Origin: an uncultured virus (IMG/VR IMGVR_UViG_2660238032_000003)
Taxonomy: Duplodnaviria > Heunggongvirae > Uroviricota > Caudoviricetes
DNA length: 64,000 nt
Reading direction: 5' to 3' (one strand)
Virus record (IMG/VR): IMGVR_UViG_2660238032_000003
Numbering within the stretch: position 1 is the stretch's first letter; each line of letters starts with the position of its first letter. The notes under the pieces are model-generated. The model saw nothing but the letters and a program-made list of their open reading frames with translations. It did not search any database and was not told where the DNA came from. This document shows, piece by piece, positions 1 through 64,000 of this stretch. The position numbers were made by a program, and so were the translations under genes.

Positions 1-861
1 ATGTTTATAATAGAGAAGCTATCATTAAAAAATTTAAATTATTTTAAAACACTACAAGAAGAAGCTAATGATAAGTATATTAATAACAAAGATTTTTTTG
101 AATTATATAATGATAAATCATTCATTACTAAGTATATAAAAAGAAGAGAGATCAAGTTGTTTAAATATAACAACAAGTATATAGGTTACTTATGGATGCA
201 ATATCCATTATCAGATGTTATAAAAATTTTATCTTTATATGTAAGTGATTATTATATTAATTTTATGTCAAAGGAATTAACTAATGTTTTTAAAAACAAG
301 ACTTTAAATTTTGATGTAGTAGATAGTAACATAACTTATGATATAATGACTAAATTGAATTTTACTCGAATTAGGTCAACATCGCTAATGAAAATGAGAA
401 CATCTAATTGTAGCTTTAATTTCAATAAGGATGTTAATTTCAAGGTTTTCACTAAAAAAGAAGATGAGAATCTAAGATGTTTTATTCAAAATTCTGTATT
501 TAAAGATAATGATAGAATTCCCTTAGTTCCTTATGATATAAAGTTAGAAGAAGAGGAAGACTACTATATAAATGATTTATGTGTTTTTATAATGATTGGA
601 AATATTGCAATAGGGTATGGACAAGTTATTTCGAATAAGGATATTTATACAATTGTTAATGTAGGTATATTAGAGGAGTATAGAAAAAATGGTTATGGAA
701 AAATGCTTATACAATATTTAATATATATATGCTATAAAAAACACATTTCACAAATTACAATAAATGTTGACGTGAATAATTATAAAGCTTTGAATTTATA
801 TAAAAAAATTGGTTTTAATGAATATGGAAAAATAAGTACTTGGAGCAATAAGTTAAAATAG
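1..861 (+). CDS. GNAT-family N-acetyltransferase (host)
   Basis: C-terminal GNAT motif A (VGILEEYRKNGYGKMLI) and N-x-x-A-x-x-LY-KK-x-GF. Confidence 0.8.
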   Translation: MFIIEKLSLKNLNYFKTLQEEANDKYINNKDFFELYNDKSFITKYIKRREIKLFKYNNKYIGYLWMQYPLSDVIKILSLYVSDYYINFMSKELTNVFKNKTLNFDVVDSNITYDIMTKLNFTRIRSTSLMKMRTSNCSFNFNKDVNFKVFTKKEDENLRCFIQNSVFKDNDRIPLVPYDIKLEEEEDYYINDLCVFIMIGNIAIGYGQVISNKDIYTIVNVGILEEYRKNGYGKMLIQYLIYICYKKHISQITINVDVNNYKALNLYKKIGFNEYGKISTWSNKLK

Positions 862-888
862 TTTTAGAATTTATAGGAGATGATTTAA

Positions 889-1170
889 ATGGGCAATAAA
901 TTAAATTGGAATCATGATAAGAAAATAGTCTATGGAAGAAAAAGTGATTTTAAGAGTAAAATAGATTTTATTAATGCAGTTAAATATGAACATAAGCAAA
1001 TAACGAAATATGATTGCTATATAGATAATATAACATTAAAAGTTTATATTATCACTGAAGAAGGGTTAGAAAAAAATACTTTTGTTCCAATTTCTAATAC
1101 GGATATAGACATATCAACGATGTATTGCGGAAATTTTTACACTACTGAAGGATTAAGTGGGAATTTTTAA
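889..1170 (+). CDS. hypothetical protein (host)
   Basis: 93-aa ORF with AGGAGA RBS; no recognised motif. Confidence 0.6.
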   Translation: MGNKLNWNHDKKIVYGRKSDFKSKIDFINAVKYEHKQITKYDCYIDNITLKVYIITEEGLEKNTFVPISNTDIDISTMYCGNFYTTEGLSGNF

Positions 1171-1447
1171 TGGATTGTTGCTTATGAAAGTTTACTTTTA
1201 TCAATAATTCAAACATTTAATTAAAAATACCTCTCTGCTAATAAGATATTAATAAATATAGTACTATTGCAGATTAAACTAGAATTAAAATTTAACTTTA
1301 TAGCTTCAAAATTTGTTAATTGAATTAATAATAGAAGATCCTTTAGAAACTAAAAAATAATAAACAGTGTATAATAGAGATCTAGAGTATTCTAGATCTT
1401 TTTTAACATGGTAATATTAATAGATAGGAGAAAACTCAATTTTCATG

Positions 1448-1477
1448 TTGCTTATACATTATTATGATTGATATAAT
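1448..1477 (+). promoter_or_regulatory. putative native sigma-A promoter of miaB
   Basis: TTGCTT-18bp-TATAAT with extended TG, upstream of GGAGG RBS and the miaB stub. Confidence 0.5.
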
Positions 1478-1583
1478 ATTATAAGGTAATAATATTTACT
1501 AATAGATTTTAATGTTAATAATCAATATATAGGATTATTTAATATTATTAAATGAATTTACTTAAAGTGGAGGTTTAATATTA

Positions 1584-1667
1584 ATGATAAAATTTGATGA
1601 TAAACAGCTTAACAATGTAGTTGAGCAAGATGGAGATAAACACTTCTTTATTGAAACATGGGGTTGA
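1584..1667 (+). pseudogene. miaB: displaced native 5' end of miaB (27-codon stub ending at attL)
   Basis: Translates MIKFDDKQLNNVVEQDGDKHFFIETWG*; joining at GGTTG to 46331 gives [15 protein letters not shown], the canonical MiaB N-terminal motif. Confidence 0.9.
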
Positions 1668-1692
1668 CCGTTAGTAGAAGTAAAGAAGAATT
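1640..1692. other. attL of prophage (core GGTTG 1662-1666)
   Basis: GGTTG shared with 46326-46330; arm gtagaagtaaagaagaatt (1674-1692) is the reverse complement (18/19) of aattcttctttatttctac (46303-46321). Confidence 0.88.
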
Positions 1693-1715
1693 AAAAGACG
1701 TGTAGATGTGCTATG

Positions 1716-3377
1716 TTAAGAGTTGTATATAAATGTGGTAACTAGACCATTTTTAAATTCAAGGCTTATTATCTGCCTATCTTTTACAATAATTTTATTA
1801 ATTAATATATTTACGAATTCTTTTATAAGGTCTCTGCCAACATCTTGTATTAGTGATTTCATATTGATTTTTTCACTAATTAATTTTCTAGAAAATTCAA
1901 GAGTAGCTGCATTTAAAATAAAATTATAATTATGATATGATGAATCTGTTATAGCAGTTTCATCTATTTTTTTTCTTATTTCAGTTATATTATTTTCAAT
2001 CTTTTGCTTTTTTAAAAAATAATCTTTTTTTGACATATCTGCTTCATCAAAAAGATATAGATCATCAAGTTTTTCTAATGCTCTCTCATATTTTTTTAAA
2101 TTTGAACTTAAACTATTTAAGCCAATTGCTCCATTATTTGATTTTTCATTTTTGTTTTGAGGAGTAAATAGATTCTTTGGAGCATATAGAAGTGAAGCTA
2201 ATATATCTTCAATTTCTTTAATTCCTATTACATTATCAAAGCATTTTCCTTTTAAAAGCTCATGCTCAAGTAAATCTAAGCTTAATTTCTTTTTATTAAT
2301 ATTAGATAAATTAATCATATTAGATATAAGTGTAAGTACAAAAGTTCCAACTATATTTTCACTAATGGTCTTTTGTGTACAACCAAGTCCATTATATCTA
2401 GATTTACATACATATAAACTAGGTCGAAAACCATCTTGATTAGCTTTATCCTGTTTTGCATAAAGGTTATTATTACATTCACCACATTTAACAAGACCTG
2501 AAAATATGTGAACTTTTGAATTATCCCTAAATTTAGCATTATTTCTTTTCGCATTTTCATCCATTATTTTATTACATTCTTCCCATAGATCTGTTGGAAT
2601 AATATAAGGATGATTACTTTCTAAAACTATCCATTCATTTTCTTTTTTCTTTTTACCTCTTGCAGGTTCTCGATAGTTATATCTATAAGTTCCTTTATAA
2701 AAAGGATTTCGTATTATATCACTAATTGTTTTTGTGGTCCAGGAACCCTTGCGTTTTGTTTTTATATTATTAGAATTTAACAAGTTTCTAATGTATGAAG
2801 TAGACTTATTTTCTTTATATTCACTAAATATTAGTTCTATAGTATTCTTTTCTTCATCATCAATTACAGGAAACTTAATTTCTTTATCCCATTTGTAACC
2901 TAGTGGAATAGGAGCACCATTCCATAAACCCTTACTGGCTCTATCTAACATAACAGAAGTAACTCTTTCTCCAGTAAGTTTTCTTTCAAGCTCTGCAAAT
3001 ACTAATATTATTTTAAGCATAGCTTCACCCATAGCCGAACTTGTATCAAACTGTTCGTTTTTACTTATAAAAGTACAACCATATTTCTTTAAGTCATCAT
3101 ACATAGAACAAAAATCTAAAAGATTTCTAGATATTCTATCTATTTTCCATACTAATAAGTGTGAAAATTCACCTTCCTTAATCCTTTTAAACATTTCTTG
3201 AAAATCAGGCCTATCTGTATTTTTACCAGAATATCCAGCATCTTGGAATATTTCATAATTATCTATACCAAGTACATACTTTGAATAATTAATCATATCT
3301 TGCTTTTGTAGTGGAAGAGAATCTTTATCTATTTGATGATTAGTAGATACTCTTACATAAATTGCAGATTTTTTCAT
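1716..3377 (-). CDS. large serine recombinase (phage integrase)
   Basis: AIYVRVST catalytic Ser motif, DAGYSG..RP, DRISRN, recombinase domain, zinc ribbon CGEC...C, coiled coil; ATG at 3377 has GGGGGA RBS (ORF track starts at 3419). Confidence 0.95.
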   Translation of the reverse strand: MKKSAIYVRVSTNHQIDKDSLPLQKQDMINYSKYVLGIDNYEIFQDAGYSGKNTDRPDFQEMFKRIKEGEFSHLLVWKIDRISRNLLDFCSMYDDLKKYGCTFISKNEQFDTSSAMGEAMLKIILVFAELERKLTGERVTSVMLDRASKGLWNGAPIPLGYKWDKEIKFPVIDDEEKNTIELIFSEYKENKSTSYIRNLLNSNNIKTKRKGSWTTKTISDIIRNPFYKGTYRYNYREPARGKKKKENEWIVLESNHPYIIPTDLWEECNKIMDENAKRNNAKFRDNSKVHIFSGLVKCGECNNNLYAKQDKANQDGFRPSLYVCKSRYNGLGCTQKTISENIVGTFVLTLISNMINLSNINKKKLSLDLLEHELLKGKCFDNVIGIKEIEDILASLLYAPKNLFTPQNKNEKSNNGAIGLNSLSSNLKKYERALEKLDDLYLFDEADMSKKDYFLKKQKIENNITEIRKKIDETAITDSSYHNYNFILNAATLEFSRKLISEKINMKSLIQDVGRDLIKEFVNILINKIIVKDRQIISLEFKNGLVTTFIYNS

Positions 3378-3452
3378 ATTAAATCCCCCGTATATTTTTA
3401 AAGAGTTATGATATTTCATAACCCTTTAAACTAGAATATTAATTTGTTAATT

Positions 3453-3959
3453 TTAAGCGTCTTTTAGCTTTTCTGAAGCTGATGATATTTCCCCTTTTGA
3501 CTCAGCTTCAAGCTCTAAAGCATATGCTTCAAGTTCTTTTTTCTTGTAATCTTCAAAACTTTCTTTTTTAGTAGCTGCAAGTTCATTAGTATTAGCTAAT
3601 TTAGATAATAAGCTAGCTTTGAATTGTTCAGTAGCTGCTTTTCTTATTTCTGGATCCATTTCAAAAAAAGCTTTTATTATTTCTAATTCAAAATCAGTAG
3701 CACCTTTTTGTTTTACGTATTCATCTAATGAAAATGTATCAGGTTCAATAAACATAGGTTGTGTACCATTACGAAGCCAATCTTCATTAACATTAAATTC
3801 TCTACAAATATCTGCAATTATTCTATCTGTTAGTGATCTTTTACCTTTTTCTATTGATGAAATATGTGAACGTGTCACATTAATTTTTTCACCCAGAGTT
3901 TCTTGACTAATATTGAGAGATTCTCTTAAATTTTTTAGTCTTTCATTCAAATTTATCAC
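3453..3959 (-). CDS. Xre/CI-like HTH prophage repressor
   Basis: N-terminal HTH_3 (RLKNLRESLNISQETLGEKINVTRSHISSIEKG, VNEDWLRNG); upstream of integrase, divergent from early genes. Confidence 0.85.
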   Translation of the reverse strand: MINLNERLKNLRESLNISQETLGEKINVTRSHISSIEKGKRSLTDRIIADICREFNVNEDWLRNGTQPMFIEPDTFSLDEYVKQKGATDFELEIIKAFFEMDPEIRKAATEQFKASLLSKLANTNELAATKKESFEDYKKKELEAYALELEAESKGEISSASEKLKDA

Positions 3960-3984
3960 CTCCTTGAGAAAATAATAACATTAA

Positions 3985-4096
3985 TTTGTCAACTTTGCAA
4001 CCTTTTATGGTTGAAAAGTGTTGACAAAGGTTATATTGACACGTATAATGTAATCAAAGACACCGTAGCATTGATACCTTAATAAGTGTCAATGTT
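3985..4096. promoter_or_regulatory. immunity region: divergent promoters and candidate operators
   Basis: Dyad ttgtcaac..gcaacc/ggttga..gttgacaa; TTGACA at 4021 with TATAAT at 4044; repeated ttgacac/gtgtcaa half-sites. Confidence 0.55.
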
Positions 4097-4221
4097 CACA
4101 TCTAAAAACACGATAACAGCTACTTCCAGTAGTTTTCAGTTATAGTATGTAAGTTGGTAGAAGTAAAAATTGTAGATAAAAGTGGAAGAGGGTGAATTAG
4201 ATAAAAAATAAAGATTATTAT

Positions 4222-4560
4222 ATGAGCAAATTAAAAGAACCTAAATATAAAGACATATATAATGTAATACTTGTTTTATCTAAGTACACACATGATGAAA
4301 CATTATATATATCTAAGTTGATGTTAGAATTTTTTCACACTATTGAAAAGAAGCGTATTGAAATAGCAGATTTAAAAGATATAAATAAAAGTATTAAAGA
4401 AACTTTAGATGTAGGAGAGTTTTTTACAACAGCAATGTTAGAACTCTTAGAGGGATTTAAAAGAAAACAAATAACAGCAAAAAAGGCTAAAGAAATTTTC
4501 AGTACCTCAATTGCTATTATTATTCAAACAAAATTATTTGATTTTGACACCAATAATTAG
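4222..4560 (+). CDS. hypothetical phage protein
   Basis: 112-aa ORF, first rightward early gene. Confidence 0.5.
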   Translation: MSKLKEPKYKDIYNVILVLSKYTHDETLYISKLMLEFFHTIEKKRIEIADLKDINKSIKETLDVGEFFTTAMLELLEGFKRKQITAKKAKEIFSTSIAIIIQTKLFDFDTNN

Positions 4561-4770
4561 ATTTTCATCAAAATCAGTTTGTTTTATGTTTTTTATTAAA
4601 TTAGAGTGTTCTAAATCGTTGAGCATATAAATTAATAAATCTGAATTATCAAAATTATATTCATATTTTAATTTATTAAAGATATCTGCATAACTAATTA
4701 TTAAACCATATTCTTCATAATTAGTGTAAGGAAGAGAGATTAATATATTTAGTAAATTTTTAGAATTCAT
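4534..4770 (-). CDS. hypothetical moron protein
   Basis: 78-aa ORF with AGGTGG RBS and own TATAAT/hairpin leader. Confidence 0.55.
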   Translation of the reverse strand: MNSKNLLNILISLPYTNYEEYGLIISYADIFNKLKYEYNFDNSDLLIYMLNDLEHSNLIKNIKQTDFDENLIIGVKIK

Positions 4771-4867
4771 AAATCCACCACCTTTTATAATTTATTTCAG
4801 CTCTGCCAAGCTGATATTTAAATTATAGAAAATAAGGTTCTAAATAACAACATAAGGAGGAAAAATA

Positions 4868-5023
4868 ATGCAAGTTATTTTAAAAAAGGAAGAAAAACAA
4901 CAAGCAGATGAAATATTTGACTTTATAAAGTCACTTAATATGGAAGAACAAAAAGATTTTAAAAGCTTTATAGATGGATATAGATTTGCAAAACAAATGG
5001 AGAAAAGTAAGAGGGTGAATTAG
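4868..5023 (+). CDS. small hypothetical phage protein (51 aa)
   Basis: AAGGAGG RBS; MQVILKKEEKQQADEIFDFIKSL...; below the ORF-track cutoff. Confidence 0.6.
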   Translation: MQVILKKEEKQQADEIFDFIKSLNMEEQKDFKSFIDGYRFAKQMEKSKRVN

Positions 5024-5278
5024 ATGGAAAAGGGGGATGAAAAGAAAACTGCTCTTGAAGTACCAGTTCAAGAGCAGTTCAAGGATATTTATCCAACTAG
5101 GTTAAAAATTATAAATAAAATTAATAATGGAAGGACTATTATTAATGATCATATAATAGTTGATTCATCAGAAGCTATAGAAATTGAAATACAAATAAAT
5201 GATAGTAGATATGACAAAAAACAAGTAAGAGAATCAATTAAGATAGCTTGTCAGAAACTTGTCCAATATTTTGACTAA
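5024..5278 (+). CDS. hypothetical phage protein
   Basis: 84-aa ORF abutting previous stop codon. Confidence 0.45.
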   Translation: MEKGDEKKTALEVPVQEQFKDIYPTRLKIINKINNGRTIINDHIIVDSSEAIEIEIQINDSRYDKKQVRESIKIACQKLVQYFD

Positions 5279-5822
5279 TCTGTTTAAGAATAGAGTTTGT
5301 ATCTTTAGCAGTTGGAGAAGCTTCTAAAATGCTTTCATAATAATCTAAATCAATAGTATATGATTCATTATACAATTTACCACATGTTTCGTAACTAATT
5401 GATATATTAAATTTGGTATCAGGATATGATTCAAAAAAGAAAGCACTTTTTATAGATTGTCCAGGTGCTAAAAAAATATTGGAATAATTCGTGATAGGTT
5501 TTACCAATACTCCTATTTTTGATTTTTCATAATCTAAAGTAGGATCTAAAGTTAAACTTATTAATTTACCACCAGTTTTTCCAAAGTTTTTTATAACTAA
5601 GTTACTGGAAGACTCAGCTCTATTTTTATCAATATAAAATATTATATATGCTCTGTTAGAATCTAATGATATTTTATTTGTTTGTTTCAATGTACCTAAA
5701 GCAATGCAAACAGATATTAATGACAATAAACTACTAAAAATTATAGATAAAATTTGAATTTTGTCTGTAGTACTTAATGAGTTAAAAATAGAAAACAATT
5801 TATCAATACCTCCTTTCAACAT
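5238..5822 (-). CDS. membrane-anchored hypothetical moron protein
   Basis: N-terminal TM helix then beta-rich domain; true start probably TTG after AGGAGG near 5798. Confidence 0.6.
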   Translation of the reverse strand: MLKGGIDKLFSIFNSLSTTDKIQILSIIFSSLLSLISVCIALGTLKQTNKISLDSNRAYIIFYIDKNRAESSSNLVIKNFGKTGGKLISLTLDPTLDYEKSKIGVLVKPITNYSNIFLAPGQSIKSAFFFESYPDTKFNISISYETCGKLYNESYTIDLDYYESILEASPTAKDTNSILKQISQNIGQVSDKLS

Positions 5823-5956
5823 TATTTTACCATATTATGTTGAAAGAACAAAGAAATGTAAAGATTACTACTAAACAAAAGTAAGAATCAATTAGTATAA
5901 AAGCTAATATATTGCTATATATAATTTAGGAAAATTTTTAAAAGGAGTAGATTTCA

Positions 5957-6103
5957 ATGGAAATGACAGTTGAAAAAGCCGAAGAAATATTAAAAAGAAA
6001 TGGAATAACAAGAGAAGATCTACCTAAAGCACTTAAAGAAAATGCTTTAAATATAGGTATGTTTACAATGCCATTTCAAAAAATAGAAAATAAGAAATCT
6101 TAA
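5957..6103 (+). CDS. small hypothetical phage protein (48 aa)
   Basis: AAGGAG RBS; MEMTVEKAEEILKRNG... Confidence 0.55.
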   Translation: MEMTVEKAEEILKRNGITREDLPKALKENALNIGMFTMPFQKIENKKS

Positions 6104-6125
6104 TTATAAATTAGGGGGAGAGGAA

Positions 6126-6371
6126 ATGAAAAGTACTGGTATAGTAAGAAAAATTGATGAACTAGGAAGAATAGTAATTCCTATAGAGCTTAGAAGAACA
6201 TTAGATATAGAAATTAAAGATTCATTAGAAATTTTTATAGATGGAGGACAAATAATTCTTAAGAAGTATGAACCAAGTTGCACATTTTGTGGACAAGCAA
6301 AGGATGTTATTAATTATAAAGGAAAGAATCTTTGTAAGAGCTGCTTAAATGATATTAAGCATTTAAAGTAG
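6126..6371 (+). CDS. abrB: AbrB/MazE/SpoVT-family transition-state regulator (phage-borne)
   Basis: MKSTGIVRKIDELGRIVIPIELRRTLDI...CTFCG...CKSC, typical clostridial AbrB. Confidence 0.92.
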   Translation: MKSTGIVRKIDELGRIVIPIELRRTLDIEIKDSLEIFIDGGQIILKKYEPSCTFCGQAKDVINYKGKNLCKSCLNDIKHLK

Positions 6372-6373
6372 AT

Positions 6374-6496
6374 ATGCAATGTAAATGTATTAAATGTAAT
6401 AGATATTGGAACGTAAGTATTAAACAAAAGATAGATACCAAAGGATATATTTGTCCACCATGTAGTTCTAAAATAATTAATATTAATAAGAAATAA
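6374..6496 (+). CDS. small zinc-ribbon protein (40 aa)
   Basis: MQCKCIKCNRYWNVS...YICPPC: two CxxC pairs. Confidence 0.55.
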   Translation: MQCKCIKCNRYWNVSIKQKIDTKGYICPPCSSKIININKK

Positions 6497-6772
6497 TTTT
6501 AAATACCACTACCTTTATATTGAAGTAAAACGTAAACTATGGGAAATAATTTATATTTAAAAATAAATAAAAAAAAGAATGTATTTTGTTAGAGCAAAAC
6601 ACATTCAGCAAATATCTCGTATAAAACATGATATTTATAAAAAACTTACATTAATAATTATAAATCATCATGTGTGATATTTCAAGGTTTTATGAATGCC
6701 AATTGTTGCATTTATACGACCTCGTAATAGGTATTATTAAGTCGACCATTTTAGAATAAAAGGGGAAAACTA

Positions 6773-7624
6773 ATGAGATTATATGATGATTATAATTATA
6801 GAAATGTATATACGAATAGGATAAAAGAAACAAGAGAAGATGAAATAGAAAACTTAAGAGATAGTAAGAAGTTAAGATACACTTATATGAAAAAAACTAT
6901 AATAAGCGGAAATGTAGTTGAAAGTGAAATATATCCTATATGGAAATGTAGAAGTGACATACCAAGAATTTCAATAGGAGAAAGTAGAGAAGCTCAAAAG
7001 AATTTGAATGATAAAAATGCAAAGAAAAAAATAGTCAGGCTAGTAAATACAAATTTCACTAAAGATGATCTAATGATAACACTATCTTATACAAATAATC
7101 ATTTGCCAAAAGAAGAAGAGGCAAAAAGAGATATTGAAAATTATATAAGAAGATTAAAAAGGCGTAGAAAAAAAGAAGGTCTTCCAGAACTTAAATATTT
7201 GTATGTAATTGAATATGTTAATGATCCAAATGTAAGCAAAAAGATAAGAGTACATCATCATATAATAATTAATAAAATGGATAGAGATATTGCTGAAAGT
7301 GTTTGGAAAAAAGGTAGAACTGATAGTATGAGACTTCAACCTGATGATTTTGGATTAACAGGAATAGCAAAATATGTAGCTAAAGGATTAATCCAAGGTA
7401 GAAGATGGAGCTATAGTAAGAATCTTAAAAAACCAATAATAACTAGAGATAGAACTAAATTAACTAAAAGAAAAGTAGAAAAAATAGCAAAAAGACCTGA
7501 TGAATACCAAGAATTTTTTGAAATAATATACAAAGGAAAATATGAGTATAAAGATTGTGAAGCTTTATATAGCGACAGAGTGACTGGATTTTATCTATAT
7601 GCAAGAATGAAAAAATTGGAGTGA
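6773..7624 (+). CDS. putative HUH-endonuclease (rolling-circle type) replication initiator
   Basis: Motif I (MITLSY), HUH motif II (RVHHHIII), motif III (AKYVAK); replication-gene position. Confidence 0.75.
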   Translation: MRLYDDYNYRNVYTNRIKETREDEIENLRDSKKLRYTYMKKTIISGNVVESEIYPIWKCRSDIPRISIGESREAQKNLNDKNAKKKIVRLVNTNFTKDDLMITLSYTNNHLPKEEEAKRDIENYIRRLKRRRKKEGLPELKYLYVIEYVNDPNVSKKIRVHHHIIINKMDRDIAESVWKKGRTDSMRLQPDDFGLTGIAKYVAKGLIQGRRWSYSKNLKKPIITRDRTKLTKRKVEKIAKRPDEYQEFFEIIYKGKYEYKDCEALYSDRVTGFYLYARMKKLE

Positions 7625-7809
7625 TTTTATTGAAAATAGATTCTTTGAAAGAATTATTAAAAGAAAGCAAGAAGTTAATGCTTTATTCAATGGGAATGAA
7701 GAATGCAACGAATTATACATGTGAAGAGGATTTTAACTTAGAAAATTATACTAGGATACTTGGAAATGCAAGAAAAGAGTTGCTAGAGATAGAAGAAGAG
7801 AATAAGTAA
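7621..7809 (+). CDS. hypothetical phage protein
   Basis: 62-aa ORF overlapping Rep stop (GTGA). Confidence 0.5.
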   Translation: MILLKIDSLKELLKESKKLMLYSMGMKNATNYTCEEDFNLENYTRILGNARKELLEIEEENK

Positions 7810-7848
7810 CAGCTTATACACAATTTTATTAACAAGATTAGGGGGAAT

Positions 7849-8619
7849 ATGAAAATGAGGACAATCTCTATTATAAATTTAAAAGGTGGAGTTGCTAAAA
7901 CTGTATCATCAGTTAACATAAGTCACATTTTAGCAACTACTTATGAAAAAAAGGTTTTATTAATAGATAATGACAAGCAAGGAAATGCAACTAAGATGTT
8001 TAGCTTACATGATGGAGAGGAATTAAGCATAGCGGATATAATGTCTAATCCAGGAATAGATATTGAAGATGTTATAATTCCAACTCAATATAAAAATTTA
8101 GACTTAATTCCAGCAAACATGGGATTATTAAAAGCAAATTTAAATGTAATAAAAGATGAAACTAAAGAGCAGCAAACAATATTAAAAAATGCTTTAGGTC
8201 AAGTTTGTGATAATTATGATTATTGTATAATAGACAACCCACCAGATATAAATATATCTGTAATTAACTCTCTGGTAGCATGTGAAGATGTTTTAATACC
8301 AATAAAAATTGATAAATTTGCTTTTGATGGACTAGAGGAATTAAATGAACAAATAGAAAATGCAAAACAAATAAATCCTAAAATAAAGCTTAAAGGATGT
8401 TTTATAACTCAATATCAAAATAATGATGTTAATAATCAAGGAGAAGAGGTCCTGATTAAAAACAATAAGTATCCTATGTTTAAAACTCATATAAGAAGAA
8501 CACCCAAAGTAGATGAAAGTACATTTGCAAGTTTACCAGTATGTGATTATTCAAAAAGATGTGCAGCTTCTAAAGATTATGTACAACTTGTAGAAGAATA
8601 TTTAGATCTAGAGGTGTGA
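7849..8619 (+). CDS. parA: ParA/Soj-family partition ATPase
   Basis: Deviant Walker A KGGVAKT, LLIDNDKQGNAT, IIDNPP. Confidence 0.92.
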   Translation: MKMRTISIINLKGGVAKTVSSVNISHILATTYEKKVLLIDNDKQGNATKMFSLHDGEELSIADIMSNPGIDIEDVIIPTQYKNLDLIPANMGLLKANLNVIKDETKEQQTILKNALGQVCDNYDYCIIDNPPDINISVINSLVACEDVLIPIKIDKFAFDGLEELNEQIENAKQINPKIKLKGCFITQYQNNDVNNQGEEVLIKNNKYPMFKTHIRRTPKVDESTFASLPVCDYSKRCAASKDYVQLVEEYLDLEV

Positions 8620-8882
8620 TTATGGGAAGAGCAGAAAATAGGAGAATACAAAGGAAAGTTAATAAAAAGATTGGAAAGCAAAGAGTGAATAACATAGTTG
8701 ATGGAATAGACCAGGAATTAATAAATTCTGAAATAGATAGAAAGTGTAAAATATTTCAAAGTATGATAGTTGATTCTGTAGTTGAAGCTATGAAGAGAAA
8801 TGGACTTAGTAATTCTCAAATGAAGAGGATTAGTGATGACATTGAACTTATATTGAGAAAGAAGGTACATGGGGTTGAGTAA
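8616..8882 (+). CDS. hypothetical phage protein
   Basis: 88-aa ORF coupled to parA. Confidence 0.6.
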   Translation: MIMGRAENRRIQRKVNKKIGKQRVNNIVDGIDQELINSEIDRKCKIFQSMIVDSVVEAMKRNGLSNSQMKRISDDIELILRKKVHGVE

Positions 8883-9468
8883 TTTTAAAAGACAATATTT
8901 AAATTCTGATGAACGAAACTTTTATATGATCTGTAAGTCTTTCATTCAAATGATAAATGGTGAGAGGAATTTAAATAATAAAATAACAAATGAGATATGG
9001 ATTGAATGGTCAAGAAAAGGTATGCTTACACCTTCTATGCAAAAGAACTTAAAATTAGTCAGAAGTTATCTTAATAAATTTTGTGATGAACTTGAAGAAA
9101 ATTTGGATCAAAAAGAAAGAGACAAGCTAGAAAAGCAGCTAATAAAGTTTGACTATAGATTGATTGATGATTATACATTAAAAAAGTTATTTAGAGATCT
9201 TGAAGATAGATATAAATATGTTGTTATGGAAAGAGAAAAGTTTATTCCAATAATAGAAGAGGTTGCAGAAATAAATTGCGTTGGATGTACACAAGATTAT
9301 AAGAATTGCATACTATTTAAAGCTTTTGATGATATAAATCTAGAAAGAGTGGATGAAGAGAGTAATTGTCCATATGCTGTAGATTTATCAAAATGTAAGC
9401 CAGAAGAAGTAAAAATGATTGAAAAATTTAAAGAGAAGCTCAAAAGCAAGAATCAATTTAGAAAATAA
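8869..9468 (+). CDS. hypothetical phage protein with C-terminal Cys cluster
   Basis: CVGC...C...CPY motif; in operon. Confidence 0.6.
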   Translation: MGLSNFKRQYLNSDERNFYMICKSFIQMINGERNLNNKITNEIWIEWSRKGMLTPSMQKNLKLVRSYLNKFCDELEENLDQKERDKLEKQLIKFDYRLIDDYTLKKLFRDLEDRYKYVVMEREKFIPIIEEVAEINCVGCTQDYKNCILFKAFDDINLERVDEESNCPYAVDLSKCKPEEVKMIEKFKEKLKSKNQFRK

Positions 9469-9473
9469 TTTTA

Positions 9474-9494
9474 TTGTGTCCGAATCGAACACAA
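9474..9494. promoter_or_regulatory. palindromic parS-like site 1
   Basis: ttgtgtccgaatcgaacacaa, imperfect palindrome directly upstream of parB RBS; 19/21 identical to 34678-34698. Confidence 0.6.
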
Positions 9495-9509
9495 AATAAA
9501 GGAGTTAAT

Positions 9510-10475
9510 ATGGCTAAGTTTAATATGATGGAATTACTTAATAATAATTCTAAGGAAAATATTAATGTTGAAAACAAGAGTCAAAAGAAGTTTAAAACAG
9601 TACCAATTAACATAAATGAGTTAAAACCATCAGATGAAAATTTTTATTCAACAGAGAATGTAGTTGAACTTAAAAATTCAATAGAGTTACTGGGTTTGCA
9701 ACAAAATCTAGTTGTAAAGAAAACAGAAGATGGCTATGAAATAATAGCAGGACACAGGAGATATAAAGCTTTAAAAATGCTTTTTGAAGAAGGAAAGAAG
9801 GACTTTGAATATGTACCTTGCAAAGTTGAGAGTGAAAAAGATGCTTTAAAAGATAAGTTGTTACTTATAATAACTAATTCAACAGCTAGAGAACTTACTG
9901 ATTATGAAAAGACAGTACAAGCTGAAAAATTAAAAGAATTGTTAACTGAATATAAGAAACAAGAAAAGATACCAGGCAGAGTAAGAGAGATAGTTGCAGA
10001 TATATTAAATACCTCTTCATCACAAATAGCTAGAATGGAAGGAATAACAAATAATCTTATTCCAGAATTTAAGGAAGAGTTTAAGGAAGCAAAAGTTAAT
10101 ATATCAGCAGCACATGAATTATCTACACTACCAGAAGAAACTCAGCAAGTAGTTTTTGAAGAATTTAAAGATAAAGGTCAACTATCAATAAAAGATGTTA
10201 GGGCCAAGAAAGAAGAGTTAAAAAAAGAAAGTGTAAGATCTAATGATAAACATATAGAAAAATCAAAGGAAGAGGTAGTTAATTTACCTAGATTTAAAAC
10301 TAATTTTGAAATAGTAAAAGATTTAACAACAGATGAACTTGCTATTTTTATATGTAGTAGGTGTAGCGGTGGAAATGGATATGCTGGATTTTGTGATCTG
10401 GCAATTGAATGTAAAGGAAATAACAAATATGAAATATGTAAAAAGTGGCTTAGAACTCAAGCACAAAATAATTAG
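9510..10475 (+). CDS. parB: ParB/Spo0J-family partition protein
   Basis: GLQQNLVV, YEIIAGHRRYKA Arg patch, HTH; ATG at 9510 follows AAGGAG. Confidence 0.9.
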   Translation: MAKFNMMELLNNNSKENINVENKSQKKFKTVPININELKPSDENFYSTENVVELKNSIELLGLQQNLVVKKTEDGYEIIAGHRRYKALKMLFEEGKKDFEYVPCKVESEKDALKDKLLLIITNSTARELTDYEKTVQAEKLKELLTEYKKQEKIPGRVREIVADILNTSSSQIARMEGITNNLIPEFKEEFKEAKVNISAAHELSTLPEETQQVVFEEFKDKGQLSIKDVRAKKEELKKESVRSNDKHIEKSKEEVVNLPRFKTNFEIVKDLTTDELAIFICSRCSGGNGYAGFCDLAIECKGNNKYEICKKWLRTQAQNN

Positions 10476-10598
10476 CTAAAATTTGCATGACTAATAACTG
10501 TTAGCACAGTAGGGATTCAGCTAATGTTAAGTTACTGCAATTTAAATAAGAGGGGAGAAAATCCCCTCTAAAATATAAAAAATAATGGGGTATGATAA

Positions 10599-10721
10599 AT
10601 GGAAAATTTAAGAGAAGAGTTATATAAAAGGATTTTACAATATGGTACTGAAGATAAAAGAGTATTGGAATTAAGTCAAAAACTAGATCCACATATAGTT
10701 AAAGAACAAAAGAAAATATGA
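10599..10721 (+). CDS. Spo0E-like aspartyl-phosphate phosphatase (40 aa)
   Basis: MENLREELYKRILQYGTEDKRVLELSQKLDPHIVKEQKKI; SQxLD signature. Confidence 0.75.
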   Translation: MENLREELYKRILQYGTEDKRVLELSQKLDPHIVKEQKKI

Positions 10722-10746
10722 TAGATGGGGAAAGAGGGGTAAAGCT

Positions 10747-10950
10747 ATGCATGGAGATTACTTTACTGTAAGTAATGATATTGGATATGTAACTAAAGTT
10801 TTATTAAATATATTTACAGTTGCATTAATTTATTATTTATTTTGTTTAACTAAAAAGTTAGAGATTAAAGAACAGCTAAAGATTATAGGTTCAGTTGTAT
10901 TATTTATTTTAGTTAGCAATTTATTATTATTAATGCAGATAATAATATGA
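10747..10950 (+). CDS. small two-TM membrane protein
   Basis: Two hydrophobic segments; GAGGGG RBS. Confidence 0.55.
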   Translation: MHGDYFTVSNDIGYVTKVLLNIFTVALIYYLFCLTKKLEIKEQLKIIGSVVLFILVSNLLLLMQIII

Positions 10951-10987
10951 GTTGATAACATACAATATGTAGATTGAAGGTGAGAGC

Positions 10988-11161
10988 ATGTATAATACAA
11001 TTTATATTGGTAATACGGTTATTTGCATAGTTAATGGTGTAATGGGAATTGTTATAAAACAATATGTTCCCACAGCTAGTGAAGAACAAACAATGATTAA
11101 GTGTGTAGATGGAAGAATATATCATGCACCAACTCGTTTATTTAAAAAAGTAAATATTTAA
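10988..11161 (+). CDS. small hypothetical phage protein (57 aa)
   Basis: AAGGTGA RBS; MYNTIYIGNTVICIVNG... Confidence 0.5.
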   Translation: MYNTIYIGNTVICIVNGVMGIVIKQYVPTASEEQTMIKCVDGRIYHAPTRLFKKVNI

Positions 11162-11189
11162 TGTAGAAGGTGTAGAGGAGAGTGAGAGT

Positions 11190-11351
11190 ATGGGATGGAT
11201 AAGTAAAAATTCTAATATAATGACTAGAAAAAAATGTGCTACTTGTGAAAATCATAAAACAAAATCAGATTTAGAACCGTGTAGAAGTTGTATTAAATTA
11301 AAGAGTGGTACAAAGTTTACAAATTATAAGAAGTCATGTGAAATAGATTAA
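11190..11351 (+). CDS. small Cys-rich phage protein (53 aa)
   Basis: CATC...CRSC; GAGGAG RBS. Confidence 0.5.
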   Translation: MGWISKNSNIMTRKKCATCENHKTKSDLEPCRSCIKLKSGTKFTNYKKSCEID

Positions 11352-11416
11352 GAGCTATTCGTAATATGTAGATTAGATATTGTGAATTAAATAAAAATAG
11401 AAAGAGGTATGAAATT

Positions 11417-11779
11417 ATGGAAAAAGTTAAATTATCAGAATTAGAAAAAGATACTATTGTTTTGGTAGATGGAAATAGTCAAATAAATACTGTTTTTGAT
11501 ATTTTGGAAGATTTTGAGGGCTTTAAAAACAAAAAAATATACACAACTAAAGAATACAAAGCAAATTTTGATGCTGAAAACATAATAAATAATGCAATCG
11601 AGAATGAATACAATAATGGAATGTACGAGGATTGGGACGATTCTATAAAGGCTTATGTTACAGAAGAAGATATCAAAGATTTACAAAAGATATTTGATAG
11701 GATATTAGCAAGAAATCCAAGTTCTAATATAGCATACGAGTCAGATAAATTAATTGATATTGATTTGGAGAAAGTATAG
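11417..11779 (+). CDS. hypothetical acidic phage protein
   Basis: 120-aa ORF with GAGGT RBS. Confidence 0.6.
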   Translation: MEKVKLSELEKDTIVLVDGNSQINTVFDILEDFEGFKNKKIYTTKEYKANFDAENIINNAIENEYNNGMYEDWDDSIKAYVTEEDIKDLQKIFDRILARNPSSNIAYESDKLIDIDLEKV

Positions 11780-11857
11780 AAGTTATGTATTTTATAGGAA
11801 AGTCGCCAAAATAAAAATTGACGACTTAGAAGAATTAGATATTCTGACAAAAGTGTA

Positions 11858-12109
11858 TTAGGACTCAACTATTTGAATAAAAGATGGGTGTATGCGATAG
11901 TCTTTGTCTAAATAATAAATATGAACATAGTCTTGTTGATACATTGTATGTTCATCTTCTTTTTTAGAAGGACTCCAAATTTCAGCATTCTCTTCCCACC
12001 ATACTAGTGGAGATGTCCTATGAGAACCAATCTTACAGTTTGGATCGTCACATAAATTAACCCAATTACCTATTAAACAAGCGTAAATATTTTTCACAAT
12101 TAAAACCAA
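11858..12109 (-). CDS. hypothetical moron protein
   Basis: 83-aa ORF with own TATAAT/hairpin leader and downstream hairpin (11799-11827). Confidence 0.55.
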   Translation of the reverse strand: MVLIVKNIYACLIGNWVNLCDDPNCKIGSHRTSPLVWWEENAEIWSPSKKEDEHTMYQQDYVHIYYLDKDYRIHPSFIQIVES

Positions 12110-12285
12110 CCTTTAGTAATTATTTCAGTTATGACAAACTGATACTTTAATTATAATAGTTGGAAAGTATACAAGCAAGTAAACTAGATTTAATGAAATA
12201 AATTGATCTTTGAAAACTGAATAGTGTGATATATACAAAATATGATATAATTAACAAAAAGATAAATCAGAATTTGTTGGAGGAT

Positions 12286-12747
12286 ATGATGAAGGATATT
12301 AAGCAATTGGTCTACCAATTTCGAGATGCTATAGATATGGCTAAGGATGAAGGGGATTTTTATAAGGACAATTCATTTCATAAATTCCCGCGTGGATGCT
12401 GTGGTGATACTAGCGATTTGTTAGCTCAATTTTTGTTGGAAAATGGTATTCAAACGTATTATGTGTGGGGTACGTATAGGGATGGTTCGCTTGAAAATAT
12501 TCAGACTCATGGATGGTTGTTGACGGATAATCATACTATTATAGATATTACTGGCGATCAGTTTAAAGATAATCAAAATTTTTTGAATTATGATAAATCA
12601 GTTTATGTAGGCATGGAGGATGATTTTCATAGACTTTTTAAAGTTGAAAACAGAAATATTCGTGAAAATTTTGGTTTAGATGCATTGGGTAGTTTTTGCC
12701 AGCCAAGGTTATATGAGTTGTATGGAAAAATCATTAAATATATTTAA
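12286..12747 (+). CDS. moron protein with putative Cys-His-Asp (papain/transglutaminase-like) triad
   Basis: FPRGCCGDTS...THGWL...IIDITGDQF; GGAGGA RBS before ATG 12286; TGnTATAAT at 12243-12251. Confidence 0.6.
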   Translation: MMKDIKQLVYQFRDAIDMAKDEGDFYKDNSFHKFPRGCCGDTSDLLAQFLLENGIQTYYVWGTYRDGSLENIQTHGWLLTDNHTIIDITGDQFKDNQNFLNYDKSVYVGMEDDFHRLFKVENRNIRENFGLDALGSFCQPRLYELYGKIIKYI

Positions 12748-12871
12748 GAAAATGTTACTCTTTTTATAGATGTATAGAATCTTATGATTTAATACTATGT
12801 TTCAATATAATATTGATAAATACAATGAAATTTTATAAATAAATATATCTGACAATTAAATAATATATTAG

Positions 12872-12920
12872 AATATCACATTATTCAAAGGAACAATAAT
12901 GAATAGTGTGATATTTTTTT
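12872..12920 (+). terminator. intrinsic terminator of the 12286 moron
   Basis: aatatcacattattca / tgaatagtgtgatatt stem followed by T tract. Confidence 0.7.
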
Positions 12921-13114
12921 GTACGTAATACTAAAATTTTATGTATTTAAAGTGAGTTTATGAGCATCTAAAATGAAAGATTATTTTAATAATTTATTTC
13001 GATATATCTGCAAGTAGTTAAATTATTATTAACTACAAGCTTCTACATCCTAAATTAGATGAAGAAGAAAATTAGAGTTTCTATTGAAACTATCAAAGAA
13101 ACTACTTTTTCTAT

Positions 13115-13198
13115 CTAGATGAAGAAAATTGATACATATATTGTAGCAATAATTATTAAAATAATTATTGCTATGTATCTAATTATCTTTTCTCTCAT
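13115..13198 (-). CDS. small hydrophobic peptide (27 aa), possible type I toxin or truncated membrane protein
   Basis: MREKIIRYIAIIILIIIATIYVSIFFI*; TATAAT ~30 bp upstream. Confidence 0.4.
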   Translation of the reverse strand: MREKIIRYIAIIILIIIATIYVSIFFI

Positions 13199-13309
13199 AA
13201 ACTCACATCAATTCTATGTAAGTTTATTATTATAAGTTTATCCAAGATTTTATTAAATATACTAACTAAACAATATAAAATATATTTAAAAGAAAGTGAG
13301 AAAAAAGCA

Positions 13310-13663
13310 ATGTTAGAAAAAGCAACGGTAACAATGCCTTATATAAAACTTAAAGAATTAATTGATAAAAATCAAGAATATAAACAAAAATTAGAAGATA
13401 TTAAAAATATAAAAACAATGGCAGAAGAAGAATTTGAGTTATATCCGTTTAAAAAGGCATTAGATTATATGTTTAATTTATTTGAAAAGGCAAGTAATCA
13501 AACAGGATCTAATGAAAAACAATATTATATATATAAATGTATGAAGAAGTACTGCAAGACTTTTGATATACCAGAAAATGAATTATTAGAAGAAGTTCCA
13601 AAAGGAAAAGATTTAAGTATTATGTTTGTAAAACCACCAAGAGGAGAAGGAGGATTAGTATGA
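13310..13663 (+). CDS. hypothetical phage protein
   Basis: 117-aa ORF coupled to next gene. Confidence 0.6.
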   Translation: MLEKATVTMPYIKLKELIDKNQEYKQKLEDIKNIKTMAEEEFELYPFKKALDYMFNLFEKASNQTGSNEKQYYIYKCMKKYCKTFDIPENELLEEVPKGKDLSIMFVKPPRGEGGLV

Positions 13664-14226
13664 ATAAATCTACATTAGAAGATAAATTAATAAACAAAAC
13701 TATAAAGAAAACTGCTAAGGAAACAGCTAAAGAAATTATTGAAGAATTTAGAAACAAGAATATGATTAGAAGAGAATTCCCTTTTTATAAGAGAGTAGAA
13801 ATATTACTTTATAATTATGAGAACTTAAAAGAAGCTATAAAACAAAAAGAAGAGGATATAGAAGATATAAAGCTAAATGGATTACCTCAAGCAAGTAAAT
13901 CAATAGTTGTTTATTCTAGTGCCAGTGGAAGTATTACTGCTGAAGATAGATACTTACAGCTTATAGAGAAATATAAAACTGAAAAGATAGAGACTCAAAG
14001 AGATTTAAATAAAATAGATAATGCATTAAATAAAATAAGAAATGATAAATACTTTAATATAATACAATTAAAATATTTAAATACAGAAGAGGAAAAATTA
14101 GATACTGATGAGAAGTTAGCAGAACGATTAAGCAAAGATAGGACAACTATATCTAGAAATAGGAAGAGGTTGATTAATAAGCTTATAACTATACTTTTTC
14201 CTGAAAGTGTAAGGGATATAATCTAA
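13660..14226 (+). CDS. RinA/ArpU-like late transcription activator
   Basis: C-terminal sigma-4-like HTH (IIQLKY...LAERLSKDRTTISRNRKRLI); last early gene before packaging module. Confidence 0.7.
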   Translation: MNKSTLEDKLINKTIKKTAKETAKEIIEEFRNKNMIRREFPFYKRVEILLYNYENLKEAIKQKEEDIEDIKLNGLPQASKSIVVYSSASGSITAEDRYLQLIEKYKTEKIETQRDLNKIDNALNKIRNDKYFNIIQLKYLNTEEEKLDTDEKLAERLSKDRTTISRNRKRLINKLITILFPESVRDII

Positions 14227-14427
14227 TTTGCACATTCCATGCACATTTCGTGCTATTGTGAGTATCAATTATATATAGTAAGATGATATTAGAAAATATT
14301 ATAAATTAAGGATATTAAATAATAATATACAATAAAATATGATAATTACCACATAATAATCATAAAGCTCTGTGCAATCTAATTATTTAGATTGCATGGA
14401 GCTTTGCTTATTTAAGAAGGAGGCTTA

Positions 14428-14637
14428 GTGATGAAAAGAAAAAGAGTAAGATTAAATGTAAAGTTTAGTGGAGATAAAATATGTTGTGCTAAGTCTCCAG
14501 AAATATGTGGTAAGTGTAAAGAACTTAACAAGTGCGAACTATTAGACATGTATTATTATCCATATGATGATATTAAAGAATGCATGAGGCATGATAGCTA
14601 TAAGAGGGAACGTGGAGCACTTAAACAAAGAAAATAG
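14428..14637 (+). CDS. small Cys-containing phage protein
   Basis: 69-aa ORF ending ...HDSYKRERGALKQRK directly before the packaging region. Confidence 0.6.
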   Translation: MMKRKRVRLNVKFSGDKICCAKSPEICGKCKELNKCELLDMYYYPYDDIKECMRHDSYKRERGALKQRK

Positions 14638-14654
14638 GTGTTTTATTTTTTGCC

Positions 14655-14745
14655 TTAAGGTACTTTACAGGGGGGTGACCCAATACGGGTCTAGCGATGC
14701 CCAGTTTTCATCTTTTTATGAAAAAATTTTTTAGGGTACTTCCTT
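14655..14745. other. candidate cos/packaging-initiation region
   Basis: GC-rich patch (gggggg, cgggtc, gcgatgccc) with repeated ggtactt immediately upstream of a lambda-type terS. Confidence 0.45.
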
Positions 14746-14810
14746 CCTCTTTTTAGTATTCGAATTATTTTATTTTGATTAAAAATAATTATGAAAAAAT
14801 TGTTTGAGAA

Positions 14811-15344
14811 TTGGAGTGTAATTTTGGAATGAATGTAAATCAAAAAGAGCTTGCAAATATTTTAGGAATCACATCTCGAAGGGTTAGACAATTAAGAGAA
14901 GAAGGTTTCTTTTCATTCGCTGAAAATGGTAAAAAATATTCACTTGAAAAATGTGTTCAGGAGTATATTGAATATAAAGTAAAAGCGGAAACAAATACGG
15001 GTACATCTATAGATAGAGAAAAGGAACAGGCAGAGCATGAACAAATAAAGAAAAATATATCAAAATTGAAGCTTAGAAAATTAAAAAAAGAACTTCATGA
15101 AGCTTCAGATGTTGAATTATTTTTAAGTGAAATGCTAATAAATTTTAGAAACAGAGTATTATCTATTCCAAGTAAGATTGCAGTGCAGATACTTGGAGAA
15201 GAAGATATAAATAGAATAATAGAGATATTGCAAAAAGAGATGTATGAAACATTAGAAGAACTATCTGAATATAATCCAGATAAGATTAATAGAGAGAAAA
15301 ACTATGATTCTGATGAAGATTATGAGGAGGATGATGAAGATTAA
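14811..15344 (+). CDS. terS: terminase small subunit (Nu1-like)
   Basis: N-terminal wHTH VNQKELANILGITSRRVRQL then coiled coil; precedes terL. Confidence 0.85.
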   Translation: MECNFGMNVNQKELANILGITSRRVRQLREEGFFSFAENGKKYSLEKCVQEYIEYKVKAETNTGTSIDREKEQAEHEQIKKNISKLKLRKLKKELHEASDVELFLSEMLINFRNRVLSIPSKIAVQILGEEDINRIIEILQKEMYETLEELSEYNPDKINREKNYDSDEDYEEDDED

Positions 15345-15363
15345 ATAAAAATAAGGTGATGAT

Positions 15364-17208
15364 ATGGGAAATGAAAAGATACGTTCAAGAGAAAAGACAA
15401 GTAATTTATTCAGTAGAGTATTAAAACGTACTCTTGCAAAGCCTGAACAACTAACTGTAAGTCAATGGGCAGAAAAATATAGAGTACTTGATGAATCAAG
15501 TTCAATTCCTGGTAAATGGTCAAATGATGTTACACCATATTTAATTGAAATCATGGATAGTTTTAATGATCCTTACATTGAACACATAAATTTTTGTAAA
15601 CCAACTCAAGTTGGTGGAACAGAAGCATTATTAAATGAAATTGGGTGGATAATAACACAAAATCCTAGTCCTACAATGATTGTTTATCCTACTGATGACC
15701 TTGCAAAAGATATATCTAATGATAAATTGAAGCCAGCATTTTTAAAAAGTCCTTCTCTTAAAGAAAGATTTTTAGAAAATCAATCTAAAGAACTTTCTTT
15801 AAAATTTAAAGGAATGAATTTATATCTAAGAGGTGCTAATTCTCCAAGTAAACTTGCATCTAAAGCTATTAAGTTTTTGATGTTTGATGAAATAGATAAG
15901 ATGAGTGGAGCATCTAAGAAAGAAGCTTCACCATATGATCTAGCAATAGAACGTACAAAAACATTTAAACATTCTAAAAAAATATATTCATGTTCTACTC
16001 CAACTCTAAAAAATAATTATGTTTGGAGAATACATGAAGCAGCAGAAGAACAGAGACACTATTTTGTTCCATGTCCACATTGTGGTGAAATGATAGAACT
16101 TAAATGGAGTCAGGTTATTTTTGAGAAGGATAAAGAAAGTAAATTAACTATATCTGAAAGAGCTGCAACAGCTAAATATATATGTCAAGAATGTGGATGT
16201 TTGATTGAAGATAGAGAAAAGCCTAAGATGTTAAGACTTGGACAATGGAAGAGCATAAATAAAAAATGTGTAGGAAAGCCTAAAACAGTGTCATTTTGGC
16301 TTAATTCTTTATACAGTATATTTGTAACATGGGAAGATATGGCCAAAAAGTTTTTGGAATCTCGAGATGATCCTGACCAACTACAAAATTTTATAAATTC
16401 ATGGCTGGCAGAACCTTGGGAAGATACAAAATTAAAAACAAATGCTGATTTAGTATTAGATAGACAAACTGAATATGAAGAGTTCATTGTACCATCGTGG
16501 GCAAAAATGCTTACAGGTGGAGTAGATGTTCAAGAAAATTGCTTGTATTGGAGTATAAGAGCTTGGGGTAATTTTATAACAAGTCAAAATATATGTCATG
16601 GACAGGCTTTTTCTTTTGCAGAAATAGAAAAAATAATGAATTTAGAATATTGTAAAAAAGATGGAACAAAAATGGTTGTTAATTTAACATTAATGGATTC
16701 AGGATATGATTCAGATTCAGTTTATGATTTTGCATCAAGTAATTCCGAGTGGTGTTTACCAGTTAAGGGTGCATCTAATCCACAACTATCACATTATAAG
16801 CTTTCAAAAGTAAATAAATCAGAATCTAAAGCATATGGAATGAACTTAGTTATTGTTGATGGTGGTAAATATAAAGATATGATTGCTGGACGTATGAAAA
16901 AAGATAATGGTAAGGGAGCGTGGATGGTTTACAAAGGATGTGACAGAGAATATGCAGAACAGGTTACAGCTGAACATAAAGTAAATGTTAAAAGTGGAAA
17001 TAGAACCGTACAACAATGGGTATTAAAGAAATCACATGCAGATAATCATTATTTAGATACAGAAGTTTATGCATTAGCTGCAGCTGATGTATTAGGAGTA
17101 AGAACATTGCATTTAGAAGATAATGAAGAAGTACATGAAAAATCAAAACAAGATGAACAATATGCACCAGAAGAGGGTTGGATTAAAGAAAATGAAAAAT
17201 GGATATAA
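15364..17208 (+). CDS. terL: terminase large subunit (lambda GpA family)
   Basis: KPTQVGGTE Walker A variant, MFDEID Walker B, STPT, CPHCG zinc finger, GVDVQ nuclease, NHYLDTEVYA. Confidence 0.95.
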   Translation: MGNEKIRSREKTSNLFSRVLKRTLAKPEQLTVSQWAEKYRVLDESSSIPGKWSNDVTPYLIEIMDSFNDPYIEHINFCKPTQVGGTEALLNEIGWIITQNPSPTMIVYPTDDLAKDISNDKLKPAFLKSPSLKERFLENQSKELSLKFKGMNLYLRGANSPSKLASKAIKFLMFDEIDKMSGASKKEASPYDLAIERTKTFKHSKKIYSCSTPTLKNNYVWRIHEAAEEQRHYFVPCPHCGEMIELKWSQVIFEKDKESKLTISERAATAKYICQECGCLIEDREKPKMLRLGQWKSINKKCVGKPKTVSFWLNSLYSIFVTWEDMAKKFLESRDDPDQLQNFINSWLAEPWEDTKLKTNADLVLDRQTEYEEFIVPSWAKMLTGGVDVQENCLYWSIRAWGNFITSQNICHGQAFSFAEIEKIMNLEYCKKDGTKMVVNLTLMDSGYDSDSVYDFASSNSEWCLPVKGASNPQLSHYKLSKVNKSESKAYGMNLVIVDGGKYKDMIAGRMKKDNGKGAWMVYKGCDREYAEQVTAEHKVNVKSGNRTVQQWVLKKSHADNHYLDTEVYALAAADVLGVRTLHLEDNEEVHEKSKQDEQYAPEEGWIKENEKWI

Positions 17209-17223
17209 AGGCAGGTTATTAAT

Positions 17224-17448
17224 ATGGATGAAAACAATCTTTCAGCAAAAGAAATGCTTGCTGAAGTAGATAAGGCTATATATAAAGTTTTAGTTGGTGG
17301 ACAATCTTATAAGATTGGTTCAAGACAACTTACAAGAGCTGATTTGAAAATGCTTAAGGAAATGAAAGATGATCTTATGGCACAAGTTGCACAAAATGAA
17401 AGTAATCTATTAGATGATACGTATGTAGCAGTATTTTCAGGAAGGTAG
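17224..17448 (+). CDS. head completion protein (gpW-like)
   Basis: GQSYKIGSRQLTRADL motif; between terL and portal. Confidence 0.75.
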   Translation: MDENNLSAKEMLAEVDKAIYKVLVGGQSYKIGSRQLTRADLKMLKEMKDDLMAQVAQNESNLLDDTYVAVFSGR

Positions 17449-18942
17449 GTGATAAAAATGAATTGGCTAGATGGATTAATTGGTTTTATATCACCCGAAT
17501 GGGGCGTTAAACGTGAAGCTTATAGACAATACTTAGGAGAAATAAGACACTATGATGCTGGAAGTTATGGTAGGAATAATGCTAATTGGAAAACTACAAA
17601 TCAGTCAGCAGAAATGACGGATAGATTTAGTCGAGACAATGTGAGAGCTAGATGTAGAGATCTTGAAAGAAATTCAGATATTATGAATTCTGTTGTAGGA
17701 GCATTTAAAAGAAATGTCATAGGTGGTGGTTATACTCTACAAGCTAGAAGCATAGATGAAGAATTAAGTCAAAAGATAGAAAATACATGGAAACTATGGT
17801 GTAAAAAAGATAATTGTGATGTGACAGGAAGTCAAAGTTTTAATCAAATGATACGAATGGCTGTTGAAAGAAAAAAAATTGATGGAGGAATATTATTTCT
17901 AAAAAGATATACAAAAGATGGTATTATTCCTTTTAAACTTCAAACTATAGAAGTTGATGAACTAGATACTGCACAGATGGTACCTAAAGTTGATAAAAAT
18001 AAGGTGGTAGGAGGAATTGAATATAACGCTTATAACAAACCAGTTGGATATTGGGTCAAACAATATAGTATTGATGGATATACTGTAGAAAATCCAATTT
18101 ATATTGAAGATAAATATGTTATATTTTATTATTCTAAAAAAAGACCATCACAAATAAGAGAAATGTCTGATATGTCATCAACTATAACTAGGATAAGAGA
18201 TGCAAATGAGTTTATGACAGCAGTATCTGTTAAAGAAAGGATAGCAGCATGTTTATCAGTTTTTATAAAAAAACAAATACCTACTACTGGAATTGGTAGA
18301 GGGGCAACAGGATCAGTTCAAAACAAACATGATTATGAAGGAAAAACTATTTCACCTGGTATGATAAAAGAATTAAATGCAGGTGATGAAATACAAGTTG
18401 TTAACCCATCAGGACAGAGTGCAGATGCAACAAGTTATATAAAACTTCAACAAAGATTAGTTGGAGCAGGACAAGGTATAAGTTATGAAGCTACATCTAG
18501 AGATATGTCTGAAACAAATTATTCTTCAGCTAGGCAAGGGAGTATAGAGGATGGATTAACATATGCTGAGGAAATTGAACTCTTAATTGAAAATGTACTA
18601 GATGAGGTTTATGAAACATTTATTATATCTGGTTATTTAAGTGGAATGTTTGATTTTAAAGATTTTTGGAATAAAAAAGACGATTATCTTAAGCATGAAT
18701 GGATACAAGCTCCAAAGAAATGGATAGATCCATTGAAAGAAGCTAATTCAAATAGAATAGCATTACAAACAGGACAAAAAACATTTAAGCAAATAGCAGC
18801 AGAAAACGGAAAGGATTGGAAGGAACAAATAGAAGAGATGAAGGATGTTTTAGATTATGCAAAATCAAAAGGAATAGACTTAGGAGGTGTTATTTTTGAT
18901 AAAGACAAAGAGGCATTATATGTTGAGAACATTAAAAAATAA
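17449..18942 (+). CDS. portal protein (lambda family)
   Basis: RARCRDLERN, NYSSARQG, WIDPLKE motifs. Confidence 0.93.
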   Translation: MIKMNWLDGLIGFISPEWGVKREAYRQYLGEIRHYDAGSYGRNNANWKTTNQSAEMTDRFSRDNVRARCRDLERNSDIMNSVVGAFKRNVIGGGYTLQARSIDEELSQKIENTWKLWCKKDNCDVTGSQSFNQMIRMAVERKKIDGGILFLKRYTKDGIIPFKLQTIEVDELDTAQMVPKVDKNKVVGGIEYNAYNKPVGYWVKQYSIDGYTVENPIYIEDKYVIFYYSKKRPSQIREMSDMSSTITRIRDANEFMTAVSVKERIAACLSVFIKKQIPTTGIGRGATGSVQNKHDYEGKTISPGMIKELNAGDEIQVVNPSGQSADATSYIKLQQRLVGAGQGISYEATSRDMSETNYSSARQGSIEDGLTYAEEIELLIENVLDEVYETFIISGYLSGMFDFKDFWNKKDDYLKHEWIQAPKKWIDPLKEANSNRIALQTGQKTFKQIAAENGKDWKEQIEEMKDVLDYAKSKGIDLGGVIFDKDKEALYVENIKK

Positions 18943-19567
18943 TAGTTCCAATATTAGAGAAAAAAATTCAACTAGAGAATTAATTATAAATTCTATAAGA
19001 TCAGTTGAAGGTGAAGGAAATGAAAGAAAATTTATATTGAGTTTTTCATCAGAAGAACCATATGAACGATGGTGGGGTACTGAAATACTTGATCATAATG
19101 ATGGAGCAGCCGATTTAACTAGATTAAGTGAAATCGGCTGCTTATTATTTAATCACAATAGAGATGCTGTTATAGGTAAAGTAACTAAAGTATGGATTGA
19201 AAATAATAGAGGTAATGCTGAAATTGAATTTGATACAGATGATGAATCAGAAAAAATATATCAGAAAGTAAAAAGTGGAACATTAAAAGGAGTATCTGTT
19301 GGATATCAAATTGACTCATGGGAAGAGGTAATGGCAAATAAATCATCATCAGATGGTAGATTTATAGGTCCTTGTGAAATAGCAAGAAAGTGGACTCCTT
19401 ATGAAATATCTATTGTAAGTGTTCCAGCTGATCCTACTGTTGGAGTAGGAAGAGAAATAGAAAACAATCATATAAATCAATTTAAAATAGCTGAAAAGTC
19501 GCTTTCATATTATGAAAAGCAACTTCAAATAAATAAAAATTTATCTAAAGTATTAGGAGGGAACTAG
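18887..19567 (+). CDS. prohead maturation protease (HK97-type)
   Basis: LLFNHN, GVSVGY, EISIVSVPAD; start may be ATG 18920. Confidence 0.88.
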   Translation: MLFLIKTKRHYMLRTLKNNSSNIREKNSTRELIINSIRSVEGEGNERKFILSFSSEEPYERWWGTEILDHNDGAADLTRLSEIGCLLFNHNRDAVIGKVTKVWIENNRGNAEIEFDTDDESEKIYQKVKSGTLKGVSVGYQIDSWEEVMANKSSSDGRFIGPCEIARKWTPYEISIVSVPADPTVGVGREIENNHINQFKIAEKSLSYYEKQLQINKNLSKVLGGN

Positions 19568-19568
19568 A

Positions 19569-21068
19569 ATGGGACCAAAACAAAAAAGACAACAAAAAAT
19601 GTTAAGACAACAAGAAATAGTTAACACAGCAAAGCAAGGCAAAAGAGACCTTACATCAGAAGAACAATTAGAATTTGATTCACTTCAAAGAGAAATTGAC
19701 CAATTAACACAGGAAATTGAAAATTCTGGACAAGGATCAAATGAAAGAGCTGTTGAAGCTGAAAGAGAAAGAGTATCAGAAATAACAAGCTTATGTAGAG
19801 AATTTGAGGTTGATTTTGAAGGGTATATAAAAAATGGAACAACTGTAGATGAAGTGAGAAAAGCAATAATTGAAAATATGAGAAGTGAAGCACAGCCGAT
19901 ACAAACAAGAGGTACTGCAGAAACTCATATGATTGCAGATGAACAGGATAAATTTAGAGCTGCAGCAGCAGATGCTTTAATTATGCGTGGTGGCGTAATT
20001 TTAGAAAAACCAGCAGATGGAGCTAGAGAGTTAATGGGGATGTCTTTAAGGGATCTAGCTATAGAAACATTACAAGGCGATGGAAATATAAATTTAAACA
20101 GAAAATCTTCAGACGAATTGTATAATATGCTTTCTAGACAATTTTATAACCCTACGTCAGCATTTCCAAGTATAATGGACCAAGCTATTAATAAAGCATA
20201 TGTAGAAGGACATAGAACAGCTCCTGTAACATTTGATATTTGGACTAAAAAAGGAACACTTAAGGACTTTAAAACAGTAGAAAATAAATATTTAGCAGGT
20301 CCAGCTGGAGAATTTTTAGAAGTTCCAGAAGGTGGAGAATTAAAGCAGGACTTACCAACTGATGAAAAGCTTCCAACAAGAAGATTAAAAACATATGGAA
20401 GACAATTTTCTATGACAAGACAAGCTTTCATCAATGATGATATTGACTTTTTATCAAAAATACCTGCTAAATATGCTGCATCAGCACGTAAAACTCAAAA
20501 TAAACAAGTATATGACATACTTTTAACTAATCCAGCAATTTATGATGGAACTCCATTATTTAGTGCTAAGCATAAAAACTTAATATCAAGTGGAAGTGGA
20601 ATAACAGCAGAAGCTGTTCAAAAGATATTTATGGCATTACAATTACAAACTGACCAATTTGGAGAAGCAATAATAATAAGACCTACTTATATTATTGTTC
20701 CAGTAGGATATGCATTTGATATGTATACTATTTTTGATAGTCCAACAATTAATTCAGTTGGAAATACTCAAGCTGCTAATCCACTATATAGATATAAAAA
20801 TCAAGTTCAAATAATAGAAGATGCGACACTTAATGTATTATGCAAAACAAATGAAATACCTTGGTTTGTAGTTGGAGATAAAGGAGATACTGATTCAATA
20901 CAAGTTGATTACTTAAATGGCCAAGAAATCCCTACTATAAGACGTATGGAAACAGCAGGTCAACTAGGATTTGTATGGGATATTTACTTAGATTGGGGTA
21001 TTTCAGTTATGGATTATAGAGGAATAATTAAAAATCCAGGAATTGCAATGAAAAATCCATTATTATAG
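19569..21068 (+). CDS. major capsid protein with N-terminal scaffold region
   Basis: Coiled-coil N-terminus; TYGRQFSMTRQAFINDD, YLNGQEIP; position after protease. Confidence 0.88.
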   Translation: MGPKQKRQQKMLRQQEIVNTAKQGKRDLTSEEQLEFDSLQREIDQLTQEIENSGQGSNERAVEAERERVSEITSLCREFEVDFEGYIKNGTTVDEVRKAIIENMRSEAQPIQTRGTAETHMIADEQDKFRAAAADALIMRGGVILEKPADGARELMGMSLRDLAIETLQGDGNINLNRKSSDELYNMLSRQFYNPTSAFPSIMDQAINKAYVEGHRTAPVTFDIWTKKGTLKDFKTVENKYLAGPAGEFLEVPEGGELKQDLPTDEKLPTRRLKTYGRQFSMTRQAFINDDIDFLSKIPAKYAASARKTQNKQVYDILLTNPAIYDGTPLFSAKHKNLISSGSGITAEAVQKIFMALQLQTDQFGEAIIIRPTYIIVPVGYAFDMYTIFDSPTINSVGNTQAANPLYRYKNQVQIIEDATLNVLCKTNEIPWFVVGDKGDTDSIQVDYLNGQEIPTIRRMETAGQLGFVWDIYLDWGISVMDYRGIIKNPGIAMKNPLL

Positions 21069-21080
21069 GAGGAATATTAA

Positions 21081-21413
21081 ATGAAAGCAATATATTGTCA
21101 AAGAGGAGAATCTATTGATTATAAAAATAAGACAGATGAAATAATTAAAGCTGGAACTGTAGTCAGTATAACGTCAAGAGTTGGCGTTGCTGGAACAGAT
21201 ATTAATGCTAATAAAATTGGATCTATACATGTAGTAGGTGTATTTGAATTGGAAAAATCATCAGAAGAAGAAATATCTGTTGGAGCAAAAGTATATTATG
21301 ATCCTAGTAAAGATTGTATAACAGCAACAGAAGCTTCTAATATTCCAGCAGGATATGCTACTGCTGATGCACAATTAAACAATACAAGTGTATATGTAAA
21401 ATTATTAGGATAG
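21081..21413 (+). CDS. capsid cement/decoration protein (DUF2190-like)
   Basis: QRGESIDY...GVFEL...GAKVYYD...VYVKL pattern after MCP. Confidence 0.75.
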   Translation: MKAIYCQRGESIDYKNKTDEIIKAGTVVSITSRVGVAGTDINANKIGSIHVVGVFELEKSSEEEISVGAKVYYDPSKDCITATEASNIPAGYATADAQLNNTSVYVKLLG

Positions 21414-21421
21414 GTGATAAT

Positions 21422-21721
21422 ATGAGTGAAAAGCTGGTAGCAACATATCCTATTTTATTTGAATCACATCAATATAAAATAGGTGAAGAGCTTCCAGCAT
21501 CTAATCATGATATGGTAAAGATATGGTTAGATGCTGGTACTGCTAAATGGTATGACAATGAACAATTAGTTGAGGATATAGATAATAATAATTCAGATAA
21601 TCAAGAAAACATTAATGATGAATTAGAAAATGTAGCTATAAATGAAGAAGTTGAAATGATACAAGAAAATGAAGATGAGACTATACCTATTAAAAATAAA
21701 ATTGGAAGGAAAAATAAATAA
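21422..21721 (+). CDS. hypothetical head-associated protein
   Basis: In structural operon; acidic tail. Confidence 0.55.
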   Translation: MSEKLVATYPILFESHQYKIGEELPASNHDMVKIWLDAGTAKWYDNEQLVEDIDNNNSDNQENINDELENVAINEEVEMIQENEDETIPIKNKIGRKNK

Positions 21722-22038
21722 TGGGGATGTCATTTAAAGATATTGTTCAAAATGATTTAGATAATACATTTTTTAATTCTTCAGAATTTGGAGAAGAGCA
21801 CATTATAGATAGAAAGGTTTTTAATGTTGTTATAGATAATGAGACTCTTAAGGACAGAAATAAGAAAGAATATGATGGTATACTACAAGCTGATTTATTA
21901 TATTACATTAAGGCGGACGATATTGGAGAACTTAAAACAAATGAATTACAGTATTTTGATGGAGTAGCCTACAATGTATTTGATGTTAAATTAGATAATG
22001 GAGTGTATGAAGTAATACTTCAATCGAATATTAACTAA
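21721..22038 (+). CDS. head-tail joining protein
   Basis: FFNSSEFGEEH motif; synteny. Confidence 0.6.
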   Translation: MGMSFKDIVQNDLDNTFFNSSEFGEEHIIDRKVFNVVIDNETLKDRNKKEYDGILQADLLYYIKADDIGELKTNELQYFDGVAYNVFDVKLDNGVYEVILQSNIN

Positions 22039-22610
22039 TGGCTGTAAGTATTAAGATTGACAGTAAACAAATGAAAAAAACTTTAAATAAATTAAGTACA
22101 TTTCCAAAAGAAATAAATAAAGCATCAAGTGCAGCTATTAATAGGACATTGACTTTTTCTAATAAGAAATTAAAGCAAGAAGTCAGAAAAACCTATAATA
22201 TTAAAGCTGGTGAAATACAAAGTACTATTAAAATAAAAAAATCAAATCCCAGTAAACTTTCTGGTGAAATAATAAGTGATGGAAATAGATTAACATTAGG
22301 TAGATTTTCAAGAAGTGCTGGTAGTTGGAAAAAAGGAAAGAAAATTAAAGTAAAGGTTAAAAAATCAGGAACAAAACATATTAACACAGCTCCAAAGGCT
22401 TTTATAGCTAACTTAAATGGAAATAATCATATTGTAAAAAGAGAAGGGAAATCTAGGTATCCAATAAAGGTACTTAAAACATTATCTATCCCTCAAATGA
22501 TTAGCAATACTAAAGTTAGTGATGTAATAATCGATGAAGCTAATAAGCAATTACAGAAGAGATTAGAGCATGAGGTTGAGTATAGACTTCTAAAAAAAAT
22601 GAAAGGGTGA
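22038..22610 (+). CDS. minor tail protein Z-like
   Basis: AINRT...RYPIKVL..SIPQM basic protein; synteny. Confidence 0.7.
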   Translation: MAVSIKIDSKQMKKTLNKLSTFPKEINKASSAAINRTLTFSNKKLKQEVRKTYNIKAGEIQSTIKIKKSNPSKLSGEIISDGNRLTLGRFSRSAGSWKKGKKIKVKVKKSGTKHINTAPKAFIANLNGNNHIVKREGKSRYPIKVLKTLSIPQMISNTKVSDVIIDEANKQLQKRLEHEVEYRLLKKMKG

Positions 22611-23146
22611 TTATTATTAATGATGTAGAAATATTAAATGCTTTAGTAGAATTTTTAAAAGAAAATATATCAAAGCATTTTAAATTAAAAAAGCCTCCAG
22701 TAAATAATAAAATATTAGGGGATTATGAACTAGTTAATCTAGCTATATATAAAGGATGGGTTCCTCCTAAAAATTACTTAGAGGAATATGGATATGATAT
22801 TCCAGGAATTATAGTTATGTTAGATGAGGGAATTGATGATAGTGAAAATTCTGAAATAGCAATAAGATTAAAAGTAATAACATATGATCCTGGCAAAGTC
22901 AAGGAAGATAAAACATTATCCCCTAATGTAGAAGGATATGTTGATTTACTTAATGTTATTACTAGAATAAGAATGGAATTATCTAAAAATCCAATTATAT
23001 TAAATAAAGTTAATGTAAACAAACCAATTCGATGGAGCATGGACAAAGAGCAAAGCTATCCTTACTGGAGTGCAGATGTTAGCTTTAATGTGTCTATTGC
23101 TCCATTTGACTTTGAAATTAGAAATGGATATGAAAGATATTTGTAA
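22607..23146 (+). CDS. putative tail completion/terminator protein
   Basis: Position before sheath; PYW motif. Confidence 0.5.
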   Translation: MIIINDVEILNALVEFLKENISKHFKLKKPPVNNKILGDYELVNLAIYKGWVPPKNYLEEYGYDIPGIIVMLDEGIDDSENSEIAIRLKVITYDPGKVKEDKTLSPNVEGYVDLLNVITRIRMELSKNPIILNKVNVNKPIRWSMDKEQSYPYWSADVSFNVSIAPFDFEIRNGYERYL

Positions 23147-23160
23147 AAGGTGGTGTTTAA

Positions 23161-24606
23161 ATGTCATATAAACATGGTTTGTATGGTGCAAGAGTAGCAA
23201 GTACAGAAGATATAACAAGTGCTAAAAATATACCTGTATATATAGGTACAGCTCCTATGCATAGAATTGAAAAAAATAATAGAAATATAAATAAGCCTAT
23301 TTTAATTAAAACATTACCAGAGGCTATTAGAAAAACAGGCTATTCTTCAAATGATAATTTTGAAGAATTTACACTAAGTGCTGCAATATATGCACATTTC
23401 CAAAATTCTATACAACCAATAGGACCTATTGTTATTATCAACGTATTAGATACATCTAAGGCTAGTAGTAAAACTGAAGAAATAAATATTATTAATAAAG
23501 TTGGAATAATAAAAGAACATGTATTATTTGAATCTATATCCATTTCTGATTATGACTTAGATATAGATTATGAACTAGAGTACACTCATGAAGGATATTT
23601 AAAGATAATATTTTTAAGTGAGAAAGAGGTCCCAGATTCACTTTCTATAACTTGTAAGATAATAGATACAAGTGCCATTGTAGAAAGTGACATAATAGGA
23701 ACGTATGATGAAAAAACAGAGTCAAGGACAGGAATTATGGCTATTGAAGATGTTTATGAAGATTTAAATGTAGTTCCTACTATAATTACTGCACCAGGTT
23801 TTAATGAAAAGGCGAAAGTAAGACAGGCTTTAGTTTCATCTACTAAACAAATATCTGATAAATGGGAAGCAACAGCTTTTACGGATATTGATTCAAAATC
23901 AATATCTAATATAGATGAAGCTATAAAGTGGAAAAAAACTAATGGTTATAATTCAAATGAAGAAAAATTATTTTGGCCAAAAGGCATTATGGGTGGGAAA
24001 GAGATATATTTATCTATTTTAGCAATTGTAGCTAAAATGCAAACAGATGTTAAATATAATAATATACCTTATCAGACTCCTAGTAATAAACAAATTGATA
24101 TAACAGGAATAATTGCAAAAGGATCTATTATTAAGTTTAGTCAAAATAGAGCAAATGAACTTAATGCATCAGGAATAACTACAGCTATATATAATGGTGG
24201 CAAATATGTTTTATGGGGTCCACATATGGCAAATTATGAAGACGGAGTAACATCTAAGCCTGAAGAAATTTTTGACACTAATGTATTTATGAATAAATAT
24301 TTATTAAATGATTTTCAATTACGAAATACTGGAATTGTGGATAATGCAATGACAAGACATGATGTAGATTCTTTAATTAATAGCGAACAAATGATTTTAG
24401 ATTCTCATGTTAGCTCAGGTCGCTTACTTTATGGAAAAATAGAATTTAAATCAGAAAATAATCCAGTATCAGATATGATTAATGGTGATTTTACTTTTAA
24501 TACATTAGTTACAAATACTCCTATAGGTAAATCTATAACTCAAAAAGTACAGTATACATCTAAAGGAATAACAGAAGCTTATTCAGATCAAGATAAGGAG
24601 GAGTAG
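23161..24606 (+). CDS. tail sheath protein
   Basis: YKHG, YIGTAP, APGF, PSNK, ANELNASGITT, LWG motifs. Confidence 0.9.
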   Translation: MSYKHGLYGARVASTEDITSAKNIPVYIGTAPMHRIEKNNRNINKPILIKTLPEAIRKTGYSSNDNFEEFTLSAAIYAHFQNSIQPIGPIVIINVLDTSKASSKTEEINIINKVGIIKEHVLFESISISDYDLDIDYELEYTHEGYLKIIFLSEKEVPDSLSITCKIIDTSAIVESDIIGTYDEKTESRTGIMAIEDVYEDLNVVPTIITAPGFNEKAKVRQALVSSTKQISDKWEATAFTDIDSKSISNIDEAIKWKKTNGYNSNEEKLFWPKGIMGGKEIYLSILAIVAKMQTDVKYNNIPYQTPSNKQIDITGIIAKGSIIKFSQNRANELNASGITTAIYNGGKYVLWGPHMANYEDGVTSKPEEIFDTNVFMNKYLLNDFQLRNTGIVDNAMTRHDVDSLINSEQMILDSHVSSGRLLYGKIEFKSENNPVSDMINGDFTFNTLVTNTPIGKSITQKVQYTSKGITEAYSDQDKEE

Positions 24607-24609
24607 TAT

Positions 24610-25119
24610 ATGAGTGATAAGTTGCAAAATAAGACTATAGCATATAATGTGTATAGTAATAAATTGTTAGTTCCTGATACAACAGAAGTGGAATTGCCAG
24701 AAATAGAGTATTTAACAGATACTATATCAGGAGCAGGAATATTAGGCGAAATAGATTTACCTACATTAAGTCAAATAGGTTCTATGACTACTACTGTATC
24801 ATTTAGATCGAGTAATAGTAAAACTGTTGAAATGCTTAAAAATAGTGATTTGGAAATAAGGTGGGTAAGTGATTGTATAGATACATCTACTGGAAATACA
24901 TCTACTGTTGCTAATAAAGCATTTATGAAAGTTAAGCTTAAAAAGTTTGCTGAAGGTAAAATTGCTGGAGGAGCTGCTCAAGATGGAAGCTATGAATATG
25001 AAGTATTAGCATATAGAAGAATAGTTGATGGGGCAGAAATGCTGAATATAGATAAGTTAAACAATGTTTATAAAATAAATGGAATAGATCAAATAAGTGA
25101 TATAACAAAAAATCTTTAA
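24610..25119 (+). CDS. major tail tube protein (P2 FII-like)
   Basis: VELPEIEYLTDTISGAGILGEID; EIDKLN-like C-terminus. Confidence 0.88.
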   Translation: MSDKLQNKTIAYNVYSNKLLVPDTTEVELPEIEYLTDTISGAGILGEIDLPTLSQIGSMTTTVSFRSSNSKTVEMLKNSDLEIRWVSDCIDTSTGNTSTVANKAFMKVKLKKFAEGKIAGGAAQDGSYEYEVLAYRRIVDGAEMLNIDKLNNVYKINGIDQISDITKNL

Positions 25120-25192
25120 TTTAATAAATATATAGAAAAACACCAGGATTAAATTTAATCTTGGTGTTTTTACTTTAGGAGGAATTGATAAT

Positions 25193-25582
25193 ATGGAAAA
25201 TTTAAAAGAAAAAAATGAAATTGCAGTTGTAGAAAAAAATGAAGTAGAGGTTATTGAAAAAGCATTAAATGATAATTATTTGGAATTAAAAAAGCCAGTA
25301 CTAATTGATGGTGAAATGATAACTAAAATAAAATATGATTTTGAATCTTTAACGGGTAAAAATGTTAATGCAGCCTTTGCGGCAGCTAGAAAAAATGGAT
25401 ATATGATAACAGGAGCTTATGAAATGGATCCTATATTAGGATGTTATATGTTTGCCCAAGCTGCAGGAATAGATTACTTAGATGTTGAAAGATTTTCAGC
25501 GGTAGATTATAAGAGGGCAGGATCAATTGGTAGAGATTTTTTTATATCAGACTTGGGTGGAGACCAAGTAAAAGATATTTAA
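25193..25582 (+). CDS. tail assembly chaperone (G)
   Basis: Between tube and tape measure; T7 slippery run at 25537-25543. Confidence 0.8.
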   Translation: MENLKEKNEIAVVEKNEVEVIEKALNDNYLELKKPVLIDGEMITKIKYDFESLTGKNVNAAFAAARKNGYMITGAYEMDPILGCYMFAQAAGIDYLDVERFSAVDYKRAGSIGRDFFISDLGGDQVKDI

Positions 25583-25740
25583 AAAATATCATAGCACAAA
25601 TTACCATAGAAACCTCTAATTCAAGAAAAGATTGTTATGACATGACTTTAATAGATCTTTTTGAATATTACGATTCTCTAGCTGATGAAGTAGAGAGAAG
25701 AAATAAAGAATATGCAAAAAGAAATAAGATGAAGAGGTGA
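25537..25740 (+). CDS. -1 frameshift extension of tail chaperone (GT)
   Basis: -1 frame open from T7 run to TGA at 25740 (..FYIRLGWRPSKRYLKNIIAQITIETSNSRKDCYDMTLIDLFEYYDSL..), no clear own RBS. Confidence 0.7.
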   Translation, partial: FFYIRLGWRPSKRYLKNIIAQITIETSNSRKDCYDMTLIDLFEYYDSLADEVERRNKEYAKRNKMKR

Positions 25741-25744
25741 TGCC

Positions 25745-28006
25745 ATGGCAAGTAGTATTAAAACTACTATAAATATAGGTGGAATATTAGAACCTAGTGT
25801 TCAAAGTTCTTTTGCTAAAATTAATAGTCTTGCTTCAGGAACAATGGACAAGTTTACAAAACTAGCTAAAGTTACTGCTGGTGCTGTAACAGCCATGTCG
25901 GTTGTAGGTGTAAAATCATTTGCAAATTTTGAACAATCAGCTGCTAATGTAAATTCTACTCTTGGTAAAAATTCAACACCAGAAATAATGGAATCATATA
26001 AGAAAAAAGCTATGGAATTATCCGATGTTATGAGTAAAAATTCTAAAGAAATAATGGATGGATTTAATTATTTAGCACTAGCAGGATGGAATTCATCTGA
26101 TTCTTTAGAACATGTTAATGAAATAGTACAATCAAGTATAGTTGGACAAATGGATCTTGCGGTTTGTTCTGATAAAATAACAGATTCTTTAAGTGCATTA
26201 GGACTTAAAGCTCAAGATACAACTAAATATACTAACACATTAGCATTAGCTCAAACAAAAGGAAATGCTACTATGGAAAACCTGTTAGATTCATATCTTA
26301 CAGTAGGTGGAACAATGAAAAACTATAATATTCCGCTTAATGAAAGTACTGCAATATTGGATAAACTAGCAGACCAAGGTTTAAAAGGTTCAGAAGCTGG
26401 TAATTCGTTATCTGCAATATTTGTAAATCTTATGGGTAAAACAGGTCAAGCTAAAGAAGCTATGGATAAACTTAATATAAGTTTATTTGATAGTGGTGGA
26501 AATGTAAGAAATATGAGTGAATTTTTATTTGATTTAAAAGGAAAACTTTCGGGAATGACTGAAGAACAAAGAAATACTTATATTTCTATGATAGCTGGTA
26601 AGAATCAATTAGATGCTTTTAATAAATTAATGAATGCAACAGATGAAAATTTAATTGCATTAACAGAGGATTTAAAAGATACTGATGGATCACTAGATGA
26701 AGCTGCAAAAACTATAGATAAGACTTTAATTGGTAACTTTAAAAAATTAATTAACATAATTTCAAATACAGCAATAGAGATAATAGATAAGTTTGCACCT
26801 AATATAAATGCTGCATTAGAAAATATGCAAACAAAATTAAAAGAGTTAAGACCTAAAATAGAAGAATTTGCAGAAAAGTTTATTGATAATTTTGCGAAAG
26901 TATTTAGTTTTATTATCGATAATGCACCAAAAGCATTTGAAATAATTAGTAATTTTATTCCTATTATATTAGGGATAGGTGCAGCTGTTTCAACTTTATC
27001 AATAGCTAGTAAAATAGCTACAATAACTGAAAAGGTTGGTAAATTATCAGGTGTAGTTTCTAATATAGTATTTGCTTTTTCTTCAGTATCAGGAGGAGCA
27101 GCTACGCTTGGTGAAGCTATGGCATTTATAATGGGTCCTATAGGATGGATTGCTTTAGCAATAGGAGCTATTATAGCGATAGGAACACTCTTATATATGA
27201 AATGTGAATCATTTAGAAATTTTATTAATTCATCAATATCTAGTATTATATCATGGTTTCAAAGTTCACTTTTACCAGCAATACAATCACTTGTAAATAG
27301 TGTATTAAATTTTTGGAATAGTGTTTTATGGCCATTTATTCAATGGATATCAAGTGTATTAGCACCTCTTTTTATAGCAGCATTTTCATCTATTAAAAAT
27401 ATAGTAGTAAATGCTTTTCAATTTATAGGAAATATAATAACTAATTCATTTGCTATTTTTCAAGGTGTTATAGATTTTATAACTGGAGTATTTAGTGGAA
27501 ATTGGTCGCTTGCTTGGCAGGGAATAGTAGAAACATTCTCAGGAATATTTAATGGAATAAAAAATGTAGCAAAGGCGCCTATTAATGCTGTAATTGGATT
27601 AATAAATGGAGCTATTGCTGGAATAAATTCTATAAGCATAGATATACCTGACTGGGTTCCATCATGGGCAGGTGGCGGGAAACACTTTGGTGCAAGTATA
27701 CCTGAAATACCGCTTCTTGCAAAGGGCGGAATTACAAATGGAGTAAGTATCGCTGGAGAGGAAGGGCCAGAAGCTGTAATACCTTTAAAAAGAAATAATC
27801 CTCGTAGTTTAACTTTATTAGAAAAAACAGCTGGAGCTATAGGAGCTAATAAAGAAAAGAGAACAGGAAATACATTTGTATATTCCCCACAAATAACAGG
27901 AAAAGTTGATAATGACACTGTAGCACTTTTAAAACAAAATTTTGAAGATTTTAAAGAGTGGGTTATCCAAACTTTTGAAGAAGAAGAGAGGGTTGCTTAT
28001 GAATAG
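25745..28006 (+). CDS. tail tape measure protein
   Basis: TP901-like core (LADQGLKGSEAGNSL), amphipathic W/F repeats, LAKGGI...GEEGPEAVIPL. Confidence 0.92.
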   Translation: MASSIKTTINIGGILEPSVQSSFAKINSLASGTMDKFTKLAKVTAGAVTAMSVVGVKSFANFEQSAANVNSTLGKNSTPEIMESYKKKAMELSDVMSKNSKEIMDGFNYLALAGWNSSDSLEHVNEIVQSSIVGQMDLAVCSDKITDSLSALGLKAQDTTKYTNTLALAQTKGNATMENLLDSYLTVGGTMKNYNIPLNESTAILDKLADQGLKGSEAGNSLSAIFVNLMGKTGQAKEAMDKLNISLFDSGGNVRNMSEFLFDLKGKLSGMTEEQRNTYISMIAGKNQLDAFNKLMNATDENLIALTEDLKDTDGSLDEAAKTIDKTLIGNFKKLINIISNTAIEIIDKFAPNINAALENMQTKLKELRPKIEEFAEKFIDNFAKVFSFIIDNAPKAFEIISNFIPIILGIGAAVSTLSIASKIATITEKVGKLSGVVSNIVFAFSSVSGGAATLGEAMAFIMGPIGWIALAIGAIIAIGTLLYMKCESFRNFINSSISSIISWFQSSLLPAIQSLVNSVLNFWNSVLWPFIQWISSVLAPLFIAAFSSIKNIVVNAFQFIGNIITNSFAIFQGVIDFITGVFSGNWSLAWQGIVETFSGIFNGIKNVAKAPINAVIGLINGAIAGINSISIDIPDWVPSWAGGGKHFGASIPEIPLLAKGGITNGVSIAGEEGPEAVIPLKRNNPRSLTLLEKTAGAIGANKEKRTGNTFVYSPQITGKVDNDTVALLKQNFEDFKEWVIQTFEEEERVAYE

Positions 28007-28196
28007 CTATATAACTAAAACAGGAGATACTTTTGATAGTATCTCCTTTAATTTATTAGGAAATGAAAAATATTCTGTTGAAATAATGAAAGTTAATCCA
28101 CACTTAATAAGAACTATAATTTTTGAAAGTGGAGTTATAGTTAAAATACCTAAAGTAGATATAAAAGAAGAGTCTACATTACCACCATGGAAGTGA
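27999..28196 (+). CDS. tail protein X (LysM-like)
   Basis: YITKTGDTFDSIS...LPPWK; ATG 27999. Confidence 0.8.
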   Translation: MNSYITKTGDTFDSISFNLLGNEKYSVEIMKVNPHLIRTIIFESGVIVKIPKVDIKEESTLPPWK

Positions 28197-28200
28197 TTTT

Positions 28201-29118
28201 ATGAAAGTTATATATGAAGGAAAAGAGATTGATTTAAATGTAACTAGTTGTAATATTACAGATAATATAAAAACAAAAGCTGACACTATAGACATTACTT
28301 TTGCTGATATTAATAATGAGTGTAGAGCATGGCACTTTAAGAAAGGTCATACAATTGAAATTGTTGAAGAAGGATATTCAACTGGAACAATGTATGTTGA
28401 TTGTTTTGGATTAAGTAATGGAACATATACTGTTAGAGCTTTATCAATAAAGAAGAATTTTAAAACAAAACATACAAGAACTTGGGAGAATGTTACATTT
28501 AAATATTTAGCAAATGATTTAGTTCAATCATTAGGATTAACATTAGAAACTTATGAAATAAAAGATTTTAAATATAAAAGAGTAGATCAGATAGAAATGA
28601 ATAATATAGAATTTCTTAAACAGAGATGTACTTTAGAAGGATATATATTAAAAATAACCAATAATAAGGCTGTTATAATATCATCATCATTTTTAGAAAA
28701 ACAAACAGCAGCATTAACTTTAACTCCAAAAGATTTTATAGGAAAACATAAATTTGAATGTACATCAAACTATATTTATGGTGGTTGCATCATACGTTCA
28801 AATGAGGAAGATTATATAGAAGGAAGTTATATAGTAGATAATTCTATAGATAATTTATTATACATTAATAACTTACCAGTTTATTCTATTGGAGAAGCTG
28901 ATAGATTTTCTAAAAATATATTAAAATCATTTAATAAAAATGAGATTTATGGAACATTTACAGTAATAAAGAATACTAAGATTGCAGCAGGAAGTACTTT
29001 AAATATAGAAGAATTATCATTATTTAGTGGAAAATATATAGTTGAAGAGTTGAACACATCTATTATAGATGGAAAGACTAAGCTAAAAGTTAGAAAGATA
29101 CTGGAGGAATATAAATGA
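28201..29118 (+). CDS. baseplate hub / late control D-like protein
   Basis: Synteny; ADTIDITF, FSGKYIV motifs. Confidence 0.75.
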   Translation: MKVIYEGKEIDLNVTSCNITDNIKTKADTIDITFADINNECRAWHFKKGHTIEIVEEGYSTGTMYVDCFGLSNGTYTVRALSIKKNFKTKHTRTWENVTFKYLANDLVQSLGLTLETYEIKDFKYKRVDQIEMNNIEFLKQRCTLEGYILKITNNKAVIISSSFLEKQTAALTLTPKDFIGKHKFECTSNYIYGGCIIRSNEEDYIEGSYIVDNSIDNLLYINNLPVYSIGEADRFSKNILKSFNKNEIYGTFTVIKNTKIAAGSTLNIEELSLFSGKYIVEELNTSIIDGKTKLKVRKILEEYK

Positions 29119-29360
29119 TTAAGAAAGCTACTGTAACTGATGTTAGTGAAAATAAAATAAAAGTAACTATAAAAGATATAGATAATGTTGTATCTGATTG
29201 GATTAATATTTCTCCACAAAAATGTAAAATTAAAATTGGAGATATTACTCATATAGGTTGTGAATATACTCCGATATATAGTATTAATGATTCTGTAATT
29301 GTTTCATTTAACAATAGTATCAAAGGATTAAGTGTTATTGGAAAGTGGGAGGATAATTAA
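29115..29360 (+). CDS. baseplate spike (gpV-like, short)
   Basis: OB-fold-like VSDWI...P...VIG; synteny. Confidence 0.55.
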   Translation: MIKKATVTDVSENKIKVTIKDIDNVVSDWINISPQKCKIKIGDITHIGCEYTPIYSINDSVIVSFNNSIKGLSVIGKWEDN

Positions 29361-29785
29361 TGTCATTAGGTGGCTTTGGAGATAAGATATTTGAAGTTAG
29401 TCAAGATAAAATATATACATTTAGCAATGTTTCAAATGATTTAGGGTTAAATATAGAGGAACAGGAGGTTGATGGAGATAAGCCTTCTATATATATTAAA
29501 GGAATAAATAATGAAAATCCAAGTTTTGATTTAATATTAAATCAGTCTAACACAATAGATTGTGATACTGAATTTAAGGAATGGAAAGATATAATGTATT
29601 CTAAAATACCTCATATGTTATTTTTAGGAAATGACCCTGTATCTAATAATAAATTTTTATTGATAGGAGTATCACCATCTAATTATGTATATTATCCTAA
29701 TGGTAAATTAATAAAGTTAACATTAACATTAACATTTAAAGAGTATCCACGAGCTGGAGTAAAAAAAGAAAATACTACTAGTTAA
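29360..29785 (+). CDS. tail tube initiator (P2 gpU-like)
   Basis: LGGFGDKIFEVS...LTFKEY. Confidence 0.75.
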   Translation: MSLGGFGDKIFEVSQDKIYTFSNVSNDLGLNIEEQEVDGDKPSIYIKGINNENPSFDLILNQSNTIDCDTEFKEWKDIMYSKIPHMLFLGNDPVSNNKFLLIGVSPSNYVYYPNGKLIKLTLTLTFKEYPRAGVKKENTTS

Positions 29786-29800
29786 TAAGGGTGAAAAAAT

Positions 29801-30097
29801 ATGAATTATACAATATGTTCTGATGAACAATTAATTAATTGGAATGCTAAAGGAAACAAAAAAATATTACAAAATGTAAATAACATATTAAATCTAATAA
29901 AAAATGAGGTTCCTTATGCTAGAAATATGGGCAGAGATTTAGAAAATATAGATTTAACAATTGCAAGAAGTAGATATAAATTAATTGAAGAAACTTACGA
30001 TTTAATACAAAAATATGAACCTAGAGTCACAGTAAAGAAAGTTACTGTGACTGATGAAGTTAATCCATTTATAAAGGTGGTGGTGACAATTGATTGA
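29801..30097 (+). CDS. baseplate wedge gp25/W-like
   Basis: EVPYARNMG, KYEPRV. Confidence 0.75.
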   Translation: MNYTICSDEQLINWNAKGNKKILQNVNNILNLIKNEVPYARNMGRDLENIDLTIARSRYKLIEETYDLIQKYEPRVTVKKVTVTDEVNPFIKVVVTID

Positions 30098-31241
30098 TTT
30101 TGTTAAAACTAATCCTGATGAAATTTTTAATAATGTATTATCTATAATTGAAACAGAGCTTGGCGAAACTTTGGCTGAAGGTGATGAAAGAACACTATTT
30201 ATAAGATCACTTATGCCTATTATTGTTGCTATAAATAATGATATTAATGATACTGCCAATCAAAATTTACTTGAATTTGCTAGAGATGAAAAACTAGATA
30301 CTATTGCAAAAGAATATCATAATACTGAAAGATTAAAACCAACCGAATCTGTTTGTAATGGAATAGTTAAGTTATCACAATTACAGTTACAAGATATAAT
30401 TATTCCAAGTGGAACTAAGGTTACACCAGACGGAATTGCAATGTTTAAAGTAAAAGAAGATGCAATTATTAAAGCTGGTGAAATGCAGTCATACTTAAAA
30501 CTGATAGCAGCTTCAACAGGTGATAAGTATAACGGATATAAAGTTGGAAGTATTAATAGATTGGTTGATCCAATCCCATATGTATCTGAAATTTATAATA
30601 TAGAAATATCAAATTCTGGTTCAGACATAGAGGATAATGCATCTTTTAGGGAAAGAGCACGACTTGAATTAGAAAGTGAAAGCACAGCAGGACCAACAGG
30701 AGCATATGAATATTTAGCATATTCTTCAGACAATTCTATTTCATCAATAAAAGTTACATCTCCTAGTCCAGGGACTGTTAAAATATTAGCTACTGTAGAC
30801 AATGGTGAAATTCCAAGTAAAGATATATTAGATAAAATATTAAATAAATGTTCTGCTAGAGATGTTAGACCACTAACAGATAATGTTATAACAGGAGTTC
30901 CAGAAGTAATTAATTATGATATTGATTTAACTTATTATGTAGATAAAAATTTATCTACATATGAAAGAAAATGGAGAAAATCCATAGAAGGAAATAATCT
31001 TGATTTTAAAGATGGAGCTATAAGAGATTTTATTTTATGGCAACAAGATTTTATTGGTAAATCTATTAATCCAGATGAATTAAGATATAAAATTCAAGAT
31101 GCTGCAAGTTATGAAGTTGAAAATAAGAGAATATCAGGAGTAAGAAGAATTTTAATAACATCTCCTAAATATTCAGAATTAACAGAAGAACAGTTAGCTA
31201 AAGTTAAAAATATAAATATTAATTATGGAGGAATGGAATAA
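30090..31241 (+). CDS. baseplate J-like protein
   Basis: STAGPTGAYEY, VRPLTDNV. Confidence 0.9.
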   Translation: MIDFVKTNPDEIFNNVLSIIETELGETLAEGDERTLFIRSLMPIIVAINNDINDTANQNLLEFARDEKLDTIAKEYHNTERLKPTESVCNGIVKLSQLQLQDIIIPSGTKVTPDGIAMFKVKEDAIIKAGEMQSYLKLIAASTGDKYNGYKVGSINRLVDPIPYVSEIYNIEISNSGSDIEDNASFRERARLELESESTAGPTGAYEYLAYSSDNSISSIKVTSPSPGTVKILATVDNGEIPSKDILDKILNKCSARDVRPLTDNVITGVPEVINYDIDLTYYVDKNLSTYERKWRKSIEGNNLDFKDGAIRDFILWQQDFIGKSINPDELRYKIQDAASYEVENKRISGVRRILITSPKYSELTEEQLAKVKNININYGGME

Positions 31242-31900
31242 TGAATCTTAGTAAAATTGATTTATTAAGTTTGCAGACTTCATATCTACAGAAAGATATA
31301 TTTGTACAAGCTTTATGTAAAGCACTTAATCCATATTTTCAAAAATTAAGTGATAGTGTAAGGCTTGTTTATATTTATGGAAGAATTGATGAACTTAATG
31401 AAGAAGCTATTGATTCGTTAGCCTGGCAATTTCATGTAGATTTTTATGACTATACATTATCATTAGATCAAAAAAGAGAATTAGTTAAAAAATCAATACT
31501 ACTTCATAAGATTAAAGGAACTCCACAATCTGTAATAGATTCAGCTAGCACTGTTTTCGGTAAAACTAAATTAAAAGAATGGTTTGAATATGATGGCAAA
31601 CCATTCTTTTTTAGTTTAGATATAGATATTACGGAAAGAGGTGCATCACCAGAAGATTTAAAGAAACTTGATACTTTAATTAATGCATATAAAAATACAC
31701 GTTCATGGATAGAACTAATAAATATATTTTTTACAACAAAAGGGGATTTATACATTGGTGCTATAGGCATTACAGGAGAGGATATAGTGGTTTATCCCTG
31801 GGTGCCACATGATATTAGTAATAAAACAAATGTAATAATTCCTATAGCACAGAGTGCAGGAAATGAAAATATAGTAACGTATCCCAAGGAGGAGATTTAA
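31241..31900 (+). CDS. baseplate/tail protein I (P2 gpI-like)
   Basis: LAWQFHVDFY, HKIKGT, EWFEYDG, YKNTRS. Confidence 0.88.
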   Translation: MNLSKIDLLSLQTSYLQKDIFVQALCKALNPYFQKLSDSVRLVYIYGRIDELNEEAIDSLAWQFHVDFYDYTLSLDQKRELVKKSILLHKIKGTPQSVIDSASTVFGKTKLKEWFEYDGKPFFFSLDIDITERGASPEDLKKLDTLINAYKNTRSWIELINIFFTTKGDLYIGAIGITGEDIVVYPWVPHDISNKTNVIIPIAQSAGNENIVTYPKEEI

Positions 31901-32556
31901 TGGATGAAAAATTTTATTCAATATTAACAAGCATTGGAAAAGCTAAAATAGCGAATAGTTTAGGTCTAGGAACAAAAATTGATTTTGTGAAAATGAAAGT
32001 AGGGGATGGAGGGGGAAAGTATTATAATCCGATTGAAACTCAGCTGGACTTAATAAATACTGTTTGGGAATGCAATATAGGACATGTATCAGTAGATGAT
32101 GATAATCCAAACTGGATTAATATAGAGGTACTAATACCGCCTACTGATGGTGGCTTTATGATTAGAGAATATGGTGTTTTTGATAAAGATAATAATATGT
32201 TAGCTATAGCCAAATGTGCTGAAACTTATAAACCCACAGCTTCTGATGGTAGCACTAAAGAAATAAACATAAAAATGGTGTTAGCTGTATCTAATACATC
32301 TAGCATCAATCTAAAAATAGATCCAACTATTATTTTTGCTAAGAAAAAAGAAATTGAAGAAGTAAGTTTGAGAGTTAATGAGCTTAATAAACAAATAAAA
32401 GATAAGATTAATTTAGTTATTAGCGAAACACTACCAGATATAAATGAGAGAGATAATAAAACTTTATATTTTAAGATAACAGATGTAGTAAATACGGGTA
32501 TAAGTAATAATATGAAGGTGAGTCCTCAAATGGGAATTAAAATAATTAATGAATAG
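31900..32556 (+). CDS. tail-collar fibre protein (N-terminal fibre anchor)
   Basis: LTSIGKAKIANS, VGDGGG, GGFMIRE, ETYKP motifs. Confidence 0.85.
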   Translation: MDEKFYSILTSIGKAKIANSLGLGTKIDFVKMKVGDGGGKYYNPIETQLDLINTVWECNIGHVSVDDDNPNWINIEVLIPPTDGGFMIREYGVFDKDNNMLAIAKCAETYKPTASDGSTKEINIKMVLAVSNTSSINLKIDPTIIFAKKKEIEEVSLRVNELNKQIKDKINLVISETLPDINERDNKTLYFKITDVVNTGISNNMKVSPQMGIKIINE

Positions 32557-32570
32557 AAAGGGAGATAAAA

Positions 32571-33167
32571 GTGGAAAAAGTAAGAGTGCAGTTACTAGAT
32601 GAAAAAACAGGAGCAGTAGTAAAGGAAGTAGATGTATTAACATCAGCAGATTGCGTTACATTTTCGGATGGCCAAACATTCCAACAAAAATTAAATAATG
32701 GAAGTTTAAAAGGTGACAAGGGTGACCAAGGTATACAAGGTCCTAAGGGAGATAAAGGAAATACTGGGGATAAAGGTGCAACTGGTCCGCAAGGTGCTAA
32801 AGGCGTATCTATGAGACTTAAAGGAGCTTGGAGTTCAAGTACAGCATATGTTAATGATGGAAGCTATGTAGACTTAGTTACTTCTGGAGGAAATACGTAT
32901 GCTTGTAAAGCATCTAACACTAATGCTGTAGTTACAGATACATCAAAATGGGAACTTATTTCTAGTAAAGGAACAACAGGTGAAAGAGGGGCAACTGGAG
33001 CACAAGGACCAAAGGGTGATGCTGGAGCTAAGGGAGCCACGGGAGATAGAGGACCTCAAGGAGTACAAGGACCCAAAGGTGATAAAGGGGATAGTGGTGA
33101 AAATGTTAGAGTTGGTGCAACTTATGCCAATAGTACACAAGTAAAATTATTTTTTAAAACTGTTTAG
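32571..33167 (+). CDS. collagen-like tail fibre protein
   Basis: Two Gly-X-Y tracts flanking a small Trp/Tyr module. Confidence 0.85.
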   Translation: MEKVRVQLLDEKTGAVVKEVDVLTSADCVTFSDGQTFQQKLNNGSLKGDKGDQGIQGPKGDKGNTGDKGATGPQGAKGVSMRLKGAWSSSTAYVNDGSYVDLVTSGGNTYACKASNTNAVVTDTSKWELISSKGTTGERGATGAQGPKGDAGAKGATGDRGPQGVQGPKGDKGDSGENVRVGATYANSTQVKLFFKTV

Positions 33168-33180
33168 GAGGTGGATATAA

Positions 33181-33984
33181 GTGTCAATAAAAAATATAGA
33201 AATTCAAGATAGTGATGGGAATATCTATTATCCTCATACTAATGCATCCGTAGTTAAGAATGGATCTACTACAGTTGCTGAACAAATGAAAGAAATTGCG
33301 AACAAAGTAGATAATATTAAAATTGCAGATGGAACTACAACAACCAAGGGAATAGTTAAATTAAATAATGCTGTTAATAGTACAAGTCAAGCAGAAGCAG
33401 CCACCCCATTAGCTGTAAAAACTGCTATGGATAAAGCAAATGAGGCTTTTCAGTATGCCAGTAATGGGAAAAGTCTTATTGCTGGCAAGGTAGGAAATGT
33501 TACAGGAAACAATACACATGCGGAGATAGCAAATAGAATACAAACAGATAAGAATACAGCAGCTAGTAATCTTAATAGTAAAGGTGTAAGTGCTAATGGA
33601 AATGAAGCTTTAGCTAGTTTAGTAGGAAAGATAGCTAACATTACTTTAGCTGGTATGGGAGGAAAAAGATTCACCTTTGGAAATACTAACTTTGATGGCA
33701 CTACTGATATACGTTTTCAAAGAGTAAATAAAGATTTTCAACCAGAGTCAGGATATTCAAATACTTACTATGTAACTATAACATTAAATTTTAAACCTTC
33801 ATATGGATTGGTTTATGCTAAGACTTCATCATCAGCTGGTTTTAATGTTTCAACTTTAGTAAATTATAATGCAGTATGGACAGGAACAGGTTTACTCCAA
33901 CCAATAATATCTGGTAATACTATAAAAATTCCATTTTCTGATAAATATGTAACTTCAAATGTAACATATATATTTTTTGAATAA
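33181..33984 (+). CDS. tail fibre / receptor-binding protein
   Basis: Fibre repeat TTTKGIVKLNNAVNSTSQAEAATPLAVK; beta-rich C-terminus. Confidence 0.8.
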   Translation: MSIKNIEIQDSDGNIYYPHTNASVVKNGSTTVAEQMKEIANKVDNIKIADGTTTTKGIVKLNNAVNSTSQAEAATPLAVKTAMDKANEAFQYASNGKSLIAGKVGNVTGNNTHAEIANRIQTDKNTAASNLNSKGVSANGNEALASLVGKIANITLAGMGGKRFTFGNTNFDGTTDIRFQRVNKDFQPESGYSNTYYVTITLNFKPSYGLVYAKTSSSAGFNVSTLVNYNAVWTGTGLLQPIISGNTIKIPFSDKYVTSNVTYIFFE

Positions 33985-34007
33985 ATAACTTAGGAGGTAA
34001 TTAAAAT

Positions 34008-34316
34008 ATGAAAAATTTAATAGTTTATGATAGTACAGGAAATGCTTTCTTTGTTCAAGAAGGCACTTTTTATGAACCACAAGGAGAAATAAAAGCACTT
34101 CAAGCTGATATTCCAGATAACAAACTACTTAAAGGTGTAGATATTAAAACAGGACAACCAATACTAGAGGATATACCAAAATCACAAATTGAACTACTAC
34201 AAGAAGAACTTGCACAAAATACAAAAGAAATAGCTAAGAAAGATTTAGCTATAGAACAACTACAAAAAGATTTAGCAGATTTAACAAAACAAATAGCTTT
34301 AGGAGGTAATGTATAA
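34008..34316 (+). CDS. putative tail fibre chaperone
   Basis: LIVYDSTG start, C-terminal coiled coil; between fibre and XkdX. Confidence 0.55.
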   Translation: MKNLIVYDSTGNAFFVQEGTFYEPQGEIKALQADIPDNKLLKGVDIKTGQPILEDIPKSQIELLQEELAQNTKEIAKKDLAIEQLQKDLADLTKQIALGGNV

Positions 34317-34474
34317 TGAATTGGTTTGAAAAAGTAGAAAGATATTTTTATTGGGGATGTTACAATAATACAGACGTTTGGGACTTTGTAAGTTATAAGA
34401 AAATAACAACAGAGCAATATACAGAGATAACTAAAGTAGAATATACAGAAGTAAGACCAGTGAAAGTAGTTTAG
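34316..34474 (+). CDS. XkdX-family protein (52 aa)
   Basis: MNWFEKVERYFYWGCY...FV..KKITTEQYTEITKVEY. Confidence 0.8.
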   Translation: MNWFEKVERYFYWGCYNNTDVWDFVSYKKITTEQYTEITKVEYTEVRPVKVV

Positions 34475-34517
34475 TTCGCAATAGGAACATAGATATTTTA
34501 TAACATAAAAATTTACA

Positions 34518-34627
34518 GTAAAGAGGTTAATAAAAATGCATATAAAAATAAAACCAGGGGAAGCTAATATTGTACGATAAAAGTCCCTGGTTTTACTATG
34601 TGTATAAGAGATAAAACACCTCTTTAC
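34518..34627. other. long nested inverted repeat (possible structured RNA or ssDNA hairpin) upstream of tyrosine recombinase
   Basis: gtaaagaggt/acctctttac outer stem, taaaaccaggg/ccctggtttta inner stem; minus-strand TATAAT at 34635-34640. Confidence 0.5.
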
Positions 34628-34677
34628 ATATAGTATTATAACCACACTTTTTTAACTTATACATTATTATTTAAAAT

Positions 34678-34698
34678 TTGTGTCCGATTTGAACACAA
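34678..34698. promoter_or_regulatory. palindromic parS-like site 2
   Basis: ttgtgtccgatttgaacacaa, 19/21 identical to 9474-9494. Confidence 0.6.
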
Positions 34699-34712
34699 AT
34701 TTAAGCTAGAAG

Positions 34713-35729
34713 GTGGTTATTTATATGAATTGTAATGAAGAATTTGTTATAAAAACTATAGGAAAACTAACTTTAGAATTTAATTTAAATTGGGAACAAC
34801 AAAAAATAGTTAGAGATTGTTTATACTATTCCCTTTACAACTATGAGGTTGTTTCAAAAGAAAAGTCTTTAATTAAAGGAGATATGCCTGAAAAGATATT
34901 ATTATATTTAAGTGTAAAGAAACTAGCTGGATATAGTGCTGCTACACTTAAAAATTATAAATATCTTTTAGATAAGCTTGCATATTTTTTAAATAAGCCA
35001 GTTACAACAATTACAGTAAATGATATAAGAATGTTTTTGGTTATTCAAGGTAAAGGCAAAAAGCCTAGTACAATTAATTCTATAATTTTTTATATTAAAG
35101 CTTTTTTTAATTGGTTAGAAAGTGAAGATCTAATTACCAAGAATCCAGTTAAGAAATTAGAAATAAATAAATTGCCTAAAAGATTAAGAAAAGCTCTAAC
35201 TTTAGAAGAATTAGAAAGATTACGAATAGCATGTAAAACAAATAGAGAACGTGCATTGTTAGAGTTTTTATTTTCGACAGGATGTAGAGTTACTGAAACT
35301 GTTGATTGTAATATAACAGATTTAAATTTTAATGAAAATATATTAAAAGTAGTTGGAAAAGGTGATAAGGAAAGAATAGTATGTTTTGGAGAAAAAACTA
35401 AGTTGTATTTAAAGAAGTATATATATGAGGATAGAAGAAAAGATAATGATCCTGCATTGTTTGTATCAGAAAAATTTCCATATAAAAGATTGAGTAAAAG
35501 AGGGATAGAACTAATAATTTCAAAATTAGGAAAAAGAGCTGATTTTAATAAAAATATATTTCCTCATTTACTTCGACATACGATGGCTACAGTTGGATTA
35601 CAGAATGGAGCAAATTTAATAACCATACAACAATTATTAGGTCATACTGATCCAGCTACAACACAAATATATGCTCAAAATTCAATTGAAAATATAAAAT
35701 ATGAATACAAGCAGCATATGAATTTTTAA
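34713..35729 (+). CDS. tyrosine recombinase (XerD-like) between tail-fibre and lysis modules
   Basis: SAM-like N-domain; TGCRVTE (R), GKGDKER (K), HLLRHT, LLGH, TTQIY: catalytic set intact. Confidence 0.93.
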   Translation: MVIYMNCNEEFVIKTIGKLTLEFNLNWEQQKIVRDCLYYSLYNYEVVSKEKSLIKGDMPEKILLYLSVKKLAGYSAATLKNYKYLLDKLAYFLNKPVTTITVNDIRMFLVIQGKGKKPSTINSIIFYIKAFFNWLESEDLITKNPVKKLEINKLPKRLRKALTLEELERLRIACKTNRERALLEFLFSTGCRVTETVDCNITDLNFNENILKVVGKGDKERIVCFGEKTKLYLKKYIYEDRRKDNDPALFVSEKFPYKRLSKRGIELIISKLGKRADFNKNIFPHLLRHTMATVGLQNGANLITIQQLLGHTDPATTQIYAQNSIENIKYEYKQHMNF

Positions 35730-35783
35730 GAGATTAGTTAATTCTAGTCTCTTTTTTAGTTGCTAAAGAAAGAAGGTAGACAG

Positions 35784-36008
35784 ATGAATGAAACGGATAC
35801 TGTACTAGAAATTAAAGAAAGGTTAGTAAGAATAGAAACCCTTTTAGAGAAAAACTCTGAAAATTGGGATGAAAAAATTAAAGTGGCAAATCATAGGATA
35901 CAGGATTTAGAAGATACAATTAAATGGATAAGTAGAACCGCAATAGGTGGACTACTTACTGGAATATTAGGAATATTATTTAGTTTAACTAAAATAGGAG
36001 GAATGTAA
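35784..36008 (+). CDS. XhlA-like holin/haemolysin
   Basis: ERLVRIET coiled coil, KWISRTAIG plus C-terminal TM. Confidence 0.8.
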   Translation: MNETDTVLEIKERLVRIETLLEKNSENWDEKIKVANHRIQDLEDTIKWISRTAIGGLLTGILGILFSLTKIGGM

Positions 36009-36009
36009 A

Positions 36010-36300
36010 ATGGAATATACAAATTTAGTACAGTTTATACCTGAAAGTTTATTTATAGTTATTGCTGGCATATATGTAGTTGGAATATTTCTTAAAAAGT
36101 TAGAGAGTATACAAGATAAATATATAACAAGTATATTAATGCTATTTGGTATTACTTTTGCAATATTATTAAGTATAATTAACACAGAATATAGAGTTAC
36201 ATTAGATGTTATTGTGAATGGTACATTACAAGGTGTGTTATGCTGGGGAGTAGCTGTTGGTATTAACCAAACGGCTAAACAATTAAATAAGCAAGAATAG
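36010..36300 (+). CDS. phage holin
   Basis: Three TM segments, QGVLCWGVAVGINQTAKQ; precedes endolysin. Confidence 0.85.
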   Translation: MEYTNLVQFIPESLFIVIAGIYVVGIFLKKLESIQDKYITSILMLFGITFAILLSIINTEYRVTLDVIVNGTLQGVLCWGVAVGINQTAKQLNKQE

Positions 36301-36316
36301 TTTTAGGTAGCAATAA

Positions 36317-38245
36317 ATGCTACCTTTTTATGATTTAAATGGAGATTATAAAAGGAGAGATTTTGTGAATAGATTAAATTATGAAGAAATACCTTTAGAT
36401 GGGGTTATAGAAAGTCCTATAGATTTGAGAGATTATAATTACAAGGATTTTTGCAGCAATAATGATAAGGATTTACCGAATGAATTTGAAATAAATTATC
36501 AATTTGAACCTAGAAATCAAGCTAATACTTCTACTTGTGCATTTCAATCAGTAACAGCTCTTATAGAAATAATAAAAAATACAAATGAATATTTATCAGA
36601 AGGATTTTTAAATGCTATGAGAGATGAATATGGTTACCAATTAGAAAAAGGTGCAGTAACAAGAGAAATTATGAAATTAGCTTGTGAGAGTGGAATAATT
36701 CCTAAAATAGATTTTCCTAATTTAGAGGATTATCCAAAGATAAGTGAGTTATTTGATTCTTTAAATAACAAAAATGAATTAATAGAAAAAGCAAAAAGTT
36801 TAAAATGTCAATCATATGTGAGAGTTGATTTAGAAGATGTTCCGATATATTTATACAATGAAAAGAAACCTTTAGTTATAACAACGGTATTATATGATAG
36901 TTTTTATAAAGTAAATCATCCAGGTACAGATGGAATTGTAGAATATCCAAGTGAAGGTAAAAAATGTGGTCGTCATGCGATGGTTATTGTAGGTTATAAA
37001 TATAAAGATAATAAATTATATTTAAAAATACAAAATAGTTGGGGAAAATATTGGTGTTTGAATGGTTATTGCTATGTAAATATAGAAGACACAAAAATGA
37101 TTGATGAAGTATGGGGATTTACTGATATACCTAAGAAAGTTATTATAACTAAATATAAAATAGGTTGGAATAAAGATAAAATAATTGATAAGTGGCTCTA
37201 TTCCGAAGATGGTGAACATTTAATAGAAAACGGATGGAAAGAAATTAAAGATGAATGGTACTATTTTAAAAATTCATTTACTATTAATGGAGATTGGATT
37301 AAAGATAATGGACATTGGTACTTTCTACAATCAGGTTCTTGTAAAATGTTAAAAAATGATTGGTTATACTGGAATAACAAATGGTATAGGTTTGCACAAG
37401 ATGGGAAAATGATAACTGAATGGTATCAAAATGAGAAGGGAGAATGGTTCTATTTAGATATAGATAATGGATATGCATATACTGGGTGGGTATTTATACA
37501 TGGTAAATATTATTACTTTAATGAAAATTGTATAATGCAAACAGGTTGGATTAAAATTAATGAAGAATGGTTTTATTTAGATTCAAGTGGAGCAATGAAA
37601 ACTGGTTGGTTAAATGATAATGGAACATGGTATTACCTAGAAGAACAAAGTAATGGTCATATGGGTAAATGTTATATGGATTGTGCTACAACAATTAATG
37701 CAAAGCAATATTCTTTTGATAAAAATGGTCACTTAATAGAAGAAAACTTAGTAAGCGAAAAATGTGCTAGATTTATTGGAAGTTGGGAAGGATTTTATGA
37801 AAAAGCCTATGCTGATCCTTATTATGGTGAAAGTATTAAAGATTATTGGACAATAGGATATGGCACTTGTTATTGTTCGATTCCAGAAGCATTTCCAGAT
37901 GATTTAGAATCTACTTGTACAAAAGAACAAGCTTTAAATTGGTTAAAACAAGAGGCAAGCAAATATTCTGAAAAATTAAAGAATGACTTAGATAATAAAG
38001 GTGTATCTTTAAATAGTAATCAATTTGATGCATTAATAAGTTTTGCATATAACTGTGGAATACAATCATTGTTTGGATCTACATTATATAATTATATTTG
38101 TAGTGGTGGAAGAGATTCATCAAAAATAAAAGAATACTTTAGAATGTGGAATAAAGCAAATAAAGAATATTCAGATGGATTAGATAGAAGAAGAATTAGT
38201 GAATCTAATTTATTTATTGATGGAAATTATTTAGGAAATGTATAA
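36317..38245 (+). CDS. endolysin: papain-like C1 peptidase + cell-wall-binding repeats + GH24 lysozyme
   Basis: RNQ..STC, HAMVIVGY, QNSWG; repeated GW..x..WYY units; WEG..AYAD..WTIGYG, QFDALISFAYNCG, GLDRRR.E. Confidence 0.88.
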   Translation: MLPFYDLNGDYKRRDFVNRLNYEEIPLDGVIESPIDLRDYNYKDFCSNNDKDLPNEFEINYQFEPRNQANTSTCAFQSVTALIEIIKNTNEYLSEGFLNAMRDEYGYQLEKGAVTREIMKLACESGIIPKIDFPNLEDYPKISELFDSLNNKNELIEKAKSLKCQSYVRVDLEDVPIYLYNEKKPLVITTVLYDSFYKVNHPGTDGIVEYPSEGKKCGRHAMVIVGYKYKDNKLYLKIQNSWGKYWCLNGYCYVNIEDTKMIDEVWGFTDIPKKVIITKYKIGWNKDKIIDKWLYSEDGEHLIENGWKEIKDEWYYFKNSFTINGDWIKDNGHWYFLQSGSCKMLKNDWLYWNNKWYRFAQDGKMITEWYQNEKGEWFYLDIDNGYAYTGWVFIHGKYYYFNENCIMQTGWIKINEEWFYLDSSGAMKTGWLNDNGTWYYLEEQSNGHMGKCYMDCATTINAKQYSFDKNGHLIEENLVSEKCARFIGSWEGFYEKAYADPYYGESIKDYWTIGYGTCYCSIPEAFPDDLESTCTKEQALNWLKQEASKYSEKLKNDLDNKGVSLNSNQFDALISFAYNCGIQSLFGSTLYNYICSGGRDSSKIKEYFRMWNKANKEYSDGLDRRRISESNLFIDGNYLGNV

Positions 38246-38459
38246 CACTTAGATAAAAATATAGTATAATAATATCTGACTGAATTACACATAAAGTTAG
38301 GAAACAATGGACAAAATATAGTATTATGTAAATATAAACAAAAACCCATGAAAGTACTCTAAATACATCATGAGTTCTTAAGTTATAATAGAGTATAAAT
38401 TATTGCTTCTATTATAGCATATTGGATATAAAATATGAATAAAAATAGGAGGAATTAAT

Positions 38460-39587
38460 ATGAATTTATTAGACATAAAGGATGAGGGAAATAAACTTAA
38501 TAAACTATTAATAGAAACTAAAGAAGTAATGAATCAGATAGTATCAATCTCTGATTCCAAAGAATCTATGAAAGTAGAATTATTTAAAAAAGCTTTTTCA
38601 GCAGAAAAAGCATATCAAAATGGTCATAATGCTAATTTTGTTACTGAAGTAGAGACGATAAGAAGTAAATATTGTAATAATTTTATTTCTGACTTAAGAA
38701 AAATCAAATTTACTAAGTCAATTATAGAATTAACTAGTATATCTGAAAAATTTGTTTATTATAATTTTCAATATTTTAAGAACGAGTTTATTAAATTGAT
38801 TGATATGATAGATGATTATACTGCATATTCTAGTGGAGTTGATTCTTTTGAAGAAATTGAAAAACTGTATAACAAAATAAAATTTGTTATAGATTTATAT
38901 GAAAAAATTAAAATTAATATTAATAAAATTAATGAATTAGCAGAAGTGTTATCTCCAGGAATTGAAGATTGTATATTTAAAATAAGATTTATGAATGAAA
39001 ATAAGTCAATATATTCCTTAAAAGATAACATATTATTAATAGAAAATATATATAATAATGTAAATAAGTTGGTAGGAAATACAGAAGAAGATTTAAAATA
39101 TTATAGAGCTGAATCAGGTTCATTTTTACTGTATCTAGGTGGTTGTGTTACTACATTGTTAACAATAAAACCTTTATTAGAATTTGCATATAAAATATAT
39201 TCAGAACAATTAAGTCCTAAAGCAAAGATTGAATTGGAATTAAAAAAAGATGAATCAAAACTAAGTAACATTAAAGTTAGAGGAGAATACCTTAAATTAT
39301 TAAAAGATGCGACTGAAAGTAAGGAAATAAGTTCTTTAAAAATAAGCGATAAACAACAAGTATTGAACATAATAGGAGATTTAGATAAGGATATAAAAGA
39401 TTTATTTTGTAAAAATCCGTTTATTAAATTGAATGATAAAGAATTAGGTCCAAAAGAAAATTCTAATGATAATATACCAATAGTTTTATTAGAAGAGAAA
39501 AATGAAAATATAGAGAGTTTAGACCAGTTAGAAGAAATAGCATGTGATAATGTATGTGGTAATGGAAATACTACATTAGAAGAATAA
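38460..39587 (+). CDS. hypothetical moron protein (375 aa)
   Basis: AGGAGG RBS, own upstream TATAAT; helical, ESGS motif followed by hydrophobic helix. Confidence 0.65.
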   Translation: MNLLDIKDEGNKLNKLLIETKEVMNQIVSISDSKESMKVELFKKAFSAEKAYQNGHNANFVTEVETIRSKYCNNFISDLRKIKFTKSIIELTSISEKFVYYNFQYFKNEFIKLIDMIDDYTAYSSGVDSFEEIEKLYNKIKFVIDLYEKIKININKINELAEVLSPGIEDCIFKIRFMNENKSIYSLKDNILLIENIYNNVNKLVGNTEEDLKYYRAESGSFLLYLGGCVTTLLTIKPLLEFAYKIYSEQLSPKAKIELELKKDESKLSNIKVRGEYLKLLKDATESKEISSLKISDKQQVLNIIGDLDKDIKDLFCKNPFIKLNDKELGPKENSNDNIPIVLLEEKNENIESLDQLEEIACDNVCGNGNTTLEE

Positions 39588-39613
39588 AAAATAGTTATAA
39601 GGAGGTGAGATTA

Positions 39614-39778
39614 ATGTTAATCTTAAGAATAAATATTGCAATAGCAAGAAAAAAAATATATTTATTAGATAAATTATTTTTCCTGCCTTCTTCATTTAAA
39701 GAAAAATGTGCTAAAAAAGTATGTGACGATATAATTAAGATAACTAATAAAATTAAATTGAAAAAAATAATAGAATAA
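39614..39778 (+). CDS. small basic hypothetical protein (54 aa)
   Basis: AAGGAGGTG RBS; MLILRINIAIARKK... Confidence 0.55.
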   Translation: MLILRINIAIARKKIYLLDKLFFLPSSFKEKCAKKVCDDIIKITNKIKLKKIIE

Positions 39779-39825
39779 ATTATAAAAACAATAGAACAGA
39801 AAAGACCTATGAATTCAAAGCATTT

Positions 39826-39869
39826 AAGGTCAGTACGTAGATTAATTTCTATATGCTGACCTTATTTTT
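39826..39869 (+). terminator. intrinsic terminator
   Basis: aaggtcag...ctgacctt stem then atttttg. Confidence 0.65.
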
Positions 39870-40068
39870 GTTGAAAAATAGATTATATTAAACTTGTCAT
39901 ATAAATCTATTGTATAAAATACATAAATATTACTATTTTTAACAAACAAGTAGTATTAATATATAATTAACTACTGGTTTACTCTTTTAAATAAATTTGT
40001 ATTATTGACAATATTTTAATATATTATACAATATATAGTGTCTAATTTATTAAGGGGGATAAAAAATT

Positions 40069-40773
40069 ATGAAATGGTACGAAAAAACGTGGGTAATTAT
40101 TTTGTTTTTAATTTTCTTTTTTCCAGTAGGATTATATTTAGTATGGAAACATAGTGAATTTAACAAAAAAACTAAAATTATAATAACAGCAGCAATTTTA
40201 GTTATTGCACTTATAGGGGGAGGTAGTAATTCTCAAACGCCTAAAACTTCTAATGCAATATCAAGTAAAGTTGAAAAATTAGAAGAACAATATAAGCCTG
40301 TTTTAGAAAGTGGAAAAACGTATGATATTATGACAGATGATGAAGGGAATATTGTGGTTGATATGCTTGATAATTGGGATAAATTAAGCGATAATTTTAA
40401 GGCAGAATATCAAGAATCTAAAAGTATTATAGAAAATAGTAAAAAAGCTTATGATGATAAGAAAGCTGCAGAAAAAGAAGCTGAAATTAAAAAAGAAGAA
40501 TTAAGAGCGTCACTAATAACTAATAGTCAGGAAATTGTTAAAAACAATTTAAAAGCTCCAAAATCAGCAAAATTTCCTTGGAGTTTTGATAAATATAGTA
40601 TAACTGAATGTAATTCTACAACAGATGGATTTAAAGGTTATATAGTAATGGGATATGTAGATGCAATAAACTCATTCAATGCTGAAATACGAAGTGATTT
40701 TGCAGTTCAAATAGAAATAAGTGATAATATGGAAAAATATAAATTAATTAATTGTACAATTCAAGCAAGATAA
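40069..40773 (+). CDS. membrane-anchored extracytoplasmic moron protein
   Basis: KWYEKTW..FFPVGLYLVWK TM hairpin; C-terminal LKAPKSAKF...VDAINSFNA domain; TTGACA/TACAAT promoter upstream. Confidence 0.7.
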   Translation: MKWYEKTWVIILFLIFFFPVGLYLVWKHSEFNKKTKIIITAAILVIALIGGGSNSQTPKTSNAISSKVEKLEEQYKPVLESGKTYDIMTDDEGNIVVDMLDNWDKLSDNFKAEYQESKSIIENSKKAYDDKKAAEKEAEIKKEELRASLITNSQEIVKNNLKAPKSAKFPWSFDKYSITECNSTTDGFKGYIVMGYVDAINSFNAEIRSDFAVQIEISDNMEKYKLINCTIQAR

Positions 40774-40818
40774 TAAATGGAGTAGTAAGAAGATATTAGT
40801 TTTTTACTGCTCCATTTA

Positions 40819-40916
40819 TTATTATAGTTCTATGTATAGAACTATAATAAGTTCCAAAAGTGTACCTTAAATAAGTTTCCTTTTTAGAATTCCATATGAG
40901 TTTCACTTTTGGAATT
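40819..40916. repeat. palindrome plus iteron-like repeats (candidate origin of the mobilisation module)
   Basis: ttattatagttcta/tagaactataataa; gttccaaaagtgtac (inverted), agtttcctttttagaatt, agtttcacttttggaatt, followed by very AT-rich DNA. Confidence 0.45.
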
Positions 40917-41045
40917 TCATATATTACTTAGTTTTATATTAATTAAATTATATTAATTATATATATTAACACTGAATATAAAAATAATTTGATAGAGATC
41001 TGTATAATAAATAGTTTTATGCTATAATAACAAAGAGGTGTTGTT

Positions 41046-41306
41046 ATGGAAAATGAGATTTTAGAACTATTAAGGGAAGTAAAACACAGTATTAGATCAT
41101 TGGAATTAAAGATTGATGAAAATACACAAGATATTAAAGAATTAAAAGATGGTCAAAGAAGAATCGAAAATAAAATTGATATAACATATAATCAAGTAGC
41201 TAGAACAGCAGAAGATATTACTAGCATCAAGAGTGACATGAATACAGTTGAGGCTGTAACAGCTAAGAATTGGCAAGATATAGCGAAATTAAAAGCAATC
41301 AAATAA
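41046..41306 (+). CDS. small coiled-coil protein
   Basis: Heptad pattern; own TGnTATAAT and terminator. Confidence 0.65.
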   Translation: MENEILELLREVKHSIRSLELKIDENTQDIKELKDGQRRIENKIDITYNQVARTAEDITSIKSDMNTVEAVTAKNWQDIAKLKAIK

Positions 41307-41410
41307 AAACTAGGAGATTATAATTTTATCTCTTAGTTTTTTTATTTTAAATAGTTGTATTTATTATAGAAAATAAAAAAATAGATGTATTGGATTAACC
41401 CCCAATACAT

Positions 41411-41569
41411 CTATTTTTTCTTTTTATAAGATTCATATAAACTCTCTATAAATTCACCCATAGAACAATCAAGATCTACAATTTCTTTTTTCATGTCTTT
41501 CTTTATATCTTTATCTATAAGAACAGTTAGTTTTTCTCTATTTTCATTTTTAGATACTTTTTCCTCCAC
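41411..41569 (-). CDS. ribbon-helix-helix (CopG/ParG-like) regulator (52 aa)
   Basis: GTG start with GGAG RBS; KLTVLIDKDIKKDMKKEIVDLDCSMGEFIESLY; divergent from rep. Confidence 0.65.
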   Translation of the reverse strand: MEEKVSKNENREKLTVLIDKDIKKDMKKEIVDLDCSMGEFIESLYESYKKKK

Positions 41570-41640
41570 AATCTCAACTCCATGTATTATTTTATAATTT
41601 AATTATATCATAAAATAAATTAAAAGTATAATAAAAGTAG

Positions 41641-41703
41641 TTGACTTATACGGCAAAAAGATTTAATATAAATTTATACAGAAAAATTATTTATACGGCA
41701 AAA
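41641..41703. promoter_or_regulatory. rep promoter with 13-bp direct repeat operator
   Basis: TTGACT -35; ttatacggcaaaa at 41647-41659 and 41691-41703. Confidence 0.55.
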
Positions 41704-41731
41704 TGAAAAAAAGAAGAGGTGAAACAAAAAA

Positions 41732-42427
41732 ATGGCTAAAGATTATTTGAAATTTAGAAATGCAGTAAAGAAAGATAATAACTTATCTTTAGAAGAATCT
41801 TATATGTTAGAGCTTATCTTTGATTATTATAATGTATCTATAGGATATGCTTACCCATCTTATGAAGTACTCATGTCTGATTTAAAAACTAAAAGAAGAG
41901 CTAAAGTTTCTAAATTATTAAAATCTTTAGTTAAAAAAGGTTATATCTCAATTACTAAAGCTGGTAAGAAAAATACTTATAAATTACTAAAATATTTATT
42001 CTTAGATAATAAACACAATGATTCAAACGGTAATAAACATATAGATGGTCAAATGGATTTTTCAGAAGTAACTGAAGAAGTAAAAGAAATTATAAGTCTT
42101 GGTTTTTCAGCAAAGCAAGCAAAGAGTTTATTTAAAATTGCTAATGAGAAAATAGAGAAAGTTATAAGTGCATTTAATTATGCTGCATCTAAAGGTGCTA
42201 AGAATTTATACTCTTATACTATAGCAGCATTAAAGGGTAATTATGCAAAGATTAAAACAAATAAAGAAGAGGTTGTTAAAAAACTTAAATTTAATAACTT
42301 TGAGCCAAGATCATACGATTATGATTCTTTAGAAAATAAATTATTAGGCTGGGAAAATGGTCCTGAGTATATAGATGAAGAATCAAAATCAACTTTTGAT
42401 TTAAAAGGAATGTTGGCATTGATTTAA
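41732..42427 (+). CDS. putative replication initiator (N-terminal wHTH, DnaB/DnaD-like C-terminal tail)
   Basis: GYAYPSYEVL...LKSLVKKGYI...NTY wHTH; FNNFEPRSYDYDSLENKLLGW resembles clostridial DnaD/DnaB C-termini. Confidence 0.7.
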   Translation: MAKDYLKFRNAVKKDNNLSLEESYMLELIFDYYNVSIGYAYPSYEVLMSDLKTKRRAKVSKLLKSLVKKGYISITKAGKKNTYKLLKYLFLDNKHNDSNGNKHIDGQMDFSEVTEEVKEIISLGFSAKQAKSLFKIANEKIEKVISAFNYAASKGAKNLYSYTIAALKGNYAKIKTNKEEVVKKLKFNNFEPRSYDYDSLENKLLGWENGPEYIDEESKSTFDLKGMLALI

Positions 42428-42452
42428 TTAAATAAGCTAGGAGGGATAATAC

Positions 42453-42680
42453 ATGAGATTGTATGTTGAAAAAGAAGAATGTAATAAATTACAAGATGTT
42501 GAAGATAACATAGATATTATAAGAAATATTGTTTGTTATATGTCTGTAAATTGTAAATCTATGATAGTTGGTCATGATATTCAAGGTGAATATAAAGAAA
42601 TAGAACATTATCTAAAAATAGCTTCTCAAAAAACCCAAAAATTAAAACTGGCTATGGAAAAAGAATTAGAAAGAGTTTGA
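42453..42680 (+). CDS. hypothetical protein of mobilisation module
   Basis: 75-aa ORF with GGAGGG RBS. Confidence 0.6.
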   Translation: MRLYVEKEECNKLQDVEDNIDIIRNIVCYMSVNCKSMIVGHDIQGEYKEIEHYLKIASQKTQKLKLAMEKELERV

Positions 42681-42793
42681 AAATATGGATATTGAAATTT
42701 TAAACAAATAAAAAAGACAGCAACTTTAAGCCACTACCTATACAGCAATATTAGTATAACTTAAAGTTGCTCTAAAATCAATAGGGGGCATTT

Positions 42794-44353
42794 ATGGATA
42801 TAATTGAACAACTTAAGATTTTTACAATAGCTACTGGTGGTATAGCTGCTAGTGGAGAAATATTGTCTTATTTTATTAGAAATAAAGCTAATAGGGTAGG
42901 AAGGCTTGCAACAGGATATATTGAATCAAAAGATAAACTAGAAAATATTTTGGGAAACACAGGATTAATATTAAGTAAAGATATACAATTAAAAGAACAG
43001 TTTGACTTTGAAGGTAGTGTTACTATAGCACCTACTGGAAGTGGTAAAACAAGTTCTTTTTTCTTTCCTAATTTACTTAGTAATAATATAAAAGGAAGTA
43101 TAATAGTAACAGATCCTAAAGAAGAGCTGTTTAAATTAACTTCAAAATACCAGGAAAGGGTTTGTGGTAGAAAGGTACTTAAATTTTCTCCGTTATCTCC
43201 ACAAACAAGTGAGAAATATAATTTATTGACTAGTTGCAAAGATAATAGTGAGGTTGTAGAGTTATCTTCAACTCTTCTTTTTAATGGTGCTTTGTCAATT
43301 GAACTAAGTACAGGAAAGAAAACAGGGGGAGTAGAATGGATACAGATGGCTGAACCACTTTTAGCAGCAGCTTTACTTTATGCTAAGAATTTGGAATATC
43401 CATTTAATAATATAGAGTTTGCATTTAAGTTAATTATTAATCTAGATACAGAACAGTTAGATTCTTTATTTAATGGTAGCAATAATATAGATTGTATAAA
43501 CCAATGGAATATATTTAAAACTGTTACTGGAGCTGATAGAACAGAAGGTAGTATTAAAATAACATTAGCAAGTAATATGAAATTATTTATAGATAACAGA
43601 ATAAATCAAGTTGGAGTTGAAAATACATTTGATATAGAAAAATTTAGAGAAGAACCTACAATATTATATGTTTGCTATCCTGAGAATAAAGCACCTTATT
43701 TGGCACCATTTATAGCACCGTTCTTCAGCCAAGCATTAAACAAGCTAATTGACAGTTATACAGAAAATAATCTTCCTATAACTATGCTATTCGATGAATT
43801 TGGTAATATAGGTATGTTAAATAATATGAGCGTAAATGTAGCAACTATAAGAAGTCGTAAAATAAGTATGAATATTTGTCTACAATCTATAACTCAGCTA
43901 TTTCAAACCTATGGAGTAGCTAATGGAAAAGCAATTCTAAATAATCTTAAGACTAAAATAATCCTTCCTGGATTATCTGATTCAGATACTACAAATTATT
44001 TATCCGATTTATGTGGAAATAAAGAAATAACTATATGTAATACAAATGTTAATAAGCAAAATATTACACACAGTTATTCTAAAACTAAAATCAAGCTATT
44101 TGAAAATAGTGAGTTAAGGTGTCTTGAGGATAACCAAGTATTAATTATAACAAGTAATAAACAACCAATATTAAGTATACAGGATAGATATTATACAAAC
44201 TCTGTATATACCAGCAATATATATAAAGCTACTTCTAATGTTAACCATAATAATACTAAAAAAATAGATATTGATAGTGAGATTGAGAAGCTAAAGCTAG
44301 AAATTATAAAAGATGATGTTGTAAAAGATGTATCAGAAGAATTATTCAACTGA
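42794..44353 (+). CDS. type IV coupling protein (VirD4/TraG family)
   Basis: Walker A APTGSGKT, VTDPKEE, YNLL, Walker B MLFDEFGNIG, RSR.I...LQSITQL..YG. Confidence 0.9.
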   Translation: MDIIEQLKIFTIATGGIAASGEILSYFIRNKANRVGRLATGYIESKDKLENILGNTGLILSKDIQLKEQFDFEGSVTIAPTGSGKTSSFFFPNLLSNNIKGSIIVTDPKEELFKLTSKYQERVCGRKVLKFSPLSPQTSEKYNLLTSCKDNSEVVELSSTLLFNGALSIELSTGKKTGGVEWIQMAEPLLAAALLYAKNLEYPFNNIEFAFKLIINLDTEQLDSLFNGSNNIDCINQWNIFKTVTGADRTEGSIKITLASNMKLFIDNRINQVGVENTFDIEKFREEPTILYVCYPENKAPYLAPFIAPFFSQALNKLIDSYTENNLPITMLFDEFGNIGMLNNMSVNVATIRSRKISMNICLQSITQLFQTYGVANGKAILNNLKTKIILPGLSDSDTTNYLSDLCGNKEITICNTNVNKQNITHSYSKTKIKLFENSELRCLEDNQVLIITSNKQPILSIQDRYYTNSVYTSNIYKATSNVNHNNTKKIDIDSEIEKLKLEIIKDDVVKDVSEELFN

Positions 44354-45278
44354 AGAGGATAAAGGATTATTAGAAAAATATAATAAGAAAGTTACTGGTG
44401 CTAGAGCTAATGTATATTTTTGTGTATTTAGAGTAGGTAAAAAGATAAAAGATTTAGGTCAGGTTGAAGCCTTCCAAAAGCATATGGAAAGAGAAATGGA
44501 TGTGATTAATGCAGATCCAAGACAAAAAGATAAAAATAGAGTATTAATAGGCAACAACAATATAGTTGAAAATGTTAAAAATCATGTTTATGGAATTAAG
44601 ATAAGAAGTAATGCTAATATAGCAACAGACCTTGTACTAACTACTGGAAATGGATTTTATAATAGTTTACCACCACAAGAAAGGGAAACATGGATACAGG
44701 AAAATGTTAAGTTTCTTAAGGAGAATTTTGGTGATAACTGCATTTATGCTACTTTACACATGGATGAAACCACACCACATTTACACGCTTTAATAGTTCC
44801 AAAATTTTATAACAATGAAAAAAATAGATATGAATTATCTTCAAACAAATATTTTGATGGAATTGAAAAAATGAGAGCCTGGCAGGACAAATATTCAAAT
44901 CATATGAATAAAAAATTTAATAATCTTATTAGGGGAGTAAGAGGTTCTAAGGCAAAGCATATGGATATAAAAACTTATTACTCTCTAATAACGAAAAAAC
45001 TTGATCTAATAGATGATAGGCAAGTATTAGCATATGCTAAACATAGTTATTTATTAGAGAAGAGAGTTAAAGCTTTGGAATACACATTGATGGAAATAGA
45101 AAAAAATGAAGATACAAAGGATCTAGTAGAGAAAATAAATAAATTAGATAAAAATAACAAGATTTATAAAGAGACAATAAGAACAATTACTAAAAAATAT
45201 GGCTTAAAAGAAAAAGATATTTTAGATATAGTAAGTAAGATTGAAAATAAGAATGATAAAAAAGAGAGGGAGAGATAG
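44328..45278 (+). CDS. mobV: MOBV (Mob/Pre) relaxase
   Basis: HMERE motif I, IRSNA, HMDETTPHLH (HxDExxPHxH), QD, RGVRGSKAKH. Confidence 0.9.
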   Translation: MYQKNYSTEEDKGLLEKYNKKVTGARANVYFCVFRVGKKIKDLGQVEAFQKHMEREMDVINADPRQKDKNRVLIGNNNIVENVKNHVYGIKIRSNANIATDLVLTTGNGFYNSLPPQERETWIQENVKFLKENFGDNCIYATLHMDETTPHLHALIVPKFYNNEKNRYELSSNKYFDGIEKMRAWQDKYSNHMNKKFNNLIRGVRGSKAKHMDIKTYYSLITKKLDLIDDRQVLAYAKHSYLLEKRVKALEYTLMEIEKNEDTKDLVEKINKLDKNNKIYKETIRTITKKYGLKEKDILDIVSKIENKNDKKERER

Positions 45279-45814
45279 TGGGTTTTATAAATAATTATTT
45301 AAAAGAACGTAAAAAGGATATTCAGCAATATGTAGTTATTAAAGATACTACATTAGAAAATGGAGATTTTCTTAAAAAAGGTAGTAATTTTATAATTGAT
45401 TTTATTAGAGATAATAAGATATGCATACACTTCCCAGAAAATACTCAAAGTATATTAAATAAGTACAAAGAGGAATTTGTTACAATAGATAAACTGTTTG
45501 AAATTTCTATGAGATATGAAAGTAATAATAATCTACATCAGCATATCGAAGCAGCTTTAGAAGATAATAAAATATTATCTGAACAATTATATAATTCAGA
45601 ACAGGAAAAGATACATGATAGAGAATGGTATGAAATAGATAAATATGAGTGGGGAAAAGAAAGAGAAGAATTAATTGATACAATAGAGAGAGTTAATAAT
45701 AAAACTAATATCTATAAAAAGACTATAAATAAACTATGTAAAAAGTACAATATAAATAAAAAAGAGGTATTAAATATAGTTGAAAATATAAAATCAAATG
45801 AAAGAGAGCGATAA
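45278..45814 (+). CDS. hypothetical protein sharing the relaxase C-terminal domain
   Basis: C-terminus IYKKTINKLCKKYNINKKEVLNIVENI..ERER parallels relaxase IYKETIRTITKKYGLKEKDILDIVSKI..ERER. Confidence 0.65.
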   Translation: MGFINNYLKERKKDIQQYVVIKDTTLENGDFLKKGSNFIIDFIRDNKICIHFPENTQSILNKYKEEFVTIDKLFEISMRYESNNNLHQHIEAALEDNKILSEQLYNSEQEKIHDREWYEIDKYEWGKEREELIDTIERVNNKTNIYKKTINKLCKKYNINKKEVLNIVENIKSNERER

Positions 45815-45815
45815 T

Positions 45816-45965
45816 ATGATTTATATTGATGATATTATTACTGACGGTAATTTTAAAGAATGGATTGTTGAAAGCTATATAATAGATTATGATAATGTCA
45901 CAGGGTACGTTTGCAGAAATATTAAAAGTAATGAATATAAAATATTTGAAGAGGTTGAATTTTAA
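45816..45965 (+). CDS. small hypothetical protein (49 aa)
   Basis: Coupled to previous stop; followed by hairpin ggaagg/ccttcc. Confidence 0.45.
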   Translation: MIYIDDIITDGNFKEWIVESYIIDYDNVTGYVCRNIKSNEYKIFEEVEF

Positions 45966-46170
45966 TAAATACTAATTTTGTTAGGGAAGGTTAACGCCTT
46001 CCTTATTTTTATAATTATAATTGGAATACTAGGACTAATATATTACATATTTTAAAAAATGGTTAAGTTAAAAAGATTGAGAAATAAAAACATACTTACT
46101 ACGGAATTTTCACATTATGTAATATCTACATAATTTAAAGTAGACATAATATATAGATAAAAGTATTAAG

Positions 46171-46247
46171 TTGCTATTTTACAAAACTTTATTTTATACT
46201 TTAAGTTATGATATAATGTAGAAGTATAATTTTTAAAACTTGGAGGA
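46171..46247 (+). promoter_or_regulatory. element-supplied promoter and RBS for miaB
   Basis: TTGCTA-18bp-TATACT, TGnTATAAT (46209-46217), GGAGGA; all inside attR. Confidence 0.55.
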
Positions 46248-46253
46248 ATACTA

Positions 46254-47621
46254 ATGAATTTTGATATAGACGCTTTAAAAGAAAATAAAATAGATAAAAA
46301 AGAATTCTTCTTTATTTCTACCTTTGGTTGTCAAATGAATGAAGAAGATTCTGAGAAGCTTTCAGGAATGCTTAAGTCGCAAGGCTATGAAGAAACAGAA
46401 AATAGAGATGAAGCTTCAATTGTAATTTTCAATACATGTTGTGTAAGAGAAAATGCTGAAAATAAGGTTTTTGGAAATCTTGGAAGATTAAAAAATCAAA
46501 AAGAGAAGAATCCTAATTTAATAATAGCTCTATGTGGTTGTATGATGCAACAAAAGGGGATGGCAGATGAAATTTTAAGTAGATTCCCTTACGTTGACAT
46601 AATATTTGGAACTCATAATGCATACAAGTTCCCAGAATATTTGCATAGAGTTCAAGTTGAAGGCGTTCAAGTTAAAGAGATTTTTGATAAAGAAACTGAA
46701 ATTGTAGAAGGTGTTCCAATAGACAGAAAAAGCAATGTAAAAGCTTTTGTTACTATAATGTATGGATGCAATAATTTTTGTACATATTGTGTAGTTCCTT
46801 ATGTTAGAGGGAGAGAAAGAAGTAGAAGACCAGAAGATATAGAAAATGAAATAAAAGAATTGGTTTCTAATGGATATAAAGAAATTACTTTACTTGGACA
46901 AAACGTAAATTCTTATGGTAAAGGTCTTGAAGAAGAAATTACTTTTGCACAACTTTTAAGAAGAATTAATGAAATAGATGGACTTGAAAGATTAAGATTT
47001 ATGACATCTCATCCTAAAGATTTAACTTTAGATGTGGTTTATGCTATAAGAGATTGCGATAAGCTTTGTGAACAAATACATTTACCTGTACAAAGTGGTA
47101 GTAATGAAATATTGCAAAAAATGAATAGACATTATAATAAAGAACAATATTTAGAATTAGCTAAAAAAATAAGAGAAGAAATCCCAGATGTAACATTCTC
47201 AACAGATATAATAGTTGGATTCCCAGGTGAAACTGAAGAAGATTTTGAGGAAACAATTAACTTAGTAAAAGAAGTTAGATATGATGCAGCATTTACTTTC
47301 ATATATTCAAGAAGAAATCACACACCCGCAGATAAAATGGAAGATCAAATTCCAGATGATGTTAAACATGATAGATTTAATAGACTTGTAGCTGCTGTTA
47401 ATGAAGGTATTGTTGTTGGAAATAAAGCTGCTGAAGGAAAAATATATGAAGTTTTAGTTGAGGGAACTAGTAAGAATAATGAAAACAAATTAACTGGTAG
47501 AACAAGAAATGCTAAGCTTGTAAACTTTGATGGTTGTAAAGAAATGATAGGAAAACTTGTTAAAGTTAAAATAATTGAAGCTAAATCATTTTCTTTAGTA
47601 GGAGAAGTTGTAGAGCAGTAG
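46254..47621 (+). CDS. miaB: tRNA-2-methylthio-N6-dimethylallyladenosine synthase MiaB (chimeric: first 25 codons element-derived)
   Basis: [20 protein letters not shown], radical-[12 protein letters not shown]-terminal TRAM domain. Confidence 0.97.
46303..46350. other. attR of prophage (core GGTTG 46326-46330)
   Basis: See attL; crossover falls in the Gly-Cys codons of miaB. Confidence 0.88.
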
Positions 47622-47796
47622 GGTATTATTAGACAAACTGTATTGGGATTAATAAATAATAATCTTAATACAGTTTATTATTTGGACTATATAATAAAAA
47701 CCCCTACAAAGTATTTGATGCTTAGTAGGGGTTTTCTACAAGAGATTAAAATATAGAGATATAAAAATATATTTTGATATTAATATTTTTATGAAA

Positions 47797-47848
47797 GTGC
47801 CATTTTTTCGCGTGCAGAACATATGTTCTATACACGCAAAAATGGCAC
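47797..47848. repeat. 52-bp imperfect palindrome centred on a perfect SOS-box-like GAACATATGTTC
   Basis: gtgccattttt..gcgtg / cacgc..aaaaatggcac arms; GAAC-N4-GTTC at 47817-47828. Confidence 0.55.
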
Positions 47849-47943
47849 CTTCTAAGTTTGTTTACACTAAATAAATATAAATAGCATTAAATATAGATAA
47901 TTATCAAAATATAATTGAATTATTTATCATCTACTAATATAAT

Positions 47944-48423
47944 CTATTTGATTATATCTACAAAAATACAATCTAGTATATTTTCTAATTGCCTTGGGTT
48001 CATTTCGATTTGAGATCCGATTTTACCGCCACTAAATACTATTGTTTCACAATTCAAAGCAGTGTTATGAAAAAAAGTTTTAAATGTTTTCTTCATTCCG
48101 ATAGGAGAGCATCCACCTCTTATATATCCTGTTATTTTATTAATGTCTTTAATGTGAATCATTTCAATACTTTTTTCAGATGCAGCTTTTGCAGCTTTTT
48201 TCATGTCTAATTCTTGTGCAACTGGAACAACATATACATAAAATTCTTTAGAGTGTCCCTGAGTAATCAAAGTTTTAAAAACTTCATTTTCATTCTTATT
48301 TATTTTATTTGCAACAGCTACGCCATCTATTTTTCCATCTTTATTTTGATAGTTATAAGTGGTATATTCTATTTTGCTGCTGTCTAAAATTCTCATAGCA
48401 TTAGTCTTACTTTCTTTTGCCAT
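47944..48423 (-). CDS. ybaK: Cys-tRNA(Pro) deacylase YbaK
   Basis: KTNAMRIL, VFKTL, TGYIRGGCSPIGMKK, SGG.IG. Confidence 0.93.
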   Translation of the reverse strand: MAKESKTNAMRILDSSKIEYTTYNYQNKDGKIDGVAVANKINKNENEVFKTLITQGHSKEFYVYVVPVAQELDMKKAAKAASEKSIEMIHIKDINKITGYIRGGCSPIGMKKTFKTFFHNTALNCETIVFSGGKIGSQIEMNPRQLENILDCIFVDIIK

Positions 48424-48976
48424 AATTTTTCCTCCTGTTATATAAATAAAATATTATTGAAAAAAATCTATAGATAAGTGTAATGATTTTAAAATTCATC
48501 TACTTTTTAATTTCATGTGAAAAATTGTAGATAAATACATATTAATTATATATTTATCTACAATTTTTGTCCAAATTTTCATCCAACATCTATTTTGAAA
48601 ATTAAATTTGAAAATTATTAAAAAGTAGAAATGCTAGATTGAACAGGAATTCAAATTTAAATTTTCATACAAATTAATTACTATAATATATGTAAAATTT
48701 ACGTTTTTATTAAAATTATAATTAGAAAAAAGTAATAATTTTACAACTAGAGGAATGAGTTTGTTTGTAAATAATAATTATCATTTGAGGTTAAAAGAAG
48801 TTGGATTTTGTAAACAAATTAAATGTTTAGAATTTGGTTTATCGGCAATAATTTAAGTTAAACAGGTTGTTAAAAATAAAAAATATAAATTATAATTTAA
48901 AATTAATAAGAGAGAAATTAAAACCAAGGTTTAAATTTAGAAAAAAATCAAAATTTACACTAAAAATCGTTTAATT

Positions 48977-49008
48977 TTATTTCGGGAAATATACATTTCC
49001 CGAAATAA
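48977..49008. promoter_or_regulatory. perfect 14-bp-arm palindrome upstream of xerC
   Basis: ttatttcgggaaat-atac-atttcccgaaataa adjacent to TTGATT/TATAAT. Confidence 0.5.
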
Positions 49009-49093
49009 TTGATTAAAAATTCATTTATTGGTATAATATATTTAAATCTTATAAGAATAGATTTAAATTATAGTAAATGATGGTGATAAATAA

Positions 49094-50083
49094 ATGAATT
49101 ATGATATTGAATTTTTTAAAAATAAAGATCTCCCCGATTCTGTAATAGATTTTTTAAATTACTTAGAAACAATTAAAAATAAATCTAGTAATACAATTGC
49201 TGCTTACAAAAAGGATTTAACAATTTTTTTCAGATTTATGAAACTATATAGAGGAATTGTTAAAGATAAAAAAATAGAGTTTGAAGATATCGATATTACA
49301 GATATAGATGATGAATTTTTAAAATCAATACAATTAAGAGATCTTTATGCTTTCATGTCTTTTATTGAAAAATATAGAAATAATAGCGCTTATGCTAGAG
49401 CTAGAAAAGTTGCAACATTAAAATCATATTTTAAATTTTTGCAAGGTAAAGCTAAAATAATTGTGGACAACCCTACAACCGAATTAGAATCCCCTAAAAT
49501 AAATAAAAGACAGCCTGTATATTTAACATTAGATCAGAGTATACACTTATTATCTTCATTAGATAAAAATAATAAAAATTATGCTAGAGATTATTGTATA
49601 TTAACACTTTTTTTGAACTGTGGAATGCGTTTATCTGAATTATGTGGTATATCTATCGAGAAAATCAGAAATGATATATTAGCAATCATAGGTAAAGGTA
49701 ATAAGGAACGTACTGTTTATTTAAATGAAGCTTGTTTAAAATCAATCGAGAATTATATGAGAATTAGAGATGATTCAAAGGCTTTGCCAGAATATAAAAA
49801 ATTTCTATTTTTATCTTCTCATAATAAACCTATTAATCAAAGGACAGTTGAAATAATGATAAAGAAACATGTGAAAAATGCAGGTTTAACGGATGCGAAA
49901 TATACTCCTCATAAATTAAGACATACTGCTGCTACACTTATGTACAAGTATGGAGATGTAGATATAAGAAGCTTACAAAATATATTAGGTCATGAAAACA
50001 TTTCTACAACTCAAATTTATACTCATGTAGATAATGATACATTAAGAGATGCTGTAAAATCAAATCCATTATCAAAATTATAA
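49094..50083 (+). CDS. xerC: chromosomal tyrosine recombinase XerC-like
   Basis: CGMRLSEL, GKGNKER, HKLRHT, LGHENISTTQIYTHV; host context. Confidence 0.85.
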   Translation: MNYDIEFFKNKDLPDSVIDFLNYLETIKNKSSNTIAAYKKDLTIFFRFMKLYRGIVKDKKIEFEDIDITDIDDEFLKSIQLRDLYAFMSFIEKYRNNSAYARARKVATLKSYFKFLQGKAKIIVDNPTTELESPKINKRQPVYLTLDQSIHLLSSLDKNNKNYARDYCILTLFLNCGMRLSELCGISIEKIRNDILAIIGKGNKERTVYLNEACLKSIENYMRIRDDSKALPEYKKFLFLSSHNKPINQRTVEIMIKKHVKNAGLTDAKYTPHKLRHTAATLMYKYGDVDIRSLQNILGHENISTTQIYTHVDNDTLRDAVKSNPLSKL

Positions 50084-50196
50084 TGTATACTCTCCTATTT
50101 ATAAAAAATCTCTATTATAAATTTAACATTCATAATAGAGATTTTTTATTATCAATAAATTACTTTACATAATATTTATACTGTAATCAATATTTA

Positions 50197-50727
50197 TTAT
50201 CTTATAGGTTCGCCTAACGTTTCTTTAAATTGATTAACATATGTAGGATTATTTCCTTCATATACAATTAAAGTATTCCCCTTTTTATAATAATAAGGTT
50301 TAGCAGTATAGTCTACGTTCGCTCCTTCTACGGTCATCCCATCAGTAGATATTCTTTTTATATCCTCATTAAGTTTATTGGAATCATCATATTCATAAAC
50401 TCTAACATAATCATTTTCAACCATATAATCAGTCTCTGTTCCTTTAAAATAATCCTTTTTGCTTCCATCTACTGCATCTTTAAGTTCATGACCAGCATTT
50501 ACTACATCATCTTTAAAATTTATCGCTGTATATTTTATAGTTTCTCCAACGTCTTTTGTTGCATCTTTAACATTATTACCTAAATCCTTAACATCTTCCT
50601 TGACATTTTCCCCAGCTTGCTTCATATCTGTTTTAGCTTCATTAGAAGTATTAGATCCACAGCCTATAAACATTGAACATGATATCAACGTAGCCATTAG
50701 TAAGGCTAAAATTGATTTTCTTTTCAT
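50197..50727 (-). CDS. lipoprotein
   Basis: Signal peptide with FIGC lipobox; paralogous to next gene (YYKKG..LI.YEG). Confidence 0.75.
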   Translation of the reverse strand: MKRKSILALLMATLISCSMFIGCGSNTSNEAKTDMKQAGENVKEDVKDLGNNVKDATKDVGETIKYTAINFKDDVVNAGHELKDAVDGSKKDYFKGTETDYMVENDYVRVYEYDDSNKLNEDIKRISTDGMTVEGANVDYTAKPYYYKKGNTLIVYEGNNPTYVNQFKETLGEPIR

Positions 50728-50819
50728 AAATCTTACACCTCATTTCTAATTAATATTTCTAATTTAGTTTGCCAAAAAAAACTCAATATATTCATATTCC
50801 TTAAAAACTAGAACTGACT

Positions 50820-50847
50820 TTAATACATAATCAACATTATGTAAATT
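50820..50847. other. candidate chromosomal dif site
   Basis: ttaatacataa-tcaaca-ttatgtaaatt: 11-6-11 layout with TTATGTAAA XerD-type arm, ~740 bp from xerC, in the zone where gene orientation converges. Confidence 0.6.
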
Positions 50848-50909
50848 AAAATGAGTAAATAAAAAAGATGAAATAACTTATAATAAAAAGCTATTTCATC
50901 CGAAAAAAA

Positions 50910-51425
50910 TTAAACGAACAAATTACCAAATGACTTATCAAAGTGACTTAAATTTTCAGAATTACTACCTTCATATCTTATAAGCAATTTTCCTTGTTTA
51001 TAATAATGAGATACATTAGAAAATTCATCGCTTATTCCAAGTTTACTCAATTCAGAAAGTGTCATGATGTCTTCATACAAATCATTACGTGTGTTGTATT
51101 GATAAATATATACTTTATCGTTACCAAGGCTGTATGAAGTTGCAACAGCTGATCCAGGTAAATTTTCTTCAACTGAGTAATTAGTAATATCATATCCTGA
51201 ACCCTTCATATTGTCTACAAATTTAGCTGTATCAAAATGAAATTCTTGACCAACTTCATTAATTCCTTGATTTATTTTGCTTGAAGCATGGTTAATACTA
51301 TTGCTTGTGGCTCCAGTATTTGTGCTACTACATCCAATCATAAAAATCGATGTAGACATTACAGTCATTAATGCTAATGCTAAAATTGATTTCTTTTTCA
51401 TAAAAGTTACACCTCTTTTCCACAA
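50910..51425 (-). CDS. lipoprotein (paralogue of 50197-50727)
   Basis: MKKKSILALAL...MIGC lipobox; likely start 51401. Confidence 0.75.
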   Translation of the reverse strand: MWKRGVTFMKKKSILALALMTVMSTSIFMIGCSSTNTGATSNSINHASSKINQGINEVGQEFHFDTAKFVDNMKGSGYDITNYSVEENLPGSAVATSYSLGNDKVYIYQYNTRNDLYEDIMTLSELSKLGISDEFSNVSHYYKQGKLLIRYEGSNSENLSHFDKSFGNLFV

Positions 51426-51470
51426 CTATTTCAATAATAGTTTGTGTTAAAAAAGGATATATATACATTT

Positions 51471-51920
51471 TTATGCTTTGTTTTTGAATTTTCTTACACC
51501 TGGATATACTTCTTCAGTAACATCTTCTATATTTTCATCATCAAACAATTCATTATCATCTAAATATTCAATATGATCAAATGCATCTTCATATTCTTCT
51601 TCTTTTGAAATAGAAAATTCAGAAGAATTTAATCCATTAGATTCAATAAATTTAGAATACGCATCTTTTAAGTTTAAATTATTTTCCTCTAATTCTTCTA
51701 TTTGCTCTTCGTTAAGAGATGATTTTAAATTACTCAGGAATTCTTCTTCCAACATTTTGTTTTCCTCTTTATTTTTTGCAATTTCTTCTATTTTTATAGC
51801 TTTAATGTCTACTCCATCTATTTCTAAACATTTACCACAATTATCACAAATTTTATTTTCATATATATCGCAATAATCATCATCAGTATATTTATTTTTC
51901 ATTATTATAACCACCTTCAT
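51471..51920 (-). CDS. conserved clostridial hypothetical protein
   Basis: CDIYENKICDNCGKCL N-terminus, acidic; divergent from lexA. Confidence 0.7.
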   Translation of the reverse strand: MKVVIIMKNKYTDDDYCDIYENKICDNCGKCLEIDGVDIKAIKIEEIAKNKEENKMLEEEFLSNLKSSLNEEQIEELEENNLNLKDAYSKFIESNGLNSSEFSISKEEEYEDAFDHIEYLDDNELFDDENIEDVTEEVYPGVRKFKNKA

Positions 51921-52010
51921 TTCTATTATGAAATCGTCATTATATTATATCAAAACAATAAATTTAAATCAAATGAAATCTAAAATTTAAACTTTAATTT
52001 TAGACATACA

Positions 52011-52022
52011 GAACATAAGTTT
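52011..52022 (+). promoter_or_regulatory. LexA (SOS) box in lexA promoter
   Basis: GAAC-ataa-GTTT upstream of TGnTATAAT. Confidence 0.7.
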
Positions 52023-52077
52023 GTTATATTATAAAAGCTATGTTATAATAACACTAAGATAGAGAGGTGTAATATCA

Positions 52078-52683
52078 ATGATAGAGAGCAAAGACAGACA
52101 AACAGAGATTTATGAATTTTTAAAATTATATATAGAAAATAAGGGATATCCACCTTCAGTAAGAGAAATATGTGAAGCTGTTTCATTAAGATCTACCTCT
52201 ACTGTACATGGTCACTTGAAACGATTGGAGAAAAAAGGGTTAATCAGAAGAGATCCAACGAAACCAAGAGCATTAGAAATAGTTAAAAATAATAGAGATA
52301 AAAAAGAAATGATAAACATACCTATAGTTGGTAAAATTACAGCAGGGTTACCTATATTAGCAACTGAAAATATAGAAGATTCATTTCCTATACCTCTTGA
52401 TTATATAAAACACGATAATGAATTATTTATGTTAAGAGTGTCTGGTGAAAGTATGGTTAATGCAGGAATAAGAGATAATGATTTAGCAATTATTGAAAGT
52501 TGTCAAACTGCATTGAACGGAGATATTGTTGTTGCATTAATAGATGAAGAAGCAACAATTAAACGATTTTTTAAAGAAAAAGATCATATAAGATTACAAC
52601 CTGAAAATGATTCTATGAATCCAATAATTGTTGATAATTGTTCTGTTTTAGGCAAATTAGTTGGAATATTTAGATCTTACTAA
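52078..52683 (+). CDS. lexA: SOS repressor LexA
   Basis: [11 protein letters not shown] cleavage site (TAGLP), GESM serine, TIKRF lysine. Confidence 0.97.
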
Positions 52684-52854
52684 CTTAATCGATTAAATTC
52701 AATCCACTAATTTAGTCTTTATTAAAATTAGTGGATTGAATTAATTCTTATACTTTAATTAGTGGTGAAACGTTTATTAGCTGAAATACTAAGTTATAAT
52801 TTAGTATTTCAGCTTTTTTATGTTCAGTACTAATTAAATTAATAAAATTTTTAG

Positions 52855-54144
52855 TTATTTTACTTCAAGTACTTTACTTAGTCCTATTAAAATTCCGATT
52901 TTGCCATGATCAAAATTCAAACCACCTTGCATATAAGCTATATAAGGTTCCCTTATTGGACCATCTGCAGATAATTCTATTGTTGAACCAGATATAAATG
53001 CACCAGCTGCCATTATTATTTCACTATCATAGCCTGGCATAGCCCATGGTTCACATACTGCAAATGCATCAATTGGTGAAGCTGCTTGAATTCCGTTACA
53101 AAATTGAATTAACTTTTTAGGATCACCAAATTCTATAGCTTGTATTATATCAGTTCTTTTATCAGTAGATGATGGGAATCCCTTAAATCCAGCAAGCTCC
53201 ATTGCTTTAGCACAGAATATTGCTGTTTTTACAGCTTCCATAGAAACGTGTGGTGCTGAAAATAATCCTTGATATAAACTTCTCATAAGTCCATAAGTTG
53301 CACCATACTCTCCTCCTATTCCAGGAACAGTAAATCTATAAGATGCTTGTTCAACATATTCTTTTTTACCAACTATGTATCCACCACCTGGAGCAATACC
53401 TCCACCTATATTTTTCATAAGAGATCCTGCCATAAGATCTGCTCCAACTTCTGTTGGTTCAATATCTTCTATAAATTCTCCATAACAGTTATCTACAAAT
53501 ATTACAACATCTTCTCTTACTTCCTTTATGCATTTTATTACTTCTTCAATTTCTGAAACTAAGAAAGATTTTCTAGAAGCATATCCTGTGCTTCTTTGTA
53601 TATGTATTAGCTTTATAGATTTATCATTTTTTAATGTTTCTTTAATTTTAGCAAATTTAAATTTTCCATTCTCATCTAATTCAATAACATCTGTTTTTAT
53701 ATTATATTCATCTAATGAGCCTTTAGTTTTTTTATCAGCAAGTCCTAATACCCCTAAAAGTGTATCGTAAGGCATTCCTGAAACGCATAGTATTTTATCA
53801 CCTGGTCTTACATTTCCCATCATAGCAGCACCGATAGCATGGGTTCCACTTACAAAGTTTGGTCTAACTAATCCCAATTCTGCTTTAAATATTCTAGCAT
53901 AAACTCTATCTAAAGTATCTCTTCCAAAATCATCGAGACCATATCCAGTTGTATTAGTAAAATGTGATTCACTTATTCTCTCTTCTTGAAAAGCCTTTAA
54001 TACTTTAAGTTGATTAAATTCTCTTATTTCATCGTACTCTTCAAAGATATCTTTTGTTTCTTTTAGAGCTTGTTTGTATAATTTAAATGCTTCCTCACTA
54101 ACATTGTAATTATTAATAAGAAATTCTTCTGTTTTCTTTAACAT
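52855..54144 (-). CDS. ynbB: YnbB-like PLP enzyme (methionine gamma-lyase / aluminium-resistance family)
   Basis: VSGTHAI, VDNCYGEF, GSLMKNIGGG, ELSADGPIREPY; next to hfq. Confidence 0.88.
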   Translation of the reverse strand: MLKKTEEFLINNYNVSEEAFKLYKQALKETKDIFEEYDEIREFNQLKVLKAFQEERISESHFTNTTGYGLDDFGRDTLDRVYARIFKAELGLVRPNFVSGTHAIGAAMMGNVRPGDKILCVSGMPYDTLLGVLGLADKKTKGSLDEYNIKTDVIELDENGKFKFAKIKETLKNDKSIKLIHIQRSTGYASRKSFLVSEIEEVIKCIKEVREDVVIFVDNCYGEFIEDIEPTEVGADLMAGSLMKNIGGGIAPGGGYIVGKKEYVEQASYRFTVPGIGGEYGATYGLMRSLYQGLFSAPHVSMEAVKTAIFCAKAMELAGFKGFPSSTDKRTDIIQAIEFGDPKKLIQFCNGIQAASPIDAFAVCEPWAMPGYDSEIIMAAGAFISGSTIELSADGPIREPYIAYMQGGLNFDHGKIGILIGLSKVLEVK

Positions 54145-54219
54145 TTCAGTCTATTCTCCTCCTAGGTATTATAAATATATTTCCTCAAAAATAAATAGGC
54201 AATTAATTGCCTATTTATT

Positions 54220-54453
54220 TTAGCTTTCATTATCTACAAATAAAATTGGTTTCTCTGGAGTTACAGTGGTTATTGCATGTTTATATATAAGCATTTGTTT
54301 ACCCTCAGAATCTAAAATAACAGTAAAACTGTCAAAGCCCTTTACAATTCCATTTAATTTAAAACCAGTTGAAAGATATACTGTTACAGGTATTTTATTT
54401 TTTCTTGCACTGTTTAAAAATATATCTTGTAGATTATTTTGTTGCTTATTCAT
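54220..54453 (-). CDS. hfq: RNA chaperone Hfq
   Basis: [22 protein letters not shown]. Confidence 0.96.
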
Positions 54454-54502
54454 AAAACCATATTACCTCCATTTTATTAATTCTCTTTATACTATTATAA
54501 AC

Positions 54503-55432
54503 CTAGTTATTTGTTATGTCATCAATAATTTTACTTAATATTTCCTCATCAGATAAAACATCCTTATCTAAAAAAGTATATCTAGGATCTCTTCTAAACC
54601 AAGTCAATTGTCTTTTAGCATAATTTCTTGAACCTTGCTTTATCAAATTAACAGCTTCATCTAATGATATTTTTTTATCTAAATAATAAAGTATCTCTTT
54701 ATACCCTATTCCTTGCATAGACTGCATACTTGAAGTGTATCCAAGTTTTTTTAGTTCTATGCACTCATCAATAAGCCCATTTTCAATCATAATATCTACT
54801 CTTTCATTAATCCTATTATATAATTTTTCTCTATCCATAGTTAATACATAATAAAATACATCATAATCTGTTTTATAGAAATCATCGCCTACATTATATG
54901 AACTAAATGGCTTTCCTGAAATTTTAAAAACTTCAAGGGCCCTTATTACTCTTTTTCTATTGTTAGGATGTATATCTCTATAACTTATTTCATCTATTTC
55001 TTTAAGCATTTCATGAACATAGTTATTACCATTAGCTTCTGCAAGTGATTCTAGATAAGTTCTATACTCATCATCTTTTTCAGATTCTGTAAAGGTAACA
55101 TTACAAGTTAAAGAATTTATATAAAGTCCTGTACCTCCAACTATCATAGGAAGTTTTTCCTTAGCTATAATTTCTTTTATTGCTTTTTCACCTATATTTT
55201 TAAAATCTGCAACTGAAAATTCCTCTTCTGGAGAAACAATGTCTATCATATGATGATTTATATCTCTCATCTCTTCTTTTGTAACTTTAGCTGAACCTAT
55301 ATCCATATTCTTGTATATTTGCATTGAATCTGCGGATATTATCTCTCCGTTTAATTTTTCAGCAAGTTTTATTGAAAGTTCCGTTTTCCCAACAGCCGTA
55401 GGACCTCCAAGAACTAAAATCTTTTGTTTCAT
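54503..55432 (-). CDS. miaA: tRNA dimethylallyltransferase MiaA
   Basis: [31 protein letters not shown]. Confidence 0.97.
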
Positions 55433-55435
55433 TGT

Positions 55436-57475
55436 TTAAACAATCCTCCTAAACTTTTTATCTATATCTGTACTAGTAAATTGAATAATAGTTGGTCTTC
55501 CATGAGGACAATGGAAGGGATCATCTATATATCTTAACTCTTCTATTAATTTAACCATCTCTAGCTCATCTAAAGAATCATTTCCTTTTACTGCTGATTT
55601 ACATGCTTTAGTTGCTATAGCATTATATTTAACTTCAGTAGTTTTACCTGATCCTAAATTTTTAAGATTATCTAATATTTCTAAAAACAAATTCTTAGGT
55701 TTTAGTTTACCTAGAAAATAAGGTACTTCTTTTAATGATATAGATGTGCCACCAAATTCTTCAATAGTAAAGCCAGCTTCTTTAAATACATCTTTATTTT
55801 CTTCGAAATACGAATAATCATCCATACTTAAATCAATTACTGTTGGTATCATAAGTGGCTGTATTATTATATCTCCACAATTTATATCATTTAAATATTT
55901 TTCAAACATTATTTTTTCATGAGCTGCGTGTTGATCTATCATATAAAGAGTTCCTGCATACTCACCTAATATATATGTTTTATTATATTGACCAATAATT
56001 TTTATAGCAGGAAACTTAGGAATTTTTTCTTTTGCTAAGTCTGATGTTTTTATTACGTTTAGTTTACTTTCATTATCAGTTTCACATTTACAGCTATTTT
56101 CATACTGATTAGATTTAGATGTATAAGATGTTTCATACTTTGCTTCATTATTCTCACTAATTATTTGTTTATCAGAATTACTATTATTATCTTCTTCTAA
56201 TCTAATATGATCACATTTTAAATCAACTGGAATATTAACATTTAAAGGAATATTATTGTGAATATCAGTTTCTATTTTGTGTTTTTCATCATAAATATGC
56301 TTATTTATGCTATTATTTCCGAGTGTAGAACATATGTTCTTTTGTGATAAATGATTAGTATTAAGCTTAACTTTTTCTTGTTCTTCTTCAATTTTAAAGG
56401 TTATTTCCTCAATATTTAAATTAGAATTTTTAATAGTTGCTTCTTTTTCTTCTTCTGGTATTGAAAATGTATTAAAAACTTCTTCTTTTAAAGATGTATG
56501 AACAGCACTAAATATTCTTTTAAAAATGAAACGTTCATCATTGAATTTTACTTCTGATTTAGTTGGATGAATATTCACATCTATATATTCAGGATATATT
56601 TCTATAAATAATATAAAGAAAGGAAATTTACTTACAGTAGAAAATGATTTAAATGCTTGCTCTACTGCAATTCCTAAACTTCTATTCTTTATATATCTGC
56701 TATTTACAAAAATACTTTGATTATTTCTAGACCCTCTAGCAATATCCTCTTTTCCAACATAACCATAAATAGTAGCTATATCAGATGTATCTTCAAAATA
56801 TAATACATTTTCAACTATACTTTTGCCATATATAGTTCTTATAACATCTTTCATGTTGCCATTACCATATGTATGAATAATCTTTTTCCCATTATTAAAT
56901 AGCTTAAAACTAATATTAGGGTTAGATAAAGCTATTCTAGTTATAATATCATTAATTAAAGATGACTCTTTAGATGTTGTTTTAAGAAACTTTTTTCTTG
57001 CTGGAACATTGAAAAATAAGTCCCTTACTTCCATTATAGTTCCTTTGTTAACTCCACACTCTGTAACTTCTGAAAATTTTCCACCTTCTATTGTAATTTC
57101 ATATCCACATTCTTCAGTTTCTTGTTTTGTTTTCAAATTAACTCTAGCTACCGATGCAATAGATGGAAGAGCTTCTCCCCTAAAACCTAATGTGTTAATA
57201 CTATATATATCTTCAGACTCTTTTATCTTACTTGTGGCATGAGGTAAAAAGGCTTTCTCTATATCTTCTTTGTAAATCCCATCTCCATCATCAATAATTC
57301 TTATTAAAGAACTTCCACCCTCTTCTATTTCTATTAATATATTCTTAGAATTTGCATCTATAGCATTTTCCACTAATTCCTTTACTACTGATGCGGGTCT
57401 TTCTACTACCTCACCTGCTGCAATTTTATTAGCTGTATCTTCATTTAATATATTAATTCTTTTCATATTGTGCAC
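55436..57475 (-). CDS. mutL: DNA mismatch repair protein MutL
   Basis: IAAGEVVERP, GFRGEAL, DQHAAHE, CPHGRP. Confidence 0.97.
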   Translation of the reverse strand: MHNMKRINILNEDTANKIAAGEVVERPASVVKELVENAIDANSKNILIEIEEGGSSLIRIIDDGDGIYKEDIEKAFLPHATSKIKESEDIYSINTLGFRGEALPSIASVARVNLKTKQETEECGYEITIEGGKFSEVTECGVNKGTIMEVRDLFFNVPARKKFLKTTSKESSLINDIITRIALSNPNISFKLFNNGKKIIHTYGNGNMKDVIRTIYGKSIVENVLYFEDTSDIATIYGYVGKEDIARGSRNNQSIFVNSRYIKNRSLGIAVEQAFKSFSTVSKFPFFILFIEIYPEYIDVNIHPTKSEVKFNDERFIFKRIFSAVHTSLKEEVFNTFSIPEEEKEATIKNSNLNIEEITFKIEEEQEKVKLNTNHLSQKNICSTLGNNSINKHIYDEKHKIETDIHNNIPLNVNIPVDLKCDHIRLEEDNNSNSDKQIISENNEAKYETSYTSKSNQYENSCKCETDNESKLNVIKTSDLAKEKIPKFPAIKIIGQYNKTYILGEYAGTLYMIDQHAAHEKIMFEKYLNDINCGDIIIQPLMIPTVIDLSMDDYSYFEENKDVFKEAGFTIEEFGGTSISLKEVPYFLGKLKPKNLFLEILDNLKNLGSGKTTEVKYNAIATKACKSAVKGNDSLDELEMVKLIEELRYIDDPFHCPHGRPTIIQFTSTDIDKKFRRIV

Positions 57476-57693
57476 CCCCTTTGTAAGTCTCTAATTTATA
57501 AGTAAATCTAATATAACATATTGCATGTATATTTAGATATTTAATTTCTATTTATAAGTTTCTTCAAATGTATTATATCCAATTTAATTGCTAATAACAA
57601 ATCTAAATTATAAATATAAATTAAAAACTCTTAGGTTATATTTCTGAAAATAATACCTAAGAGTTTTTATCACTTAATAAATCATTCTAATTT

Positions 57694-58407
57694 TTATTTA
57701 CGTCTTCTTGCAAAATCTACAAATTTAAACTTATCAGGTCTATGTCTAGATTCAGTATATTGAAATAAACTGGTATCATCTAAGTAAGTATAACTTTTTA
57801 CAACAACAATCATATTAAAATTTTTCATATCTAAATATTTTTTGTCTTCTTCTGTTGCAAATTGAACTGTTATTTCTTTTTTTGCATAAGCTATTTTTAG
57901 TCCAAGTTCATCTTCAATATACTTATAAATAGATTCTTCACATATTTCTTCAGTTATATTTTCAACATATTTTTTTGCTAAATAATCCTTATCTAAGATT
58001 ATTTTTTCATCTGCAATACTTCTAGATCTTATTATTTTCCAAACCTTATCCTTTGAACTTAATTCTAGTTTTTTGCTCATACTTTCATTTGGTTGAATAC
58101 ATTCTAAAACTTCAACTTTAGTTTTAGAATTTGGTCCAAGTTTATCTGCAATTTCTTTAAAACTAACTACACCAGATACAGGAAAGTCAAATTTATTTAT
58201 ATCTAATACAAAAGATCGTCTACCTTTAATCTTTTGTATATATCCATTTTCCTCAAGTAAAGTTAGTGCTTTTCTTGCAGTATCTCTAGAAACTTTATAT
58301 TCTTTCATAAGATCACTTTCTGAAGAAATTTCATCATTTGCTTTATATATTCCAGATTCTATTTTATTTGCAATTTCACTATATATATTAAAATATTTGC
58401 TACCCAT
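57694..58407 (-). CDS. treR: trehalose operon repressor TreR (GntR)
   Basis: GntR HTH plus UTRA; ESRHRPDKFKFVDFARR. Confidence 0.93.
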   Translation of the reverse strand: MGSKYFNIYSEIANKIESGIYKANDEISSESDLMKEYKVSRDTARKALTLLEENGYIQKIKGRRSFVLDINKFDFPVSGVVSFKEIADKLGPNSKTKVEVLECIQPNESMSKKLELSSKDKVWKIIRSRSIADEKIILDKDYLAKKYVENITEEICEESIYKYIEDELGLKIAYAKKEITVQFATEEDKKYLDMKNFNMIVVVKSYTYLDDTSLFQYTESRHRPDKFKFVDFARRRK

Positions 58408-58443
58408 AATTTATCACCATAAATATTTTAACATAATATATAC

Positions 58444-60102
58444 TTAATTCTCAACAATATAAACAATAGATTCATATGGTCTAAGTAAAATTTTATCATT
58501 TAAATCCATACTATCTTCGTAATTTGAAATTAGTATTCTACAATCATCACCTAAAAGATCTTGAGGTAATAATACTTGTGTATCTTCATTATAAAAATTA
58601 TTTAAAACTATTAATTTTGTATTTTTATATTGCCTTGTATAAGCTAATACTTTGTCATGTTCTTCAAGTATCATTTTAAATGTTCCATTTGAAACAACAT
58701 CATATTTTTTTCTTAAGTCTATAAGTTTTTTATAATGATAGAATATAGATCCCTTATCCTTTAGTGCATTTTCTGCATTTATTTCTTTATAAGACTTTCC
58801 AACTGGTATCCAAGGATCGACTGTTGAAAATCCACTATTGTCTTTATCATTCCACTGCATAGGTGTTCTTGAATTATCTCTTGATTTGCATGCTAATATC
58901 TTATATATTTCTTCTTCATCAACATTATTTTCTTTTAAAATATTATAATAATTTTTAGATTCAACATCTCTATATTCATCTATTGAATTAAAATTAGGAT
59001 TTGTCATTCCAAATTCTTCACCTTGATAAATATATGGTGTTCCTCTCATCATATGAATACAAGTTCCAAGCATCTTTCCACTTTCTTTATGATACTTATC
59101 GGTATTTCCAAATCTAGAAATTATTCTTGGCTGATCATGGTTACACCAAAATACTGCATTCCAACCATTTCCATGCTCCATACCTTCTTGCCATTCCTTG
59201 AAGATAGATTTTAGTAATTTAAAATCAAAATTCATAAGTGTCCATTTATCACCATTATCATAATCTACTTTTAAATGATGAAAGTTAAATACCATAGATA
59301 ATTCTTTTTCATTGGGATTTGAATATTTAATACAATTATCTATAGTTGTAGAGGACATTTCTCCAACTGTTATTATATCGTTATATTTACCGAAAGTATT
59401 GTTATTTAATTCCTTTAAATATTTATGTATATTAGGTCCATCTGTATAAAATCTTCTTCCATCACCTATAGTATCATCTTCAAATTTTTCAGGTTTTGAA
59501 ATTAAGTTTATAACATCGAATCTAAATCCTTTAACACCTTTATTTATCCAATGGTTTACTATTTTGTATATCTCGTTTTTAACTTCTGAATTAGTCCAAT
59601 CTAAATCTCCTTGTGTTTTATCAAATAAATGCAAATAGTATTCATCAAATTTATCTATATATTCCCAAGCATTTCCTCCGAATTTTGATTGCCAATTAGT
59701 TGGTGGATTTCCATCTTTGCTTTTTTTAAATATATAGAAGTCTTTAAATTTTTTCTCTCCATTTAGGGCATTCTTAAACCATTTGTGCTCTGTTGAAGTA
59801 TGATTAAACACCATATCAAGCATTATATTAATATTTCTTTTTTTAGCTTCCTTAACAAGTCTATCAAAGTCTTCATTACTTCCAAACAAAGGATCTATAT
59901 TGTAATAATCAGCTACATCATAGCCATTATCTTTTTGTGGTGATACATAAAAAGGAGTAAGCCAAATATAATCAATCCCTAATTCCTCTAAATAATCTAG
60001 TTTATTTATTACTCCAATTAAATCGCCTATTCCATCTCCATTTGAATCATTAAATGATTTAGGATATATTTGATAAACAGTACTTTTTTTAAAGTCTTTC
60101 AT
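58444..60102 (-). CDS. treC: alpha,alpha-phosphotrehalase (GH13)
   Basis: YQIYPKSF, GFRFDVINLI, NHDQPR, SRDNSRTPMQW; tre operon context. Confidence 0.92.
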   Translation of the reverse strand: MKDFKKSTVYQIYPKSFNDSNGDGIGDLIGVINKLDYLEELGIDYIWLTPFYVSPQKDNGYDVADYYNIDPLFGSNEDFDRLVKEAKKRNINIMLDMVFNHTSTEHKWFKNALNGEKKFKDFYIFKKSKDGNPPTNWQSKFGGNAWEYIDKFDEYYLHLFDKTQGDLDWTNSEVKNEIYKIVNHWINKGVKGFRFDVINLISKPEKFEDDTIGDGRRFYTDGPNIHKYLKELNNNTFGKYNDIITVGEMSSTTIDNCIKYSNPNEKELSMVFNFHHLKVDYDNGDKWTLMNFDFKLLKSIFKEWQEGMEHGNGWNAVFWCNHDQPRIISRFGNTDKYHKESGKMLGTCIHMMRGTPYIYQGEEFGMTNPNFNSIDEYRDVESKNYYNILKENNVDEEEIYKILACKSRDNSRTPMQWNDKDNSGFSTVDPWIPVGKSYKEINAENALKDKGSIFYHYKKLIDLRKKYDVVSNGTFKMILEEHDKVLAYTRQYKNTKLIVLNNFYNEDTQVLLPQDLLGDDCRILISNYEDSMDLNDKILLRPYESIVYIVEN

Positions 60103-60136
60103 ACTGCTAATTCCTCCAATTTAAAATTATTATTTA

Positions 60137-61543
60137 TTAGCTTAATTTTTTCTTTCCAATTATTAAAGTTAACATAAAAGGTACTACTATAGCTATTATC
60201 ATTGCTACTGCAAACATAAGCATATGTTGTGGTTTAATTGATAAAATACCAGGTAATCCACCAATTCCTACAGAGTTTGCCATTACTCCAGTTGATACAG
60301 ATATTACAGCAGCTATAGCTGAACCTATCATTCCACATATGAATGGGAATCTATATTTTATATTAATACCAAATAATGCTGGTTCAGTTACACCTAAGTA
60401 AGCTGATATACATGCTGGAATTGCTATTTGTTTTTCCTCTTCATTTTTTCTTTGAAGATAAATCATGGCTAAAACAGCTGATCCTTGAGCTATATTTGAT
60501 AAAGCTATCATTGGCCATAAAGCTGTACCACCAAATTCAGCCATTAATTGTAAGTCTATTGCATTAGTCATATGATGTAATCCAGTTATAACAAGTGGTG
60601 CATAAAGGAATCCAAATATTGCAGCAAATATACTTCCAAATGCTGATGTTAATCCACCATAAACTACTGCTGAAACCCAAGAACCAATCGCCCAACCTAT
60701 AGGTCCAAGAACAGTATGTGCTATTAAAACAGTTGGTACTAAAGCAAAAAATGGTACAAATATCATTGATATTGAAGAAGGAACTATTTTTCTAACTCCT
60801 TTTTCAAGATATGCTAGTACAAATCCAGCTAAAATAGCAGGTATAACTTGTGCTTGATAACCAATCATATCTATTTTTGCAAAACCAAAATCCCAAAATG
60901 GAATTGAATCAGCCCCTGCAACAGCATAAGCATTTAAAAGTTGCGGTGACATTAATGTAATACCTAGTACTATACCAAGTATTTGAGTTGTTCCCATTTT
61001 CTTAGTTACAGCCCATGTGATTCCAACAGGCAAGAAGTGGAATATTGCTTCGCCTATTAACCATAAAAAGCCATGTGTTCCTGCCCAGAATTGTGATATT
61101 TCAATAAGAGTCTTTGTACCGTTTTCAAACATCTTAATATCACCTATGATATTTCTAAAACCTAATATAAGTCCTCCTACTATAATTGCAGGGATTAAAG
61201 GTGAAAATATTTCTGCTATATTAGCCATCATTCTTTGAACAATATTCATATTTGATTTAGCTGAACTTTTTAAGTTGTCTTTGCTTACACCATCAATTCC
61301 AGCTAATGCAGTGAACTCATTATAAAATTCTGCTACATCGTTTCCAACAATAACCTGAAATTGCCCTGCTTGAGTAAATGTACCCTTAACAAATTTAATT
61401 TTTTTAATTTTTTCTTCGTCTGCAATAGATGTATCATTTAAAACAAATCTCATTCTTGTTGCACAATGTGATACAGCACTTACATTTTCTTTTCCACCAA
61501 TGTATTTTAATAATTCTTTAACTTCCTTATTATATTTAGACAT
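60137..61543 (-). CDS. treP: PTS trehalose-specific EIIBC
   Basis: HCATRMRF EIIB, ITGLHH, GVTEPALFG. Confidence 0.92.
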   Translation of the reverse strand: MSKYNKEVKELLKYIGGKENVSAVSHCATRMRFVLNDTSIADEEKIKKIKFVKGTFTQAGQFQVIVGNDVAEFYNEFTALAGIDGVSKDNLKSSAKSNMNIVQRMMANIAEIFSPLIPAIIVGGLILGFRNIIGDIKMFENGTKTLIEISQFWAGTHGFLWLIGEAIFHFLPVGITWAVTKKMGTTQILGIVLGITLMSPQLLNAYAVAGADSIPFWDFGFAKIDMIGYQAQVIPAILAGFVLAYLEKGVRKIVPSSISMIFVPFFALVPTVLIAHTVLGPIGWAIGSWVSAVVYGGLTSAFGSIFAAIFGFLYAPLVITGLHHMTNAIDLQLMAEFGGTALWPMIALSNIAQGSAVLAMIYLQRKNEEEKQIAIPACISAYLGVTEPALFGINIKYRFPFICGMIGSAIAAVISVSTGVMANSVGIGGLPGILSIKPQHMLMFAVAMIIAIVVPFMLTLIIGKKKLS

Positions 61544-61563
61544 TATTTTTCCCTCCCTCTTAA

Positions 61564-61612
61564 TACATATACGTACATGTTGTATTTAAATAATAACTTA
61601 TACGTATATGTA
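61564..61612. promoter_or_regulatory. putative TreR operators at tre promoter
   Basis: Two palindromic tatacgta(c/t)atg sites around minus-strand TTGACA (61613-61618). Confidence 0.6.
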
Positions 61613-61836
61613 TTGTCAATGTTTACATTGAAAGTTTTTTTATTTTTAAATTATAAGTTAAATTGCAAATTACTATTATATAAAATGTGAATACATATAT
61701 TTTGTGTTTTATTATAAAAATCAAACACATGCAAATATATAATTCCATAAAGTATTAATTTTTATAAAAAAGAGTACTTAAAATCAACTGATTATATCAG
61801 AAGAATTTAAGTACTCTTATAATAAACTATTATATT

Positions 61837-62004
61837 TTAATTTACATCATCATTAAAAATTTTAGCTTCTCTAATTATATAGTCACATTTGGAATTTGGA
61901 CAAAACCTCTCTATTATTATATATGCTCCATCTATTTTACGCTTTCTAAGTAGCTTTTCTTTGCATTTTGGACATTCTAAAGGAATACCACAACCACAAT
62001 TCAT
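61837..62004 (-). CDS. small zinc-ribbon protein (55 aa)
   Basis: MNCGCGIPLECPKC...FCPNSKC; AGGAGA RBS right after mutS. Confidence 0.6.
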   Translation of the reverse strand: MNCGCGIPLECPKCKEKLLRKRKIDGAYIIIERFCPNSKCDYIIREAKIFNDDVN

Positions 62005-62028
62005 AAAGTTATCTCCTATTTATCATTT

Positions 62029-64000
62029 TTATTGAAGTTTTTTTGCATCTGTAACTACTTTATATAAAGTGTTCATAGCTTCCATAGGGTTAAGATTTAA
62101 TATGTCTACATCACTAATCTCTTTTATAAAATTTTCTTTTTCCATAACTTCAAAGTTAATTTGCATATTGTCATTAGAAGCATCTTTATGCTTTTTATTG
62201 TGTTTTTTATTTGATTCTTGTAACTCTTTTATTTCAGATTTCAAAAATTTTATAGTTTCTTCATATTCTGAATTTTGAGTTTCAATTTTTAATATTTTCT
62301 CTTCATTATAGTTACAATTAGTTTCATTTACATCTATATTTTGTGCATTAGAAATAACTTTATCCTCTTCATTTTTAATAGAATCAGCAGCAATTTCTTT
62401 TGTGTTATTTGAAACCATTGAACATGATGATAATTTATTTATATCAAAGGTATTTTTACTTTCTAAATCCTCAAGAATTTCTCTGGCACGATTAATAACA
62501 TTCTCAGGAAGTCCTGCAAGCTTTGCAACTTCTATACCGTAAGATTCATCTGCACCGCCCTCTACTATTTTTCTTAAAAATACTACACTATCTTTTAACT
62601 TTTTAACTGCTACAGAGTAATTTTTAACTCCAGGTAAAATCCCTTCAAGTTTAACAAGTTCGTGATAATGAGTTGCAAATAAAGTTTTGCATCTTAAATT
62701 TTTATTTTTAGTTATATATTCAATAACAGACCAAGCAATTGAAAGTCCATCATAAGTTGAAGTTCCTCTTCCAACTTCATCAAGTAAAACTAAACTATTA
62801 CTTGTAGCATTTTTTAAAATATTAGAAACTTCCCACATTTCAACCATAAATGTAGACTTTCCACCTGCTAAATCATCAGATGCTCCTATTCTTGTAAAAA
62901 TCTTATCACAGATAGATATGTTTGCACTAGTTGCAGGTACAAATGAACCCATTTGAGCCATCAATGTTATAAGTGCTACCTGTCTCATATACGTAGATTT
63001 ACCAGCCATGTTAGGTCCTGTAATAAGAAGTAATTCCTTATCAGTTTGATTTAATGCAGTATTATTTGATACAAAATCGCCCTTTCCAATCACTTTTTCA
63101 ACTACAGGGTGTCTTCCATCAGTTATTTTAATTAATCCATTTGTATTTATTTCAGGTTTAATATAATCATTTTCTAAAGCAACTAAAGCTAAAGTTGAAA
63201 TACCATCTAAATCTGATATTATCCTAGCGCTCTTTTTTAATCTGCTTATTTCTTTTTCAATTTTATCTCTTATTTCAACAAATATAGAATATTCTAAATT
63301 AATAAGTTTTTCTTCAGAACCTAGAATTTTATCTTCCATAACTTTAAGTTCTTCAGTTATAAATCTTTCAGCATTAGCTAATGTTTGCTTTCTTATATAT
63401 CTACCTTCTGGAATAGAGTTATAATTTGATTTACTTATTTCTATATAGTATCCAAATACCTTGTTATAACCAACTTTTAAAGACTTAATACCTGTAAATT
63501 CACGTTCTCTATTTTCAAGAGCAGCAATCCATTCTTTTCCGTGAAGTTTGCTTTGACGTAATTCATCTACTAAATTATTATATCCATCTTTTATTATGTT
63601 TCCTTCTTTTAATCCTAAACCAGGATCTTCTTTAATAGAATCATTTAATAGATCTCTTACATCAATCAATTCGTCTAAATTTTCATAGTATCCCTTTAAC
63701 AATTCAGAACTAGTATCTTTTAAAAGTTTTTTAATGCATGGAAGTTTATCTAAAGATGATTTAAGAGACAACAAATCCTTAGCATTAACATTTTTATTTG
63801 ATATTTTTCCTACAATTCTTTCAATATCATAAATTTCTTTTAATGCGCTTCTTAAGTCTTCATTGAAACCTATTGAATTAAATACTTCTTCAACTCCACT
63901 TAATCTTTTTTCTATTTCGTCTTTAACTATAAGAGGTTCATCTATCCATTTTCTTAAAGTTCTTCCCCCCATAGAAGTTGCACTTTTATCAAGAACCCAA
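62029..64000 (-). CDS. mutS: DNA mismatch repair protein MutS (5' end outside window)
   Basis: [38 protein letters not shown]. Confidence 0.97.

Follow-up and report, generated by a model that had tools for sequence, protein, structure and literature searches.

The concept that an integrating element replaces the 5′ end of its target gene has been described before, at rimO, dusA and prfC, whereby the dusA-associated elements and the SXT/R391 elements at prfC carry tyrosine-type integrases. As described in the sections of these reports drawn on here, the Burkholderia phage JC1 uses a serine recombinase to integrate into the 5′ end of rimO, where a phage-borne ATG restores the frame (PMC9144972), islands and prophages such as IMEVchUSA3 replace the 5′ end of dusA including the first β-strand by an element-borne promoter and N-terminus, with expression from the element shown for IMEVchUSA3 (PMC4482086; 10.1101/2021.06.18.448947), and SXT/R391 ICEs supply prfC with a new promoter as well as a new N-terminus (cited in 10.1101/2021.06.18.448947). 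In the survey of large serine recombinase (LSR) targets by Durrant et al., UPF0004/methylthiotransferase entries account for 6 of 1069 targets and for none of 908 random ones (supplementary rows of PMC10083194); miaB has 0 occurrences in eight files of this study, and the supplementary rows examined hold no replacement cassette. The Clostridium tetani phage phiCT19406C (NC_029006), reported to be UV-inducible as circular DNA, encodes an integrase 60% identical to the one described below and shares the same miaB codon and cassette layout, but differs in its morphogenesis genes; neither miaB nor a replacement is mentioned in the main text of the corresponding report (PMC5553647). The published literature searched yielded no report of a phage targeting miaB.

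The window analysed here, i.e., a stretch of 64,000 nucleotides from the uncultured virus record IMGVR_UViG_2660238032_000003, contains a 44,664-bp serine-integrase prophage inside miaB, where the insertion point is the TG in the codon of the first cluster-ligand Cys. Judging by the names of cluster members, the prophage resides in Clostridium botulinum. The features are as follows.

1469–1477, plus strand: candidate native miaB promoter, extended −10 box TGnTATAAT (motif only)
1569–1573, plus strand: ribosome-binding site (RBS) GGAGG of the native miaB start
1584–1667, plus strand: orphaned native miaB 5′ end, 27 codons followed by TGA, equal to residues 1–27 of uninterrupted P0003
1639–1692, no strand: attL, with host B arm, core GGTTG (1662–1666), crossover TG (1665–1666) and phage P′ arm (1667–1692)
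1716–3419, minus strand: large serine integrase with Resolvase, Recombinase and Zn-ribbon domains, probably starting at 3377 (553 aa)
3453–3959, minus strand: HTH repressor-like gene
6773–10475, plus strand: replication initiator, ParA and ParB-like genes
14811–34316, plus strand: head, packaging and contractile-tail genes (terminases, lambda-type portal, protease, capsid, sheath, tube, tape measure, baseplate, fibres)
36010–38245, plus strand: holin and endolysin
41732–45278, plus strand: cargo module with Rep-like HTH protein, VirD4-like coupling protein and MobV relaxase
45982–46005, plus strand: hairpin resembling a terminator, upstream of the replacement cassette (one found, 0.0 in shuffles; z −2.8)
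46209–46217, plus strand: extended −10 box in the cassette brought by the element (motif only)
46242–46246, plus strand: RBS GGAGG of the element-borne start
46254–46328, plus strand: 5′ coding sequence of 25 codons supplied by the element as replacement, its final 26 bases being the P arm
46254–47621, plus strand: lysogen form of miaB, 455 aa (UPF0004, radical SAM, TRAM; TIGR01574 565.8 bits, cut-off 355.3), equal to P0001
46303–46356, no strand: attR, with P arm (46303–46328), crossover TG (46329–46330) and host B′ arm carrying a ZD-like motif shifted by 5 bp

Both junctions and their reading frames, as given in the first-pass annotation, were borne out: the left ORF (1584–1667) reads MIKFDD...FFIETWG before its TGA, the right ORF (46254–47621) starts with MNFDID, and the 5 bp GGTTG are common to the attL (1662–1666) and attR (46326–46330) cores. 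From this window by itself the crossover is placeable only within GGTTG; because the two junctions of the relatives G252 and G285 share nothing but TG, it is pinned to TG, in agreement with the proposed LSR crossover in the Cys codon. Joining the outer sides in silico yields a single open frame of 457 aa which is letter for letter identical to the database protein P0003, found on 109 contigs, so that the predicted restoration of miaB by excision corresponds to an existing allele. Since the excised protein exists in this form, uninterrupted hosts begin with MIKFDD, and the further uninterrupted alleles P0004 (28 contigs), P0005 (28), P0007 (16) and P0008 (10) do so as well, confirming that the non-lysogen start in this species is MIKFDD and not MNFDID. 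Around position 1666, no loose end or joint was found in four contig sets over 1000–3600, an observation with no bearing on excision or expression, as contigs drop rare variants.

The cysteines of the lysogen MiaB are spaced as CX35CX33C (C26, C62, C96) and CX3CX2C (C172, C176, C179), and the protein aligns to the solved MiaB 7mjz with an E-value of 1e-108. Cys26, in whose codon the junction lies, is the first residue of the former pattern, which is described as the UPF0004 cluster motif in the part of PMC5352715 used here. For the integrase, the domains PF00239, PF07508 and PF13408 all score above their cut-offs, the catalytic motif reads YVRVST, its S25 being unchanged across 12 aligned relatives, and database forms of 553 aa together with a purine-rich RBS before the second Met favour the start at 3377. 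Integrase/repressor, head, tail and lysis modules all lie between the att sites, a layout which identifies a temperate tailed phage by its gene content.

The inner sides of the junctions are inverted repeats of each other, with TG at the centre. The repeat noted before, with 18 of 19 positions matching, was reproduced and extends in the full comparison to 21/26 (12 matches, 1 mismatch, 6 matches, 4 mismatches, 3 matches), a symmetry reached at 2 of 63,946 window positions (mean 7.6); the 19-mer arm occurs without mismatch only at 1674–1692 and 46303–46321. Averaged over 13 pairs, symmetry amounts to 15.5/26 for attP and 5.3/26 for attB, but two relatives with low attP values (G303, 3/26; G299, 10/26) count against a generally symmetric attP. 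Uncut attP-like sites with a cassette are found in L055 (19/26) and L083 (17/26). On the host side, the B′ arm matches the distal motif of P′ at 8 of 9 positions when shifted by 5 bp and at 2 of 9 unshifted, as in the model of distal ZD motifs with a 5-bp inward shift in attB (PMC3783163), whereas the B arm matches at 3/9 shifted and 7/9 unshifted, contrary to what the textbook model would lead one to expect for attB. Moreover, the P arm constitutes the last 26 bases of the replacement coding sequence, and all 15 P arms code for the MiaB motif while none of their 15 mirror images does, in line with the suggestion that one attP arm doubles as coding sequence.

An in-frame start with RBS, first noticed at this locus, is present on all 14 attR sides tested (0.7–3.4% per shuffled locus). 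TGnTATAAT occurs in 12 of 16 cassettes, against 1.6–3.8%, the perfect extended −10 being missing from the other four, and here both the native and the element-borne side feature an extended −10 box and GGAGG. A −35/−10 scanner performed near chance (5 hits vs. 4.0 at 45900–46400, 12 vs. 6.8 at 1150–1900) and missed the extended −10 boxes. The first-pass annotation regarded the replacement as mimicking the host motif. It does encode the MiaB motif, but is a homologous miaB 5′ cassette rather than mere or de novo mimicry. Such a cassette also forms the native start in prophage-free relatives (G018, P0014), and codons 1–21 are identical in 63 of 63 bases to those of G018. The idea that the element takes over miaB expression draws on the promoter and RBS motifs, from which transcription and translation starting inside the element may be inferred. 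As far as geometry goes, the orphaned native promoter might fire into the integrase in antisense direction; a search of 1150–1900 found no terminator, and there is no significant fold at 1660–1780.

Taken together, we consider it very probable that a temperate myophage resides at the miaB Cys codon and carries a 5′ cassette rebuilding the full gene, resulting in neutral lysogeny. The sequence places the action of its large serine integrase at the TG in the codon of the first cluster-ligand Cys, and the 5-bp shift of the ZD motif suggests that the invariant Q-M-N-E-E-D coding stretch after this Cys serves as host-side recognition motif, which could keep the site stable across Clostridia. Integration would remove the miaB promoter and the first β-strand of MiaB, and the phage therefore has beside attP a cassette in which an extended −10 box and an RBS precede about 25 codons; it restores a full-length gene and would provide for its expression. 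The last nine of these codons are at the same time the P arm, and they break the attP symmetry where MiaB needs I-x-T-aromatic-G. The cassette itself is a homologue of the 5′ ends of host miaB genes, with which it is probably exchanged through recombination, and the expected outcome is preserved ms2i6A37 synthesis with neither takeover nor switch.

A regulatory switch similar to skin or SPβ, in which miaB expression is reduced or shifted in time by integration and recovers on excision, is unlikely. Promoter and 5′ UTR do differ between the integrated and excised states, and for dusA the element-borne signals are weaker than the native ones in the part of the report used (10.1101/2021.06.18.448947), but at this locus the miaB frame is fully restored and extended −10 and GGAGG are alike on both sides. 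Furthermore, the element retains its head, tail and lysis genes. Domesticated switch elements are unlike an element keeping such genes. Very unlikely is a separate mobilisable element stacked at the same site as source of the cassette, as might be suspected from the rep/coupling protein/MobV module at 41.7–45.3 kb, just inside attR. It is rejected for lack of an internal att arm in the window, where one 3-mismatch match at 28441 in a tail gene is within chance; moreover, the P and P′ arms mirror each other and phiCT19406C has the cassette with no annotated mobilisation genes.

More doubtful still is the reversed assignment, i.e., MNFDID as the native host start and MIKFDD as brought by an element. 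For it speaks G018, which lacks a match to this integrase family and has the host genes directly upstream of a cassette-type start, P0014 being alike; however, G018 belongs to a different species (upstream gene 740/858), the MIKFDD alleles given above are uninterrupted, and MIKFDD is also found at the left junctions of lysogens with integrases 100, 95, 72–73 and 52% identical. P0003 rules this assignment out for the present state of the species, and it could hold only for a more ancient one. Least credible is a cassette of neutral host DNA caught by imprecise excision and free of selection. Near-copies of the resident host's promoter region do occur (about 190 bp in phiCT19406C, 78 bp in G084), yet the longest shared stretch is 8–20 bp in most pairs, and every cassette tested has kept its frame, RBS and motif.

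The identity of codons 1–21 between this phage and G018 far exceeds that of the neighbouring upstream gene, quick trees of the MiaB body show a scattered distribution of cassette-like starts among uninterrupted hosts, with at least 4–5 changes among 36 rows, and the P-type distal motif is found with 10–11 of 11 bases in 8 of 47 uninterrupted loci. Tentatively, miaB-targeting phages might act as shuttles of promoter/N-terminus cassettes that were repeatedly fixed as the permanent miaB 5′ end in prophage-free Clostridium lineages, a reading which these comparisons make plausible, if somewhat short of probable. Host-to-phage capture alone also fits, as does an ancestral long miaB start that was shortened several times. 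If cassettes were fixed in hosts, phages would have been rewriting a core tRNA enzyme at its promoter and start, and the start of a core translation gene would, if the shuttle reading is true, be a phage-circulated mosaic.

With this locus, miaB joins prfC, dusA and rimO, the few genes related to translation in which an integrating element exchanges the 5′ end; the known mechanism is not overturned, and the case is a clean one of a single sequence that is both recombinase arm and coding sequence. In the sections cited above, JC1 resembles it in being a serine-recombinase phage at the 5′ end of a methylthiotransferase gene with a frame-restoring ATG, but concerns rimO in Proteobacteria, with an 18-bp overlap, the ATG 15 bp upstream and a crossover before the conserved N-terminal residues (PMC9144972), whereas here the cut lies in a ligand Cys codon and about 25 codons including a conserved motif must be supplied. 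The dusA elements likewise replace the 5′ end of a tRNA-modification gene by their own promoter and N-terminus, but differ in integrase family and target and have, as far as described in those sections, no symmetric serine-type attP arm that must encode protein (PMC4482086; 10.1101/2021.06.18.448947), while SXT/R391 is a conjugative element at a release-factor gene.

The integrase family was detected in 17 of 384 genomes across the order, and 15 attL/attR pairs (9 within one record, 6 across contigs) share the miaB layout; because the loci are kin, such counts are not independent. Lysogens with such an element of their own include gut Roseburia and environmental Clostridium. The miaB motif lies within 3 kb at 14 of 65 further viral loci, 24 of the 65 having fewer than 150 bases downstream, and 4 of 9 genome loci are at miaB; among the 18 closest viral loci, 8 have the miaB site and 7 lack downstream DNA. 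Relatives are not all at miaB, as in G078 the integrase is 2.2 Mb away from an uninterrupted miaB, and in FP_Brigit (integrase 41%) the end lies in a coding gene with no cassette seen. A degenerate P-arm pattern in viral contigs and a junction pattern in G001, both too strict, gave no match, and the P′ pattern matched 2 of 130 genus genomes. Given the high conservation of the target motif, integrases of this clade may reach a broad range of hosts without target disruption. The TGA directly at the left junction of the present prophage is incidental; most relatives have TG-T at this point and read on for several codons.

The insertion of the phage into miaB is real, cleanly defined and conserved. 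At the left junction (attL), an ORF starting at 1584 encodes MIKFDD...FFIETWG and then runs into a TGA stop, which is incidental; at the right junction (attR), an ORF from 46254 begins with MNFDID and continues as a MiaB protein of 455 aa. GGTTG is common to both (1662-1666 and 46326-46330, spacing 44,664 bp), and the crossover was narrowed to TG, the sole bases shared by both junctions in the related genomes G252 and G285. Cys26 is the start of the CX35CX33C motif of MiaB, i.e., the UPF0004 cluster motif as given in PMC5352715. The inner arms form an inverted repeat centred on TG with 21 of 26 bases matching, a score reached at 2 of 63,946 window positions, and the 18/19 repeat claimed by the first-pass annotation lies within it.

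The same annotation had assumed that miaB of non-lysogens begins with MIKFDD, and for the window's species this holds: the predicted excised frame is identical in every residue to the database protein P0003, present on 109 contigs, and MIKFDD...IETWG starts occur in 5 of the 15 listed members of the MiaB cluster (63 in total). Among the same 15, nine show phage-type starts ending in ISTFG or IQTFG, and one, P0014, combines a MNFNID start with the host-type IETWG. The nearest genome, G001, is a lysogen too: there, miaB lies 45.7 kb away from the MIKFDD start, which has a related integrase next to it. In the viral locus L066, an integrase only ~52% identical to that of the window has the host site in common with it, the MIKFDD start included; together with G001, this indicates that several phage lineages share one attB.

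Of the 384 genomes scored in the order, 17 have an integrase of this family (17 further genomes were left unscored), and a miaB 5' piece follows the integrase in 13 of 15 fetched genome loci. In G034 it was not found within the stretch taken after the integrase, and the G078 integrase is located elsewhere than miaB. Fifteen attL/attR pairs were obtained (nine in one record, six across contigs), including those of the window, the Clostridium tetani phage phiCT19406C, G066 and G025, while G123 and G008 are without an attR side; all compared loci are kin, so that any counts made over them overstate independence. As only 14 of 65 more distant viral loci carry the miaB motif (24 are too short to tell), the wider integrase family uses other sites as well. 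Eight distant relatives in miaB (L091, L093, L097, L098, L108, L109, L046 and L048) have 1-3 kb of cargo between integrase and attL.

At attR, the phage carries a replacement cassette for the 5' end of miaB. An in-frame start with RBS is present on all 14 attR sides, compared to 0.7-3.4% per shuffle, and the extended -10 box TGnTATAAT in 12 of 16, compared to 1.6-3.8%. In the window, the signals are:

45982-46005, terminator-like hairpin upstream of the cassette's TGnTATAAT
46209, TGnTATAAT of the cassette

The P arm, i.e., the phage half of attR, encodes [IL]xT[FWY]G without a stop in 15 of 15 cases and the mirror image of P' in none of 15, a dual coding as recombination site and protein. The cassette is carried along with the phage, being present at uncut, symmetric sites in the loci L055 and L083. 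Crossover, att geometry and replacement cassette are likewise read from sequence; the cassette would be transcribed and yield active MiaB. The native extended -10 box at 1469 points towards the end of the integrase gene (1716), and no terminator was found between them, so that antisense transcription into the integrase from the native miaB promoter is possible. There is no indication of a regulatory takeover of miaB beyond the replacement itself.

Mean symmetry over 13 pairs was 15.5/26 for attP and 5.3/26 for attB, with the attP of G303 (3/26) as outlier. Between the host B' arm and the distal phage motif, 8 of 9 positions agree with a 5-bp shift and 2 of 9 unshifted, as expected from the large serine integrase model of PMC3783163, whereas the host B arm departs from this shift (3/9 shifted, 7/9 unshifted).

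This kind of 5'-end replacement is already known, and the window adds the case of miaB. Phage JC1, by its serine recombinase, inserts within rimO's 5' end and provides an in-frame ATG (PMC9144972), dusA islands bring a substitute for the 5' end and the first beta-strand (PMC4482086), and expression was demonstrated for IMEVchUSA3 in a study also citing SXT/prfC (10.1101/2021.06.18.448947). A supplementary table of Durrant et al. gives a methylthiotransferase target for 6 of 1069 LSR entries (PMC10083194), and miaB is absent from the main text of the preprint. phiCT19406C was reported to be inducible, the main text leaving miaB unnamed (PMC5553647). Our literature search, covering few subscription journals, found no paper on miaB as phage target.

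Judged by sequence, the cassette is homologous to host miaB starts. G018, a prophage-free relative of another species (draft, 110 contigs, no integrase match), has host genes directly upstream of miaB and is identical to the window cassette over codons 1-21 (63/63), compared to 5/12 in codons 22-25, 459/480 in the miaB body and 740/858 in the neighbouring gene. The 63/63 identity is extreme against the neighbouring-gene rate and unexceptional against the miaB-body rate alone. phiCT19406C and G084 both contain stretches that closely copy the promoter region of the host in which they reside. Forty-seven loci with a host gene directly upstream show two kinds of start, short KYYIETWG and long cassette-like, and the type switches at least 4-5 times on a quick tree, built without shuffled control, of the 36 loci with full bodies. 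This fits an exchange of cassettes between phage and host in both directions, the data leaving the direction unfixed; that phage-circulated miaB 5' ends became fixed in hosts is an idea we hold with somewhat more doubt than confidence.

The element comprises:

between the junctions, large serine integrase oriented towards attL
between the junctions, repressor-like gene
6773-10475, replication initiator, ParA and ParB-like genes, reminiscent of phage-plasmids
between the junctions, full head and contractile-tail gene set
34713-35729, tyrosine recombinase between tail-fibre genes and holin
between the junctions, holin
36317-38245, endolysin (642 aa) with papain-like domain, choline-binding repeats and phage lysozyme domain
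41732-45814, rep-like HTH gene, VirD4-like coupling protein and MobV relaxase, within what is otherwise a complete prophage

The coupling-protein/MobV module recurs in the provirus record G002 at ~96% identity, and the phage could possibly also be mobilised by conjugation. The tyrosine recombinase might rearrange the fibre genes. Directly upstream of the cassette lies a variable cargo slot (46151-46164 in the window; also in L039 and L055), which in G002 holds a 686-aa ATPase-like gene absent from the window and in L055, at the same place, a gene 47% identical to it; by their look, these are putative defence genes. Where members of the MiaB and integrase clusters carry a species name, it is mostly Clostridium botulinum. 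A strong hairpin (1360-1420, z -4.9) upstream of the native promoter box may end upstream transcription. On the opposite strand, 7-16 kb past miaB, miaA (IPP transferase), mutL and mutS are found at 54503-63972, and both steps of ms2i6A37 synthesis are thus encoded nearby.

Follow-up and report, generated by a model that had tools for sequence, protein, structure and literature searches.

A prophage within the 64,000-nt stretch of DNA that was analyzed (the window) carries a plasmid-like block of about 5.3 kb (40822-46150) between its endolysin gene and its right junction, and this block includes adjacent genes for a VirD4-type coupling protein (T4CP) and a MobV (MOBV) relaxase. The block lies inside one single insert of about 45 kb bounded by serine-integrase junctions, and the cassette belongs to the phage, not to a separate island. 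The best explanation of the evidence as a whole, which we hold at roughly even confidence, is that the block is an integral accessory module of the phage that would serve helper-dependent conjugative mobilization. Genes and hairpins are on the plus strand unless noted otherwise.

The borders of the insert were placed at about 1166 and 46208 by comparison with a related species (G018) in which the insert is missing and only 62 bp separate the left flank from miaB; homology to this empty site stops near 1165 at the left end. The host gene adjoining the insert, miaB (46254-47621; 455 aa; Pfam UPF0004, Radical_SAM, and TRAM), is intact and 94% identical at the DNA level to the G018 copy, and core chromosomal genes make up the right flank (miaB, LexA, Hfq, MiaA, MutL, and MutS). 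These borders would give an excised circle of about 45.0 kb instead of the 44.7 kb of the original prediction, and the end that it gave to the module, 46330, falls 77 bases inside miaB. Differences from an IMG/VR provirus of the same species (G002) continue until 46218, with none from there to 50000. The left junction zone (attL; 1166-1205) contains GTTGCT at 1181-1186 and a 10-bp inverted-repeat arm at 1196-1205, and the right junction zone (attR; 46155-46218) contains the arm at 46155-46164 and GTTGCT at 46170-46175. The proposed pairing of the att arms was found, in that the two arms form a perfect inverted repeat symmetric about the common GTTGCT, but its distinctiveness did not hold up as well, with an equal or longer repeat in 181 of 5,000 arm shuffles. 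These arms may tentatively be assigned to the two prophage junctions.

The insert holds a full myovirus-like (sheath-tailed) prophage. On the minus strand at its left end are the large serine recombinase that is the phage integrase (1716-3419; 567 aa; Pfam Resolvase, Recombinase, and Zn_ribbon_recom; phrog_95 integrase, 7e-121), which is the only integrase adjoining a junction, and a CI-type HTH_3 repressor (3453-3959; Pfam and PHROGs). An early region (6773-10475; phrog_3584, phrog_164, and phrog_4715) encodes a replication initiator (6773-7624) and ParA-like (7849-8619) and ParB-like (9474-10475) proteins. The packaging, head, sheath-type tail, baseplate, and tail-fiber genes (14811-34316) matched PHROGs families for small and large terminase, portal, protease/major head, sheath, tape measure, baseplate, and fibers. 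A Xer-type tyrosine recombinase (34713-35729; phrog_1; NCBIfam recomb_XerA_Arch, 226.7 bits; cutoff, 220) lies between the tail fibers and the holins; homologues with 43% identity lie between the endolysin and the coupling protein in two relatives (L030 and L036). The lysis cassette (35760-38245; Pfam and PHROGs) comprises two holins and a 642-aa endolysin with a Peptidase_C1-like domain, choline-binding repeats, and a phage lysozyme domain. It is followed by variable cargo (38460-40773), with ORFs of 375, 57, and 234 aa that had no match in Pfam, NCBIfam, or PADLOC families and that are swapped for other genes in G002 and in contigs of two other runs, X3 and X4.

Homology with G002, X3, and X4 restarts at 40822, beside a perfect palindrome (40819-40850; 15-nt arms around 2 nt) that forms the left border of the conserved block. 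As predicted, the genes for Rep, the coupling protein, and the relaxase all lie between the lysis genes and miaB. The first gene in the block (41046-41306) encodes an 86-aa coiled-coil protein that is 55% identical to a "plasmid stabilization protein" of a 3.9-kb Clostridium chauvoei plasmid, the name that RefSeq gives to its homologues on small clostridial plasmids. An RHH regulator had also been proposed; its sole candidate, a 52-aa ORF on the minus strand (41411-41569), yielded only subthreshold matches (VapB-like; E, 0.005; 17 bits; cutoff, 60), which do not confirm that assignment. The predicted HTH Rep was recovered as a 231-aa Rep-like protein (41732-42427) that scored above the Pfam HTH_36 cutoff (27.5 bits; cutoff, 25) and matched phrog_270, replication initiation protein, with a match to DnaD_N below cutoff. 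It is 67% identical to its homologue in a prophage of another species (L035), its C-terminal part is similar to a Rep3-type initiator in L039, and plasmid rep genes match a stretch of its gene. A 75-aa ORF of no known family (42453-42680) follows and is kept in G002. The operon ends with two more ORFs (178 and 55 aa; 45278-45965) that could not be placed in a known family, and a terminator-like hairpin lies 3' of it (45982-46005). From its gene content, the block is best explained as a small-plasmid-type backbone, with a stabilization gene and a Rep-like initiator, that would have been fused to a self-contained mobilization cassette of MobV and a short VirD4-type T4CP.

Profile searches agreed with the prediction for both mobilization proteins. 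The T4CP (42794-44353; 519 aa; Pfam T4SS-DNA_transf, TraG-D_C, and TrwB_AAD_bind) scored above the cutoffs for T4SS-DNA_transf (4.8e-59; 200.9 bits) and TraG-D_C (79.8 bits). Its translation carries GSGKT and LFDEFG, which we take to be the Walker A and Walker B nucleotide-binding motifs, and residues G82, K85, and E335 are invariant across 31 homologues. A conserved hydrophobic stretch near residues 8 to 28 (Kyte-Doolittle 19-aa mean, 1.25; family range, 1.0 to 1.8) amounts to at most one weak membrane segment. The score against the CD1115 family equivalog (NCBIfam NF045973) was below the cutoff (191.9 bits; cutoff, 250). The MobV gene (44328-45278; 316 aa), which begins within the 3' end of the T4CP gene, encodes a protein above the cutoffs for Mob_Pre (3.8e-31; 108.9 bits; cutoff, 25.5) and for the MobV equivalog NF041497 (114.6 bits; cutoff, 100). 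It carries HMER, presumably the N-terminal HxxR motif with the catalytic histidine, and HMDETTPHLH, which we take to be the metal-binding HxDE..PHxH motif. Both genes are intact, and their dN/dS values (T4CP, 0.10 and 0.19; MobV, 0.36 and 0.15; the phage's own endolysin for comparison, 0.26) show purifying selection.

An inverted repeat with perfectly matching 12-nt arms around a 29-nt loop (42719-42771), which ends 23 nt before the T4CP start codon, could be the oriT. None of 200 shuffles equaled the folding energy of this DNA hairpin (-9.4 kcal/mol; z, -3.73), and three related prophages have the hairpin, with G002 and L035 among those that conserve it. Consistent with the original prediction, the window contains no mating-pair genes among the prophage ORFs, which are phage genes or small unknowns, or among the core genes of the right flank; there is no unexplained ORF of VirB4 size in the insert or flank and no helper type IV secretion system (T4SS) within the 64,000 nt.

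The T4CP-MobV pair forms a lineage associated with phages and follows the lysis genes on many different clostridial phage and phage-plasmid backbones, as emerged from the suggested comparison with related clostridial prophages. The 43 loci fetched included 17 with a T4CP of at least 39% identity and at least 2 kb of upstream sequence, and 14 distinct ones were annotated. Holin and/or endolysin genes were found 0.6 to 8.3 kb upstream on the same strand in 13 of the 14, a context biased toward phages by the six annotated loci that came from a predicted-virus collection; the exception, L063, has no recognizable family upstream of the T4CP. The relaxase was downstream of the T4CP in all 12 loci tested with tblastn. 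In the T4CP tree, every phage-context T4CP falls in one 19-row clade (support, 97/100), with non-phage contexts outside it, yet the small T4CP of plasmid pGA0702E1CS nests inside the phage clade; the CD1115-type protein of the same plasmid is separate from the prophage T4CP. A 42.5-kb contig from a metagenome, L055, has two HTH genes immediately after the pair and then genes for a large serine recombinase, a repressor, Rha, YqaJ, and RecT. This placement of the pair directly before integrase and repressor is the circular order expected if the block belongs to the phage genome. No close T4CP was found among 50,697 deposited phage records, in which the best match had 27% identity and was from uncultured fecal contigs, and the PHROGs search returned no match for the T4CP, so these collections provide no evidence that cassette-bearing virions have ever been propagated.

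It is possible, although in our view unlikely, that the pair has an intracellular role in which the relaxase would start rolling-circle copying or plasmid-state maintenance and the ATPase would drive phage DNA into, for instance, the forespore or a daughter compartment. Relaxase-plus-ATPase cassettes exist in Bacillus phages (PMC3357382), and a similar guess has been made for those relaxase/FtsK cassettes. ParM-type (ALP_N), Xer-type recombinase, and Rep genes are near the pair in many relatives (L029, L030, L036, L038, L039, L040, and L052), the prophage itself has Rep, ParA, and ParB, its operon is headed by the Rep-like gene, the hosts sporulate, and the window has no helper T4SS. However, the ATPase is of the VirD4/TraG type with TraG-D_C, not of the FtsK/SpoIIIE type, MobV is above an equivalog cutoff for relaxases of conjugative mobilization, a homologous pair is on a true conjugative plasmid, and the phage already has separate replication genes.

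Also unlikely, and ranking below an intracellular role, is that a small mobilizable plasmid recombined into the accessory region as a captured passenger that does the phage no service, whether it is selfish, neutral, or in slow decay. In size and gene content the block is like a small Mob plasmid, with matches of its first gene to the 3.9-kb plasmid and of part of its Rep gene to plasmid rep genes. Homology breaks abruptly at the palindrome, the interval between the lysis genes and att is a usual cargo site that varies between strains, and in L052 an inserted ORF splits the relaxase gene. Continued intactness with low dN/dS argues against a mere passenger, as does the fact that the pair keeps its position in several species and on many unrelated phage backbones, in a clade that is mainly phage-borne. 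A passenger without an excision function moves only with the whole phage circle and is therefore in practice the same as the phage-borne mobilization module.

An arrangement in which the prophage and a separate integrative mobilizable element (IME) accreted in tandem at the same attB, each excising alone, appears quite improbable. IMEs are often in tandem with prophages (PMC5704250), phage-ICE tandems driven by phage integrases have been described (PMC13651849), and the differences from G002 are concentrated at the right junction. However, the claims that the module has neither an att site nor a recombinase of its own withstood scrutiny: no copy of either junction region was found above chance at 1400-46050 (best internal match, 14 nt in the sheath gene; E, 0.03), no ORF of at least 50 aa between 38.3 and 46.2 kb has a recombinase domain, and there is no second integrase in or beside the block. 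Relatives have the pair within phage genomes, contiguous with integrase and repressor in L055, and no joint was seen around 38 to 41 kb in contigs, which cannot reveal rare forms. The lack of a recombinase and att site, together with recurrence on other phage backbones, indicates that the cassette is part of the phage and not a separate island.

The block accompanies the prophage lineage in four other assemblies. It is at the same place in G002, with 96 to 97% identity, and it adjoins miaB in L035; contigs of runs X2, X3, and X4, from different studies, start at the lysis genes or within reach of the block and continue collinearly into miaB. Joining of a plasmid contig to the prophage by misassembly can be dismissed as extremely improbable, because the order of lysis genes, cargo, block, and miaB recurs in G002 and in contigs of three other runs and the same junctions are found in G002, in another species, and in single X2, X3, and X4 contigs.

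If the block is a phage-borne mobilization module, the serine integrase would excise the entire prophage as a single circle. The relaxase would nick the oriT, possibly at the hairpin at 42719-42771, and stay attached to the 5' end, and the dedicated T4CP would dock the relaxase-DNA complex on the mating channel of a coresident conjugative plasmid or ICE. A single strand would be transferred and then recircularized, and in the recipient the phage genome would integrate beside miaB or begin its own cycle. Spread by both virion and conjugation is plausible, and the phage would then have, on top of virions, a contact-dependent route that needs no receptor. Related clostridial phages with the same pair after their lysis genes may share this second route.

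The nearest precedent, the "DNA translocation operon" of Bacillus phages (PMC3357382), is represented by orf200/201 of 0305phi8-36 and occurs also in SPO1, GBSV1, and Gamma-like phages. It likewise sets a phage-borne relaxase beside a coupling/translocase ATPase in nonstructural accessory DNA, and in temperate members the cassette is near recombination genes, as in the prophage. The 0305phi8-36 cassette can be deleted without a laboratory phenotype, and the 2012 authors wrote that they had found no relaxase from another family in a phage (PMC3357382). That operon combines a MOBC/CloDF13-MobC-like relaxase with an FtsK-like translocase (PMC3357382), whereas the prophage has MOBV and a VirD4/TraG-type T4CP. 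With a Mob_Pre/MobV relaxase and a VirD4-type ATPase, the cassette is not a member of that group, and the resemblance appears to be in mode only.

In streptococcal IMEs, MOBV occurs together with a T4CP of the element's own. Firmicutes IMEs that combine a relaxase with their own coupling protein are the subject of reviews (PMC5704250 and PMC5357655), and IMEs are described as having a relaxase with or without a T4CP, lacking mating-pore genes, needing a helper T4SS, and integrating by site-specific recombinases, serine ones included. The prophage has mobilization genes without a mating pore, but IMEs by definition have their own integration module and no virion (PMC5704250), whereas this cassette has no integration or excision module and the sole integrase is from a complete phage. 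The label "IME hybrid" given earlier is not the best one, as the block resembles a small plasmid backbone (stabilization gene, Rep, and Mob) and many of the relatives resemble phage-plasmids and have ParM-type genes.

Phage-plasmids such as P1, N15, SSU5, and the IEBH community of Bacilli and Clostridia (PMC7969092, PMC10879196) carry genes for plasmid replication and partition alongside the structural and lysis genes of a phage. The prophage has this content (terminase to fibers, holins, and endolysin, with Rep, ParA-like, ParB-like, and HTH_36 Rep-like proteins), and its relatives have ParM-type genes. Unlike phage-plasmids, which are extrachromosomal in lysogeny, the copy examined is integrated between host genes via a serine integrase. 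Conjugation domains are reported to be only sporadic in phage-plasmids (10.1101/2025.11.07.687105). Phage-ICE tandems (PMC13651849) likewise include a prophage that, once excised by a phage integrase, could make use of conjugation, but each consists of two elements joined by accretion and has the complete transfer machinery of an ICE, whereas the prophage is one element with no internal att and no mating pore.

The closest non-phage homologue is the small T4CP-MobV pair of the Clostridium botulinum plasmid pGA0702E1CS, which differs in that the hairpin was not found upstream of its T4CP gene. This pair has the same gene order, with 68% (T4CP) and 58% (MobV) amino acid identity, and adjoins a plasmid replication gene. 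The plasmid also has a CD1115-type T4CP, a MobP2 relaxase, and a pLS20-like T4SS, and from this gene content it is a possible helper for mobilization of the phage.

Window 1-1165 and the window from 46209 onward adjoin on one contig, with 62 bp between them, in G018, a related-species genome with an empty site. Therefore, the stretch between them is a single insert of about 45.0 kb. On the left (1-1165), the flank carries a GNAT gene plus an ORF of 93 aa. The right flank belongs to the core chromosome, with miaB, a ybaK-like editing gene, Xer recombinase, LexA, methionine gamma-lyase, Hfq, MiaA, MutL, and MutS. The window is low in GC (22-34%), and Clostridium botulinum is the source of the closest named homologues. 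PHROGs matches within the insert start with the large serine integrase on the minus strand (1716-3419) and a CI-type repressor. Positions 6773-10475 hold a replication initiator along with ParA-like and ParB-like proteins, and 14811-34316 the packaging and structural set: small and large terminase, portal, protease/major head, adaptors, sheath, tape measure, baseplate, and fibres. An Xer-type tyrosine recombinase (34713-35729) precedes two holins and a 642-aa endolysin (36317-38245). No broken structural gene was seen across the insert, and the description of a complete tailed prophage in the original prediction is a fair label from sequence.

Several of these genes deserve comment. The Xer-type recombinase, which is placed after the tail-fibre genes and before the holins and may serve dimer resolution in a plasmid state, has homologues (43% identical) between the endolysin and the VirD4-type coupling protein (T4CP) in two related loci, L030 and L036. 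No convincing inverted repeats of an invertible tail-fibre segment were found beside it. A DUF5651 protein (8869-9468) is common to the window and the phage-plasmid-like contig L039; together with the Rep and ParA/ParB-like genes of an integrated prophage, this suggests descent from a phage-plasmid, or a double lifestyle. At 642 aa, the endolysin is longer than usual and combines a papain-like Peptidase_C1 match, choline-binding repeats, and a phage-lysozyme domain. An 81-aa protein (6126-6371) matches a phage antitoxin family (phrog_4681, 6.8e-35), for which no toxin partner was identified.

The junctions, where att arms were proposed to pair, are placed only roughly. GTTGCT is common to both ends (1181-1186 and 46170-46175), and around it the two halves of a perfect 10-bp inverted repeat (46155-46164 and 1196-1205) are arranged symmetrically. 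A symmetric arrangement of this kind is expected of a serine-integrase attP, and the absence of long direct repeats, which were searched for on either side of the insert and not found, is likewise expected for a serine integrase. However, an inverted repeat as good arose in 181 of 5000 shuffles, so support for the pairing is weak. Comparison of positions 46100-50000 with G002, a same-species IMG/VR provirus carrying the same block, placed all 44 differing or gapped positions before 46219, the rest of the host DNA being identical. The differences reach 46218 with none from there to 50000, and the crossover could therefore lie further right; their clustering indicates that the right junction (46100-46218) has a mosaic edge. 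Two other candidates were set aside as chance: the single inverted match (18/24) from a 24-nt arm scan between the ends (at least 18/24), and an exact 12-nt repeat (1169-1180 and 45859-45870; E 0.46).

The endolysin gene is followed by three ORFs without a known family (38460-40773). A terminator (40773-40819) comes next, and a perfect 32-nt palindrome (40819-40850) opens the block, which extends to about 46150. Its first product, an 86-aa coiled-coil protein, is 55% identical to a RefSeq "plasmid stabilization protein" of a 3.9-kb C. chauvoei plasmid, and a 52-aa ORF lies on the strand opposite to the rest of the block. The operon then encodes, in order, a Rep-like protein (231 aa; HTH_36, phrog_270), a 75-aa ORF, the coupling protein (42794-44353; 519 aa; T4SS-DNA_transf 4.8e-59, TraG-D_C, TrwB_AAD_bind), a relaxase (44328-45278; 316 aa; Mob_Pre 3.8e-31) whose gene begins within the end of the preceding one, and two ORFs without a known family, before a terminator at 45982-46005. 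The relaxase scores 114.6 bits against the NCBIfam MobV equivalog (cutoff, 100), and its motifs read HMER and HMDETTPHLH, which we take to fit those of MOBV. The nucleotide-binding motifs of the coupling protein read GSGKT and LFDEFG; its N terminus has one weakly hydrophobic segment, conserved across 31 homologues, and it scores under the CD1115 equivalog cutoff. The Pfam, NCBIfam, and phrog_270 matches bear out the Rep, VirD4-like, and MOBV assignments first made for this region, and family searches did not confirm an RHH regulator. No recombinase domain was found in 38.3-46.2 kb, and blastn-short of both junction regions against the insert interior returned nothing above chance, as anticipated for a block without a recombinase or att site of its own.

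The palindrome sits exactly at a homology break common to G002 and the sequencing runs X3 and X4, and is followed by two ~24-nt direct repeats at about 40873-40925. These elements (40819-40925) could serve as an operator or an origin, or be the scar of a recombination event. Half-site copies elsewhere were no more frequent than chance (25 matches at no more than 3 mismatches versus 26 expected, none closer), and no link between the palindrome and the junctions was found. Rfam gave no match over 38000-46400.

A MobV relaxase paired with a VirD4-type coupling protein of its own, and without a mating pore, is the standard kit of elements that borrow a helper T4SS, the conjugative secretion system that forms the mating channel. 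The block is unable to excise alone and therefore can move only when the whole phage genome is a free circle or episome. The C. botulinum conjugative plasmid pGA0702E1CS carries a pLS20-like T4SS and the homologous cassette type on one replicon. For these three reasons, helper-dependent conjugative mobilisation of the phage genome is the favoured reading, to which we give about an even chance: the excised or episomal genome would be sent, via the coupling protein and relaxase, through a mating channel supplied by a resident conjugative element. pGA0702E1CS (NZ_KT901798.1; L021/L042) has two mobilisation sets, its own CD1115-type T4CP with a MobP2 relaxase and the small T4CP-MobV pair beside its replication gene. 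A role inside the cell, in replication or DNA partition, has been guessed for relaxase cassettes of Bacillus phages and would be the next explanation to consider here, but it seems unlikely. Mobilisation would call for an oriT, and a candidate is a hairpin upstream of the T4CP gene, in which a perfect 12-nt inverted repeat encloses a loop of 29 nt and ends 23 nt before the start. Its predicted DNA fold (-9.4 kcal/mol, z -3.73) was matched by 0 of 200 shuffles. The hairpin is conserved with changes in G002 and in L035, a locus of Candidatus Clostridium helianthi; none was found before the copy on pGA0702E1CS.

The coupling protein and relaxase recur in related clostridial loci. An alignment of 31 T4CP homologues (513-541 aa) was used to scan three collections and yielded 43 loci. 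In 17 of these, the T4CP reached 39% identity or more and the locus extended at least 2 kb upstream; 3 were repeats (L033; L054 and L055), leaving 14 distinct loci that were annotated. Holin and/or endolysin genes lie 0.6-8.3 kb upstream on the same strand in 13 of the 14, usually with tail genes before them, the remaining locus (L063) having no recognisable family upstream. The relaxase follows the T4CP in all 12 loci tested. The phage backbones (Sipho_tail/Gp37-type, Mu Gp48-type, and BppU-type) and endolysins (Amidase_2, Amidase_3, GH25, and phage lysozyme) vary. A ParM-type ALP_N gene is nearby in 7 loci, so many of them are phage-plasmid-like. The sample is biased in that 6 annotated loci came from a predicted-virus collection; the same pattern is present in 5 genome and 4 metagenome loci with recognisable upstream genes. 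Loci at 32-35% identity (L034, L041, L075, and L076) have other contexts, without adjacent Mob_Pre. On the 42.5-kb contig L055, two HTH genes come after the pair, and then a serine recombinase of 662 aa (29% identical to that of the window), a repressor, Rha, YqaJ, and RecT. This is the order predicted for the window prophage closed into a circle. In a metagenome relative (L052, 11517-13734), an inserted ORF with CapR and DUF4379 domains separates the relaxase gene into an N-terminal and a C-terminal part.

In a maximum-likelihood tree of 22 rows, the phage-context T4CPs form one clade of 19 (support 97/100), with two non-phage contexts and a CD1115-type T4CP outside it. The tree left out L033 (= L032), L054 and L055 (= L029), the fragment L034, L070, L071, L076, and the short contigs L049, L051, L057-L062, L065-L069, L072-L074, and L077. 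The small T4CP of pGA0702E1CS nests within the phage clade, beside the window (91/87). The cassette is part of the phage and widely recurrent, which goes beyond what was originally predicted. The block might instead be a passenger plasmid of no benefit to the phage. This appears rather improbable for a pair conserved in a fixed place, with dN/dS values against G002 and L035 of 0.10 and 0.19 for the T4CP, 0.36 and 0.15 for MobV, and 0.34 and 0.26 for the Rep-like protein (endolysin comparator, 0.26 against G002).

Integrative mobilisable elements, defined as having their own integrases, have been noted in tandem with prophages (PMC5704250), and phage-ICE tandems are described (PMC13651849). A tandem of two elements is very improbable here, given that no recombinase was found in 38.3-46.2 kb and no junction copy above chance in the insert interior. 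G002, with flanks matching the window at 99.5-99.95% identity, has a related prophage at the same site and a block of 96-97% identity; it differs in the cargo between endolysin and block, in a longer relaxase C terminus (403 aa), and in an additional 686-aa HATPase_c_3 gene beside the right junction. In L035, tail genes, holin, GH25 endolysin, Ltp, Rep-like protein (67% identical to the window), T4CP (71%), MobV (68%), and a 170-aa ORF precede miaB. One 20-kb Logan contig of X3 is collinear from holins through endolysin, variable cargo, and block to miaB; X4 contigs cover the same parts, and an X2 contig is G002-like. In these runs the homology is interrupted at 38306 and 40822, and in G002 at 38307 and 40822. 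Thus, the block is a conserved unit adjoining a variable cargo slot. With this arrangement repeated in G002 and the X2-X4 contigs, misassembly, named at the outset as a possible refutation, is excluded, and the probability of an assembly artefact is negligible. The evidence from the sequencing runs consists of contigs, in which rare excision products are invisible. A contig joint from 35347 to 46007 was disregarded, its shorter side being just 20 letters. In an X2 contig, 46302 is joined back to 40932 across 32 letters of other sequence; a repeat, or a different organism in that metagenome, could account for it.

Cargo differs by strain in the endolysin-block slot and in the spot beside the right junction (window 38246-40822; L025 10841-13460 and 3220-5280). 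That of G002 includes three HATPase-domain proteins, the 686-aa HATPase_c_3 protein among them. PADLOC had no match for cargo proteins, including these.

The earlier observation holds in essentials, apart from the RHH gene and the weakly supported att arms. Of its interpretation, a phage-borne cassette without its own excision stands, and dual-route spread is still conjectural. Tentatively, we propose that a phage or phage-plasmid lineage of Clostridia has kept a dedicated T4CP-MOBV cassette after its lysis genes, which might permit spread both by virion and by receptor-independent conjugation, and has exchanged it with conjugative plasmids. Phages and conjugative elements are usually viewed as separate routes with separate host ranges. 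A conserved, selected cassette in a fixed place in many clostridial phages provides a concrete test system for whether a virus can also be mobilised by mating. If the proposal is correct, prophage spread in spore-forming anaerobes is not receptor-limited, and because the plasmid copy nests in the phage clade, phage-plasmid gene exchange gains a direct vehicle.

In the literature covered, which included few subscription journals, no clostridial phage was found described with a cassette of VirD4-type T4CP plus MOBV. Among 50,697 deposited phage records, blastn and tblastn found no close relative (best T4CP, 27% identity; best relaxase, about 32%), and PHROGs has no family for either protein. In phage-plasmids, conjugation domains are just sporadic (10.1101/2025.11.07.687105), and surveys including that one report relaxases or oriT as nearly absent. 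Bacillus phage 0305phi8-36 and its relatives carry a relaxase/translocase "DNA translocation operon," deletion of which gave no laboratory phenotype, and its authors state that phage-borne members of other relaxase families were not found (PMC3357382). That Bacillus phage relaxase/ATPase cassette, the sole phage-borne one described, has no known function and belongs to a different family from the cassette of the window.
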